Positions 1 through 58,251 of a stretch of 58,251 nucleotides of DNA are shown here, one piece after another. A program made the translations under genes and the position numbers. The stretch comes from Andalucia godoyi And28 (taxonomy: Eukaryota; Protista; Jakobida), in contig VRVR01000063.1 in assembly GCA_009859145.1 (NCBI GenBank), forward strand, positions 70,983 through 129,233. The letters run 5' to 3'. Within the stretch, counting starts at the first letter, position 1, and each line of letters begins with the position of its first letter. The notes beneath the pieces were generated by a model. It had not been told where the DNA came from and ran no database searches. It saw nothing but the letters and a program-made list of their open reading frames with translations.

Positions 1-2301
1 TTTTCCGGCAGCGACGCAAGCGTCGAGAAATTCTGAGCGATCCTTCATGACATTTCGCGTTGTCACGCAACCCTTGTCCACCAGCAAATGCGCGTCTGCC
101 AGCTTTGCAAATCGACCGCATCTGGAGATCGCAAGAAGATCCACTCCCTCGTTCGACGCACAAATGGGCTTTCCATGGACATACATGTCGTCCAGAAATC
201 GCACAGCTTCCCGCAGCTTCAGGAGAGAGTCCACGCTTCCTCTTCCCCCTGGTACGTACACCGCGTCATACAGCACACCAGAAGCCGTTTTAAGAGTCTT
301 TGCGGCGGCGACGCCGTCTCCCCCAACGCTGCGGATCACTCCGCCGTAGGGCGCAACAAGCTCGACCACGGCCCCTTCATGGTTGTGCATTCTCCGGAGA
401 CACTCGTAGTATTGCACTCCATCAAATCCATGTGCGCACAGCACAGCGATTTTGGTCGAGCGGATTGTCTGATGGTTCGCGCCCCGCTCCATCGAAACTT
501 CCGGGGCAAGGTATCGAGGCGTCGTAGAGCTGTCTGTGGTCGGCGGCGCTGCCCCTGTCAATTCTGCCACTCCACACGCCAAGCGAAAGTCGATTTTCGA
601 GAAATGGTCAACCATTCTCTGCCGAATCTCCATGGAGTCGCAACGACCGATTTCAAATCCAGCGGCTTCGATCAGCTGGCTTTGCTCAATTGGTGTAAGA
701 GAGTTCTAGAACATGCTCGCTTGGGTGTAATGGTCCGTGAACGACGGACTGCGAGCGACAATCTTGTAGCCCTCCACTTTTTGCGTCGCGTGCAGAAATG
801 CTCCGTCTCGGACGGACGCCATGAATGGACATCCGCCGCCGGTGCTGTTGGGCCAGTAGCTCGCGCGTCCAACGGGATGCAATCGCTGATGAAATCCGTC
901 ACGGTTCGTGTTGACTACCGGGTTGATCGGACAATTGATCGGAATCTGGTTGAAATTCGGCCCGCCCAGACGCGAAATCTGCGTGTCAAAATACGCAAAC
1001 AGTCTTCCTTGGAACAACGGGTCATTGGTGAAGTCGATTCCTGGGACTGCGTTGGCAGGGCAGAATGCAACCTGTTCGGTCTCAGAAAAGAAGTTGTCCG
1101 GATTCCTGTTCAGCACCATTCGTCCAATTCGCTTCACAGGTACGACGCCTTCGGCGACGTACTTTGTGGGATCGAGAAGATCGAAATCGAATTTGTGCTC
1201 GTCTTCCTCAGGAATCAGTTGCACACCAAGTTCATACTCGGCAAAGCTGCCGGTGGAAATCGCGTCCCACAGGTCTCGTCTGTGGAAATCCGCGTCCATG
1301 CCGGTCAACATTTTCGCTTCTTCCCAGGCAAGAGCGCGAGTACCGAGGACCGGGATCCATTGGAATTTGACAAAAGTGCCCTTTCCATCCTCGGTGACGA
1401 ATCGGTAGGTATGGACCGAAAATCCCTTCATTGTGCGATACGAGCGCGGAATTCCGTGCCCGGACAGAATCCACATGACATGGTGCATCGACTCGGGAAC
1501 AAGGGATACAAAGTCCCAGAACTCGTCATGCGTGGTGGTTGTCGTATTGATACCGCTATCCGCAGATTCCATGCCAGCATGCACAAGATCGGGGAATCGC
1601 GATGCATCCACAAAGGAAAACACCGGCTGGTTGTTGAAGACGAAATCCTGGATTCCCTCGTCCGTGTAGAACTTGGTGGCGAATCCAATCGTCGCGCGGT
1701 TGGTGTCCGCCGAGCCGCGGTGACTGAACACTGGAGAGAATCGCGTGAACACGGGTGTCTGTCTGCTGGGGTCAGTCAGGAACTTTGCTGCAGTGAATGC
1801 CTTCATAGAATCGTCGTACACCTCAAAGAATCCGTGCGCCGCGGAACCCTATCACAAAATTGAAATTGCAAACATGCAGAAAAAGACGCTGAATTAATCG
1901 ACTATTCACTGTGCATGAAACAGAAACGAACAGTATCGCGCAGGAAGCAACAAAGAAGAGGGGGAAAGTGGGGGGCGAGAAAAGGTTACATACTCTTGCG
2001 TGCACCACTCGTTCTGGAATCCGTTCGTGGTCGTTATGCATGATCTTCTGACGAAGAATGTAATCCTCCATCAACGTCGGTCCGCGGACCCCGCTCGCAG
2101 CGAGTTTTCGTACTGATCCTGGGTCACTCGCACTCCAGTGTCAGTTGTCATGAACGCCTTTTCGCCCTTGGAATCGATGTCCATCCTCAGTCGAGCGTCC
2201 CGATGTGCAGGGTGCAGCGGTGCTTTCCCCGCGGGTGCAGAAGTCGATCCTACATACGTGATCACCTTTTCCACGATTTCCAGAGGCGTGTGCGTGTTCA
2301 T
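1..2301 (-). pseudogene. katE: Large-subunit (clade 2, HPII/KatE-type) heme catalase with C-terminal DJ-1/GATase-like domain. Carries a 1-nt frameshift (~2085-2092) and an in-frame TAG (706-708); the 3' end runs off the window.
   Basis: Motifs [12 protein letters not shown]|GSAAHGFF (joined across intron 1849-1993, GTATGT...TAG), RGSADT, FATKFYT and QGRLFAYFDTQISRLGG (proximal Tyr). After the stop the frame continues NSLTPIEQ...KIAVLC...LYDAVYVPGG...HGKPI. Could be a real pseudogene or an assembly error. Confidence 0.9.
1849..1993 (-). other. Spliceosomal intron in catalase (145 nt)
   Basis: GTATGT donor and TAG acceptor; removal restores HARGSAAHG. Confidence 0.85.
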
Positions 2302-3782
2302 GTTGCTCAGAAACGTTTGGTGTCGAGATGCATGTTTTTCGTGCAAAAGATAACTGTGCAAAGAAAATGAAACGACTATTTATGCAAAAATCGCAACATT
2401 TTGCATCTTGGAGGTGGGTGCAACTACAAAGGAAATTGCCGGTTGCACGTAACAGAATGATGGAAGCTTCGACTGTCGCAATGGATGGGTTGAAGTCGTC
2501 ATGATTCACGACAAGGGTTTGTAATAGATAAATTTACAGAGCATCAGCCAGCAATTTGCTGACGTGGATAAACGCTGCGATTCCATCCATCACATAGTGC
2601 ATCTGGCATGCTTTCCAAGACCGAGAGGCAGCACCTGCTATGCAGAGAGCAGGTTATCATTCACTGTTTCGAGACGCGAACACAGACATTCCCCGATGAC
2701 GTTTCCAACTGCTAAATTCCCCAGGAAACAGACTACGTGCGTTGTTTTTTCTGTTCTAGGAGGAACCATTCTAGGAGTCTCGGCCCTTGCACGTATGTGT
2801 GGACTGCATTGTACTGCTGATAATGCAGCAGAGCAAGTTATTGCACATCATTACTGCACGCACGTGATTGAAAATCTGCGTCAGTACACTATCTTTGATG
2901 CTGGAAGTATGGATGTGAAACTCATTGGCATTTGCATTCTTATGAAGTCGGTGCTGGAATTCTCGTGGAGAGTGATCTTCCAGAAACGGCCGAAACGGCA
3001 GTCATGTCCCGCCTCGCCAGCACCTACGGAAATCTACCCCTGGGACTTCCTCGGTTAATGCAGAGTTTTACTGCAGATGGTCAAGCACAGCAAGAGCTAC
3101 TTGCTCGGAGAGACCTCGTCGAAGGTTACAGCACTGCAGACAAGCGCCAATTTCGTGAAGTCGCGGGGTTTCCGCACCACATTCCGCATTCCGAAGCAGA
3201 TGCTCTCTGGCATGGTCGTCGGCTGGAACTGCAGCTCATTTCCAAGAATGAGAGTGCTGTCAAATTTCCGCCTTAAATAGGCATTTCCAGAATTCTGCTT
3301 ACCGTTGATTCTGCAGAATCCACAGCTAGCAAGAAAGAGTGTGAGGACAGAAACTGTGGCGATGATTCTACTACGCACACACGAATGGTGAAGACAGCTG
3401 AAATCAACCAGCACGCCGTCCGGGAGGAGCTTGTCATATAATTGCAACGCTTGCTGACGTTTTCGGGTTTCGATTTGCTTTTTTAAAAAGTGGACATGCC
3501 TGTAGGATCGAGCGATCTGTGGTCAAAGAAGCGTGCATGCCAGGTCAATTTCGGTACATGGGTACTGGCAGGTACGAATTTGACGAGGAAAGTAGCACAA
3601 GATAAAATCATCTAGTGAAATGGCTGCATAGCTCTTGTTCATGCTGCACAGGCGGTACCAGAGAAGCTGGGCAAATGCCTCGCAGCATCGACCAACGATA
3701 CATCGCCAATGCTGCCTCCAGCGAGAGTGACATGGCATCCGTAGATCAAAGACTTTTACAAGGTTCTTTCAAGTCTTTTTTT

Positions 3783-4340
3783 TCATTGGTCTTCGCTGTC
3801 ATTTTCGTCTGTTTCCGATGCTGCGGCGGGGCCTCGCCACCCTTTCGCCATCCACTCCTCTTGGCTGTGCGACGATCCTTTTCTTCCTGGAGGCCTTCCG
3901 ACATATTCACAATCCTCATTCTCTTCTGCGCATCGCTGGCATCGAGGAACTCTTCTGTCACAGCTCTTGTGCAAGCGACGGCACCTTCTGCATGAAAACA
4001 GCTGAAACCAAGTAATCTCATCCGTCTTCTGAACCTGTGCTGGCGGTGGGCCGGCATCTGTTGTGAGAGAAAGAAACGAAGATCCGCTGTCAAGGGTTGT
4101 TGTTTCTTGGGAATCAGGCTTGCCGTAAATCGTAGCATCTCTCGGATTTACCGGACCCTGGTGAGCGGCATGAACGATTTCGGCAGTCGACGCTGTATAT
4201 GTCTTAACTGGATGGAAACTGGCCTTTGCCATTCCTGAACGGGCGGCATCGTCCACTGTTCCCTGCTGAGACGATGTTGAAGCAGCCTGACAGGACTGTC
4301 GAGACCCAGTCTCCTGAACAAGTCGGAAATGAGAATGCAT
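3783..4340 (-). CDS. Zn2Cys6 binuclear cluster protein, subfamily A (A1); ORF ends shortly after the DNA-binding domain
   Basis: WFQLFS-CRRCRRLHKSCDRRVPRCQRCAEENEDC-EYVGRPPGR fits CX2CX6CX6CX2CX6C; followed by EWMAKGWRG. Confidence 0.85.
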   Translation of the reverse strand: MHSHFRLVQETGSRQSCQAASTSSQQGTVDDAARSGMAKASFHPVKTYTASTAEIVHAAHQGPVNPRDATIYGKPDSQETTTLDSGSSFLSLTTDAGPPPAQVQKTDEITWFQLFSCRRCRRLHKSCDRRVPRCQRCAEENEDCEYVGRPPGRKGSSHSQEEWMAKGWRGPAAASETDENDSEDQ

Positions 4341-4958
4341 AGACAGTTGCTTGGTGTGTATAGGTTCTTAGCAGAATCAAAGACCTCGATGAAAAGTACC
4401 CAGCGAAAGATGCTTTTTCGAGCCCTTGCGTGGTGGTTTAAACACTGAATTTTCGTGGGTTAAGCAGTAGCAGCTCACATGTCTACTGCACAACAGCCTC
4501 GACGGATGCCGATGGATACTGTCGGTGACAATTTCTAATTGCGTCATTCTACTTTCCTGAAGATGCGACGCGTGTGAGAGTCTTTCCGCGCGGAGTTGAC
4601 TTTGAACCATTTTGGCATCGTCACTGTAGACCATGCTTTTTGCCTGTATGTTGCCCCCAGCCCTGCACGGACAACTGATGAAAGTAATCCGGAGGGCCCC
4701 TCACTCTTAGCAAAAATTGTGACGCTGGCGGGGATCATTCCGCAGAGCTTCGTCGAGCCAGATACGAATCCACCACACAAAGCCAGACAGTATTGCTCGG
4801 ATAAGGCGGAAACGTTGCGGAGTATCTCAAAACTGTGTGCATTGGCCAACAAGTCTTGTACCCCGTACAACCCGAATTTTCGGCATATTTTGTGATTTAT
4901 TTCGAAGCTTCCCATTACGCGAGCCAGATTGATGGTGATGCACTGCACTGACCGACTT

Positions 4959-7331
4959 CTAGGTCCATGAAAGCTCCTTGTACTGTTTGCTGTTCTGCTG
5001 CAAATAACTGCTGAAAAAGTCAAAAGACATGGCTGGCGGAATAGGATACAAAGGTCCTGTTTTCGCGAGAGAATCGGAAAGATCAGGAAGCGTAGTAAAG
5101 TCTAGAGGATGTTTTTTAGGATCAGTGGCCATGGAACTCACGGGAATGCCACAGATTCGCTTGTTTTCAAGGAAAGCGGCAACGTCCAAATGACCTTTTG
5201 ATTTTGCGCCGTAGGAAAGAAATGTCATGTATATGTGTGAAAAAGCGTCGCCCCTTTCATCGACAAACCGTTCGAAGCGTGCCATAGAAGACAAAATTGG
5301 AAAGCACGACCAATATGGTACAAGTCGTCTTCTAATTGTCTGCCACGGATCCAAGGCCACAAACGAAGAAACAAAAACTGGTTTCACAGACGGTTCTTCA
5401 ATGGACTCATACCACGTTCTGAAAAGATCTGCAACGAACGCGGAAGGATCCTCCGGATTCGAAAACCGCAATGTATGCATGCTGCATCGCAGATCGTTAC
5501 AGAGGACCGTTATCGATTTCAAAAGCTCATTTGCAAATCCCCACTCTGCCTCTGTTGCTGTTGAGTCATGGTGGATGCCTGTCCATGCCAAATGTTTCTC
5601 GGAAGAGGATTCGTCGTTTCTGGCAAGATACTCTTCTGCTTCAATTCCCCCAAACGCCCCGGGCTGAAATACTGCTCGATGATGTTGCGTCCGCACCACC
5701 GGCCATGCAAGTGTGCAGTCGACTACCAACAGATGTCCCTTCAGCGCCAGCGCTTCCCGCAGAAAATTCTGGTATGCGATGGGCATTTCAATGAATTTGA
5801 TCCGAAAGTATGCCATTTCTTGGATCATCATAGCATCTTGATTGGGATCCGCCATGTGGTGAACTGCAACCCCTGGATTCCGTTCCGCGATACGTCTCGC
5901 GATATCTTTGCCCCACTCCATCTCCTTACCGAAATCCAATACCGTTTTTTTGTTAGAGGAAACTCCTCCTGGGAGACGAAGAATGGATATTCTGGCTGGC
6001 CTGCGAACGGGAACGAGCACAGTCTGAGGCAGCCACGGACAACGCATGGCAGAAAATGCATGGCACAGCGCACCGTTTGCAGATCCAATTACAATGCAAG
6101 AATATGTCTTGTTTCTTGGAAATTGGCGGACGATGTCGGCAGCCAACTGCTCTGCAAAAGCATGCGCCGTCAGTACATCTGCTTCCGTCGACTCCCACCA
6201 ACCACCCAGTTGGTACATTCGTCGTTTGAGCGAAATGGGTGCGTGATTGAAAATCTTCGATGCCATCACCATTCGCGAACTTTCAAGCCCTCCAAATTGA
6301 GCGGACTCTCCATGTATCGCATTTGATGTTGCGCGTAGCATAACGGAGCCGGAATCGTAATCCGCAACGAATCGGATTGGTTTGTACAGCTTTTCTGTGT
6401 CTGTACTTTCTGGTGTCTGCAGCGCCACACTTTTAATCCATTCTCGAAGATGTCTTTGTTGTTCCAGCGCATTCGAATGATTGCGCTTCAAGTCACATTC
6501 CAAAAATGGTCGAATCATTCTTGCAAGTTTTCTCGGACTGTTATAATTCGCGGTGTGCGCTGCGCCCTTTAAATGGACATGGTGAGCGATTACTGTTAAG
6601 CTAGAGAGCCATGCGCACCAAGGCCTCGGCGATATGGGATCCCGTTCGCAGCTGACGATTAAGACTGGACATTGAACTTGCGGCAACACCCTTTCGATCG
6701 CGTGGTTCATCACGACGTGTCTGAATGTTTGCGCAGATCTTAGCAGCCCGGCACGAAAATAATCCCTAAGCATGATCAGCGACATGGAAATCGGTTCTTT
6801 GGAACCGTTGCGCATGAAGTCCACAACTTGACTTGCGATCGTTCGTCTGCTTTCTTGCGTTGTTGGACCCTGAAGCACGCATCGGTCTACAAATTGTGGG
6901 TACGCAGCCGCAAACTCCACCACCAGCTGGCAGCCAAACGAATTCCCGAACAGGCTCAGCTTTGTAAACTGCAACGTTTCCATCCATTCTCGCAGTACTT
7001 CGATCATTTCGTGAATGTCGAGATAGTTTTTTTGTCGAGATTTGCACAATCGACTGAGTCCAAATCCTGGCATCTCCACGATAAATACCGGTAGATATGC
7101 AGACAGTTGTTCTGCTAGCGGTCTCAAATACTCAATTCCCACGACCATACCCGGGATCAAAACGACCGGTGACCGACCAAAATAGGCTCTTTGCAGCGTT
7201 TCCGAGGAGAAACCGGAAGACTCGAGTATTGACTTGGAAACATAGCTCAAAAAATGAATCTCGTGTCCAAATTTCTTGGAATCAACGAACGAGTCTAAGA
7301 ACTCAGCATGTACCGCTCTTTCTCCTGTCAT
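4959..7331 (-). CDS. Alpha/beta hydrolase (N-terminal ~280 aa) fused to a ~470 aa domain of unknown function; 790 aa, intronless
   Basis: LIPG oxyanion motif, EMPGFGLS, GNSFG nucleophile elbow, ERD and GAAH triad candidates; long uninterrupted ORF from the first ATG at 7331. Confidence 0.85.
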   Translation of the reverse strand: MTGERAVHAEFLDSFVDSKKFGHEIHFLSYVSKSILESSGFSSETLQRAYFGRSPVVLIPGMVVGIEYLRPLAEQLSAYLPVFIVEMPGFGLSRLCKSRQKNYLDIHEMIEVLREWMETLQFTKLSLFGNSFGCQLVVEFAAAYPQFVDRCVLQGPTTQESRRTIASQVVDFMRNGSKEPISMSLIMLRDYFRAGLLRSAQTFRHVVMNHAIERVLPQVQCPVLIVSCERDPISPRPWCAWLSSLTVIAHHVHLKGAAHTANYNSPRKLARMIRPFLECDLKRNHSNALEQQRHLREWIKSVALQTPESTDTEKLYKPIRFVADYDSGSVMLRATSNAIHGESAQFGGLESSRMVMASKIFNHAPISLKRRMYQLGGWWESTEADVLTAHAFAEQLAADIVRQFPRNKTYSCIVIGSANGALCHAFSAMRCPWLPQTVLVPVRRPARISILRLPGGVSSNKKTVLDFGKEMEWGKDIARRIAERNPGVAVHHMADPNQDAMMIQEMAYFRIKFIEMPIAYQNFLREALALKGHLLVVDCTLAWPVVRTQHHRAVFQPGAFGGIEAEEYLARNDESSSEKHLAWTGIHHDSTATEAEWGFANELLKSITVLCNDLRCSMHTLRFSNPEDPSAFVADLFRTWYESIEEPSVKPVFVSSFVALDPWQTIRRRLVPYWSCFPILSSMARFERFVDERGDAFSHIYMTFLSYGAKSKGHLDVAAFLENKRICGIPVSSMATDPKKHPLDFTTLPDLSDSLAKTGPLYPIPPAMSFDFFSSYLQQNSKQYKELSWT

Positions 7332-7642
7332 GGCTCCAGCTGCGACTCTGCTCTTGTGAAAAAGAACCCAGAAGCAATACGACAAAATGCCAGATTGTCT
7401 GTCGGAGGGAATGTGATTGTATTGGAAACAGCCGACTTTATACAAGTGTCATGGAAGTTCCAGTTGGTAAAAAATTTGGAAGAGATTATGCCATTCTTCC
7501 GGGGAATAGGATCAGTGAGAGTGCTTGCCCATGGCTCAAGCACCAAACAAAATAGGTACACTTGGTTTTGGATATGCATTTATTACAATTAAAGAAAAAT
7601 TGCCAAGTGAGAGATGTCCTCATAATTCGTCAACTAGCAAAA

Positions 7643-8685
7643 CTAGCTGCTGACGGACATACCCTGCGTTTAAACAATATTAGCATGAATACGGCTCCTT
7701 AGGGGGTTTTAGAGAACAAATTATGAACATACGCCATTCGGATGAAGGACTTGGCCTGTCATATAGCCACTGTCCCGAGCCGCGAGAAAGACATAACATC
7801 TATTTCTCGACAACAAAGGAAGAAAAAAGAAAACACTTGTCAGCTCAAAACGTCAAAAAACTGCGTATATACAGAGAAGAAAAAACAGATACCATACGGC
7901 GCAACTTCTTCTGGATGACCGTATCGCTTCATTTCAGCCTCTTTTCCGAAATCTTCCAATGTGGTTTCATCAAATCGGATGGGAAGAGGGGTCAAAATCG
8001 GACCAGGAGCAACCGCATTCACACGGATGCGCTTTTGTAACAGATACTTTGCAAGTGCTCGAGTAAACGTAACTTCGGCGCCTTTTGTTGAACCATAGTC
8101 AATAAGGTCTGGACGGGGGAGATACGCATCAACAGAAACTGTGTTGATGATGCAATCCCCCTCTGAAAGATAAGGAATTGCAGATTAGGCAAGAAAGAAG
8201 TACGAAAAGACATTGGAACGGAACACTCGCATCATTTGCTCTTCCGTTATGTCTTCAAATACCTTCTGCTGCAGCTGAATCGAACAGTTGTTGACCAGGA
8301 CGTTCAGCTTCTGGAATCGCTGCACAGTCTTCTGCACACATTCTGCGGCGAACACCTTGTCTCCTAAATCGCCACGCATTACAAGGCACTCGCTTCCTTC
8401 TTTCTCCACGAGTCTCTTTGTTTCATTTGCATCGTCGTCCTCGGGCGTGCTCAAATAGACGATTGCGATGTTTGCCCCTTCTCTTGCAAATAAAACGGCC
8501 ACCGATCGGCCGATACCAGAGTCTCCGCCTGTGATTAAGGCAACTTTGTCTTTTAATTTCAAGGATCCTTTGTACCAGGGTGCGTCGCAATGCGGTTGTT
8601 GGTGCATCTCGTACTGCAATCCAGGCATCCGATCCTGGTGCTCTTGTGGCATTTCCGGTGCGAACACCGACTTTGCAGACGACAT
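7643..8685 (-). pseudogene. Classical short-chain dehydrogenase/reductase, YhdF/YdaD (general stress protein 39)-like. Two introns (7800-7897, 7664-7732) and one in-frame TAA (8185-8187).
   Basis: YKGSLKLKDKVALITGGDSGIGRSVA, NNCS, DYGSTKG (YxxxK), RVNAVAPGP, P|CYVFLAARDSGYMTGQVLHPNG|GMSVSS. The TAA sits where Lys is usual (FLA*SAIPYL). Confidence 0.9.
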
Positions 8686-10040
8686 GATGGATGTGCTGCG
8701 AAGAAGTATAGGTAAAAAAAAAGGAAAACCGCCAATCTTTTTCTACATCCTTTTTAAAAATCTCCTTTCGTTTTGAAGTTGTATAGTAGCAAGTTCGCGT
8801 GCTGACAGGACAACACAAAAGTGGAAATACTTCCCTCCGCGCAAACATCCACCGGCAGTTCCACAACTCACCCAGCGGCGGCAATAGTTTTCCTATTTTC
8901 CATTTTTAGCGCTGTCCGCAGCTCAAAACTAGACAGCAATATGACAATCCTAAACAACAGCTGTCTGTCGAACACAATAAAGGATGGGGCACAGTCAACA
9001 TAGCGGTTTGGCGATTTTGTATCTTTGAAAAGAATCATACATATTCTCAGCTTTCTATCATGAGTAGCACTGACTTGGAAACCGAAAGCAAAGTCGCCCG
9101 CGGGGGCGGACATTGCGGTTCACACCAACAGATGCCCCAATTTCTCAATCCGAATGACAATGACCGGGGTGCATGCGGCGCTCTCGACAAATGCACTGAC
9201 GGAGACAGATGCCGCCGAGAAGAGATCCCTGCAGACAGCAGAGAGGTTGGCGCAAGCAGACGTATCTGGCACCCCGCGTCCTCGGAACAGCTTTCGACAC
9301 GGCCCTACCAGCCTATCTCGCTTCCGCAGCGGCTACTTGTTGCTCACCCGTGCTCCAGAAAACAGACTCCAATGCAGGTGCGAACTGTCGCGGCACCACC
9401 GGGATACTTGTCTTGGTGCAACCATAATTTACGGTTTGAGCATGACATTCGCTTTGACGTCGTTAACAAAACGGCATTTCCTGCCAGAGTGAACATAGTA
9501 GTGCAGCGCGTTCTTGATACTGTGCATTGCGAAGAGTTTGAGTTTGTAATTCTTCCGTTCATGGCACCGCAGTTTGAATGGGCTACGTGTGTTGTACCAT
9601 GCTCCGAAGTACTTGCGGTCTTTGTATTTCAAGGTTGGCAGCGTTTGTCGTGCGCATCCTCGGCAGTGTGGGAGGGTGCGTCGAGAAGTCGCTGTTTGCA
9701 ATTTACGCTGAGCATCCGATCCGGGACATCTCGCACTGCTGCAAGTGATCTTCCGGGTGAAAATGACCGCACACCAGAGCTGTGTGTTCGATTGTATTCC
9801 CTCGGAAACTATTTGCTATTTAACGGGGCTTCTACACGGTGCACGAATTCAGCCATTCAAGATGACTGAACCAATCAGAAGAACGCAGCAGATGTGCCCA
9901 AGATCCAACAATAAATCTGTCAACGGACCAATGTTGGAATTTAAGAATACTCCTTATATACATTTAGACGCCACCGCTGCCGTACAATTGTCGTACATAA
10001 AAAAGAAACGCAGATTCCCTGTATTTTCATCAGCACATCT

Positions 10041-11255
10041 CTAGGAAGATGAGCAATGAGGGACACTGGCAAACGAAGCACGCCACGAAGGCAGCACGTC
10101 CCCGACAGTGTTTAGCCGCGAGAGCTCGGGAAAGCTCCCGAACGAAAGATTTGGACACGTAGCGACGGATTTTTGTAGGATAGTGAGGGTAGCTATGGAA
10201 GCAGAGCCGGGTAAATGCAGCAACTGGCCCCATGCCTCCGGAAGATCGACAACCAGCACCAATTCGGAATAGAACGAATCAACAATTGACAGCGGGAACA
10301 CTTCAACTTTCGATGTAACAGCCGTCTGTAAAATCGAATCGCCATTGATTATGATCATCAGCACGGGATCCTGCCGAGAAAAGCGGACGTGGATTGTGCA
10401 GATATCTCCGGAAATCCACATCAGGTCCCAAAATCGCAATTTCTGCAGCTGCGGAAGAGTTGAGAGAGACGGAAGATACGCGTCGTGGATTCGTGAAGGA
10501 TAAACGACGACCAGCAGTTCCTCGACATGCAAAAACCGGTGGCAGACGGATTGCATCCATTCCCATGCACAGATCGTCGATTCCTGACGCGGAAGACACA
10601 CAACGCGGTGAGCGATTGGCAGCAAATGACCAAAAGAGGACAGTGCACTTCCGATCTCAATGCAAATTTCCGTGCATCGGATTCTCTGTGCGAAAGCGAT
10701 CGATAAATTGACTTCCGCATCAGAAAAGCACAAAGATAGCGACCGAACGACCACGTCCCAGTACGGAAAATGGACTGCAATTCGAGCCAAATCGCCGACC
10801 GAAATCTCTGATCCGACATGCAGCGTTCCGTAGCAACCGCCAAACAAATTGTCTGCCGTGCCGTGTAGATCATCTTCCAGCAAATTTGTCGGGACATGCG
10901 GTAAAAGAGTGTGGACAACAGACGAACCATGAGAATAGACTCCGGGAATGCAAGGCAAAACGAAAACACTGGACAGCCGAAGCCGGGAATGATACAGACG
11001 ATATGCGTCGCACTCTTCCAAACTGGCAATGCGTATCGAACAGAGGGCAATCTGCATGCTTGGGAAACTGTGCAGGAACGCAGCGACTTTCGTTGGCCAA
11101 GCATCGTCCGGGAACGATACAACTCCTCCAATGGAAAACATGCTCAAGATAGACTGTTCGTGCTTTCGAGATACTAAACGGAGCGACAGGACATTCTCAT
11201 AACTCATAAAGGACAAGGTCCTTTGGAACGGTACAAATGGAAGATCAACGATCAT
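10041..11255 (-). CDS. F-box-like protein
   Basis: N-terminal DLPFVPFQRTLSFMSYENVLSLRLVSRK resembles the F-box consensus; ~400 aa intact ORF. Confidence 0.6.
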   Translation of the reverse strand: MIVDLPFVPFQRTLSFMSYENVLSLRLVSRKHEQSILSMFSIGGVVSFPDDAWPTKVAAFLHSFPSMQIALCSIRIASLEECDAYRLYHSRLRLSSVFVLPCIPGVYSHGSSVVHTLLPHVPTNLLEDDLHGTADNLFGGCYGTLHVGSEISVGDLARIAVHFPYWDVVVRSLSLCFSDAEVNLSIAFAQRIRCTEICIEIGSALSSFGHLLPIAHRVVCLPRQESTICAWEWMQSVCHRFLHVEELLVVVYPSRIHDAYLPSLSTLPQLQKLRFWDLMWISGDICTIHVRFSRQDPVLMIIINGDSILQTAVTSKVEVFPLSIVDSFYSELVLVVDLPEAWGQLLHLPGSASIATLTILQKSVATCPNLSFGSFPELSRLNTVGDVLPSWRASFASVPHCSSS

Positions 11256-11279
11256 TCTCTCCAGCGAGTGCAACGGAGA

Positions 11280-11282
<3 letters not shown>

Positions 11283-11322
<40 letters not shown>
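11283..11322. repeat. (GA)n microsatellite, about 20 units
   Basis: Direct reading; lies just upstream of the F-box start. Confidence 0.95.
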
Positions 11323-11327
<5 letters not shown>

Positions 11328-11845
11328 ACAGTGGAGTGCTACGTTTTGTAGAGACGGGGGCGTTTGCTTTCTCGCCCAGTTCTTTCTCGAAAAGTGAAAA
11401 CCAAGACCAGTTCAACAACCACGTTTTTTTATACAGAAGCGACTCAAAATCGGAGGAACTGTGTCCCGCAAACATGCACGTCGGACATGAGAGCAGGAGA
11501 CGTGCAGCGCAATCTACTGACAGAGAAAAGTCTGTGGTCTTTCCCAGCAGTAAGACACCTCGGAGATAAACTAAAAATAAAATGCACAAAGAAAGTGGTT
11601 TAGAATGAAACTGCGCTAATGACAAGAACGACGGGTTGGGCACACTCCGTCGATTGACAAACTTGAGTTGAGCTTTCGTTTCGAAAAACAGAGAATCTCA
11701 GCTGTCATCCAGAGTGCTTGAATAAACAAAAAGAGAGGGACTATGAATTTTTCTCTCATGATGCACTGACTTTTTTTGGCACTTTCCATTCCTCAATTCG
11801 GTGCTTTTGAATATCACTGCGAGGTAGACACGAGGTTTCTGCACG

Positions 11846-12412
11846 ATGGACAAGCAAAGAGATTCTCACGACAATAAAACTGTGGCGGTCCCTGAATCCG
11901 CCTTCGATGTCGAAGCGCCCACGCCCATGAAGCAATCATCCGGAGTCGAGCGATGCTGTGAAGAAGAGACTGGACAACATAACCAGCCCATCCATTCAAA
12001 AATGACGTCGGCGGTCACGACATGCGTTCCGCGGGTCGATTCAAAAGAAAAAGGCCAAACGTTCCAACTGTTTTCCTGCGAGAGATGTCGTTCCTTGCAC
12101 CGGAAATGCGGCAGAGAAGGACCGCCGTGCAGACGGTGCGAAGAAGCGGGAGAATCGTGCAGGTATGTCGGAAAAGCGCCTGGGCGTCCCACGAAAATAA
12201 CCGAAAAGTATCAAGACACACGAAACGACTGGATGGCGAAGGGATGGCGAGGCCCGGCCTTACCGGATGAGCGAGAAAATGCTTCGTCCAGTCTGGCATC
12301 GTGCTCCACAGTCATTCTCTTCAAACATCGTAGTGAACAAGGAACGCAGTTATTCGGGGATCAGCGAAACTGTCAACACGAAGAAGACGACACTCGTCGT
12401 GGTTGCGACTAG
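11846..12412 (+). CDS. Zn2Cys6 protein, subfamily A (A2)
   Basis: FQLFS-CERCRSLHRKCGREGPPCRRCEEAGESC-RYVGKAPGRP...DWMAKGWRG. Confidence 0.85.
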   Translation: MDKQRDSHDNKTVAVPESAFDVEAPTPMKQSSGVERCCEEETGQHNQPIHSKMTSAVTTCVPRVDSKEKGQTFQLFSCERCRSLHRKCGREGPPCRRCEEAGESCRYVGKAPGRPTKITEKYQDTRNDWMAKGWRGPALPDERENASSSLASCSTVILFKHRSEQGTQLFGDQRNCQHEEDDTRRGCD

Positions 12413-13560
12413 GTGCCGCCGATTAACATGCCGCGCACCATTGATTGGGCCACGACCAGTGTCAACGGTTCTGTATGTGACTCCAGATCGACGGAGAATG
12501 GTTGTTCGAAATTGCCATGTGGATTAACAGCCTGCTGGGCAACATTCTTTGTAGAAGACTGGATGCTCCGTAAAAGAGGGGAGCGGGCGGGGGTCTCTGG
12601 GCATTCTGGGGTCGGCGAAGAATGCTCGACAGTCTGACGCCTCTGGAACAAAAGGTCGCTCCATCTACTACACGATTTTTCTGGGATGTCGCATTCCAAG
12701 ACTCTCGTGGCCCAAACAAAGGCAGTCGATCATCAAAGGAGGAAACGGTTGTGCGAAGGCTGTTCAAGGCTCATTGCACTGCTGGCTGTGCACGTGCTTT
12801 CGCAAGGCACCGCGAGACAAATGAAAAAAATGTGATTGGTGGGCGCAAATTTGCAGAAAAATCACCGAGACGCACTGCCAGCTATTCAACAGTTGCGGTA
12901 GCCACCACCTTGTGGACAACGCCTTGCAATCAGCAGCGGGGTTCATGGTCACATCCACACAACAACAGATGGAAACACGAAATGGAGACACAGTACTTCT
13001 GCTTCCAGAAAGACAAGAATGGATGCAAGACAGAGAAAAGGGCGAGTAGACGAATGCTGAGAAGCCTGCCGGAGTATTTTCGCAAGTACTTCCAAAACGG
13101 GGACGTCAGTGGCTGTCACTTGTCAGAGCGCATCGCTTTACCTTTTGAGCACAGTGGGAAAATAACAGTAGTAGTACATGTATGTGAAACTGTTTACGTT
13201 TGCAAGCTGTCGTTCCTTCTTCTGCGTGAAAGAGCACTAGGATTCGATAGACGCCCAGTAGTGCGCAAAGCTGCAGCCTTGGAAAGAGCTAGTAGACCAC
13301 TCGCTTCGTGAAGAATATATGCAGATGAGGAATGTCTTTTGTTCAAAATACGGCATCAAATGAAAAGGAGACGACGGAAGCGGACGGACACTGTGCATGA
13401 AACTTTAAATTTTCGAAGCCGAGTGTTCCGCATGTCGTTTCGCTGCAGTCGCAGTATTGGTATTGTTCTTCGTTCCACCCTTTCAGCAATCGCGGTAAGA
13501 AATGATCGTCGCAAAAATGACATGTTGACAGATCATCATGAAGAGGACGCGTGGACCAAG

Positions 13561-14154
13561 CTACGTGCAATCGTGGACCGGAGTGGTCGAAGAACCGAAT
13601 GCCAGCAATTGGTTTGCGACGCTTTGCAGTATGTAACGTTCGACACTGTCTGCCTGATTGACAAACGAAGCGTCGGGAATGCATTCGACGGACGGGAGAT
13701 ATGAAATGACGTTTGGAATGAAAAACAAAGGCAACGATGGCGCTTGAGGAACCGCACCGTCGGCGGTTTCAGCGATTGGACAAAAGGAACCCAAGGAATG
13801 GTGGTAAACACTGCCGAAGGAGGACCCAGCAGAGAATGCGTCGAAAGGAACATCGGTCTGCAATGCAAGATTGTCGTCGCGTCTCGTTTGCTGTGTTGTC
13901 GAATGCGGAAGAGAACATCCGAGAAACTTCCGCCATCGAGTCTCCATGCGGTGGCAAGAAGAGGTGTTCTTTTTGGAAAGATGCGTGCTTGCATCTGGAG
14001 ATTTCCTCGGTCTACCGGCAGTTATCCCTGTGTAAACGCATTCTCGACCGGTGCGTAAACATCTGTTGCATACGGGACCATGACGGTCGCATCTCTTGTG
14101 CTGCAAACGACAGGAAGCACAGGAAGTGCCTTGAAAGCATTCTGGAGATTTCAT
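13561..14154 (-). CDS. Zn2Cys6 protein, subfamily B (B1)
   Basis: S-CASCRLQHKRCDRHGPVCNRCLRTGREC-VYTGITAGRP; the ORF-end motif QLLAFGSSTTPVH is shared with B3. Confidence 0.85.
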   Translation of the reverse strand: MKSPECFQGTSCASCRLQHKRCDRHGPVCNRCLRTGRECVYTGITAGRPRKSPDASTHLSKKNTSSCHRMETRWRKFLGCSLPHSTTQQTRRDDNLALQTDVPFDAFSAGSSFGSVYHHSLGSFCPIAETADGAVPQAPSLPLFFIPNVISYLPSVECIPDASFVNQADSVERYILQSVANQLLAFGSSTTPVHDCT

Positions 14155-14838
14155 CTCGAGAGTTTAAATTTCGAAAGAATTCATTCTCTTTGTTAGTCGA
14201 CAGTCGCAAGCTGTTCGTAAAAACGAAAAGAAAACGAAAGAACGGCGCAAGTTCCAAGGGAAGAAGGAACGGAAATCAGTGGAAAAGTCTAACGAAGTCC
14301 GAGGATCGCGTGACCATACATTCAATGCATGCACAGCCGGCAAACACGGTCGTGATGCAACACAAGCGCAAGTACAACCGAATTTGGACATCTGAGCAAA
14401 CTCAAAATGGAAGTTCTTCCACTCTACAGTCCGGCGTTTCCCGTGTGTGGTCCAAGCATAATCGCACCAGTTCTGCCTGAGCGCAACCACTGCCTCTGAT
14501 CCGACACACTCCGCGACGGGACGCGTAACTAGAATGCAGAGTCGATAAACACTGTGAGGATTTAGGCCCCTTCTGGAGAAGCCCACTTCAGCCAAACACC
14601 GCAGTGGAACGAGGGGCGCCAATTTTCCTTGCCTCGGACAGCTCGCTTGACCCAGCATGGAGACGATACATTACGGTCGCAACAGTGGAACTTCCTAATA
14701 CCAAAACAATCGAACATCATTTGTATGGACGTGCTTTGCAAGAAGGTACAAATAGTTGAGCGATTCACTCCACCTCCGCAACCTCTCTCTGTTTTCCATG
14801 TAAAAACCGAGCAAACTCAAAAAAGGAACCCAAACACA

Positions 14839-15057
14839 ATGAACCGTCAACAAGACCAAGACAACGGCAACTCCAACAGCGGCAGCCAGCGTGGCTTTGC
14901 CGCAATGGACCCGCAGCAGCAGCAGTCCATTGCAAGCAAGGGCGGCTTGACTGCGCAGGCGCACGCCCACGGCTACGACAACCCGGACGACTACCAGCAG
15001 GCAAAAGACAAAGGTCAGGTCCAATTCTCGAAGGGCGAGACTCAAAATAAGGACTGA
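14839..15057 (+). CDS. KGG-repeat (PF10685; Con-10/YciG/GsiB-like) small hydrophilic stress protein, 72 aa (KGG1)
   Basis: RGFAAMDPQQQQSIASKGG matches the KGG motif; very hydrophilic. Confidence 0.85.
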   Translation: MNRQQDQDNGNSNSGSQRGFAAMDPQQQQSIASKGGLTAQAHAHGYDNPDDYQQAKDKGQVQFSKGETQNKD

Positions 15058-16143
15058 TCCTGAGGACGTGGACGTGTGCAGTGTACGACGAGTCGCTCTC
15101 TCCAAAAAAGGCTTTCTGTAATGCAGTCTCTTTTGGTATCCAAAATCGTAAAAGCTGTATTCACGTTAAAAGACGTGCTTCCACTTTTTCATCTCGGTTG
15201 GCAGATTCTCTGGATGACACCTTCTCTTCCACGGCTTGCTCTTAGCGTCCGTGCAGAATTGAATTGTCAAATTAGCGCAAGTTCCACCGCAATTCACGAC
15301 AAAACGTCATTTGTCTCCAATCTCTGATGCTTTCTCGCCAGGACTTGTTCAACTAATAATCTTCTCATAAAAAATGAATGCGCCACATCCCGTCGACTGC
15401 ATTGACGCATTCAAGCGCCGTTCTCCCTCTTACGAGCTGTGCGATGTAGAAAGTCACCATCCTGCGACAAGCTCTTGGGCGGAGATCGTCTTCTTGCAGC
15501 GAAGTGTCGAACAAGCGTTTCGACAGGTTGAAACACTCGATAATGACTGTGATTGGTTTTCAGTACGCTCCCAATACGAAAATACTGGTAAGGTCTGTGT
15601 AGGCTGCCGTACATCCATGGCAAACTGCAGTTCCGTCTTCGGTTGACTGCATGTGGATACGATCCCGACGGAACGCTGCTTGGTAACTGGAATTCAGTCT
15701 CGCCACCATTCTACGTCAAATCCAAGAAGCCTCAATGGCTCATCATGACGGGCCACAGCTGATCAGCAAAAATCGTGTTCCAAAATGCAGCCCCGGGGGA
15801 TGCGACGGATTCTCGGGTAACTAAAAATGCTCCACCCCTTTTTCTTTTTCAGCCGATTGCGTTGCGGCGCAATCTAAACGTGAGGTATACTTTCTGAAGC
15901 TGTCAGAGTGTTTGCAGGCCATTCCAAAATAAAATTTAGGAATTATTCAAACACTGTTGAGCAATAATCAGTCGCGACAACTGAAAAAAGTGAAGAACAC
16001 GAGCAAACCGCAGCAAGAATGTGGCGACAAGCGTCCACAAAAATGAGAGCCGCATGCAGTAGAAATCTCCAAAGAAGCGAAAGAGCTACTTGACATCCGA
16101 TTGAGGCATTCTATCATCGATATCCGTCTCCTTCTTGTGAGCA

Positions 16144-16512
16144 TCACCAGTGGGGGGAAGTCGTGCATTGTCTTCGGACTGCGTCTGCAATTCCACCGCG
16201 CGACCCAGTCGTCATCCAGTCGTGACTTTGATTATCTACGGAGAATATGACGGTTGGGCGCCCTGGTGCCCTGCCTTTGTACACGCATGCTTCGTTGCTG
16301 GACGCGCAACGGCCGCATCGTGGACCTCGTCTGTCGCACTTTTTGTGCAGCTTTCTGCAGGCAGTGCACGAGTACAGCTGATACCATCGTTCCGAAGATC
16401 CTTCTTGTTGGTTCAGCAATTCCCTGTGTGCGGAGGTGGAAATGGGAGCGGCCGCGGTTGTTGGGGTCCCATCAGGCTTCCCATCGCTCCTAGTCGCTCT
16501 AACTTCGTCCAT
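16144..16512 (-). CDS. Zn2Cys6 protein, subfamily A (A3)
   Basis: WYQLYS-CTACRKLHKKCDRRGPRCGRCASSNEAC-VYKGRAPGRP...DWMTTGSRG. Confidence 0.85.
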   Translation of the reverse strand: MDEVRATRSDGKPDGTPTTAAAPISTSAHRELLNQQEGSSERWYQLYSCTACRKLHKKCDRRGPRCGRCASSNEACVYKGRAPGRPTVIFSVDNQSHDWMTTGSRGGIADAVRRQCTTSPHW

Positions 16513-16953
16513 ACCAACAGCCTTCAGACAACAACAGTGCAGGTTCTGGGGGAGGCGGAAAACTGCTCGGCAGCAAGAATCTTTTTTTGATTTCTGCCAT
16601 TCATGGGCAAACTGTCCGCTAACGGCGGTCCTAGTGTCTTCAATTGACGCTTCGCGCACTGCCCAACAACTGCCCCGTCGACAGAAAAGCTCCTCATTGC
16701 TGTTGAAGGCGCTGCATGTCAGAATTGGTCATCGGTCTTTTTATGGCTAGAATCCAGACACGAAATGATACGGACCAAACCGTGTTATGTCAGCTGCATG
16801 CACTTCGTTGACTTCCAGCGACTGATACCACAAACTGGAAGGAAGCATCGATGCACACAGCGATGATAAAATCGATGACAAGCAACTCCTGCAAAAAAGA
16901 AATGCAGAAGATCATTCGTCCTGCTCTCCATTGTAGATGATTTGGCGCAGCTC

Positions 16954-17979
16954 ATGAGGTCGGAGGAGTTTTTGTTCCTGCTGACCGCAAGTGCCAACAA
17001 GACCGCAAACGTTCGGATATTTTCTGGCAGATGGTATTCGGGATGCAATCAAATTGAGGAGTCCCTTGCACGGCGGATGGGATGTTTGGTGGATGTACTG
17101 CAAACGAGTGTCAACAATGGCACGCTTCCGTGCGACCCTCGATCGGAGTATCTGTTATTGTACAACGTGCAGAAAAGCGCGATTTCCTCGGATTGGCTGA
17201 CTGTCGACCTGCTTGTTCGGTCGCAAGCTGACAGTTGGGACTCACAATTTCATCTTCGGAGCGACATTCTTGTCGGAAGGTCGCTGCATGTTGCGATCCA
17301 CGCCGATACTCTGGAAGTCGTCAACGAGACGGAGGCACTGCTTCGTATGGGTCTCGCAGATGATGATGGTGACATTCCCATGCCACAATCGTCTTCTCCC
17401 AGTAACCCCGGCGGCCCAGCGTTGCCCCGTCCTGCAGTTCTCGGCAACCTGCATCATTCTTCATCCCCTGTGACGTTTCTTGCGCTCAAGGTACCCTCTG
17501 GAATGATGCAACTGGAAGACATTTTCAACGGATCACACGACGTGGATGTTGCAGAAATGCTTCGACAGGGTCGTTTAGGAGTTTTTACCGTCATTTCGGA
17601 CGCGTACGAGCATATCTTCAGTTCAGCTGCAGCACCCGTAGAGATCAAGCCAAAGTTGAGCATCTCGAGCGATCTGATCGCAATGACCGATAAACTCTCT
17701 GAACCCCCAACGGATTGTCACGGATTCATCCTGGAAGCAAAGGGAGCTCGACAGGATGTGCAGAGGATTGTGGATCACGGAGTCAGCAAGCTGGCAAGCA
17801 AGGTGATAGAGCTGCCGCCAGGAAAGGTGACGGCGTCCACCAATGAATCGGCAGTACATAGCGAGACGAATGTTACGGACCAATTCAAAAGGCTAAAATC
17901 TGTCTATCCAGAGTTTCAGGTGCCAGACAGGATTCCTCCGAGCGTGGAACTGCACGGCAAAGCATATGATGGTCAGTAG
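16954..17979 (+). CDS. Hypothetical protein, ~341 aa, family not recognised
   Basis: Long ORF with globular-like composition and a central Pro/Ser linker; divergent from A3. Confidence 0.65.
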   Translation: MRSEEFLFLLTASANKTANVRIFSGRWYSGCNQIEESLARRMGCLVDVLQTSVNNGTLPCDPRSEYLLLYNVQKSAISSDWLTVDLLVRSQADSWDSQFHLRSDILVGRSLHVAIHADTLEVVNETEALLRMGLADDDGDIPMPQSSSPSNPGGPALPRPAVLGNLHHSSSPVTFLALKVPSGMMQLEDIFNGSHDVDVAEMLRQGRLGVFTVISDAYEHIFSSAAAPVEIKPKLSISSDLIAMTDKLSEPPTDCHGFILEAKGARQDVQRIVDHGVSKLASKVIELPPGKVTASTNESAVHSETNVTDQFKRLKSVYPEFQVPDRIPPSVELHGKAYDGQ

Positions 17980-18131
17980 ACGTGCAGCATACGGCGTGTT
18001 TCTGTTTTAAGCAATCACAATGGAAGTAGATACGAACCTTTTCTTCTTCAATAAAATGGTGTCATTTTTTGTAATGGAAAGGGTTCTTTTTACACCCACC
18101 ATGTGGGCGGCCGCTCCTCTCCAAGAGAGAT

Positions 18132-19304
18132 TTATTGTGGAAACAACGGCGACAATTCAACAATCTGTGATTCGTGGTCTATTTCTGAAGTAGGAGCGAA
18201 CTGATTCAACCGGGGATGATTCATTTGTGCGTTGCCATCATGCTGCTGGGCAAAACACTGCGCAGCAGTGTCGACGGAATGCTTGGTGCAGCTTGCATGT
18301 GGACGCTGAGTACTTGCGATCGCATCGCCAGGGCCAGGACGTTGGTACTGTCGCAAACCGAAATTTGCAGCATCAAGAATACTCTCTCCTTCAGAAACGT
18401 GTGTGGCTTCATGGCATGCGCCAACGATTCGAATCGGACAGTAGAACAGAGAAGGAGATGAAAATAGATTCCCGACTCCTGGAAACTGGAGAGACTGGTG
18501 ATGTTGCATCTGCAGATGGGTGGATGATGGAAAGTAAGAATACGGAGAAACTGAAAAGATCGAGGCGCCACAACCCAACAATCCAGGGGACGCGACGTGA
18601 TTTGCTTCTGAAGAACAGCGAAATGGGAATCGAGGGACGCTGTCGTTATGATCGCGACTGATCAACGGTTTGTCAGGCAGCAGACACCGTTGGTGATTTG
18701 TGTCGATCATAACTGAAAGCGTCGTAGGTCGAACCGTGTCATGCTGGGCAGTTTGATCCGGAGCCAAGGGTGCATGTAGATCTGGAGGTCGTAGAACCAC
18801 CTCATCTACGTACACTGTTGAAGAGTTCGACAGCAGACCAGGCGGTGCGGTTCTACTTGCAATTGTCGTATAAAGAGGATTCCCGCTGTTTGCGTTTGAC
18901 GGCTGAGAAACCGCATGTTTCCAGTCTTGCTGTGCCGCCGATCCGCCATCGGAAACGTCGGAAGCTGTTTGTGCCAACATCATCCTCGTCCATGTTCTCT
19001 TCGAATTTCGAGTTGGCACATGCTCGACTTGCAAATTCTTGGCTGGTTGCTTATTCCGGTAAACTTTGGAAAAACGATTCTTGTGCCTGTCGACTGACGG
19101 TGTCTCTTCATTGGTATATTCTCCAAAACCAGTGCCTCTCTCTCTTTTGAGAGGTCTGCCAGGGGTTTTTCCGGTGTACACACACTCGCGACGTCCGTGC
19201 ACGCACCGCAAACAAGGGGGTCCTGCGCGGTCGCATTTCTTGTGAAGACTTCGGCAAGCTACGCACGAAGTAGACTGCATTTGGTCAGGGTCACAATCCT
19301 GCAT
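18132..19304 (-). CDS. Zn2Cys6 protein, subfamily B (B2), ~390 aa
   Basis: S-CVACRSLHKKCDRAGPPCLRCVHGRREC-VYTGKTPGRP followed by a long low-complexity region; SLF...EA...NF..RQ..R.PG shared with B3. Confidence 0.85.
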   Translation of the reverse strand: MQDCDPDQMQSTSCVACRSLHKKCDRAGPPCLRCVHGRRECVYTGKTPGRPLKRERGTGFGEYTNEETPSVDRHKNRFSKVYRNKQPAKNLQVEHVPTRNSKRTWTRMMLAQTASDVSDGGSAAQQDWKHAVSQPSNANSGNPLYTTIASRTAPPGLLSNSSTVYVDEVVLRPPDLHAPLAPDQTAQHDTVRPTTLSVMIDTNHQRCLLPDKPLISRDHNDSVPRFPFRCSSEANHVASPGLLGCGASIFSVSPYSYFPSSTHLQMQHHQSLQFPGVGNLFSSPSLFYCPIRIVGACHEATHVSEGESILDAANFGLRQYQRPGPGDAIASTQRPHASCTKHSVDTAAQCFAQQHDGNAQMNHPRLNQFAPTSEIDHESQIVELSPLFPQ

Positions 19305-19870
19305 TGGAAGCGCAGCCAAACATGCAATATCAAACGAAAAACGAGTGAAGCGACAATTCCGTTCAGCACTTGATAGCGCATTCCTATGACTTTCCGTCAG
19401 CTACCCGTGTGTAAGAAGGAAAGACAACGTCGCTAACACGTCCAAGTCAGTGAAGCCACAAGCATTTGGAAAAGCCCACTGGAAGGCAGGAACAAGAAAA
19501 GCGAGGGCTGTTCGAAGGCCATGCAGGCTTTTCTGATGATTGTCCGGAGCGATCCGGTCCCTTGAGGTCCAGTAAAAGCAGTTTTTCCGCAACTGCTCGG
19601 CTGCACACTGGGCCGTTCGAGCAAATTTGCGCAACTGTTTCCAGTGAATGGTCGCGTTGACGTGTAAAGACTGCACGACAATGGTTGACGACGGCAGCAT
19701 GCCCCATGCCCGTTCCTCGGATTGCGTTCGACAAGTCAAGCGACTTTCCTCGAATTCTCCAAAAAAGTACCGCTCTTAATTGGGGGCTATTGTTTTTTCC
19801 CCTCCTCCATCTGCAGACCGTTTTGGAACATGTTGGCCAAAAAGCGCTAATAGACTCGGCGAGTTTTGGG

Positions 19871-20314
19871 ATGACGACCACGCTGGGATTCCAGCTGCAT
19901 GTCAGCGATCCAGACAAAATCGCGTGGATATCGCACTCGGATGACTTGCAGGTGCATGTTGTCGGGAATGTGTGGGAGCTGGGGATGTGGCGTCCGGCAG
20001 GATTGCGAACGTTTATGCAGCGTCTGCCATCCGATAGTGCTCATACTTTATTCTACACGCTATCCGTTCAAATTCCTGCTGGCAAGTATTCTGTCATCGA
20101 GTACAAGTTTGTGATTTTCGACGTCTCGAAAGGCATCATTACATGGGAAGACAGGCTGGAGAGGAACAGAACCCGGAGTTTATTTCCAGGAAGTGACCCA
20201 TCTGCTTGCCCAGAATGCAACAAGCTGCGTTTAGAGGCGTGGAACACCCTGCACTTTCCATGTTCCTCCGTACACAAGCAAAGCGCATTCAAGATGAACA
20301 TTCACTTCCGCTGA
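19871..20314 (+). CDS. Stand-alone CBM20 starch/glycogen-binding protein, ~147 aa
   Basis: VHVVGNVWELGMW, VQIP, EYKFV, ITWE..ERNR are CBM20 hallmark segments; the ORF is open upstream to 19685. Confidence 0.75.
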   Translation: MTTTLGFQLHVSDPDKIAWISHSDDLQVHVVGNVWELGMWRPAGLRTFMQRLPSDSAHTLFYTLSVQIPAGKYSVIEYKFVIFDVSKGIITWEDRLERNRTRSLFPGSDPSACPECNKLRLEAWNTLHFPCSSVHKQSAFKMNIHFR

Positions 20315-20472
20315 CGTCGAGTTTCTTGACCAAACCTCAGTATGGACAATAAAGGAACTTTATATTACCATTCGTCAAATTCCTGTTCATCGAAGGCCGC
20401 AGGGTATTCCCGTCCAATCCGACGACGGTTTTGGGCTATGCGCGACATATGATGCACTGGGAAGAACGTGGA

Positions 20473-20712
20473 TTACTCTCTCCAGTCCTTGTCCTTGTTC
20501 TGGGTCTCGCCCTTCGAGAATTCAACCTCGCCCTTGTCTTTTGCCTGCTGGTAATCGTCCGGGTTGTCGTAGCCATGGGCGTGCGCCTGCGCAGTCAAGC
20601 CGCCCTTGCTTGCAATGGACTGCTGCTGCTGCGGGTCCATTGCGGCAAAGCCACGCTGGCTGACGCTGTTGGAGTTGTCATTGTCTTGGTCTTGTTGACG
20701 GTTGCGATTCAT
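20473..20712 (-). CDS. KGG-repeat small stress protein, 79 aa (KGG2), near-identical to KGG1 in inverted orientation
   Basis: RGFAAMDPQQQQSIASKGG; TATAAATA-like element about 95 nt upstream of the ATG. Confidence 0.85.
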   Translation of the reverse strand: MNRNRQQDQDNDNSNSVSQRGFAAMDPQQQQSIASKGGLTAQAHAHGYDNPDDYQQAKDKGEVEFSKGETQNKDKDWRE

Positions 20713-21297
20713 GAGTGTTCTTGAGAGATATTCGATCTTGTTGGGCGTCAAATAAGTAAAAGTCCGCAGCAGTGAGGTTTCTTTCCACAGATAAGAGGCT
20801 ATATTTATACGGTTTGCTTCATGAGTACATACAATCCACTTCAAATTTTGTTTGTTTCTTGACCTTGGGAACTGCGGAATGGAAGCATTTTGAAGTGATG
20901 AGATCGGAAAAGCCGGCGCACAAAAATTGCTCCCGTGAAGTCGGAGGGCATGGGGAAACTTCCTTCCACTTCCATTTTCGGATCATCATGCGATTCTGCG
21001 TGGTTGCAGCGGCTGCCGCACCTGCTTGAAGCGGAAATAGACGTAAGAAAGATGCTTCGGCGGGTCTCGCCGCTGGTGAAAAAAATATTGCACCCGTGCA
21101 TTTTCCAGTTGTGCTCCTTCGTCGAAGCGCTATCATCCAAATGTAGTCCGTGCGTTTCTACAAAGCTGCATCGGACAAATGGATTATTCCTTTGCCCCAG
21201 CTGTCTTCTGCTATTTGTTAAATTCTGCAGAATATGTCCGTCTTTTCCTCCACTTTTCTTTTTTTATTGCCGGAAAAAAAACATCAAAGAGAGAGCC

Positions 21298-21627
21298 ATG
21301 TCAAACAGTTCTGTTGCAGACGACGAAAACTTCGGTGACGACGGCCCTCATGTCAAGGGACCTCGCGGATTCTCCGCTATAGATCCGGCCTATCAGAAGC
21401 AGATCGCTGCTCGGGGAGGCCGTGCTTCGCATCAAGCCCGCTCAAAGGGTTACAAGGCCGGCGATGATGCAGGGTTCGTCGTCGGAGAGGACGTGAATAT
21501 TCAGGCAGACGACGAATACGTGCCACAAACAGACCCTAAAGACCTTCCGGGAGGCGGTGCTATTGCCAGGGATGCTCTTCGAGATCAGGACGAGCACAAT
21601 GCGCCTGGCATGCAGCTCAATCCCTGA
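21298..21627 (+). CDS. Divergent KGG-motif acidic small protein, 109 aa (KGG3)
   Basis: PRGFSAIDPAYQKQIAARGGRAS; head-to-head with KGG2. Confidence 0.75.
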   Translation: MSNSSVADDENFGDDGPHVKGPRGFSAIDPAYQKQIAARGGRASHQARSKGYKAGDDAGFVVGEDVNIQADDEYVPQTDPKDLPGGGAIARDALRDQDEHNAPGMQLNP

Positions 21628-22229
21628 GGCTGCGCGTGATTCAACTCTGAGGCTTTCTGCAGTGATGCGCTTGCAAATTCTTTATCTTTTGGGAGTCGTT
21701 CGTGCTCAGTTAGGGTAGTAGTAATGATTCGCCCTGTTCGCCCCATGTAACGTCGCATCGTCAGATAAGTACCGTAGACTCCCGCATTGTCCATGCAATT
21801 TCACAGGAAAGCATAAAAAGTAATGGAAAAAAGTCTTTAGGAACTGATCAGAAGAAAAGACTCGGTCCATTTGACGTCTAGCGTCGATGACGGAAACGAA
21901 TGCAGTCCGCCCACGGCCCGCTCCTCAAGTATTTCCAAATCTGACAAAGTAGAATCGACCGACTCGACATGTCATCCAGATCTTTTTTTTTATTAAATAG
22001 CCGGTTTCATTTAATTTCTTGTAAAACTCAACCTGCTCTCTGTTTAAAGTTTGAATAATTTTTTCCTTTCTTTCTGCTTCATTCCCGCCGTCGGAAGGAA
22101 ACCTACGCTTCCACGTGCTGACCGTTGAGTGTCAAGAAGTGGGCATATATGTGATCCGTAAGATGTCCCCGTTATTCTCTGCAAACCATTCCAAACCCTG
22201 TAGTGAACGTCAGCTCCATTCTCGGGCAA

Positions 22230-23631
22230 TCACTGGTTGCCATGCAAGTAGCTTTGCTCAATAATGGGCAATATGTGGTTCAGCTGGCTTAATAACTGCG
22301 CAGAAGATGCCTCCGACAGCACGACTATAGGACAGCAAACAGTCGATAGTCGGTCGAGAACGGTCAGAACGTCCATTGCGTGGCACTCGTTGATCCGCAG
22401 TCGCTGAATCGGAGTGGAGACGCCGACCAGAATATCAGCTGTCGATGGCAAGCGCGCGTCCGATCGCACAACAGGAGGTGGTAAGACTGTGGGCAACGAC
22501 ATTGGTCCGTTGTCACTGGAACCGTCTTGGGTACCATGATCTACCGCGTGATACGTACGAATCGATTCAGAACCTGATCGCTGACGGCTATCGAGGATAT
22601 GCTCAAGATCGTTATTCAAAACTGTTGGAACCGCTCGCTGTCGCTTTCTGCTTGGCTCGGACTCCGTCTCCATGTCACGGTCATTCGTGATACATGCTGC
22701 CGCCGCGCTGCCTGGACGTTCCTTGCAAGAAACCTGTGGTTCAGAGAGGTGATCATCATAACCGCCATCATCAGAATTCCCTTTCTCTTCATCATGTACA
22801 CTTGAAATCTGTTTTTCCGCTCGACACAGAACACTTGCACTCCCACGCTTAGCAGGTGGGGGCTGTGCAATTGGTATCGCTCTGCAGGCGTCTGAAGCCC
22901 AGGAACTTCTCGTATCTCGCTGCATCCAGTCATTTCTCTGGTCCTCAAATTCGCTGACGGATCTGTGGGCACGACCTGGAGGTTTTCCAACATACTTGCA
23001 TTCTTCTCCAGTCTGTGCGCAACGAGAAACACGGCGGGCCTTCTCTGCCACAGCTCTTGTGCTTCATACGACAGCATTCGCATGAAAACAGCTGAAACCA
23101 CCGGCTAGTCTGATGCGTACCAGGCAGTGACTGTGGGGCAGAAGCAGAACCGCCGCTCGGCAACAGCTGCAAGAGTCCGCATTGCAGCTGTTCTGCCTGT
23201 CGTGCAACAACCGCTTGACGGGAATGTGTAGTGTTGTTGGAGTACCAATGCGTTTGCAGAGGGGCAAGGGGCACCAATGGCAGGCTTGAAGGATACAATA
23301 GACGGGCACGATGCCGCCGTTCATCCGTGTCAAATCGCAGATGCGCGGTTGGAACCGTCAGAAACGGTACTGCAGAAGCGTGCAGAGCGCTTGGATAGGA
23401 AAGAGAATGGGGAGCCAAAGTCGCATGCAATTGCCGAGGAACAACGGGGGTGCATCCCAACTCTCCAGACTGGCCGTGCCGTGGATCGGCAGAATACGGA
23501 GCCATTGGGCGATTGAGTGATCTACTATCAGCCGAAAGAGGAGGTGGTGAAGGTACAGACAGTGGAACCGACAGTGGCGTGTCGTCACTGCGTCTCGGAT
23601 GCTGCCATTGTTGGCTGCCATTTTTTCTCAA
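22230..23631 (-). CDS. Zn2Cys6 protein, subfamily A (A4), split by a 1-nt insertion at ~23027-23029; start uncertain
   Basis: WFQLFSCECCRMKHKSCGREGPPC|SRCAQTGEECKYVGKPPGR...DWM. Removing one T from TGTTTCTCG joins ORFs 22945..23631 and 22230..23051. Confidence 0.8.
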
Positions 23632-24123
23632 AAGACCCCATCAAATGGCATGATGCCCGCGCGTATGGAATACTAAGGACGATTGCGAGAAAGTCAAAGT
23701 GTTTGTCTGCCGAATTATTTGCAACAGTACGTCAGAAGGCTGGCGAGAAAACCGGTCCGAGACGGAAAAGTGTCGGATGTTGCCAGAAAAAGTAGTCTTT
23801 GGCCAAAAAGGGCAAGTTGAAATCGTCTTGATGCTTCTGCTGCGTCGTCCAGGACGAAGTTGTCCTACTGGGTTTTCTTGCAGTGGGACTGATTACAGTC
23901 CGTATTTCATTGAACAACGACGAATCTACAACACAGTACACACACTGCTACTTATCAGGATCTGTGATTGCCACTTTCAATCGTCTTTTTGATTGAGCGA
24001 CAAAAAGAATTACTTGCAAAATCCTCGAATGGTTTCTACCGCTAGGTGCAAAATCGAAGAAATGCTTTTGTTCTGATCGTTTTTATGTCTGTCATCTTTC
24101 TGCAGGCTTTCTGTAGATGAATA

Positions 24124-25368
24124 TTGGCTAAGAGGTGCCTGATAAGCGCTGTTCCCTCAAGGCACGCACGCGACAAATGGATGCGCAGAGACTTCTCTGT
24201 CGACCGAATCTGCATAGGGCCTGGCGACGCGTACTTTCATCTGGTCGAAGAAAAGGAAGGTGCTCTTTTGTCCGCGCTGTTGAGAGGGTATGAGCATGGA
24301 AGGCGTTGCTTATGAGGCCTGTGCACTCAGCACCGATGAGTTTGGACTGCATGAATACTGCCGTGAACCGTTACCGAAATGCACAGTCTGCGGCGGACTA
24401 CCATCCCGGATGGCACCAGCAGGGATACGCCGAGCGCCTCCCCCGCAGCCGTGATGAATACTCGCCGATGCAAGACGAGTTTGCACGCACATGGAGAGGT
24501 TCTCGGTATCAGTGGATGCTAACGCATGTGTCGATCAGCAACGCTAGAAGGGCGCATTTCGCAAGACCGTTGAATGTGGCCGATGCCGAATTCGGCCAGG
24601 ATATTCTCTAGCACTTTGAAACCATTCTGTTAAAACTGATTCGAAGTGGGAGTACGTTCTTGGATACACGGCGGCTGCACGGGGGGTCCATTTCATGAAT
24701 ATCCAAGAAGAGGACGTAGATGATCTTGAAGTTAAACCAGTGAGCCTTCGCGGACGAACCATCCAGGTGATCCCAAAAATTGCGGATATCGAGATCAAGT
24801 CAGGCGGTGGTCCAGAGTTCCATGAAGGTGTGTGGCAAGTCGAAGGCCTCTCTTATGAGCATATTATGTCCACTGGCATTGCTTACCTCCAGATCGACGA
24901 CGGCATTCTCAGCGGCCGCCTGCGGTTCCGCAGACCGTTTCTTCCGGACGAAGCGCAGAACTGAAGTACAGCATCTCGCAGGAGTTTGGCAGCTTTCTGC
25001 GGCGATGATTGCAGGCATCTTGCGTCTCGGCTCCGTGGAACCGGCGGCAGACTATATGGTTGTCTTTCCGAATAGCCATCAGCACAAACTCGAACGCATC
25101 ACGGCGCACCGGACATTGGCATCATCCTCTCTCTCGATCACGCGCAAGGCAACCAGTGGATCACTTGGTGCGCCGGATCGTGTGTTTCTTCCTGGTGAAT
25201 CCAGAAGAGCGCAACGTCTCCACTTCAGACGTCGAGATTCTTCCGAGTCAGGTTCTTGACTATGAAACCACATGCCGCATTCGAGAAGCAATGATGAAGG
25301 AGTGTGCTGTGCTCAAAAAAGATCTCAATCGGGATTTCTACCACTTCTATAACGTTTGTGAACACTGA
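24124..25368 (+). pseudogene. DUF4246-family pseudogene, paralog of 51926..53497
   Basis: Fragments in three frames: ADYHPG, RGSRYQWM, PVSLRG..IQVIPKIADIE, HEGVWQVEG, FPNSHQHKL, FFLVNP..VST, LDYET.CRIR, CEH*. Several frameshifts, a stop, an internal deletion and WHVEG changed to WQVEG. Confidence 0.85.
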
Positions 25369-25855
25369 TTATGGCTCTTGAAATTCGGCACCTTCTTGAA
25401 GAAATGGACATAAATCAAACACTGCGACCATTTTACACACTGTCCATTCCAAAACAGAGATTTCTAAAGCAGCAATGCACATCCGAGAATGAACATGGCA
25501 TAGGGAAGACGGCGGCAGTGCTGGTGCCTGTCCAAGGAAATCTTTGCCATTGTAGGTCGCCAACAGTCATCGTTTCATTTCCGTGTCTACATTACAAGCA
25601 CTCATTCTATCTTCATGCCAGGTGTGCGGAAATGAACTGGGCATCCCGGAAATCATTTAATGGCCCAAGCAAGAAATTGCTCGCACAGCCTGTTTTCCGC
25701 TGCCGATACTTGCGATCACACTCGACGGCTTGTTTTGTCAGCCAAAAAAGTAAGGACTTTCGTCTTTCGTACTAATCTGTAAAGGATTTTGTTTTCTCCT
25801 TTTTTTTTTTTTTTGGTTTTATTGCTTCTACATTTTGTTATTTCCGGACTCCAAA

Positions 25856-26998
25856 ATGCTGCAGAAACGGACGCTTCCAAAGTTCGACGAAGTTTGGAAT
25901 TCGACGGTGTCAGACAGGTCGTTCTTCGCAACAGGTTGTCCACCAAACAAGCGTCCTAGAATGCCGTTGGGTCTACTCGAGTCTTCTTTGCCGCCCTTTG
26001 CTATCCCGTATCAAAAACGCGTAGAATGCCCACCAGAGTTCCAGCTACCAATCCCATTGGGTTGTTTTCATCACCAAACTGCGTATCCTTTGACGATCGA
26101 CGGTTTTGTTTTCAACAGGGAAAGCAGTTCATCCCATGTTTGTCAAATCCAAGATCACAGACGCCACGACGTTTCTGGGTCATGTTGTGAGAGTGTATGC
26201 GACTCCACGTTTTACAATGATGCGGAGCGATTTCGAGAGAAAACGCATTTTGTCGATCGAACGCAAACAATTCCACTTCTCCAGTGTTCTGCTTTTCGAA
26301 CTGCCTCCAACAGTCCTGAGCACGCTCCGGCGCTCTTCAGTGACCATTTGCCTACGATTCCACGAATGGATTTGCATTCCTCCTCAATTGCTGGAGGAAA
26401 ATTTCCCATTCCATATGACCCGCTTCCAAAAATAGTTCCAGACAGAAATGCCGTTCTACTTTCTCTTGCCAGGATTGAACAGGCACCTCCGCTTTCAGTC
26501 AGTTATTATCCAGTCGGCGTGTGTGCGAAACAGAATTCTTCAGCTGCGTATCGTCGGGGAGTATGCAAACCGGGGCAGCTTCGTGTGGAGTTTGGCCTTA
26601 CTTCCCTGCAAGGCAGGCTTCCATTTGCAGAATGTAGGAGAAAAATTTTAGAGCGTGCGGATGCCGAGCACATGAAGCTGTTCCAGGAGGACTGTCTGCA
26701 CGCAGTTGCCATCTTGAAACTTCCTCAGAAACTCTGCAGACGATCCTTTGCATTCCGGCTTCTCATGATAACCTTTCATGTTACCGCAATTTCCGGTTAC
26801 ATTCCCCGATTCTGGATGACCGCCAATCAGTCTGTGGTGTTTCACACGCTCCCAGACTGCGCGAAGTGGTTTTTGCCCGAAATTGCTGTTCTTGTACACG
26901 ACCGTCGGTTATCCACAAACGGGGCGGAATTTCTGCTGGACAGCATGAAATGGGCTCAGAGCCATTATGAGTCGTTGATAGATTCTCAAAGTGCATGA
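25856..26998 (+). CDS. Hypothetical protein, 380 aa; Pro/Ser-rich N-terminal part and globular C-terminal ~150 aa
   Basis: Long ORF following a poly-T tract; no recognised family. Confidence 0.65.
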   Translation: MLQKRTLPKFDEVWNSTVSDRSFFATGCPPNKRPRMPLGLLESSLPPFAIPYQKRVECPPEFQLPIPLGCFHHQTAYPLTIDGFVFNRESSSSHVCQIQDHRRHDVSGSCCESVCDSTFYNDAERFREKTHFVDRTQTIPLLQCSAFRTASNSPEHAPALFSDHLPTIPRMDLHSSSIAGGKFPIPYDPLPKIVPDRNAVLLSLARIEQAPPLSVSYYPVGVCAKQNSSAAYRRGVCKPGQLRVEFGLTSLQGRLPFAECRRKILERADAEHMKLFQEDCLHAVAILKLPQKLCRRSFAFRLLMITFHVTAISGYIPRFWMTANQSVVFHTLPDCAKWFLPEIAVLVHDRRLSTNGAEFLLDSMKWAQSHYESLIDSQSA

Positions 26999-27981
26999 AA
27001 CATATCATCAAGATAGCGAATCGAATTCAATCATCGTTGTTGGCTCCCGTTGCAGACTCTTGATCTCTGATGCGTGTAACACATCCGAAGCGCCTCCTTC
27101 TTATCACGACATATTTATTTGAACAGTTTTAGTATAGTACACCTGTGTTCTTGATACTACCTGAAAAAACCGATGTGATCACAGATTTACAGGTTGTTGA
27201 AAGGATGCTGTATTGCGCAAGCCCCCAAGAAAAACAGATCTTACAGTGTCACCCCGAAGAAATAAAACGACAGCATTTTAGTAACATATCCCTTCATAAT
27301 TCTTTGGTCAATCTGTGAACAGAAGCTCAGTTGGGCGTGCGCGGCGTTTCAAAAAGATAGGTGAATCATACAAGGAACATTTCCCGAACGTTAGGGCAAG
27401 GAAATATCTAAGCATGCCAAAAATCCGAGAAAGGAATCATCTGAAGTGTCACAAAGCAAAACGTTGCGGCAGGCACAAATGCGACGCCGCTTCCAGGGTG
27501 GACGAGTTTCTTGTTGCTACCAAGTTGCGTTTGCTCAGCGGTGTGCGTGAACAAGAAGCTGCTTTGCAGAATCGTGGATCGCACGAATGCTTATACGTCG
27601 CAGCGCGGATCCGACGTCCAGTATGCATCTGTAGCGCGGTTTCCGAATGCGCTACTCATGCTGGGCACGCTTTTTCCTGCGCCGAGTTTGCTTTGGGGCG
27701 TTTTGAATTTGCGCCAACTCGACCTGGCGCAAAACAAGACAGCGCGCGAAAACTTCTTTGGTCTCCGCTAGAGTGGAGCTGTGTGTTGTGCCGTCCTTGC
27801 CAGTGCTAGCTGTTATAGAACAGCATCCGTTTACAATAGGACCGCTGACGACAAACCTCCTGTTGCCTCAGAAACCTTTCTGAACCAAAGGAGTATTTGC
27901 TCACAGTCATCCACCTGCGGCAAATGAAAGGGGATCTGGAAATAGCAACAGCACATCATGGTGAAGCGAAATCAATACAAA

Positions 27982-28890
27982 TCATCTGCAGTAATGAACT
28001 GGGATGGTGGAAGTTCCAAATGACAGCAATTGCTCCACCATGCTGTCGATAAAGACGTTCCCGGGAGCTCTATTGACGGTCTGTCGTCTAAAATTAGTGC
28101 CGGCGCTGCCTACAACTTTCTCCCGAGCTTCATCAAGAGGGTTTGAAATTTGTATAGAACAAAAAAGCGACGCCGTTAAAGACGATACGGAAGCATTGTG
28201 GCCATCAGTTGCAGCAGTATATGGCACCCACGACCTGTGTTCAGGAGTGTACAATGCAGCAGCAGGACAGACTGGAAATGGAGGACGGTTCGAAGACACT
28301 TCTTCTGCGATGTTCGAGGGAGCCGCGGAAGGAACGTGAGTTGCGGAGGACGAAAGTCTCAGCAGTGTGCGGTCATCGAACACACAGCGATTTCCAGTTT
28401 CCTGCGTCAGCATCGCCGAAAAAAACTTGGACATCGCATCATGCGGATTCAGATCGCATTCATCACATAAAGAATAAGGAACTGTTTCTCCCCTATTCAT
28501 AGAGGTTAGCATCAACGAGAATTCGTTTGGACGCAGCCACAGACCGTTCCGAATGGCAGGCATCGGAAGTGCGGCTGATGATGACAAAGAAGAACCAACT
28601 TCTAGAAAAGGCTGAATGAGAGTATATGTGCACTGTTTCTTCTTGCTGCTTTCTACGATTGGGGAATCTGACATGCTGGAGCATTTTTTGGGCCTTCCAG
28701 CTGGTTTTCCGGCATATACACATTGCCGACCCGTTCGCAAACATCTGTTGCAAACAGGTGCGTGACGGTCACATTTCCTGTGGATTTTCCGACATGACGT
28801 ACATGATTTTCTCTGTATGCATGCCGGTGATTCTAACTCGGAGCTCTCCATTGTTGTTGGGTAATTGACTTTGACTGAGAAAGAAACCAT
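27982..28890 (-). CDS. Zn2Cys6 protein, subfamily B (B3)
   Basis: S-CTSCRKIHRKCDRHAPVCNRCLRTGRQC-VYAGKPAGRP; ORF end QLLSFGTSTIPVH. Confidence 0.85.
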   Translation of the reverse strand: MVSFSVKVNYPTTMESSELESPACIQRKSCTSCRKIHRKCDRHAPVCNRCLRTGRQCVYAGKPAGRPKKCSSMSDSPIVESSKKKQCTYTLIQPFLEVGSSLSSSAALPMPAIRNGLWLRPNEFSLMLTSMNRGETVPYSLCDECDLNPHDAMSKFFSAMLTQETGNRCVFDDRTLLRLSSSATHVPSAAPSNIAEEVSSNRPPFPVCPAAALYTPEHRSWVPYTAATDGHNASVSSLTASLFCSIQISNPLDEAREKVVGSAGTNFRRQTVNRAPGNVFIDSMVEQLLSFGTSTIPVHYCR

Positions 28891-30192
28891 GAGAAGGGAA
28901 TGGAACCTGTAAGATTGACATTTTCAGGTTCAGCAAGACATTGAAATGTCGGCCAAATGAATGCGTCGCTTGAACGATCACTTCCGTTACGAAATGGGCC
29001 GACAGATTTGTAGCGTCCCTGCCGCTCTCTGGACAGTTTGCCCGCATGTGGGGGCACGGTCGTACGGAGAGCAATCGCGAAAGCTCGAATAGGCAACGCA
29101 ATTGCCCAGATTTAGAGATTCCCTTCAAAGGAACGGCGCGCGTTGAAGCGGATCTCACTGTTTTTTCCTTTGCTCGGCGCTGCATTAGCATCGTGCTGGG
29201 ATACTTGACCCGCTGACGAATTCTTTGGTTTCAATTTCCTCCGCTTCGCTTCATTGGTTGCAGAACAGCAATGAACGGACAATTGAAGGACAAAGACTAA
29301 CTCCGTCAAGGTGGCTCTTGCTACACGGTTCTCTTCAAACACAAATCTCTTACGAAATAGAATGTGAGCTTCCCCCCTGGAGAATGTAACTGGCCGTTAC
29401 TACGCGTACCGCAGAGATCAACAAGACCTGAAAAGGGCAGCGCAACTTGGGATCGAAGAGCTCCGTCCGGGCACACACACTGTAAACGCACTGAACCAGG
29501 AACAATATCAGGAAACAACGTGGGGAGCAGCGGGACGATAAAAAAGAGCCGTTCGGCTTGGTTTCCAGCTGTGTGACGAAAGAGAAATAAATACAGAGCA
29601 ACTCAAAAGGAAAATCAGGTCGGAGAAGAAGAAAAGATGATGACATTATGCAAAGAGTTGTTGGAGGGAAATTTAAATAAGTTAGTTCTCTGAAGAACCT
29701 GTCAGCCTCTTTTCAACAAGGACGACCTTGCCACCGAGAGTTGCAAACGTGCCAACTTTGACGGCGTTGGCAACTTGCTCATTTGAGGCATATTTCCCTC
29801 TCTTCAACAGTCAAAAACGAACCTGGAGTCGGAGCAGGAGACGCTGTAATACATCCCGCCGCCGCACTCCAAGCAATTACATTCGCAGCACATTGTGCAG
29901 AGGATCCACGAAAGTCTAAGCAGCGTAACTTCCTTCCAGCTTCGCCGAACCTTCGAAGATTCATGAAAACATTAAGCTTGCTTGCTGGCGTGTGGACAAT
30001 TGCAAGGACAAATCAGTTCCCTTGGCATCGATGCTTTTTGGATTCTCTTCTTCAAAATCTGTTTGGTTTGCACCTAGCATCTGAGAGGAGCTGGATTCTG
30101 ACTCATTATTTCCGAGCAAATGTCTGTCTTTTTCAATCTGTCGTCGAAAAGTCCGTCAGTTTGCCGGCTGTCGAATGTCGGTGGCAGGCTGT

Positions 30193-31048
30193 TCAGATAT
30201 CTTTTTTGAGCTTAGCATGCATCAGAGAATACCGACATTCCTCCGTGTCCAGTGCAACGCGGTCTGTTTGGAAAAGATCATAGTCCCAGCCGCTGCGAGT
30301 CTGCAGAATGCGGAGATGCAAGAACACGATCGAGGTGCGGTTGCATGCAAATCCCCAGTACGAAAGTCGGCGTATCCCGCACTCTTCGACAATATGTGCA
30401 AAGCGTTGGTACACTTGCTGAACAGCCTCCAACAACTTCGCGTCCGCATGTTCGTCGTTAGATCCTTTGAGCTCACCCACAAGACACGCTTCAAAGTACG
30501 CGGCTAATCGCCTGGCAACGCGTCCGCGGCAAAAAAGCAAGTCCACACGCTGGATTAGTCCGTACAGACCGCTTCTCGAAAAGTCTACGAGGTGCACATC
30601 GCCGTGCTTGGAAAGAAACCCCGTGAAAAACAGCCGAAATTGATCCTGCAGCGGTGGCTCCGTACAGTCCACAGGTAAACTACCGACCGTCTCATTCCAC
30701 AGGGTTTGGAAATCATCCCAGTGCAAAAGAGAAACCTCCACGAAAGCGAAGAGCTGCTGCAGAGTAGCCCTCGAGGTCCATAGATTTGTTCCCCGGCTGC
30801 GTGACGATGATCCGACAGCCAATAGATGTCGCGAGAGACCGGTGAGAAACGTTTCAATTCTCGATTTCTGCAGTTCATTTTCCAGCCACTGCTGCTTGAT
30901 CTGCGACTTCTCCTTTTCACGGCGCTCCTTCTCCTTCTCTCTCTTTCTCAAGACGTTCTTGTTTAAAGGCTGCTTGAGCGACCTCTTTCTCGTGTTCTGA
31001 CTGCTTGAGCTTCTCTCGAAGCTTCCGATTTTCAAGATTTGGATCCAT
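30193..31048 (-). pseudogene. Truncated Crinkler-like gene (coiled coil + PD-(D/E)xK domain only); frameshift in a GA tract at ~30940, kinase domain lost
   Basis: High identity to 37799..39733 (SRIETFL, RVDLLFCRG, LVGELK, QVYQRFAHIVEE, WGFACNRT), including the upstream sequence; similarity ends after ALDTE. Confidence 0.85.
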
Positions 31049-31969
31049 TGCACTTGTGATTTAACAAGAAGGGGAAATTACAAGAAAAGAAAAGAAAGAG
31101 GAAAATGGTAAAGAAGCGGGTATTGGACACAGACGAGGAAAACCAAGAAGCGGGTGTTTTTCGAATTGCTCCGACGACTTGGATCTCGAATTTTTTAAGT
31201 CTCAAATCGATGCACGTCCTGAATCGACATACGTCAACAAGCCTTCCGCTGTCGGAAAATCGCGGTTCCTTCAAATTCTTCAAATTACAAATTCCTTTGC
31301 TCATTTTTCATGTATTATTCGACTTCCAGACACGCGCCCCCATGACGTTCATTGTCTTGCACGTGCTTTCGCTTCAGCTCCTTTTCTCATCGACGTGTTG
31401 CGTCGTCTGCTGCACTCCCACACATATCCCCTTTGATGGAAAAATCGGCTTGCTCCCTCCAAACGTCGTGCAGCCACTCAAGCAACACATGTTGCAGGAT
31501 CGCTTCGGCAGCGATTCCCGTTCATCCGATTCGACACGATGGCTGCTGCAGGCAACTGTGAGAATGCAAGTTGGTGGGAAGAGTTGGAACGACAATTCGA
31601 TGCAATGCTTCTTGGAATGGTGGAAGACAGCATCTTTGGATTTGCAACAGGGCTGATGAGTCAGCTTCAGCGAGTGGAAGTCGATACGACAGCGAATCTT
31701 AATCTTGAGCAACAGCATCATCGTCATTCGTCGACGAGTTTATCTGATGACATCCGTCAGAAACCGAAAGCTGTTCGATCGTCACACCGTAATTCATTCT
31801 TGGACTTGATGGCCGAACAGTATCCTGGAAGGAAATTGGATCGGAAAGACAGTCACGTGTACAACTCAGGAATGCTCCTAACCTGCAATTTGTTCGTGAA
31901 AACAGAGATTGTTTCCCCGTCGAAGCAAAACAGTCTTTCAGTCCTGTTTCGCATGCTCCGGATTGTGCG

Positions 31970-34900
31970 GTGCTTGCTGATTTGTACAAGAGTACGAATG
32001 GACCAGGCTGGCAGCCCATAAATTGGGGAGGGACTCTGCCGTTGAATTTCTCGACATCTTGTTGTTCTCCTCCTTTAGGTGGCTATCAGTGCGATGCGCT
32101 TACAGGAAGGATCGTGAAAATTGACTTGTCTTCCAATCAGCTCGTTGGGCCGATTCCAGCATCGTTGAGTGATTTGTCACTGTTGGCAGATCTTCGTTTG
32201 TATTTCAATGCCCTCTCTGGGGGCATCCCGGAATCTTTGTGGACTTTGGTGCGATTGAATTATTTGGATCTGAGCAATTGCGCACTGTCTGGCGATATTT
32301 CGGCTCAGATAGGATCGTTGGTGTACTTGCAGTATCTGAACTTGGATTCCAACCAACTCACGGAATCTATTCCTGATTCTCTTGGCGATCTATCGCTACT
32401 TCAGATCTTGGACCTATCTTCGAACCAGCTGACAGGATCCATTCCTGCGTCTCTGGGTTCTCTTTCGCAGCTTGAGTACTTGGTTCTGTATTCGAATCAT
32501 CTGATTGGCTCAATTCCGCCGTCGCTGGGCAATCTGGCGCAACTTCAAATGTTGTATTTGTATTCCAACCAGCTGACGGGTCCGATCCCGTCTTCGTTCG
32601 GTGATCTGTCGGAGCTTGATTTTTTGGATATGAACTTCAATCAACTGACAGAGTCGATTCCATCATCGTTGGGCCGTCTGTCGCAACTTCAAATGTTGTA
32701 TTTGTACTCCAACGAGCTGAGTGGATCGGTTCCTGCGTCGCTTGGCAATTTGACACAGCTTCAGTACTTGGATCTTTCTTTTAATCGTCTTAGTGGTTCG
32801 CTTCCAGTTACCATGAAGCAATATACGAATTTGCTGGAACTGCGGTTACAGTTCAATGAGCTATCGGGTCCGATATTTCCGCAAGTTTCTCTGATGAATG
32901 CACTCCATGAATTGTCAATTCAAGCCAACTCATTCTCGGGTAATATCTCCTGCAGTTCTCTTCCGTCATCGCTCATTACGCTGAACGCACAAGGCAACAA
33001 TTTGGGCGGAATGATTGGTGATTGCTTCTGTGACAATCTGCCTGCATTACAATATCTCCATCTTGGGAGCAATTGGATGACGCGGTTCAGCAATTGCTCC
33101 ATATCATCGCTCCGGAGCTTAGACCTTTCCAATAACCGTCTTGACGTTTTTCCATTCCATCGAATTTCGCAGTTCTCGAATCTCACGTCGTTGGATTTAT
33201 CGAAGAATCGTTTGTATGGGGATTTTCCGCAAGATGTGTTCCAGCAGACTTCTTCATTGCGCACTGTGTCTCTGGCTTACAATAACTTCTCTGGAGATTT
33301 TCCGATTCAACCGTGTGTTTCGCTGTCCTCTCTGGAAGCTATTGACTTGTCCGGGAATTCGATATCGGGTATGAATGGGTATTGGTCATTTCCCCCTGGC
33401 GATAAGTGCAATTCTCCGTACGCGTCTCTTGCGACTTTGAAGTTATCGGACACGGGCTTGAATCCTGTTGCATCATACGACGGAAATTTTGGTGTCCAAT
33501 ATGCGTCCTTTTTGTCCTTTTTGCCGTTATTTCCTGCGCTTGTGAACCTGGACTTGTCATCCAATCATCTAACTACGGGTTTGGACAGTATTTTGAGCAA
33601 TCTTCCCCTCTTGAAATCGTTGAACATACAATCGAATCCGAATATGAGATTGACGACAGCGGCAACCCCGGTTTCTCGGGCTTTGTTTCAATTTTCGGCT
33701 AACTTTGGGTATCCTTTCAGTGTGAACATGACGTGCTACTCTGCGACCTTTGCATCCGGTCTTTCCATTCAAGCGGATCCTCTGTTTTATGATTATCGGT
33801 ACTGTGTCTGCCGACCCGGATTCTTTGGCAAACCTCCCCATTGTCTGCCGTGTCTTCCGCATGCCGCTTGTTCGTTCACGAGTGAATCGATCATTCCGCT
33901 GCTGAACACCACATCTGCGTGGAATGACAGCGGGAATGTGGTGGCACAAGAAGGGTACTACGCATCTCCGTTTGTGCCACTCGGTGAAATGATGAGCAAT
34001 CAATTGTATCCAAAAACCATAGAAATATGTGCGCATGCAGGTACGGATTTGACACCCTGCGATGCTAATCAAGAGAAATCGTGCAAAACGGGGTATCAAG
34101 GCAGACTCTGTTCCGGTTGTTCCTCTGGATACTTCCGAACAGGTGATCGATGCGTAGAATGCCCGGATTCAGTCGGACTCGTGTTCTTCGCGATGTTTGT
34201 CGTTCTTGCTGCTGTTGGTTTGGTGGTGTGGTCGTTTTTCGTTGGTTCCTCTTCATCTGGGTTGGTCAAAGTGCTGGTGTTCTTCTGGCAAGCGCTGTTC
34301 TTCATTCGGGCGCCGATGTCGAGTGGATTGTACAGTTTCACCCACAGCGCTTCGTCCGTCAGTACGTTGTCTGTTGCCGGACCAGAATGCTTTTTCCACA
34401 ATTGGGACTACGCAACGAACTACGGTTTCGCTGTCACCGCACCGTTCGTTTCGTTGTTCGTCGCTTTCCTCATTTGGATTCTCGGATCACTCAGGGTGCA
34501 AACTCGTGCAATCCAAACCAAGGAGGCATGGCTAGATCGATGCCGCCGATCTGCCATTTTCTTGTTCTTGTTCTTCTTCATGTCTGCCGTGTCTGCCGTT
34601 CTTGCTTCTCTGTCTTGCGCCACGGATGCCGGCGATGGCAAGTCGTACCTTGTTTACTATCCCGATGAAGAATGTTCCCCGACACTGCAGGCGGTTTCTT
34701 CCATTCTTCTGTTGCTATTCGCAGCAGCTATTCCAGGAACACTGTCTTTCCTTGTTTGGCGCAGCGGTGTGCTGTCCGAGAATGCGAAACCGCAAACACG
34801 CAGGATGCTTGTTTATTCCTTGCTTTTTGGTTCCTACCGACCGAATCGGCGATGGTGGGAGCTGGTTGTGACCGTTCGTCGAGTGTTGGTTGTCTCTGCA

Positions 34901-35260
34901 TATGTGACCATCCCACCACTCTCGGAGTATCGCACCATGTTGGTGGCAACTGTTTTGGTGACTGCGGCAAGTATCCAAGCAATCGCTACGCCGTACCATC
35001 GTTCTGCCGAGAATTCTCTCGAAATCATCTCTCTCGGAATCCTTCTTGTGAATCTCGTCTGTTCCGTTCAATCGCAAGTCCTGGGGGTGCAGGACGTTAA
35101 CGGTTCGGGAGCAATTGTGTTTTTGCTGAACATTGGATTTTCAGCGGTTCTTATTGCGATGCTGGTATCGCACTTTCGACGACGGTGGCGAAAGAACGAG
35201 AATTTGAGCTGCCCAGATTCGCTGAACGAGGGTTTGCTTGGACAGGATGCAGCGCTTTAG
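31970..35260 (+). CDS. LRR receptor-like multi-pass membrane protein: LRR N-cap, many plant-type LRRs, Cys-rich region, ~9 hydrophobic segments. The 5' end is unresolved (frame open from 31793; possible signal peptide at 31342).
   Basis: VLADLYKSTNGPGW cap; repeated LxxLxxLxxLDLSSNQLTGSIP; CVCRPGFFGKPPHC and CKTGYQGRLCSGCSSGY; GSYRPNRRWWELVVTVRR. Confidence 0.9.
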   Translation: MLADLYKSTNGPGWQPINWGGTLPLNFSTSCCSPPLGGYQCDALTGRIVKIDLSSNQLVGPIPASLSDLSLLADLRLYFNALSGGIPESLWTLVRLNYLDLSNCALSGDISAQIGSLVYLQYLNLDSNQLTESIPDSLGDLSLLQILDLSSNQLTGSIPASLGSLSQLEYLVLYSNHLIGSIPPSLGNLAQLQMLYLYSNQLTGPIPSSFGDLSELDFLDMNFNQLTESIPSSLGRLSQLQMLYLYSNELSGSVPASLGNLTQLQYLDLSFNRLSGSLPVTMKQYTNLLELRLQFNELSGPIFPQVSLMNALHELSIQANSFSGNISCSSLPSSLITLNAQGNNLGGMIGDCFCDNLPALQYLHLGSNWMTRFSNCSISSLRSLDLSNNRLDVFPFHRISQFSNLTSLDLSKNRLYGDFPQDVFQQTSSLRTVSLAYNNFSGDFPIQPCVSLSSLEAIDLSGNSISGMNGYWSFPPGDKCNSPYASLATLKLSDTGLNPVASYDGNFGVQYASFLSFLPLFPALVNLDLSSNHLTTGLDSILSNLPLLKSLNIQSNPNMRLTTAATPVSRALFQFSANFGYPFSVNMTCYSATFASGLSIQADPLFYDYRYCVCRPGFFGKPPHCLPCLPHAACSFTSESIIPLLNTTSAWNDSGNVVAQEGYYASPFVPLGEMMSNQLYPKTIEICAHAGTDLTPCDANQEKSCKTGYQGRLCSGCSSGYFRTGDRCVECPDSVGLVFFAMFVVLAAVGLVVWSFFVGSSSSGLVKVLVFFWQALFFIRAPMSSGLYSFTHSASSVSTLSVAGPECFFHNWDYATNYGFAVTAPFVSLFVAFLIWILGSLRVQTRAIQTKEAWLDRCRRSAIFLFLFFFMSAVSAVLASLSCATDAGDGKSYLVYYPDEECSPTLQAVSSILLLLFAAAIPGTLSFLVWRSGVLSENAKPQTRRMLVYSLLFGSYRPNRRWWELVVTVRRVLVVSAYVTIPPLSEYRTMLVATVLVTAASIQAIATPYHRSAENSLEIISLGILLVNLVCSVQSQVLGVQDVNGSGAIVFLLNIGFSAVLIAMLVSHFRRRWRKNENLSCPDSLNEGLLGQDAAL

Positions 35261-35525
35261 CCCATCTGATACAAGCCCGAATGCTTCTGCACATGAGTAC
35301 TTTGGACTGGCCGTATGTCGCTGTTCTTTTCCATTCCCTCCTCTTGCAGCTCTTGAGAACATTTCGCAAAGTAAAGATGCAGACCATGAACTATCAGAGG
35401 AACGTCGCACTCAGAATGAATTCAATCACCATAATTGAGCGGCACGTGCATAAACCTGGAGAACAGACCTCGTTGGAATGACTGCGAGATCTGCTGTTTT
35501 CATCGAACGTTCAAACCGAGTCGTT

Positions 35526-37430
35526 TTAACCATGGGAAGTTTCAAAGAACTCTCGCATGCGACTAACCAGCCGTTCACTCGCGCTACTCCGTTTCTTCAG
35601 CTCAAACAAACTGGGGAACTCATGATGCAGTCTTTGGAAAAAGGAACGCAAGGGTCGCCGCTCCTCCGTGTCAAGCGCCGGGATCGGAAGAGATGGATTC
35701 AGCACATCGTTCAGAATACGCGACCGCATTCGAAACAGTGCATCTTTGTTGTGCAGCCGTGTGTGCTTTTCTCGATGGGTCGACTCCTTTAGGAAAATAG
35801 CCACCGGCGGCAGCCACGAGAGAACATCGCCGATGGCGAGGTACAATGCGGTGAGTACAGCCTGCTGCAGACACACTTGGAGTCGCTCGCCATCCGTCAG
35901 ATCCGTCAGAGAACGCACGAGGTCCAGCCAGTCGGGGGAGAAGGCCGCGTGGTAGTGAAACTCTTTCTTGTCGTGCTTCTGGATAAAGGACGCGCCGCCC
36001 CAGTCGATCAAGCATATGGGAAACGGAAAGTCGCTTTGCACCTCCTCTAGTAACACGATGTTTTGCGGACAAATATCCATGTGGTGGATGCCATGCTCAC
36101 CGCATTGCAGTATGATGCTGGTCAACTGTTGCAAAAGTTCCGTGCAGAATACGAGGGCGCGGTTCGGGTAGCACGATGCAAGTGGCAACGGCACTCCTAT
36201 GGGCGCAGTGCACAGAATCGCTCCTTGATCGGACTGTTCGGAATGCAAGAGAGTGGGGACCCAGAAGCGATGACGGCCCCAGTCGATTCTGGAAAGCTCC
36301 TGCAGTGCACCTAGTTCGGTGGTCCATTCCGCATGCTTCGATGCCGGAAAGCACTTGACAACGACGGAGATTGTTGAATCAAGAGTCGCGGTCGCCAGTT
36401 CCACAGCATCCATCTTCCCGATGCCATGGACCGGTGCACGCTGCAGCATTCCAGTCAGCTCCAGTCTCGGCGAAATAGACAGCGAGCGCACGATTCCAGA
36501 GGACAAGGTGGACACAACTGGTGGCGGTGCGCCATTCCACCCACACAACGTATGCGGATCACTGGCCAGCAAGAAGCAAAGGCCTTTCATACCGTCCTCG
36601 TGAAGTGCAATTGGAGCAGTTTCCAGCAGCTCGTAGTCCCATCCAGACTCGGAATCGAAAATACGCAAACAAATGAAAACAATGAAATTTCGGTTGCACG
36701 CAAAGCCCCAACACACACGTCGAGAAATACCGGACTCCTGAACAATGTGCGCAAATCGCTGGTACACTTGCAAGGTAGCCTCGGAGAGCTTCGACTTTTC
36801 GGTGCCATCATGTTGATCGGACGCCTTGAGTTCCACAACGAGACTCACTCCATGATACATGGGCCGCCGCACCGCCAGACGGCCGATGTAAAGCAGCAAG
36901 TCCACTCGTTGCCTCTGTCCATAGAGACCACTGCGCGAGAAGTCCACCACGTGCATGTCACCGTGTTTGGAGAGGAATCTCGTGATGAACAACCGAAGCT
37001 GGTCTTGCAGGAGCGGCTCAGGACATGAGTCGAGAGGCAACGTTCCCACTGTCTCATTCCACATTGCCTGGAAATCCTCCCAGAACGGGAGATTGGAAGA
37101 AATGGAGGGGAAAAGATCGTCAAACGAAGCATCCGTGGCATACAAATTGGTGGTGTGGCTGCGCGACGACGATCCCAAAGCCAGCAAATCCTGCGACAAC
37201 TTGGAGATGAAAAGCTCGATTTTTGTTACAATCAATTCTTCTTGCGACGTTTTCGCTTGTTCTTGGGACTTGACCGCTTGCTCTTCCGACTTCTTCGCTT
37301 GTTCTTCGGCAGCAAGTCTTCTTCGATGCTCTGCTTCCTTCTCTTGGCGCTCTCTCTCATTTTCACGGTTCAGCCGCTCAATTTGTTTGAGCAGCTTCTG
37401 AACCACATCATCTGAATCGGACGAACTCAT
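35526..37430 (-). CDS. Crinkler-like protein: coiled coil + PD-(D/E)xK restriction-endonuclease-like domain + protein-kinase-like domain (634 aa)
   Basis: RVDLL...LVVELK, QVYQRF, WGFACNR; kinase motifs VVVKCF, GIHHMDICPQNIVL, LIDWGGA. Confidence 0.8.
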   Translation of the reverse strand: MSSSDSDDVVQKLLKQIERLNRENERERQEKEAEHRRRLAAEEQAKKSEEQAVKSQEQAKTSQEELIVTKIELFISKLSQDLLALGSSSRSHTTNLYATDASFDDLFPSISSNLPFWEDFQAMWNETVGTLPLDSCPEPLLQDQLRLFITRFLSKHGDMHVVDFSRSGLYGQRQRVDLLLYIGRLAVRRPMYHGVSLVVELKASDQHDGTEKSKLSEATLQVYQRFAHIVQESGISRRVCWGFACNRNFIVFICLRIFDSESGWDYELLETAPIALHEDGMKGLCFLLASDPHTLCGWNGAPPPVVSTLSSGIVRSLSISPRLELTGMLQRAPVHGIGKMDAVELATATLDSTISVVVKCFPASKHAEWTTELGALQELSRIDWGRHRFWVPTLLHSEQSDQGAILCTAPIGVPLPLASCYPNRALVFCTELLQQLTSIILQCGEHGIHHMDICPQNIVLLEEVQSDFPFPICLIDWGGASFIQKHDKKEFHYHAAFSPDWLDLVRSLTDLTDGERLQVCLQQAVLTALYLAIGDVLSWLPPVAIFLKESTHREKHTRLHNKDALFRMRSRILNDVLNPSLPIPALDTEERRPLRSFFQRLHHEFPSLFELKKRSSASERLVSRMREFFETSHG

Positions 37431-37573
37431 GATTGATCAAAGAAATAAATTGATTTGAAACAAAGAAAGCTAGGAGAAGAAAAAAGAAGAAAAAGAGGAG
37501 GAGGGAGAAGGGAAAAACACGAAGCGGAGTAAAAATGTGACAAATGCGGGGTTTTCCCGACTGCCCCGATGGT

Positions 37574-37649
37574 ATGAGTACAGACATTCTACGACTCACA
37601 TCTCTGAATAGCTATTCACAAGTATGAGTCTTGGAAAATCCGTACTCAT
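37574..37649. repeat. Imperfect palindrome centred at 37611/37612 with a perfect 14-bp core TGAATAGCTATTCA
   Basis: ATGAGTAC(37574)/GTACTCAT(37642), GACTCA(37593)/TGAGTC(37625) and the core at 37605-37618 share one symmetry axis. Confidence 0.9.
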
Positions 37650-37798
37650 TGTCTCCAAGGGAATCGGGTATTTTCTAAACTGATGCATTTCTCAGGACTT
37701 TTCATTCACTCTTTTTTAATTTCCCGATCCTTCACCATTTCCTCTTTTCTTTTCTTTTTCTGTTTATGTATTTTCTCCCCTGTTAAACTGTCAGTGCA

Positions 37799-39733
37799 AT
37801 GGATCCAAACCAGATCATTCAGGAGCTTCAAGAGAAGCTTAAGCAGTCAGAACGAGAGACGGAGAAGGAACGCCGCGAAAAGGAGAGAGAAAGAGAAGAG
37901 AAAGAGGAAGAACGTCGAGAAAAGGAGTTAGCGCAGCAAGGGCAGGAGAGAGAACGCCAAGAGAAGGAGAGGGAAAGACAGGAGAAGGAAGTAGCGCAAC
38001 AAGAACTGCAGAAATCAAGAATTGAAACATTCCTCATCGGGCTCTCGCGAGATCTGTTGGCAGTCGGCTCATCTTCACGGAGTCAGGGAACAACCCTCTG
38101 CACCTCGAGCGCTACTATCCAGCAGCTCTTCGCTTTTGTTCAGGGTTCTCTTTCCCATTGGAATGATTTCCAGGCACTCTGGAATGACACCGTAGGAAGT
38201 TTACCGCTCAATTCCCCCGAGCCGCTGTTACAGGAGCAGTTTCGGCTGTTTTTCATGCGATTTCTTTCCAAGCACGGCGATGTGCATCTCGTGGATTTTT
38301 CAAGAAGCGGTCTGTATGGATTGATCCAGCGTGTGGACTTGCTGTTTTGCCGCGGACGCGTTGCCAGGCGACTTGCCACGTACTTTGAATCCTGTCTTGT
38401 CGGTGAGCTCAAAGCATCGGGCCGCGGCAGACGTCCGGACGCGAAGTTGGAAAAGGCCGTTCAACAAGTGTACCAACGTTTTGCACATATTGTCGAAGAG
38501 TGCGGGATACGCCGACGTTCCTACTGGGGATTTGCATGCAACCGCACGTCGATCGTGTTCTTGCATTTGCGCATTCTGCCGACTCGCAGCGGCTGGGACT
38601 ATGACTTGTTGCAATCGAGCCCCGTTGCACTGGACACGGAGGGCTTGCGTGCACTGTGCATGTTGCTTTCATTTGATTCCCACACGATGTGTTCCTGGGA
38701 CGGCGAAGCACCTCCCGTCGTGTCCGCTGCATCGTCTGCAATTGTTTCTTCATTGCGAATTGCAAGCCAAGTCGAGCTATCGGGGATGCTACAGCGTGGA
38801 CCCGTGCATGGAGTGGGAGAGCCGGATGCAGTCGAGGTTGCGACGGGCGTGGTGGATCAGACAACGGCAGTGGTCGTGAAGAGCTTTCCGCCTTCGAAGC
38901 AGGGTGAGATGGAAACGGAGCGAAGTGTGTTGCTCGAGATTTCGCGAATCGACTGGGACGCTCACAAGTACTGGGTGCCATCCCTTGTTCTCGCCGAGCA
39001 GTCTGAGCGTGGCGGTATTCTGTGCACGACTCCCGTCGGCAATCCTTTGCCGCTTGCATCGTGCTTTTCCGAGCATGCGATGCTTTACTGCGCCGAGCTC
39101 CTTCTTCAGCTGACGTCCATCGTGTCGAACTACCACGAGAAGGGCGTCCACCACATGGATATTTGTCCGCAGAACATCGTGTTGCTGGATGAGCAACAAA
39201 CTGCCGTGCGATTTCCCATATGCTTGATTGACTGGGGCGGTGCATCGTTTATGCAGAAACTAGACAAAAAAGAGTTTCACTACCACACTACCTTCTCGCC
39301 CGATTGGCTGGATGCAGTGGCGTCGTTGGCCGATCTGTCCGATGGCGAGCGACTGCAGGTCTGCTTGCAGCAGGCAATGCTGACGACGATGTGCATCGCA
39401 TTCGGCGACGTGCTCTCGTGGCTGCCGCCAATGGCCATTATTCTTGATGAGAAGAATCTGCAACAGGATTCGCATTCGCGCGTGCGAACGAAAGATGACT
39501 TGTTCAAGATTCGAAGAGAAATCATCACTCATTTGCTGGATACCTCGCTTGACACGCCGGTACTGGCCGGCCGCGATTCTCTGCGATTGTTTTTCCAGCA
39601 GCTGAGGGACGCGGTTCCGACGCTTTTTGAATTGGAAGAACGCAGCATTGCGGACAATGCGATGGCAGTTCGAATACGTGAGTTCTGTGCAGATGTGTGT
39701 GGCCGTCAGTTCGCTGAACTCCCGGCGCAATAG
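37799..39733 (+). CDS. Crinkler-like nuclease+kinase protein (644 aa), head-to-head paralog of 35526..37430
   Basis: E/K/R-rich coiled coil, RVDLL...LVGELK, VVVKSF, GVHHMDICPQNIVL, LIDWGGA. Confidence 0.8.
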   Translation: MDPNQIIQELQEKLKQSERETEKERREKEREREEKEEERREKELAQQGQERERQEKERERQEKEVAQQELQKSRIETFLIGLSRDLLAVGSSSRSQGTTLCTSSATIQQLFAFVQGSLSHWNDFQALWNDTVGSLPLNSPEPLLQEQFRLFFMRFLSKHGDVHLVDFSRSGLYGLIQRVDLLFCRGRVARRLATYFESCLVGELKASGRGRRPDAKLEKAVQQVYQRFAHIVEECGIRRRSYWGFACNRTSIVFLHLRILPTRSGWDYDLLQSSPVALDTEGLRALCMLLSFDSHTMCSWDGEAPPVVSAASSAIVSSLRIASQVELSGMLQRGPVHGVGEPDAVEVATGVVDQTTAVVVKSFPPSKQGEMETERSVLLEISRIDWDAHKYWVPSLVLAEQSERGGILCTTPVGNPLPLASCFSEHAMLYCAELLLQLTSIVSNYHEKGVHHMDICPQNIVLLDEQQTAVRFPICLIDWGGASFMQKLDKKEFHYHTTFSPDWLDAVASLADLSDGERLQVCLQQAMLTTMCIAFGDVLSWLPPMAIILDEKNLQQDSHSRVRTKDDLFKIRREIITHLLDTSLDTPVLAGRDSLRLFFQQLRDAVPTLFELEERSIADNAMAVRIREFCADVCGRQFAELPAQ

Positions 39734-39887
39734 CTGCTTGGAAATCAGCCACACTGCGTATTTGGTCTAGGGGTGCCACGGCATACTTGCACAGGATTAC
39801 GTTTGTTATAAACGTCATGCACCCTTTTAGAAGGACGTCCTCCAAAGAACGCATTCCAACATCCGAACTCCCGATTACGTGGCCATC

Positions 39888-40133
39888 ATGGATGGTATTG
39901 GCAGCACGGTTACTGGGAGCCGCAGTCGAGTGTGCGAGGTCTGCCAGCATATCACCGAACAGTACAAGTCGATTACCAAGACTGCCATGAAGGAAGAATA
40001 CTTCGTTTCAGAAGAAGATGTTGAGTCGTACGTGGATCCTGTGTACCGCCTGACCCGCATCGACCAAGCGATCCTCCCGTGTGTCTGTACGACGAGAAAA
40101 GCGGTCATCCGGATTGGTAGAAAGAAAACGTAG
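39888..40133 (+). CDS. Possible small Cys-containing protein (81 aa)
   Basis: ORF with CEVC and CVC; no other support. Confidence 0.3.
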   Translation: MDGIGSTVTGSRSRVCEVCQHITEQYKSITKTAMKEEYFVSEEDVESYVDPVYRLTRIDQAILPCVCTTRKAVIRIGRKKT

Positions 40134-40385
40134 AAGTGTTGAACAATCACTCATTTGAATTTTCAGTCACTACATTCTGGTACTGGTCAGTAAATATAGG
40201 GGGACATCAGACTAGGAGGATCAGCCATCGGCGTGCCATCGTTCAAAACAAATGTTTTTATGTCCTGTAGCCAGTTTTGCCCTTTCAGTAACCAGGAAGA
40301 CGGACGTTTTCCAGAGGAAACAGAAATGAATAATTTGAACCAAAACCAAAAATGCCAAGAAACAACGGTGTGTTGCAGCACCAGT

Positions 40386-41672
40386 TTAATCCTCTCGGTC
40401 GATCGCGTCCGTGTACGTGAAGAAGACCTTATCTGTTGAGAATCGGAAGCCATCGTTTGACACTTGCAGAAGCGCCTGTCCCGCAACGGGGCTCTTTGGC
40501 ACAGAGCAGAATACCACAGTTGGGCTGGAGTACGTACAAGGAGACGGAATCACCCCTCCCCATAAGCTCGAAACTTGCGGACCAAAGTTTGTGCCAGCAA
40601 CAGCAACCGTCAGTTTTCCAGATGACCGGGAGCCCGAGCTCGGGCTGACAGAAGATACGGTCGGCACAGGAAGTGGTGCTGGAGGAGTGTTTGCAATCGC
40701 AGGAGACAGGAGCAGGAACGACGGCTTGTCGTCCCAAAAGAGCGATTCGACGTCGCCAGAGGACGAAATGCGGACAAAACACGGTGCTTGCACATTATTT
40801 GCAAACTGGTCAGCGGAGATGTAGATCGAGTTGTCGGCGGCCGAAAAAGTGAACGAATAGACATTGCAAAGGACAGCTGTTGCGGAAGGAGAGCACACAT
40901 TGTTCATCTTGCTGCAAAACACAGGCAGTGAAGACACTTCCTTCCCAGACACAATATCTACAGTCAAAATGGAAGACGAACCCGCCAGAAAGAACTGCGA
41001 AGACGACGCAGCGATTAGCGTCTTTGGCGACTGGCCATCGTAATAGCAGCCATAGTCACGGACCGCTCGGGTAGCGACACTTATCGAGTGCACACACATG
41101 CTGGGGTTGAATGCCTCGCTCATGTTTCGCCAGGAGAAGAACACAAAGTCTGCGCTGGCTGCCCAGGTGTCAAACTGAAAGGACACGGAGGGATAAAAAA
41201 GCGTGGTCTGCATCGAGTCGGGGTCCACAGTATAGAGTGCACCTGTCTTGTCATCTTTGAATAGGAGTGATCCGTCATTCAGAACAAGAATGTTCGACAA
41301 GGCAATGTTCGAAGGCAGCGCAATAAACTCGTACCCGCATCCATTGGACATCGCAGACGAAGAAAGCGGTCGGCCCTGGCGATCCGCACCGAAAATGATG
41401 TTTGCGTAACCGTTCGACAACCAATACTCGTGGCCATGATGGGCGTCGTACTGGAACTGGTACGGATAGCAGCTGACCGAGTTCGGCACAACCATTTCCG
41501 AGCAATTGTTTGGCTGTCCAGGAACAAAGGGAGTCGACCACGTGCAGCCTTGGACGGCGGCATTCGGACGGTATCCCTGGAGTCCGAATGGAACAAAGTA
41601 GACATCCGCTGGAGCAGCACCGTGAGAGACGGCTACCAGAATAGAGAGAACAGCAACAATAAGAAATTTCAT
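40386..41672 (-). CDS. Secreted protein: signal peptide, beta-rich (possible propeller) region, Pro-rich linker, C-terminal IPT/TIG domain
   Basis: MKFLIVAVLSILVAVSHG signal peptide; PTVSSVSPSSG...VAVAGTNFG...C...C.VP...LQVSNDG...FTY matches IPT/TIG. Confidence 0.8.
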   Translation of the reverse strand: MKFLIVAVLSILVAVSHGAAPADVYFVPFGLQGYRPNAAVQGCTWSTPFVPGQPNNCSEMVVPNSVSCYPYQFQYDAHHGHEYWLSNGYANIIFGADRQGRPLSSSAMSNGCGYEFIALPSNIALSNILVLNDGSLLFKDDKTGALYTVDPDSMQTTLFYPSVSFQFDTWAASADFVFFSWRNMSEAFNPSMCVHSISVATRAVRDYGCYYDGQSPKTLIAASSSQFFLAGSSSILTVDIVSGKEVSSLPVFCSKMNNVCSPSATAVLCNVYSFTFSAADNSIYISADQFANNVQAPCFVRISSSGDVESLFWDDKPSFLLLSPAIANTPPAPLPVPTVSSVSPSSGSRSSGKLTVAVAGTNFGPQVSSLWGGVIPSPCTYSSPTVVFCSVPKSPVAGQALLQVSNDGFRFSTDKVFFTYTDAIDRED

Positions 41673-42143
41673 GAGCAGACGCGAATCCTGAAGCCAGAAA
41701 AGAGGACAGACGAACAGAAAGAGCCTAGCAGAAAAAAAAGAAGAAAAACAGGATCGCAGAATAAATTGCAGAGCAGATTCGACAGAGAGAAGCGAACAAT
41801 TTTCTTTTTCTGTGGGAGAAACATTTTCCGGTCCCCCAAGGATTGAAGTGGCGGATATGTAAGGACAAAAGGGTTGGTCACAATAGAAGTTCCTGTATCG
41901 AGTATTCCGGAGAAAATGTGAGTTAACGAAATTACAGACTTATTCAGAAGCTGCGAGTTCGGGAATTTCATTTTAACTGGCTTTTTTGCACCAATCCATA
42001 TTCGTTTTAAGAGGTCCCCTTTTCCATTCCGGGCAAAGCTATCCGCCTCAACGGACACATGAATTGCCAAAAGCTTGCACGGTCCACGCAGACGAACAGC
42101 AACGATGTTTGGTATGATTCCAGTAAATCACGAATGACAGTGG

Positions 42144-42821
42144 TTAAAACAGTGGACGTGTCTCAACTCCCCGACGGTTACTGCAATCAAGTGCAAACTC
42201 CGTGTAAAACAAAAGGTAAACGACGTTACATAACAGATACACATACGACATGAAATAACTGTCCGTTTCGTAGAAAAAAGCGTCATCCAGGGTCACACTG
42301 TCTCCCAAGTTGCACAGACCTTGGAAAAGAAACAACAGAACGAGAAAAGGATAGATGAAAAAGTAGCATTGGCTCACTCTACCCATGGATTCCCGTGACG
42401 ATTTGCTCAACAAAGCAGCAAGCATTACGCAAACACCGATTTGCATGCACAAGACGAAGATTTCAAAGATAGACCTCATGCCTATTCCCTGGCAACGATT
42501 CGGGTACTGGGCATCCATCCCATTTGTAGATAAATGACAATCCCAGGGCAGCCACCCGCTCATTGCAAACGTCATATTTCCATGAAGGCCATTTTTCATA
42601 TAGATGGAACGAAACGTGAAGAATCCTGTTTGAAGTTCATAAAATCCGCTGTTACTGTTAGCTTGCATGCGATACGAAAAACGATCGTATGGAAGCACGA
42701 GGTACAGAGTGTACAAGAAGGCAAGCAATGCAAATAAGACAGCACGATTCTTCTGGAAGATTTTGGGATCCCAATGAGAAGTGTCGATTGCCGTTTTCGA
42801 CCTCCAATGACGCGTGAACAT
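42144..42821 (-). CDS. Four-TM membrane protein with claudin/tetraspan-like topology
   Basis: Four hydrophobic segments; large first loop containing two Cys (WDC...NRC). Confidence 0.6.
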   Translation of the reverse strand: MFTRHWRSKTAIDTSHWDPKIFQKNRAVLFALLAFLYTLYLVLPYDRFSYRMQANSNSGFYELQTGFFTFRSIYMKNGLHGNMTFAMSGWLPWDCHLSTNGMDAQYPNRCQGIGMRSIFEIFVLCMQIGVCVMLAALLSKSSRESMGRVSQCYFFIYPFLVLLFLFQGLCNLGDSVTLDDAFFYETDSYFMSYVYLLCNVVYLLFYTEFALDCSNRRGVETRPLF

Positions 42822-43792
42822 CTGCAGGTGCAGCGCTGTCGGTACTCAGGAGGCTTGAGTAAAAATGAGTGACGGCGATCAGGTGCAGTACTCGGTGGAT
42901 AAAATGCACCGGTCCGTTGAGCCAATTCCGAATCTTTTTATGCAGTGCTTGCTTCGACGAGTCGAAGAAGTTCTTGACAGAATGAAGCATGCTCCAAAGA
43001 ATGCACCTTAGCCCGATGAACTGTCGCAAATGTCACTTTCTGTGACATTTGCCGTCTGATATTGCTTGAGTCTACAACATCCTTTTAAAGCTTTTTTTTT
43101 CATTTCCTCAATTCGTCAACGTCAACGTTGGATGCAAAAGTTGTGTTTTCACTTCTTTTTGGAGAATTTATCTTTGCAAGGAATATGCAGTTTCGCTTGT
43201 CGTCATCATCGTCATGATTATGCTCGTCATTACCGGTACGCTGTCTATCCTGACAGGTCTTCCCGTGACCTGAGGTGTCTGATTTCGTGTCCTGGAGCGA
43301 CGCAACGGGGGGTTGATAACCGGTTTTTTGCAGAGCGTCGTCTGTGACATCATCTTCGGCCTGTATGCCGGCCTCGACGTCTCGGCGCAAGACTTCGGGC
43401 CTTTGCTCAAGGCCCCATTCTACGAATTTGCGAATAGTTCCGGCTTCTTTGTCGTCACCTGCGTGAACGTGATCGAGATGTCGGCGGGACGAAATTGATA
43501 GTTACTGAATACTTCTTCGCACGGATCCATGAACGGCGAATACGGCGGCAACAAGCTGACATCCAACTCCGTCGGAATCTAGGGCAGCACAGCTTGTGAC
43601 TTGTGTATCGAGCAGCTATCATGGATAGTGAGTTGCTTCATTCCGTCTTTCCGCGGCAGTGCTCCTTTTGAATGAAGTTCGATGCACATGTTTTTCAGAA
43701 AACTTGCACAGGTTTGCCCATTGACTCTTGCCAATAGATTGATTGTACATTATCTTGCTACCGCCACAGTCTTCTGCTCATTCTGCTCAGCG

Positions 43793-45300
43793 ATGTTCCA
43801 TTGTAGATTTCCGATCTCCCTTATCTTTGTCTCCATAGTCCTTGCGGCAAAGCTTCTTGATTCTTTGGTCCATCACCTGGGTTTCGATGAAGGTGGCGTT
43901 TTTGTGAGTGATTGGGGTTCGACCGCTGCCTGGGATCCGCTGGTTTCTGCGCAACGATTCCCCCATTTGATCCGGCGTCTCTCGTATGAGTTCGACCTGG
44001 TTCGCCACATTGTGTCGAGCAATACGGTTGATAATCGAAGAGAGGTCGTATTTGGTGTTGCGACATTTGGTGGGGATAGCGTTTTCAATTGGATCCACTA
44101 TATCGAAAAGGCTGGTTACAAGAACTGGCTGCTCGCCGTCCGACACCAAGCGTTGTTTGACGAAGTCGAACGCGAGTTTCCTGGTCATACAATCGTTGGT
44201 TCGCTCATCATGGACAAGCTGGATCTGGGAAAGTGCGGAGACGAGTATGAAGATGGTCTTGATCTTGAGCCAAACGGTGGCAACTTCAGCGACGTGATCG
44301 AGACGATTATCAACTACATGTTGTTGAAAATGGGATACATTGTTATCTATGCCTACATTGACGTTATGTTTCGGGGTCCCATGGATCTGTCCCACATCAT
44401 GGTAATACAGACATCGCCTTCTCCACGTACGACTATCCTTACTACGGGCCTCTACCGAGGACTGTCAGTGTGCTGCGGAAGTTGGCATCTGGTGTTTCTG
44501 CAAACTGGGGGTTCTTTGTGCTGTTTCCCGCTAAGCGCACCATGATTTACTGGAGAGAGTATGCATTGGTGCTACTCCTGCATGAGCGTGTGTGCAATGA
44601 CCAACTGTACGGTATCAGCTTGTTGACTAATCATCCAGAGTGGATGTGTTCGTACGGGTACGCAGATTCCTCAACAGATGTGATCGAGTACAGCGGAGCG
44701 AAGTTGCACCCTGATTGGTGTGTCCGGATTCGAACTTTGGATACGCTGAAATATCCCATCTATGCCGGGTATGCCGCGGGATTTGCGTCGGATGCCATCG
44801 CGATTCATATGACGAGCTATTACCTCGCGCCGAAGACTCACGGCTTGCGTTCCTTGGATTTGTTCGACATTGATAAAACGAAGGAAGGCATGAAGCATTT
44901 CCAAAGACGTGTTCTAACGTACGACTACAAATGCGGGAATAATCTCGCAGAGCGATATGCTGCTGCAAAGAAGGCCACTACTTTGGCGCTCTCGTTGAAG
45001 CGAGATCTGATACTGCCCATGTTTCCCTGCAAGGAGGTAGCGGAGTACTTTAAAACTCCGCTTCTTGAAAATTTCCGCAAAACGTGGTGTCCCTATGAAT
45101 GGTATTCGAGTCCAACAGCTTTTGCAGAAGGTTTGTATCCTGTACACATTCTGGAAGACTCGTTTCTGCAGCGAGGAGAAGCCTGTGCGGCGACAAAGGA
45201 TGTTCGCAGGATTGGTTCGACGGCGCTCGATGTCGGTACTTTGAGCGACGTAGCCAACAATCTCCTCGAGCTTGGTTGCTTGGTGGAGGCTGACTTATGA
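43793..45300 (+). CDS. Nucleotide-diphospho-sugar transferase (GT77-like) type II membrane protein, split by a 1-nt frameshift at ~44400
   Basis: N-terminal TM anchor; NWIHYI, LLKMGYIVIYAYIDVMF (DxD position reads YID), TDIAFST, ANWGFF, NDQ; C-terminal ALSLKRDLILPMFPC...WCP. Adding one G at ATGGTAAT joins the two ORFs. Confidence 0.7.
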
Positions 45301-46554
45301 AATGTTCCTCAATCCGTTTTGAATATTCTTTCGAACTGTGAAGGACACTTCTGCAGATGCTCATTCCGCGATGAGTAAGCCAAGATTTTGCGGCAGTCTT
45401 TGAGCCAAAAAAGAAGTGCAAAGTGTCTAAAAAGGCTCTTTGGCCTGTAATTCGCAATCAACGCTTGCGAACTGGATTGAGCTCCACCAGACCGTTCCGC
45501 TGACACAATTTTATTACGTGGCACAGCTATCGAAAGCGCGCTTCCTCATCGTTCAACGAGCTCGCGACTTTGCCAAAAACACATTGCACGTCAGAACTGC
45601 ATGTGATCTGAAGCAGCGTCGATTCTATCAGCATCTTATCATCGACAGTGCCATTCCATCTCAAATGACCGTCCTGAAAAACGAAAGCTTTCCCATTTAC
45701 CTGCACACCCATGACGATGAAGTCCGTGTAAAATGACATCCACTCAACAAATGACAAAGAAACAGAGTTCGTGCACTGATCTTGATGCCAGAGATTCACG
45801 GTACCGTCAGAGTGGACAGAAGCAAACCGATTCGGATCTGTCGAGACTCGGTCCAAGATCGACGAAACGCTATCATTGCGTTTTTTTGCTTGTTCATGAA
45901 CCCTTTCATACTGTTGTTAATATCCACAGAGCTACATTCCTGTCATGACAGTCGTTGCTGCAGTTATCATCGCCTGCATGCTCCTGCTTGAGTGGTTTTT
46001 TGGGGTGTTTGCGTTTTTGGCAGCTTCCGAAGAATACTACCATCTCTTGTCTTTGGTCCAAGAACCCCCTTGTATATGCTTTTCTTTCAGATGTTGCAGC
46101 ATTCTTTCTCTTGTTTCCTGGATGATTCGGCACGTGCAATCTGTTTTGAACATGCATGCGCGTCACATGCAACTCATCGACATCCATCCTGACCATTGAT
46201 GAGACTGATATATTTTTCCACTAAAGATTTTCGTTGCAGTCATGTGTTATTTGGGAATGACGATTGCAGTGGATTTGCCACACGCAAATGCCATTGCATG
46301 AGAGATCAACGGTGCGCGACATCATGTCCTCATCAATATGTCGAGCACCTGCGAAATTTGCCTTTTGTCACTGAGTCAGACTCTGCGTGCAAAATGTGTA
46401 AGCCATGTCATCGCTGAACACAGGTGATGTCGCGAAAGCCTCTCGATTTGTGGCTCTATCTTACAGTATCCTCTCCTCACTTTCATTGGGGTCTTCTAAA
46501 TGGTTGCGGCGTGAATTTTCTGTAGAATTGGTCCAAATCATCTCAACCTGCATC

Positions 46555-47019
46555 TCACCCTCCATGCGGAGCTCCATCATAAAACCCGAATACTTCCACC
46601 AGCAATGACTCGACTCCATTGCCAGAAATGTCGGAGCTGCTTGGACACATGGTGGCAAGATAGAAGCAGTCGGGATCGGTCAAACCCCCATCATCCATGT
46701 AATACTCGCTGAAATTCACAGTCCACGGAAGCAGCCCCGCACGAGCGTCCCCCACCACAGTCGAAAAGCCGAACCAACCATGGGGAAACAGAGTGGCAAT
46801 TGTAGGATACGGCATCGTCGTGCCAAACGCAATCTTATAATGCCCATTCCCGTCCCTGATCGCTGTGATCTCTTGGTATGGAAGATTTTGGATTTCCAGA
46901 TTCACAACAACCAGTTGATCGCCCACCAAGTGCATCCGGGCACGCATCCGTGGGCGACCAGCAGGTGTCTTTGCTGCTGCAGTCGTCAGAGCAGCAATGA
47001 AAATGGCGAAGAGACACAT
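46555..47019 (-). CDS. Small secreted protein (~154 aa), family unknown
   Basis: MCLFAIFIAALTTAAA signal-like sequence; beta-rich mature part with CxxxxxxC. Confidence 0.55.
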   Translation of the reverse strand: MCLFAIFIAALTTAAAKTPAGRPRMRARMHLVGDQLVVVNLEIQNLPYQEITAIRDGNGHYKIAFGTTMPYPTIATLFPHGWFGFSTVVGDARAGLLPWTVNFSEYYMDDGGLTDPDCFYLATMCPSSSDISGNGVESLLVEVFGFYDGAPHGG

Positions 47020-47149
47020 CACGCGAATGATGACCTGTTTGTATGAACAAGCAATAACACTGTATCCCATTGGTTCCTTCAAAGTTCAAAAACAGCTTCT
47101 TCTTACCCATGAAAAAATCTTGAGAAATGTGCACAACTCGATTTCGAAA

Positions 47150-47745
47150 AGTCAAAAGATGAGTCGTTACTCATCCGTGCTTGCAAGGCAAGCAGCTTCC
47201 CATACAAATTTGGGCACGCCCTCAGCGATTCAGCTTGCCTTGTCGTTGTGCCTGTTTGAATATGCTCAAAGTCGAGGCTGCAAAACAATCACAGGAATGT
47301 CCTCGAAAAATGGTGCAGTATTGTCTGTTTTTGGCATAGTCGCCACTTTGCCGATTGCGAAGAGATTAATGTTAACAGGATTGTTGTAGTGCCAGCCGGT
47401 ACACAGTCGGTGAGCTGCCTAATGTTCAATAGATGGATCATTAATAGTGGCGTTCGGAGGTATTTGGCAACTGTTCTTGATGAGATGAAGAATCTGCAAC
47501 AGGACTCCATACGCGTGTGCAAATCACAAGCGAACTCTTTGCGATTCGAAGTGAAATCATCGACAATCTGTAAGATGCCTCGCTTGACAAGCTAGTGTTG
47601 GATGGCTGCGATTCTCTGCGATTGTTCTGTCTAACAGCTGAGAGAACTCTGCCGACGCTTATTGAATTGACTGAGCGAAGCAGTGCAGATAGTTCGCTTT
47701 GGAGTCGTAAATGAGAATTTGGTGCTGCTGTTCGTGATTAGAGCA
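47150..47745 (+). pseudogene. Degraded Crinkler-like kinase relic
   Basis: LMLTGLL*CQPVH corresponds to LELTGMLQRAPVH; nucleotide match to 39440-39700 (gaagaatctgcaacagga, cctcgcttgaca, gcgattctctgcgattgtt). Confidence 0.75.
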
Positions 47746-47749
47746 GTCA

Positions 47750-48755
47750 GACGTGAACATCGGGACACAAACCCACATGTCGCGCAGCGTTTTTGCGAAC
47801 ACCCCGGGCTTTTGCTCCTCCAGAAAATTGCAGCTTGTTTCGAATCCCGTGATGCCCAGCATACCCGCACCGAAACCAATGAGAATGCCTTCCGCGACGT
47901 TGGATTGGGAGGGGACCGCCTGAGAGTTCTGCCAGTTGTCCCTAATGACGTGAGGATTCATGCACATGTAGACAAAACAGGCGACAATCAGAGTCATCAA
48001 CGAAATGATATGCACGATGAAAATCACAACCGCAAAAGTGGCCGACTCTGTCAGACCAAGCAAGGTCAGGACGAAGAAAACCGCAAACAACGCAACAGTA
48101 AGGGCAGTTCCGTCCGCGGCAGAACCCCAGAATGCGGAACCGTATGAAACTGCAGTTGCGGCGCTTACCACAGCAGTTGCCACGTACGAAAGGAACGAAC
48201 AGCTGCCGGCAAAGGAAGCAACCCACTTCTGCGATGTGTTCAGGAAGATTGTGTACGAACCGCCGTTCAGCGGAAGCGCGTCTCCAAGTTCCTCATAAAC
48301 GAACCGAAAAAAGTACAGAACGAAGGCAACCAACAGAAGAGAGAGAAACGAATAAACTCCTGCAGATTTCCATACAAAAGCCGCAGTGTACAGCACGAGG
48401 ATGTAATGTCATTCCCGCAGAGTACGGTGGAGAGAAGCTCGCCAAGCAGATGCGATGCGGAACCAGTCGATGCGAAGATCCTTGAAAACAGTTCCGGATT
48501 TCCTGCAAAGTCCAAACCGAGTTCCTCGTCGCTGGCATCGCAATCTCGAACGGATGGACGATTCCGTTGAGGATGGTCCATCATGGGGGTGTCGGATTGC
48601 ACGAAACCGTTGAGTGACGCTGTGTCCAGCTGCACAACTGCCTCCACTTCTGGGGACTGCCGTGGTAAACGGTACCGCAAGAAAGGGCTTGCGCGGGGGT
48701 CGAATGGCGGCGGGTCGTCCTTCTGGGCACTATCAGATGCAGCATCACCATTCAT
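47750..48755 (-). pseudogene. APC-superfamily amino acid permease, 3'-truncated after about 6 TMs, with a 1-nt frameshift at ~48395
   Basis: LLSTVLCGNDITSS|VLYTA, YEELGDALPLNGGSY, GMLGITGFETSCNFLEEQKPGVFAKTLRDM; homology stops at the Crinkler relic. Confidence 0.75.
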
Positions 48756-50002
48756 CGTTTCAGGTGTTCCGGATGCAAGAAAAATGTCACAATGATTCGA
48801 ATGACAGACGAGAAATGTCAAACTTGCAATGAATTATTTGGGGGAAGTTTTTCAACAACTGTTTTTTCCCCAGCAAAAAACTCGGCAGCAAGCAGCATGC
48901 ACCACCTGCAGTGGGTCGTCCTGCGGGCCCTCCTCCAGCGTATCCCTGCATTCCAGCAGTGCTTCCTCGCTGCGGTGCAGCACCGGCTGCGCGGTGAGAC
49001 ACACATCCCGCTGCTGCGATGGGTGCCGCGCAAGCGTCCTCAGCTGTTGCGCACATGCCTGCTTGTTGGTCCAGAGACGCAGCCCTCCGTCCAGCCGTCG
49101 GTGCAGCCACTGACCACAGAGGAGTTTGCGGACCTCGTGGAGCGGATTGCAGAAAACCAGTGCCTGGGCACCACGTCGCCACACTGCCACCTCTCCAGCT
49201 GAGGACGGAGCGGGACCACAGCGCACTGTACCTTGCGATGCGCACCACACAATGAACACAGCTGGTAGAATAATAAAACAAAAACACGATGTTCTTTGTC
49301 TATTTGTTATTTGCAAAGCCCACAAGAACAATGCAAGCGACGTGCTTTCCTTTTCTTTTTCTTTCAGCGTGTGTAACGCCTCGCCGAGCAAAAAAGAATC
49401 CACCCACACACCTAGAACGTCCTTCATGATGCGCTCCATCGCGGGATGCACGCGCGGCCTCAGACTCTCCGTTTAGAAAAGTGTTGATGAAAAACGACTG
49501 TAGTCGGGAAGTAGGCAATTAACATTTTACGTGTAACTTCTGAACGGCGTCGTCCCCAAGACATGTTGATGCGCCGCTGTGATCGCCGTCCCCGACTCCA
49601 CCAGTCCCCAGCAAAACCGCAGAAAAAGTGCTGTGGACCATTTCCCGTGTTTTGTGTGCCGGTGGAGAAATGGAAGGGGATTGAGAGGAACAAACTGGGA
49701 ATGAATTTTACATTGCAGCGACCGTCGTCTAACGACCTACCGATCGACCGTCGACAATGGGACTCTGACTGTGTGCCGTGTACTTCGTGTTCAATGTTGT
49801 TTCATTTATCGATCGAACGTGCAGCATGCTTTCTGCTTGGCGTCACTGTTGGAGCTTGCTAGTGAAATCGACTCGGTCTGTGCGATTCCCCTTTTCTCGA
49901 AGTTTGTGCACTGTGCGACGCTGCAATTTGTTGCTTCCAAGCATCCAACAGGTCACAAATCAGGGTATAGACCGTTTGCGAACTGCTGGCCAAGATTGCA
50001 AA

Positions 50003-51790
50003 ATGTCGCGTCTTCCATTGAAGCATTCTGAAGGATCGACGATGCGTTCGAGTTCAAATGTCCAAATGATGACAGCACACTCAGGCTCAAATGGCAATGA
50101 TCGTCCATCAGGATCTTCAAGAAGCGCGTCCACTGCTTCCGAAGGCGAGCAAGGATGTGGAGAGGGTGTGGTAAATTCGAGCAATTTTGAGCAGCAGGTC
50201 CGTCTTCTGGGACACCCGAGACAATCCGTAGCAGCCGAGAATGTCTGTTACTGGGCAGTGGTAACGTACTTGCAATCCTTTGTTGAGGATCATGAGTGCG
50301 GAGATCAGGAAATGCAGGAAATGCAGAAGGAGGAGGAACGCGAAGACGATAGTGAACAGGATGGAGATAGCCAGAGCGAAGGAGGCACTTCATTGAGGAT
50401 CAAGGAGCCCACGGATTCCGTGACGAGCTCAACATCATGCATTATGAATGTGGTTGTCATCGAGGCGAATGCGCGAAATGAAGAAGCGTTGGAAAAGTAT
50501 ATTTCGTGGATCGAACAGAGTGAAACTGTGGATGGCAAGCAGCTTGCGGGGAAATCGCAGTACATGGTCCTTCTGAACCAGTCCTTGAATAGGAAAGATG
50601 CATGGCCGGCACAAGGCGTCGAAGCTCGCGTTAGGAACGAAGTGTTTCGACACTTTGCCGTATCGCGAGAAGGACTCGATTTCAAAAGAGAGCAGTTGTG
50701 GAACGGTGATCGAGGCTCAGTGGACCACGTGCCTTTGGTCTCAGATTCTTTCATGGATGACCCTATCTTCACGAATCTTGCATGGGAACAATTGGATCAC
50801 CTTAGCTTGCATGTCTCCATCTGGTTTCCTCCAACTTACTTGCACCCGCTTGATGTGCAAGTCGATCATGCAAGCCAGGATGAGGAAGAGCAGAAGGCCA
50901 GTGCTCAGAATATATTCGAGCATTTCGAGGCGCTCTTCCGGGATACTCCGTGGGAAACGCCCATGGATCAAGCTGCAACTTCTGGTATCATTCGAACAAG
51001 GTCCACTTCGAAAACAAACAGCGCCGCAGCCACAGTGTCGCGAGTTGTAGAGGCCTATATCAAAAAGACAGAACAGAAGCCTTCATGGGGGTTGCCGGTG
51101 TTTCCAGACGGTTATCCGTCTTTCCGTCTCTCAACACAGATCACAGGTAGGCCAGCCAGCCGAGATCTTCCGGCAGCAGCAGAGTTGCGCTACTGGGGCA
51201 TCTACTCTGGAGGCAGCAATGGAGGCCAGGTCATCTTGGTGGAAGCAAAGCAAGAAAACAAGTCAGTGTTCAAGGAGTACGCCGAATTTCTTGCAGAGTA
51301 TCCTCGCGAAGACAATGACTGGGATGCGTGGGTGCTGCATGATGTTGACAATGATGAGGATTGTTGGTGCGCTGAAAAATCAGAGAATGTTGCGCGGCAG
51401 GAAGGGTTGAAGTTGTACTTGCAGAATCGTCAATACGATTATCCCTTTGAACAGATGTTGGACAGCAATTGGAGAAAAGAACGGAAGAATGGAAAGAAAT
51501 TGCCAGTGGCAACGGACACTTCCAGAGCTGCAAATTCGTGGACTGATGAGCTCTTAAAAGAAGGAATTGAGGCCGGAAACATTGGAGCACTGCCCCTGGA
51601 GCGCATGAGCATTCATGTGCACCTTGAAATTGTGTACTGCCATGGGTATCTCAAACCGCTTCGAGCCACTACCATTGATGGAGAGATGCAAATGTTGGAT
51701 GATAGCGACCTGTTTGACGGCTTCTATGACATAATTTCAGACTTTGGCAGTCGCATGCAACGGCATCCCATTCACACGCGATCCACATAG
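50003..51790 (+). CDS. Hypothetical acidic protein, 595 aa, with an apparent internal tandem domain duplication
   Basis: Long intact ORF; YWAVV..NVVVIEANARNEEALEKY vs YWGIY..QVILVEAKQENKSVFKEY; LDHLSLHV..YLHPL vs LERMSIHV..YLKPL. Confidence 0.75.
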   Translation: MSRLPLKHSEGSTMRSSSNVQMMTAHSGSNGNDRPSGSSRSASTASEGEQGCGEGVVNSSNFEQQVRLLGHPRQSVAAENVCYWAVVTYLQSFVEDHECGDQEMQEMQKEEEREDDSEQDGDSQSEGGTSLRIKEPTDSVTSSTSCIMNVVVIEANARNEEALEKYISWIEQSETVDGKQLAGKSQYMVLLNQSLNRKDAWPAQGVEARVRNEVFRHFAVSREGLDFKREQLWNGDRGSVDHVPLVSDSFMDDPIFTNLAWEQLDHLSLHVSIWFPPTYLHPLDVQVDHASQDEEEQKASAQNIFEHFEALFRDTPWETPMDQAATSGIIRTRSTSKTNSAAATVSRVVEAYIKKTEQKPSWGLPVFPDGYPSFRLSTQITGRPASRDLPAAAELRYWGIYSGGSNGGQVILVEAKQENKSVFKEYAEFLAEYPREDNDWDAWVLHDVDNDEDCWCAEKSENVARQEGLKLYLQNRQYDYPFEQMLDSNWRKERKNGKKLPVATDTSRAANSWTDELLKEGIEAGNIGALPLERMSIHVHLEIVYCHGYLKPLRATTIDGEMQMLDDSDLFDGFYDIISDFGSRMQRHPIHTRST

Positions 51791-51925
51791 TTTTCGTGCC
51801 TGCAGATTGGAAAAGAGAGCAAACTCTTGGAGGTGGTGGTCGAAATTGCAGTCAGAACCAAAAAAATAAATAAATAAATAAAAATAAACTCTCTGGGAAA
51901 TCAAACAGTCGGAACGGAAAAAAAT

Positions 51926-53497
51926 TCAGTGCTCGCAAAAGTTAAAGTTGTGTGACAGCTCCTCGTTCAAGTCCTTCTTCGCAGCAGATCGCTCCGCCAT
52001 CATTGCGAGACGAATCCGGCACCTTGTTTCGTAGTCCAGCACTGCATCTGGCAAGTGCACAACGTCTGCTGTGGAGACTATGCGGCGGGACGGATCAACA
52101 AGGAAGAATGCCACAACTCGCCGCGTGACGACGGTTCGTGGAGGACTCGTTGGCGCGCCATAGTTTGTGATGGCACTCGTAAAAACGGGCTGCAGCTTGT
52201 GCTGATGGCTGTTTGGAAATGCAACGAGGTCGCCTGCATCCGGAGTGAGCTTGCCCAACGGAATGAGGCCCGAGGAGAGCAATGGAGATTCTGCGGCCTC
52301 ATTTTGATGTGTGTTTGCTGCCAAAAACATCGTTTCATCGGTGGTGAAGGATCGTCGAAACAGCAAAGACCCGCCCTCAACAGCGGTGTCCTTCCGCAGA
52401 TACACCAGCGCAGTGGCAACAATCCGTTCGTGCGAAAGGCCTTCAACGTGCCACACTCCTTCATGCGTATCGCCCCCCGCCGTGAGTTCAATGTCTGCGA
52501 TCTTGGGAATGACTTGCAACTGTTTTCCACGCAGCGACACCGGCTTGCAAAGCAGCTTGCGCTGCTCCCGAACCTTCCAGCATCCACGTCCTGTCTGATA
52601 GTCGGTCCAGTGCATCGATTTCGTGTACCCAAGAACATGCTCCCAGGCTGGGATCGCCATGGACAGCACCGACTCCAGACAGCGCCGTACATCGGCATCC
52701 TCTTGCAAATGAGCTCCATTCACTGGAGAGATGAACCTCGGCACTCCATGGTCGTCCACGTGGACTTCAGAGGGCATCCACTGGTATCGAGACCCCCGAT
52801 AAACACGGCCAAAATCGTCATTTTCCTCCTCTCTGCGCTTTCGTTTCGCACCGAGGACTGCCCCAGGCTTGACATCGGTCACTCCGGCATACGTCTCCCT
52901 CTCGCTAGCAGTTTCCGCCTTTGTGATGTACGGAAACAAACTTGGGTGGAGGATATCACGAACACGATCTCTGGAACCGGGGTGATAGTCGACGACAGCG
53001 CTTCGATCTCGAAATGCATCAATCGCAGCATTTATGGACGCAAGGCTTTGCTCTGGTAGCTGCGATTTGCAGTGCACAACACCCTCAGGTGTCTCCGTCT
53101 CAGCATGCATCAGTGTGTCAAATATCCCTCGTTCCCATCCGTACTCCAAAGTACTCAGCGTAGCGCTGATTCCCGAATCCCCCGTCCAATTCTCTTCCAC
53201 GCACGTTTCAATCAACTCGCTGGCTTCGACAAGCACTTTATCTTCTTCGAGCATCTGCTTCGTCATATCCAGCTGGATTGTCGACAGAGGATTCAAAGCA
53301 TACTTATTAACTTCCTGTTCGAGAATCGCCAGCGCGCCAGACGGACTGTTCGTTCTTGCACGTGTTCGAAACGCAAGATCCATTGCCTCTCGCAAAAACC
53401 GAGACTTCTGTAGCCGGAATATGTCCACAAACCTGCGAAAGCGGTCCGTTCGCAGAAGTTTGATGGATTTGCACAGCGGTTTCCTGGTTGGTTTCAT
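51926..53497 (-). CDS. DUF4246 (PF14033) protein, probable 2OG-Fe(II) oxygenase-like fold
   Basis: DYHPGS...VRDILHPSL, YQWMPS, LQVIPKIADIEL, WHVEG..HERIVATA, FPNSHQH, FFLVDP..IVST, RLAMMAER. Confidence 0.85.
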   Translation of the reverse strand: MKPTRKPLCKSIKLLRTDRFRRFVDIFRLQKSRFLREAMDLAFRTRARTNSPSGALAILEQEVNKYALNPLSTIQLDMTKQMLEEDKVLVEASELIETCVEENWTGDSGISATLSTLEYGWERGIFDTLMHAETETPEGVVHCKSQLPEQSLASINAAIDAFRDRSAVVDYHPGSRDRVRDILHPSLFPYITKAETASERETYAGVTDVKPGAVLGAKRKRREEENDDFGRVYRGSRYQWMPSEVHVDDHGVPRFISPVNGAHLQEDADVRRCLESVLSMAIPAWEHVLGYTKSMHWTDYQTGRGCWKVREQRKLLCKPVSLRGKQLQVIPKIADIELTAGGDTHEGVWHVEGLSHERIVATALVYLRKDTAVEGGSLLFRRSFTTDETMFLAANTHQNEAAESPLLSSGLIPLGKLTPDAGDLVAFPNSHQHKLQPVFTSAITNYGAPTSPPRTVVTRRVVAFFLVDPSRRIVSTADVVHLPDAVLDYETRCRIRLAMMAERSAAKKDLNEELSHNFNFCEH

Positions 53498-53729
53498 GAT
53501 GGCGAAAGAAGGCCCGAGCAATCGCAGCGTCGATTCAAAGTTTTGTTCTTTGGTAACGGGGGAAAAAGACAAGAAAAGAGAGAGCGAGAGAGCGAGAGAG
53601 AAAAGGAGAATGGAGGAACCAGTTCAAGTTTTCAACATCAACAGTTTCTCCCTCCCAAAACAAATTTCTTGAATAAGTGCCTTTCTGTTTTAATTGGTTT
53701 GCCATCAGCCCTCCCGATTCGCTGCACGA

Positions 53730-53860
53730 CGTGCATTCACATAGCGCGGTTGTCTGATGGTGAGAGATTGCAAATTTCGTTTCTGCAGGAACACGCGAGG
53801 CTGACCATCAAGAGCAGTGATGTTAGGGATTGGATCAGGGAATCTCCGCACTCCCAATGA
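53730..53860 (+). pseudogene. Short Crinkler-like kinase C-terminal relic
   Basis: IARLSDGERLQISF...DV..W corresponds to LADLSDGERLQVCL...DVLSW. Confidence 0.55.
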
Positions 53861-54605
53861 CCAATAGCGATTTGAAACTCTTCCACATCATCGAAATCTG
53901 ACGAACGGCTCCAGATATCGAATGGAGAATTGCCACCCACTGCCTACCATCAATGGATCGGCTAATCTGTAATCATAATCTATAATCAACTGGATTCAAC
54001 GCAACTGGGAGATTCGTCTTGCAGGCCGAGCACTTTTGCGGCAAGAGAATTGGGCAACACCCGGAAAAGGACCATACAGGCAAACCCTACTGCATGCCCA
54101 AACCATTTTCTGCCGCCACATATGATTTCGTTGTGCTTCGATGTCGAAGCAAACCTTGCTCGATGGTGGAATGCCCTCGCCGAGTGGTCACTGGTGGTCT
54201 TCTTCCTTCTTGCGATTGCATTTTCTCGTGAGGATCAAAAAGAATGGAGGCGAAGAGAAGGAGGCTGGAAGATGGCTCTGTGACCGAGAATGATGATGCA
54301 TTCATTTTTTTTAAATATTTTTTTTGAGGATCGTCGTCGCAAAGTACGGCACGCCTGTGAGTATTCGGGGGAGATCTGCGGGGGGGAAAAAAAACGCGGC
54401 CTTTCATTAATTCATTTATCGCTTGTCCATGCACCAAGCATCGTTCCCTTAGTTCTGTGGGGAAAAGGCGTGAATGAAACTGGTCATTTGTGGAGGTATT
54501 ACAGCAGCACATACTGATGGTTTGCGAGCTGCCAAATGAGCCTCTCCAAACGCGGCATGAAGTACTTCCTTTGGAATCACGTGGACTGCAGTTGTGCGTA
54601 TCACT

Positions 54606-56645
54606 TTACAAACCATCCCTGGGAACTTCGGGTGTTTGGTTTGATGGAGGCGACCCATTCTCTTCCAGCAGGGATTCCGTGAGCATCTCTTGACCTCCAG
54701 GGCGCCGTCTCGCTCGCCACTTTCGTCGGATGTGCCCAAGTAGCCTCCAAAGCATGACCGTAGAGAATCCAATGTTCATGAGAAACACCAGCGCTCCTGC
54801 TCCTTCGACATCTTCCACGGCCAGCACTTGCGATTGCACAGAGCACACGAGATTGACAAGCAGAATTCCGAGAGAAATGATTTCCAGAGAATTCTCTGCA
54901 CGACGCTGAAAGGGAGTTGCGACGGCTTGAACACTGGCTGCGCCCACGAGCACACATGCAACCGGCATCGTGCGAAATTCAGAGAGCAGTCGGATCGTGA
55001 CGTATGCAGCGACAAACAGGACCCGACGGAGCGTTACAACGAGTTACCACCATTTTCTGCTGGGTCGATACGAACCAAATAACAACGAGTACACATGCAT
55101 CCTACGCGTTTCTTGCTTTGCACTTTCTGACAGGACACCGCTTCTCCAAACGAAAACGTCAAATGCCCTGGAATGACAATGACATATGCAATGAAAAGCA
55201 CCGCAGAGACGGCTTGCAATTCTGACGAACAGCGCTCATTGGGATAGAACACGAGGTACGACTTGCCATCGCCAACATCCGTGATGCATGACAGCGATGC
55301 GAGAATGGCAGAGACGGAGCTCATGAAATAAACAAGAACAAGAAAATGGCAGATCCGCGACATCGGTCAAACCACAGCTTTTGGGATGGAAGCGATCGTG
55401 CTCGCAGTCTCAGCGCCCCCAAAGACCCAATGAGCACAACGATAAACACGGAGACGAAAGGAGCTGCAACGGACAAGATATAACTTGATGTGTACGTCCA
55501 GTCGCGGAAAAACATTCGGGTCCTGCAAGAGAAAGTGTACTGGCAGACGATGCTCCGTGGGTGACGCTGTACAACCCACTGGACATTGGTGCTCGGATGA
55601 AGAACAATGCCTGCCAGAAAAACAAAAGCACTTTCATGACCGCGGAAGAAGACGAGCCCATGAAAAACGACCATGCCACCAAACCAACCGCAGCAAGGAT
55701 GACGATCAACGCAAAAAATGCTAATCCAACAGAGTTTGGGCACTCAACGCAACGATCTCCTGTTCTGAAATACCCAGAGGAACATTTCAAGCAGAGCCTT
55801 CCGTCGTAACCAGCTTTGCAAAAACGGTCGGAGGTGGACTCGCACGGTGTCAAATCAGTTCCTGCGTGCGCGCAAACTTCGATTACGGTTGGATAGGAAA
55901 CATTGTTCATCATGTCATCGTTCACCACTGGCGGAGAGGCAGAGTACCCTTCCTGAGCAATTACATTGCCGCTCTCACGTTATGCAAGGGAGATGTTTCC
56001 AAATGGGATGACAGTTTCACTTTTGAAAGAACAGTCAGCATTCGGCAGGCAAGACAGACAATTCGGTGGCTTCCCAAAGAACCCTGGTCGGCACACACAG
56101 TTCTTGAAATCAAAAAACGAAGGATCCGCTTGGAATGCAAGACGGCCAACCGTCGATTGCACACACGTCATAATGGTGCTGAAAGGATAGCTGGTAGTTG
56201 GATCAAAGACGAACTTCTGTTGGTTTGAAAAGGACAGAAGAGACCTCCAAGCATTTGAGTTGTTGGCGATGTCGAACGAGGACAACAATGGAAGAGCAAA
56301 GACATTGTCCAGATCGACAGAAAGATCATTCGACGAGACATCAAGAGACGCAAGACCCGTAAAAACGGCAGAATTTCATAAAACGAAACAGAAGAAAACG
56401 AACAAGTGCTACCACCGGAATACACATAATCAAACGGAATGAACGATGCAGGCATCTTAACATCCTTCAGTGTCAACGAGGTCAGTGAATACGCACTTGA
56501 AATACAGCAATATCCCCCACAGACCTTGTGATCAACAATGCCAGGGATTCCGGTGATCTCGCTTCCAGAAAGATCCAGAGTCTCCAGCTGCGACTCGACT
56601 GCGACAACGGTATCGATCCGTTCAACTTGTTGGAATGCATATCGC
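54606..56645 (-). pseudogene. LRR/multi-TM receptor paralog 2; 5'-deleted, with several frameshifts and stops (55980-82, 55044-46)
   Basis: Fragments collinear with 31970..35260: SNKLNGSIP, LETLDLSG, CVCRPGFFGKPPNC, EVCAHAGTDLTPC, FFWQALFFIRAPMSSGLY, AENSLEIISLGILLVNLVCSVQSQ. Confidence 0.9.
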
Positions 56646-58089
56646 AGCCTGTTCGATTCCTGTCGGCATGGTGGAAAAGACCTCGAATTTCTCCCTGGTG
56701 TACCCGCAGAGTGGGAATGTGATTGCGCAGTCCGGATACTACGCGTCTCCGCCCGTGACCTGGGAGCAAATGATGAATAACGAAGCCTACCCAACGGTCA
56801 TGGAGGTCTGTGCGCAAGCCGGAACGAGCCTTACTCCTTACCAGCCTTCCGAAAGTGGGTTTTGTGCCGAGGGCTACGAAGGGCGTCTGTGCTCATCGTG
56901 CTCAGCAGACTACTTTGCCAGCAGCGATCGATGCGTTTCTTGTCCCAATTCCGTGGGTCTGGTGTTCTACGGCATGTTCTTGGTAATCCGTGCAATTGGT
57001 GCACTCGCATGGTCGTTTTTGGTGGGAGTTTCTTCGTCCGGCATTGTCAAAGTCTTTGTGTTCTTCTGGCCGGCACCCTCATTCATCCGAGCACCGATGC
57101 CCCACGACCTGTATGTGATTTCGCACGGCGTTTCCGCTGCTGTCACGTTGACAATCGCCGGTCCTGAATGTGTTTTCCGTGACTGGAGCTACATGGACGG
57201 ATACTTGAACCCCGCTCTTTCTCCAGTTGTTTCCGTGTTCTTCATTGGTTTAATCTGGAGTGTTGGGCATTTCATTATCCACTTTCGACGGTAGACCATG
57301 GAAGGATTGTCGCTGCAGCATTGGACAGACCGATGCTACCGGGCTGCAGTGTTCATGCTTCGCTTCCAGTTTGTCATGTCCACCATCCTTGCTCCTCTTG
57401 CGTGTACGACGGACCCGGGCGACGGAAATGCATACATGGTGTTCTATCCCAACCAGAAATGTTCGCAAGACCTGCAGGTTGTATCTGCACTCTTGCTGCT
57501 GCTGTACTGCGTCGTGTTTCCTGGCCTTGTGTGGTAAATTGTGCGGAAGAGTGGAGTCCTGACTGTAGCTGCTGCTCCTATTGCAGGTGTTGGTGAGGAC
57601 GGCGATGGCGATGGTGATGGAGATGGCTATGACAATTCTCGGGGACGCTATGTGCTGTCATTGTTGATTGGATCGTATTCTGAGAAGAATCGATGGTGGA
57701 AAGTTGTTGTAACCGTTCGAAGGGTACTGTTCGTTGCTTCCTTTGTGACAATTTCCCGGTTCTCCTGGTTCTGTGGCTTTCTCGTCTCTGCTGTTCTTGT
57801 ATTTGCTATCGTCGCACAAGCGTTGCGCCTTCCGTTTCGACGGGTCTCTCTCAATTCTCTCGAAACCGCATCTCTTGCAATCTTGCTGATGAACCTGGTG
57901 TGTGAACTGCAAGGAAGTATCGTGGGAGTCTTGTACGTGAATGATGTCGGAGCTCTTCTGTTCCTCGTCAACGTGTCCTTTTCCATTTTGTGCATTGTCC
58001 TGCAAGTATATCACCTCTTCAAGCGCCATCGCGGTTATGTTGAGGTCTCCGTGAACACCAGTGTCAAAGAGCTCACTATCATGACCTGA
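56644..58089 (+). pseudogene. LRR/multi-TM receptor paralog 3; lacks all LRRs, with in-frame stops at 57292-94 and 57535-37
   Basis: QSGNVIAQSGYYASP, CAEGYEGRLCSSC, FIRAPM, GPEC, DPGDGNAYMVFYP, GSYSEKNRWW..VVTVRR, NSLETASL. Confidence 0.85.
57596..57633 (+). repeat. (GATGGN)n hexamer run encoding a DG repeat, absent from paralog 1
   Basis: gaggacggcgatggcgatggtgatggagatggc. Confidence 0.7.
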
Positions 58090-58123
58090 TGTGCCATTGG
58101 AAAAGACATTTGATGATCCATGC

Positions 58124-58161
58124 ACATCCATCCGTCCGCCCGTCCGTCCGTCCATCCATCT
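58124..58161. repeat. Compound (CCAT)/(CCGT) tetranucleotide microsatellite
   Basis: catccatccgtccgcccgtccgtccgtccatccatc. Confidence 0.8.
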
Positions 58162-58251
58162 GTTTGTATACTGTGTTGTTGTTGTTTTTTAATTTTTTTA
58201 ATTTTCATTAAAATTAAAAGTATTAATTGAGTGATTTGTTTTATTATTATT

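What the first reader, a model, noticed from the sequence alone, without database searches (positions are those of the whole stretch)
3783..28890. Seven GAL4-type Zn2Cys6 genes in two subfamilies with unusual flanking motifs
Seen: all seven have CX2CX6CX6CX2CX6C with His in the recognition loop (CRxxHxxC, where Gal4 has CRLKKLKC). Subfamily A (3.8, 11.8, 16.1, 22.2 kb) adds (W)[FY]QL[FY]S before the first Cys and [DE]WM (usually followed by ..G.RG) after the GRxPGR linker. Subfamily B (13.6, 18.1, 28.0 kb) shares distal motifs: QLL.FG.ST.PVH in B1 and B3, and SLF...EA...NF..RQ in B2 and B3. I saw no Fungal_trans middle region. Established: the domain is mainly fungal, with sporadic protist occurrences. 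Inference: a lineage-specific local expansion, possibly with altered DNA specificity.
Basis: partly seen in the sequence, partly recalled or inferred. Interest (0 to 1): 0.72.

Follow-up and report, generated by a model that had tools for sequence, protein, structure and literature searches.

The report
Unannotated Zn2Cys6 gene cluster, jakobid
A 25-kb stretch of the nuclear genome of the free-living protist Andalucia godoyi holds seven open reading frames (six intact, one frameshifted) plus one decayed relic of the "fungal" Gal4-type zinc-cluster DNA-binding domain; they are missing from the deposited proteome but otherwise look like an ordinary lineage-specific family of transcription-factor genes.

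Summary
Six intact CX2CX6CX6CX2CX6C domains pass Pfam Zn_clus. A seventh (A4) is split by one extra T in a T-run. I found an eighth, decayed B-type relic at 19990-20162. The window is Andalucia godoyi (Jakobida, Discoba), not a fungus. The seven ORFs are absent from the deposited proteome, although interleaved neighbours are present. Their only close relatives among 1.84 billion representative proteins are two dispersed A. godoyi genes, ANDGO_00592 and ANDGO_02627. Synonymous sites across the domain are saturated while non-synonymous differences stay at 0.18-0.42, and the reading frames stay open for 194-422 codons, so the copies are old and were kept under selection. The "unusual" His is not unusual. 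Yeast Put3 has His at the same position and uses it to read the second G of CGG. The exact [FY]QL[FY]S and [DE]WM..G.RG motifs occur in none of the 150 best database hits, but a fungal subgroup has similar flanks (xYS-Cys1, YPGRAPRR). There is no Fungal_trans domain and no Gal4-like coiled coil. Zn2Cys6 expansions in Discoba are already known (71 in Naegleria). Verdict: a new member of a known kind, of moderate interest mainly for annotation and for the patchy distribution of this domain.

The parts
3783..4340 (-). A1: 185-aa ORF (ATG to stop). Zn2Cys6 DBD at 3909-3992, WFQLFS before Cys1, GRPPGRK linker, EEWMAKGWRG, then an acidic tail that ends 41 aa after Cys6.
   Evidence: (PF00172 30.7 bits)
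11846..12412 (+). A2: 188-aa ORF. DBD at 12077-12160, TFQLFS, GKAPGRP, NDWMAKGWRG.
   Evidence: (31.6 bits)
13561..14154 (-). B1: 197-aa ORF with the DBD at the N-terminus (14038-14121). FQGTS before Cys1, GITAGRPRK linker, C-terminal QLLAFGSSTTPVHDCT.
   Evidence: (36.4 bits)
16144..16728 (-). A3: open frame of 194 codons. The first ATG at 16512 gives 122 aa, so the start is uncertain. DBD at 16285-16368, WYQLYS, GRAPGRP, HDWMTTGSRG.
   Evidence: (36.8 bits)
18132..19304 (-). B2: 390-aa ORF from ATG 19304. DBD at 19182-19265, MQSTS before Cys1, GKTPGRPLKRER linker, long low-complexity tail with weak collinear similarity to B3.
   Evidence: (29.2 bits)
19990..20162 (-). Decayed B-type relic. 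One frame reads SSPAC..C.S.RRK..C.R..C with three stops; a second frame reads LSDGRRCINVRNPAGR, against B3 LRTGRQCVYAGKPAGR.
   Evidence: 43.2 bits against a shuffle maximum of 38.1, 0 of 150
22230..23505 (-). A4: the long A-type copy, about 425 codons from ATG 23505 if read through. DBD at 22998-23082, interrupted by one extra T in the T-run at 23027-23029. WFQLFS, GKPPGRA, NDWMQRDTRS (G.RG lost), and a roughly 250-aa C-terminal extension that stays open in the +1 frame.
   Evidence: (no Pfam hit for either half)
27982..28890 (-). B3: 302-aa ORF from ATG 28890, or 289 aa from ATG 28851. DBD at 28720-28803, IQRKS before Cys1, GKPAGRPKK linker, C-terminal QLLSFGTSTIPVHYCR.
   Evidence: (32.7 bits)

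Best explanation
This is a tandem, birth-and-death array of a lineage-specific family of Zn2Cys6 (Gal4-type binuclear zinc cluster) DNA-binding protein genes in the nuclear genome of the jakobid Andalucia godoyi. It holds six intact copies, one copy with a single-base frameshift and one decayed relic, interleaved with annotated orphan genes. The deposited gene models missed them.

Shown: the domain identity, the organism, the absence from the proteome, the two dispersed paralogues as the only close relatives, the old age of the duplicates with selection on the domain, and the lack of a Fungal_trans domain or a Gal4-like coiled coil.

Inferred mechanism: the six Cys bind two Zn ions. The first helix (CxxCRxxHxxC) enters the major groove and reads a CGG-like triplet, with the His contacting the second G as in Put3. 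Because no coiled coil follows the domain, the proteins probably bind as monomers, as Pho7 and AlcR do. The conserved N-flank (Q..S, or [FY]QL[FY]S) and the basic G[KR]xPGRP linker, with [DE]WM..G.RG in subfamily A, would then extend the DNA contact outside the triplet. The B-type and dispersed members carry long disordered tails. A1-A3 are little more than a DNA-binding domain.
For: Domain: PF00172 above cut-off in 6 of 7 copies. A profile search of the PDB hits Lac9, Ppr1, Gal4, Hap1 and Put3 at E 5e-7 to 1e-4. Q-4, S-1, the six Cys, R, H, P, Y and G..GR are invariant.

Organism: window ORFs match EukProt entries exactly, and the paralogues are named ANDGO_. The genome is compact and intron-poor, as published (PMC7050145).

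Unannotated: three profile or sequence searches fail to return the window's own ORFs. The neighbours 10041-11255, 16954-17979, 37799-39733 and 40386-41672 are in the proteome.

Lineage-specific: only ANDGO_00592 and ANDGO_02627 share His plus the GRP linker. DBD identity to them is 52-62%.

Selection: pS 0.65-1.08 against pN 0.18-0.42, and frames of 194-422 codons against 0-2 such ORFs per shuffled window.

Birth and death: the A4 frameshift and the relic.

Mechanism: Put3 has His at the same position, and that His contacts the second G of CGG; Pho7 is a monomer with both flanks in the minor groove (PMC6265462). A heptad scan scores the Gal4 control at 1.0 and all nine Andalucia proteins at 0.5 or less.
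Against: There is no expression evidence. The ORFs are absent from an annotation that was built with RNA-Seq, so they may be silent or non-functional. Codon-usage scores are near zero, and the training genes themselves score only +0.07 to +0.20 bits per codon. The surrounding region is full of decayed paralogues. The AF2 model of the domain plus flanks was unusable (pLDDT 51.5), so nothing shows that the flanks are ordered or touch DNA. The heptad scan is crude. No CGG-pair enrichment was found in the cluster's DNA. Monomeric binding and flank-DNA contacts are analogy only.
Confidence: 0.68

Rival explanations
1. The ORFs are non-functional remnants. A once-active Zn2Cys6 family is decaying in a duplication-rich, pseudogene-rich region, and the annotators rightly left the ORFs out.
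For: The ORFs are absent from the proteome while their neighbours are present. A4 is frameshifted and a fully decayed relic exists. A1-A3 stop 41-83 aa after Cys6, whereas A4 and the dispersed paralogues are 425-744 aa, which could reflect truncation. DUF4246, kinase and LRR pseudogene pieces lie nearby. The codon-usage signal is weak.
Against: All six Cys and ten other positions are invariant in six copies, although synonymous sites are saturated. Frames of 194-422 codons are not expected in neutral sequence. The real relic shows what decay looks like here: three stops and a frameshift within 60 codons. Removing the one extra T from A4 restores the invariant Arg (C-S-R-C), so its lesion is very recent or is a homopolymer error in a 454-based assembly.
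Confidence: 0.2
2. One reading: the His in the recognition helix and the new flanks give these proteins a DNA specificity that departs from the CGG triplet of fungal zinc clusters.
For: The His is invariant in all nine family members. The exact [FY]QL[FY]S and [DE]WM..G.RG motifs are absent from the 150 best hits. Flanks can add specificity, as in Pho7.
Against: Put3 has the same His and still reads CGG. His is present in 17% of the domains among the hits. A fungal subgroup has similar flanks with Lys at this position. The flanks may add contacts, but nothing shows that recognition of the core triplet has changed.
Confidence: 0.1
3. Fungal origin: contaminating fungal DNA, or a recent horizontal transfer of fungal zinc-cluster genes.
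For: Outside Andalucia, the best named hits are yeast proteins, and A3 is 60% identical to fungal P0085 over 42 columns.
Against: The ORFs are interleaved with genes that match the A. godoyi proteome exactly. The closest relatives are A. godoyi genes. Synonymous sites are saturated between copies. There is no Fungal_trans domain, whereas all five fungal look-alikes tested have one. GC content is uniform across the window.
Confidence: 0.02

Closest known systems
ANDGO_00592 (744 aa) and ANDGO_02627 (496 aa), annotated hypothetical proteins of Andalucia godoyi
   Same: They have the same DBD with His, GPPC and the G[RK]xxGRP linker. ANDGO_00592 also has Q at -4, S at -1 and a WM 13 residues after Cys6. 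DBD identity to the window copies is 52-62%. Zn_clus is their only Pfam domain.
   Different: They are dispersed elsewhere in the genome, much longer and annotated. They lack [FY]QL[FY]S and [DE]WM..G.RG. The B1/B3 C-terminal motif is not detectably shared with them.
Put3 of Saccharomyces cerevisiae (PDB 1ZME, 1AJY)
   Same: It has the CxxCRxxHxxC recognition helix with His at the position of Gal4 Lys18. That His contacts the second G of CGG (PMC6265462).
   Different: Put3 is a homodimer with a coiled coil and a large regulatory region. It has no PGRP linker and none of the A-type or B-type flanks.
Gal4, Lac9 and Ppr1 DNA-binding domains (PDB 1D66, 1CLD, 1PYI)
   Same: These are the best solved-structure matches, E 5e-7 to 3.5e-6. 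The Cys spacing and the conserved Pro are identical.
   Different: They have Lys instead of His. A coiled-coil dimerisation element follows their linker (Gal4 control 1.0 against 0.5 or less here). The full-length proteins have a fungal regulatory architecture.
Pho7 of Schizosaccharomyces pombe (PDB 6E33, 6O19) and AlcR: monomeric Zn2Cys6 binders
   Same: These are the closest working analogy. One Zn2Cys6 module without a coiled coil binds as a monomer. In Pho7 the peptide segments on both sides of the module lie in the minor groove and extend the footprint to 14 bp.
   Different: Sequence similarity is weak (E 0.01-0.1). Pho7 has Asn at the His position and its flanks have different sequences. 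The analogy is untested here.
Fungal subgroup with xYS-Cys1 and YPGRAPRR (P0082 of Wickerhamomyces ciferrii, plus P0085, P0099, P0117, P0124, P0136, P0141). From memory these resemble S. cerevisiae Stb5; that is a lead, not a test.
   Same: An aromatic residue and Ser come before Cys1 (P0085 reads LQLYS-C). Y.G[RK]AP.R follows Cys6. Identity to subfamily A over 42 columns is 40-60%.
   Different: They have Lys rather than His, PRR rather than PGRP, and no DWM..G.RG. All five tested carry Fungal_trans.
Zn2Cys6 expansions in non-fungal eukaryotes, especially Naegleria gruberi (71 proteins), Ectocarpus (24) and Capsaspora (7)
   Same: These are lineage-specific expansions of the domain outside fungi, with non-fungal architectures. 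Naegleria belongs to Discoba, as Andalucia does (PMC5611559; PMC5415576).
   Different: No Naegleria-like protein could be identified among the closest hits. The tools could not test any relationship between the Andalucia and Naegleria families.

Membership tests
Zn2Cys6 binuclear cluster DNA-binding domain (Pfam PF00172, Gal4 type) | Six cysteines spaced CX2CX6CX5-12CX2CX6-8C | tested here: met
   CX2CX6CX6CX2CX6C in six copies. The seventh meets it only if one extra T is ignored.
Zn2Cys6 binuclear cluster DNA-binding domain (Pfam PF00172, Gal4 type) | Profile match above Pfam's gathering score | tested here: met
   29.2-36.8 bits against a cut-off of 21 for six copies. The two halves of A4 give no hit.
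Zn2Cys6 binuclear cluster DNA-binding domain (Pfam PF00172, Gal4 type) | Sequence similarity to solved Zn2Cys6 structures, with the conserved Arg after Cys2, a basic or His residue at the Gal4 Lys18 position, and Pro between Cys3 and Cys4 | tested here: met
   Lac9, Ppr1, Gal4, Hap1 and Put3 at E 5e-7 to 1e-4. R, H and P are invariant. His matches Put3.
Zn2Cys6 binuclear cluster DNA-binding domain (Pfam PF00172, Gal4 type) | Binds two Zn(II) ions and sequence-specific DNA | not testable with these tools
   This needs recombinant protein, metal analysis and EMSA or PBM.
Zn2Cys6 binuclear cluster DNA-binding domain (Pfam PF00172, Gal4 type) | The predicted fold matches the two-helix binuclear cluster | tested here: inconclusive
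   AF2 on an 8-row alignment gave mean pLDDT 51.5 and pTM 0.23. Two short helices fall at the expected places, but the model is too poor for a fold search.
Classical fungal zinc-cluster transcription factor (Zn_clus + coiled coil + Fungal_trans middle homology region) | Fungal_trans (PF04082) or Fungal_trans_2 regulatory domain | tested here: not met
   No hit in any window ORF or in the two ANDGO paralogues. All five fungal look-alikes tested have it.
Classical fungal zinc-cluster transcription factor (Zn_clus + coiled coil + Fungal_trans middle homology region) | Coiled-coil dimerisation element after the linker | tested here: not met
   In a crude heptad scan the Gal4 control scored 1.0 at residues 50-70. 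All nine Andalucia proteins scored 0.5 or less, and four have no Pro-free 21-aa window. No dedicated coiled-coil predictor was available.
Monomeric Zn2Cys6 binders (Pho7, AlcR) | Binds DNA as a monomer, with the flanking peptides contacting DNA | not testable with these tools
   This is analogy only. It needs SEC-MALS, footprinting or a structure of the complex.
AT-hook minor-groove motif | R-G-R-P core flanked by basic residues | tested here: not met
   The linker reads [PA]-G-R-P, so the first Arg is missing. No Pfam AT_hook hit at E 0.01 or better.

The most novel reading that the evidence does not exclude
The A-type proteins (A1-A3, 120-190 aa) may be a new kind of stand-alone Zn2Cys6 mini-protein. 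In this reading the conserved [FY]QL[FY]S segment before Cys1 and the [DE]WM..G.RG segment after the PGRP linker form a lineage-specific extension of the DNA-binding module. That extension would give a monomer a long asymmetric footprint. Because the proteins lack any effector region, they would act as competitors or modulators of the longer family members (B-type, ANDGO_00592, ANDGO_02627) at shared sites. This would be a self-contained regulatory circuit built from one domain, in a lineage far from fungi.
Probability: 0.15. Interest if true: 0.55.

Novelty: new member of a known kind. Interest (0 to 1): 0.36.

Why it matters
The Zn2Cys6 domain is the textbook "fungal-specific" DNA-binding domain, and its patchy occurrence elsewhere has no agreed explanation (PMC5415576, PMC5611559). 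A selected family of at least nine members in a jakobid gives a second Discoba lineage, after Naegleria, that carries the domain. That bears on whether the domain is ancient in eukaryotes or spread by transfer. The practical point is that a published, RNA-Seq-guided annotation of a compact genome missed a whole cluster of transcription-factor-like genes. Censuses of transcription factors that rely on predicted proteomes will therefore undercount them. The conserved flanks offer a small, tractable system for asking how peptide segments next to a Zn2Cys6 module shape DNA recognition.

Tried and rejected
1. A family-wide C-terminal "QLL" motif shared by B1/B3 with ANDGO_00592, A4, B2 and ANDGO_02627 looked convincing by eye. 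An HMM built from B1+B3 scored none of them above decoys in 1158 sequences, so I rejected it. The motif is specific to B1/B3.

2. Codon-usage coding potential trained on seven window genes was inconclusive, because bias in this genome is weak.

3. AF2 on the domain plus flanks gave pLDDT 51.5, so it was not interpreted and not sent to fold search. I did not add non-window sequences to deepen the alignment because the tool does not allow them.

4. Only a gapped similarity is weakly significant.

5. Similarity between B1 and B2 after the linker, and between the B1 and B3 mid-regions, is not above shuffles.

6. Three possible extra relics do not hold up. The site at 18077-18172 reads CRRC...SGRP in another frame, and 12789-12872 and 7781-7909 have inconsistent Cys spacing; I treated all three as chance.

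7. Transposon or terminal-inverted-repeat reading of the 14.8/20.6 kb inverted repeat: the arms are two KGG-motif ORFs, not element ends.

8. CGG-pair enrichment (inverted, direct, everted; spacers 0-15) in 1-30 kb gave nothing beyond |z| of about 2.8 in 48 tests.

9. A shared upstream element: the 7-mer AAAGTCA lies upstream of 5 of 7 genes (2 of 200 shuffles). It has no extended context, mixed orientation and variable distance, so I kept it only as a lead.

10. AT-hook reading of the PGRP linker: the first Arg of the core is missing and there is no Pfam hit.

11. Exact-product contig look-ups found nothing on record.

12. Rfam and tRNA scans of the window were empty.

13. Literature searches for Zn clusters in jakobids or Andalucia found no report.
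Full report

A six-frame scan for C-X2-C-X6-C-X5-12-C-X2-C-X6-9-C finds six intact motifs, all with the exact spacing CX2CX6CX6CX2CX6C. They lie at 3909-3992(-), 12077-12160(+), 14038-14121(-), 16285-16368(-), 19182-19265(-) and 28720-28803(-). There are none between 29 and 58 kb. A looser scan finds the seventh copy near 23.05 kb(-). It reads WFQLFSCECCRMKHKSCGREGPPC in one frame and RCAQTGEECKYVGKPPGR...NDWM in the +1 frame. The six intact copies pass Pfam Zn_clus (PF00172) at 29-37 bits against a gathering score of 21, and the two halves of the seventh do not. A profile of the six hits the solved DNA-binding domains of Lac9, Ppr1, Gal4, Hap1/Cyp1 and Put3 at E 5e-7 to 1e-4.

All seven copies share Q at -4, S at -1, the six Cys, R after Cys2, the His, a Pro, and C.Y.G...GR.
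- Before Cys1: WFQLFS, TFQLFS, WYQLYS, WFQLFS.
- After the linker: EWMAKGWRG, DWMAKGWRG, DWMTTGSRG. A4 has DWMQRDTRS and has lost G.RG.

QLL.FG.ST.PVH is the extreme C-terminus of B1 and B3 (E=1.4e-4). The B2/B3 pattern SLF...EA...NF..RQ does not hold with the stated spacing. A gapped alignment of the post-linker regions is weakly significant (SW 55, 3 of 500 shuffles).

I also found an eighth, decayed B-type relic at 19990-20162(-). It consists of two collinear pieces in different frames with three stops. Together they score 43.2 bits, against a maximum of 38.1 in 150 shuffles.

**2. Where does the window come from?**

The best-conserved neighbour is a DUF4246 ORF at 51926-53572(-). It has an identical entry in the protein collection, and its closest named paralogues are ANDGO_06865, ANDGO_07361, ANDGO_07690 and ANDGO_06854 from EukProt. 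Four further window ORFs match EukProt entries exactly, and one of them clusters with ANDGO_03355. ANDGO is the locus-tag prefix of Andalucia godoyi (EP00762), a jakobid in Discoba. The published genome is about 20 Mb, compact and intron-poor. It was assembled from 454 reads and corrected with Illumina reads (PMC7050145). The window's long uninterrupted ORFs fit that description. The genome is therefore not fungal.

**3. The ORFs are not in the deposited proteome.**

Three searches failed to return the window's own ORFs:
- A full-length B2 search of 5.8 billion proteins returned nothing.
- A profile of six copies returned nothing at E up to 10.
- An exhaustive hmmsearch of 1.84 billion representatives with a subfamily-A profile gave a best hit of only 70 bits. 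The window's own A1-A3 would score far higher.

By exact look-up, the neighbours 10041-11255(-), 16954-17979(+), 37799-39733(+) and 40386-41672(-) are present, while A1, A2 and B1 are not. The region was therefore annotated, and the Zn-cluster ORFs were skipped.

**4. Relatives.**

Among the 150 best hits, only two combine the His with the G[RK]xxGRP linker. P0071 also has Q at -4, S at -1 and a WM 13 residues after Cys6; the other is P0072. They are ANDGO_00592 (744 aa) and ANDGO_02627 (496 aa) of A. godoyi. Zn_clus is their only Pfam domain. Their DBDs are 52-62% identical to the window copies, which is as close as the window copies are to each other.

No hit contains [FYW]QL[FY]S or [DE]WM..G.RG. 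A permissive tabulation, however, shows a fungal subgroup of 7 of the 150 hits with xYS-Cys1 (P0085 reads LQLYS-C) and Y[PV](G)[RK]APRR after Cys6. All five that I tested carry Fungal_trans. The A-type flanks therefore have a partial fungal precedent.

A neighbour-joining tree on 42 ungapped columns supports only A2+A4 (73%), B1+B3 (88%) and the fungal trio (90%). The two dispersed Andalucia genes sit between A and B without support. Duplication within each subfamily is supported. A purely local origin of the whole cluster is not shown.

**5. Live genes or relics?**

At DNA level the copies resemble each other only over the DBD-coding stretch. Nei-Gojobori counts on 42 codons give pS 0.65-1.08, which is saturated, against pN 0.18-0.42. 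The duplicates are therefore old, and the domain was under purifying selection for most of that time. The six intact copies lie in open frames of 194-422 codons, whereas shuffled windows give 0-2 ORFs of at least 190 codons. The true relic shows what neutral decay looks like in this region.

A4's lesion is one extra T in the run at 23027-23029. Without it the codons read C-S-R-C and restore the Arg that is invariant in the other six. Given the 454 origin of the assembly, this is either a very recent mutation or a residual homopolymer error.

Against function:
- There is no expression evidence.
- Codon-usage scores are near zero in a genome with weak bias.
- The window is rich in decayed paralogues of other families.
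- A1-A3 end 41-83 residues after Cys6, while A4 and the dispersed genes are much longer.

I put about 0.7 on at least most copies being functional genes and about 0.2 on relics.

**6. How it most likely works.**

The His aligns with Gal4 Lys18. Put3 chains 1ZME and 1AJY read CLSCRKRHIKC, with His at the same place. According to Garg et al. [quoted passage not shown] His occurs in 42 of 244 domains among the hits, although that set is biased by the query. The His therefore argues for canonical CGG-type reading, not against it.

No Gal4-like coiled coil follows the linker. In a crude heptad scan the Gal4 control scored 1.0 and all nine Andalucia proteins scored 0.5 or less. There is no Fungal_trans domain either. 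The nearest working precedent is Pho7. It is a monomer whose N- and C-terminal flanks lie in the minor groove and extend the footprint to 14 bp.

By analogy I propose monomeric binding, with the Q..S or [FY]QL[FY]S N-flank and the basic G[KR]xPGRP linker (plus [DE]WM..G.RG in subfamily A) adding contacts. These steps are inferred. The AF2 model was too poor to test them (pLDDT 51.5). The PGRP linker does not meet the AT-hook definition.

**7. Comparison with what is known, and novelty.**

Zn2Cys6 proteins outside fungi are documented: 7 in Capsaspora, 24 in Ectocarpus and 71 in Naegleria gruberi, the last with non-fungal architectures (PMC5611559; PMC5415576). Naegleria and Andalucia both belong to Discoba. 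I found no report for jakobids.

The finding is a new member of a known kind: a lineage-specific, locally clustered, unannotated family with its own flanking motifs. It is not a new mechanism. It matters for annotation, for transcription-factor censuses, and for the debate on the domain's origin.

**8. Verdict.**

The lineage-specific local expansion in a non-fungal genome holds. The inference of altered specificity from the His does not, and the flanks are only partly without precedent. Interest is 0.36.

Noticed in passing
window 24294-25365 (+): Pieces of a DUF4246 / 2OG-Fe(II)-oxygenase-like gene in at least three frames, 26-60% identical to the intact gene at 51926-53572(-). This is a decayed paralogue lying between A4 and B3.
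   Followed up: partly
window 30196-31077 (-), 35526-37430 (-), 37799-39733 (+): A kinase-like family. A divergent pair is 56% identical over 624 aa, and a truncated third copy is 80% identical to residues 71-292 of the 37799-39733 gene. The Pkinase match is below Pfam's cut-off (26.7 against 31.7 bits).
   Followed up: partly
window 31970-35260 (+) and 54600-58100 (both strands): A 1096-codon LRR protein ORF, with several decayed partial copies of its C-terminal half (42-74% identity, multiple frames) at the far end of the window.
   Followed up: no
window 14566-15054 (+) and 20476-20982 (-): An inverted pair of small ORFs with a KGG stress-protein repeat (PF10685, 27 bits). Their core is a 213-nt inverted repeat, 94% complementary (14842-15054 / 20491-20703), bracketing A3, an orphan gene, B2 and the relic.
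   Followed up: partly
window 4597, 5016, 11767, 15450, 16223, 19387, 23690, 28866, 47148: The 7-mer AAAGTCA occurs 9 times in the window (about 13 expected). Eight copies lie inside the Zn-cluster region and five lie within 350 bp upstream of a Zn-cluster ORF (2 of 200 shuffles). There is no extended conservation, and orientation and distance vary.
   Followed up: partly
window 10041-11255 (-), 16954-17979 (+), 25856-26998 (+): Orphan ORFs interleaved with the Zn-cluster ORFs. The first two are in the A. godoyi proteome. None has a Pfam or PDB match or a paralogue in the window.
   Followed up: partly
window 47659-48396 (-): An amino-acid permease ORF of 245 aa that covers only positions 25-228 of the 427-position Pfam profile. 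It is either truncated or split by an intron.
   Followed up: no
window 3786-4367, 11828-12409, 16147-16728: The stop-to-stop frames of A1, A2 and A3 are all exactly 194 codons long, although the domain sits at different offsets. I take this as coincidence.
   Followed up: no
window 88-1863 (+): A 591-codon ORF with no Pfam hit that is not in the proteome as such. Its codon-usage score is higher on the opposite strand (+0.114) than in its own frame (-0.068), so the real gene here may be antisense to the long ORF.
   Followed up: no
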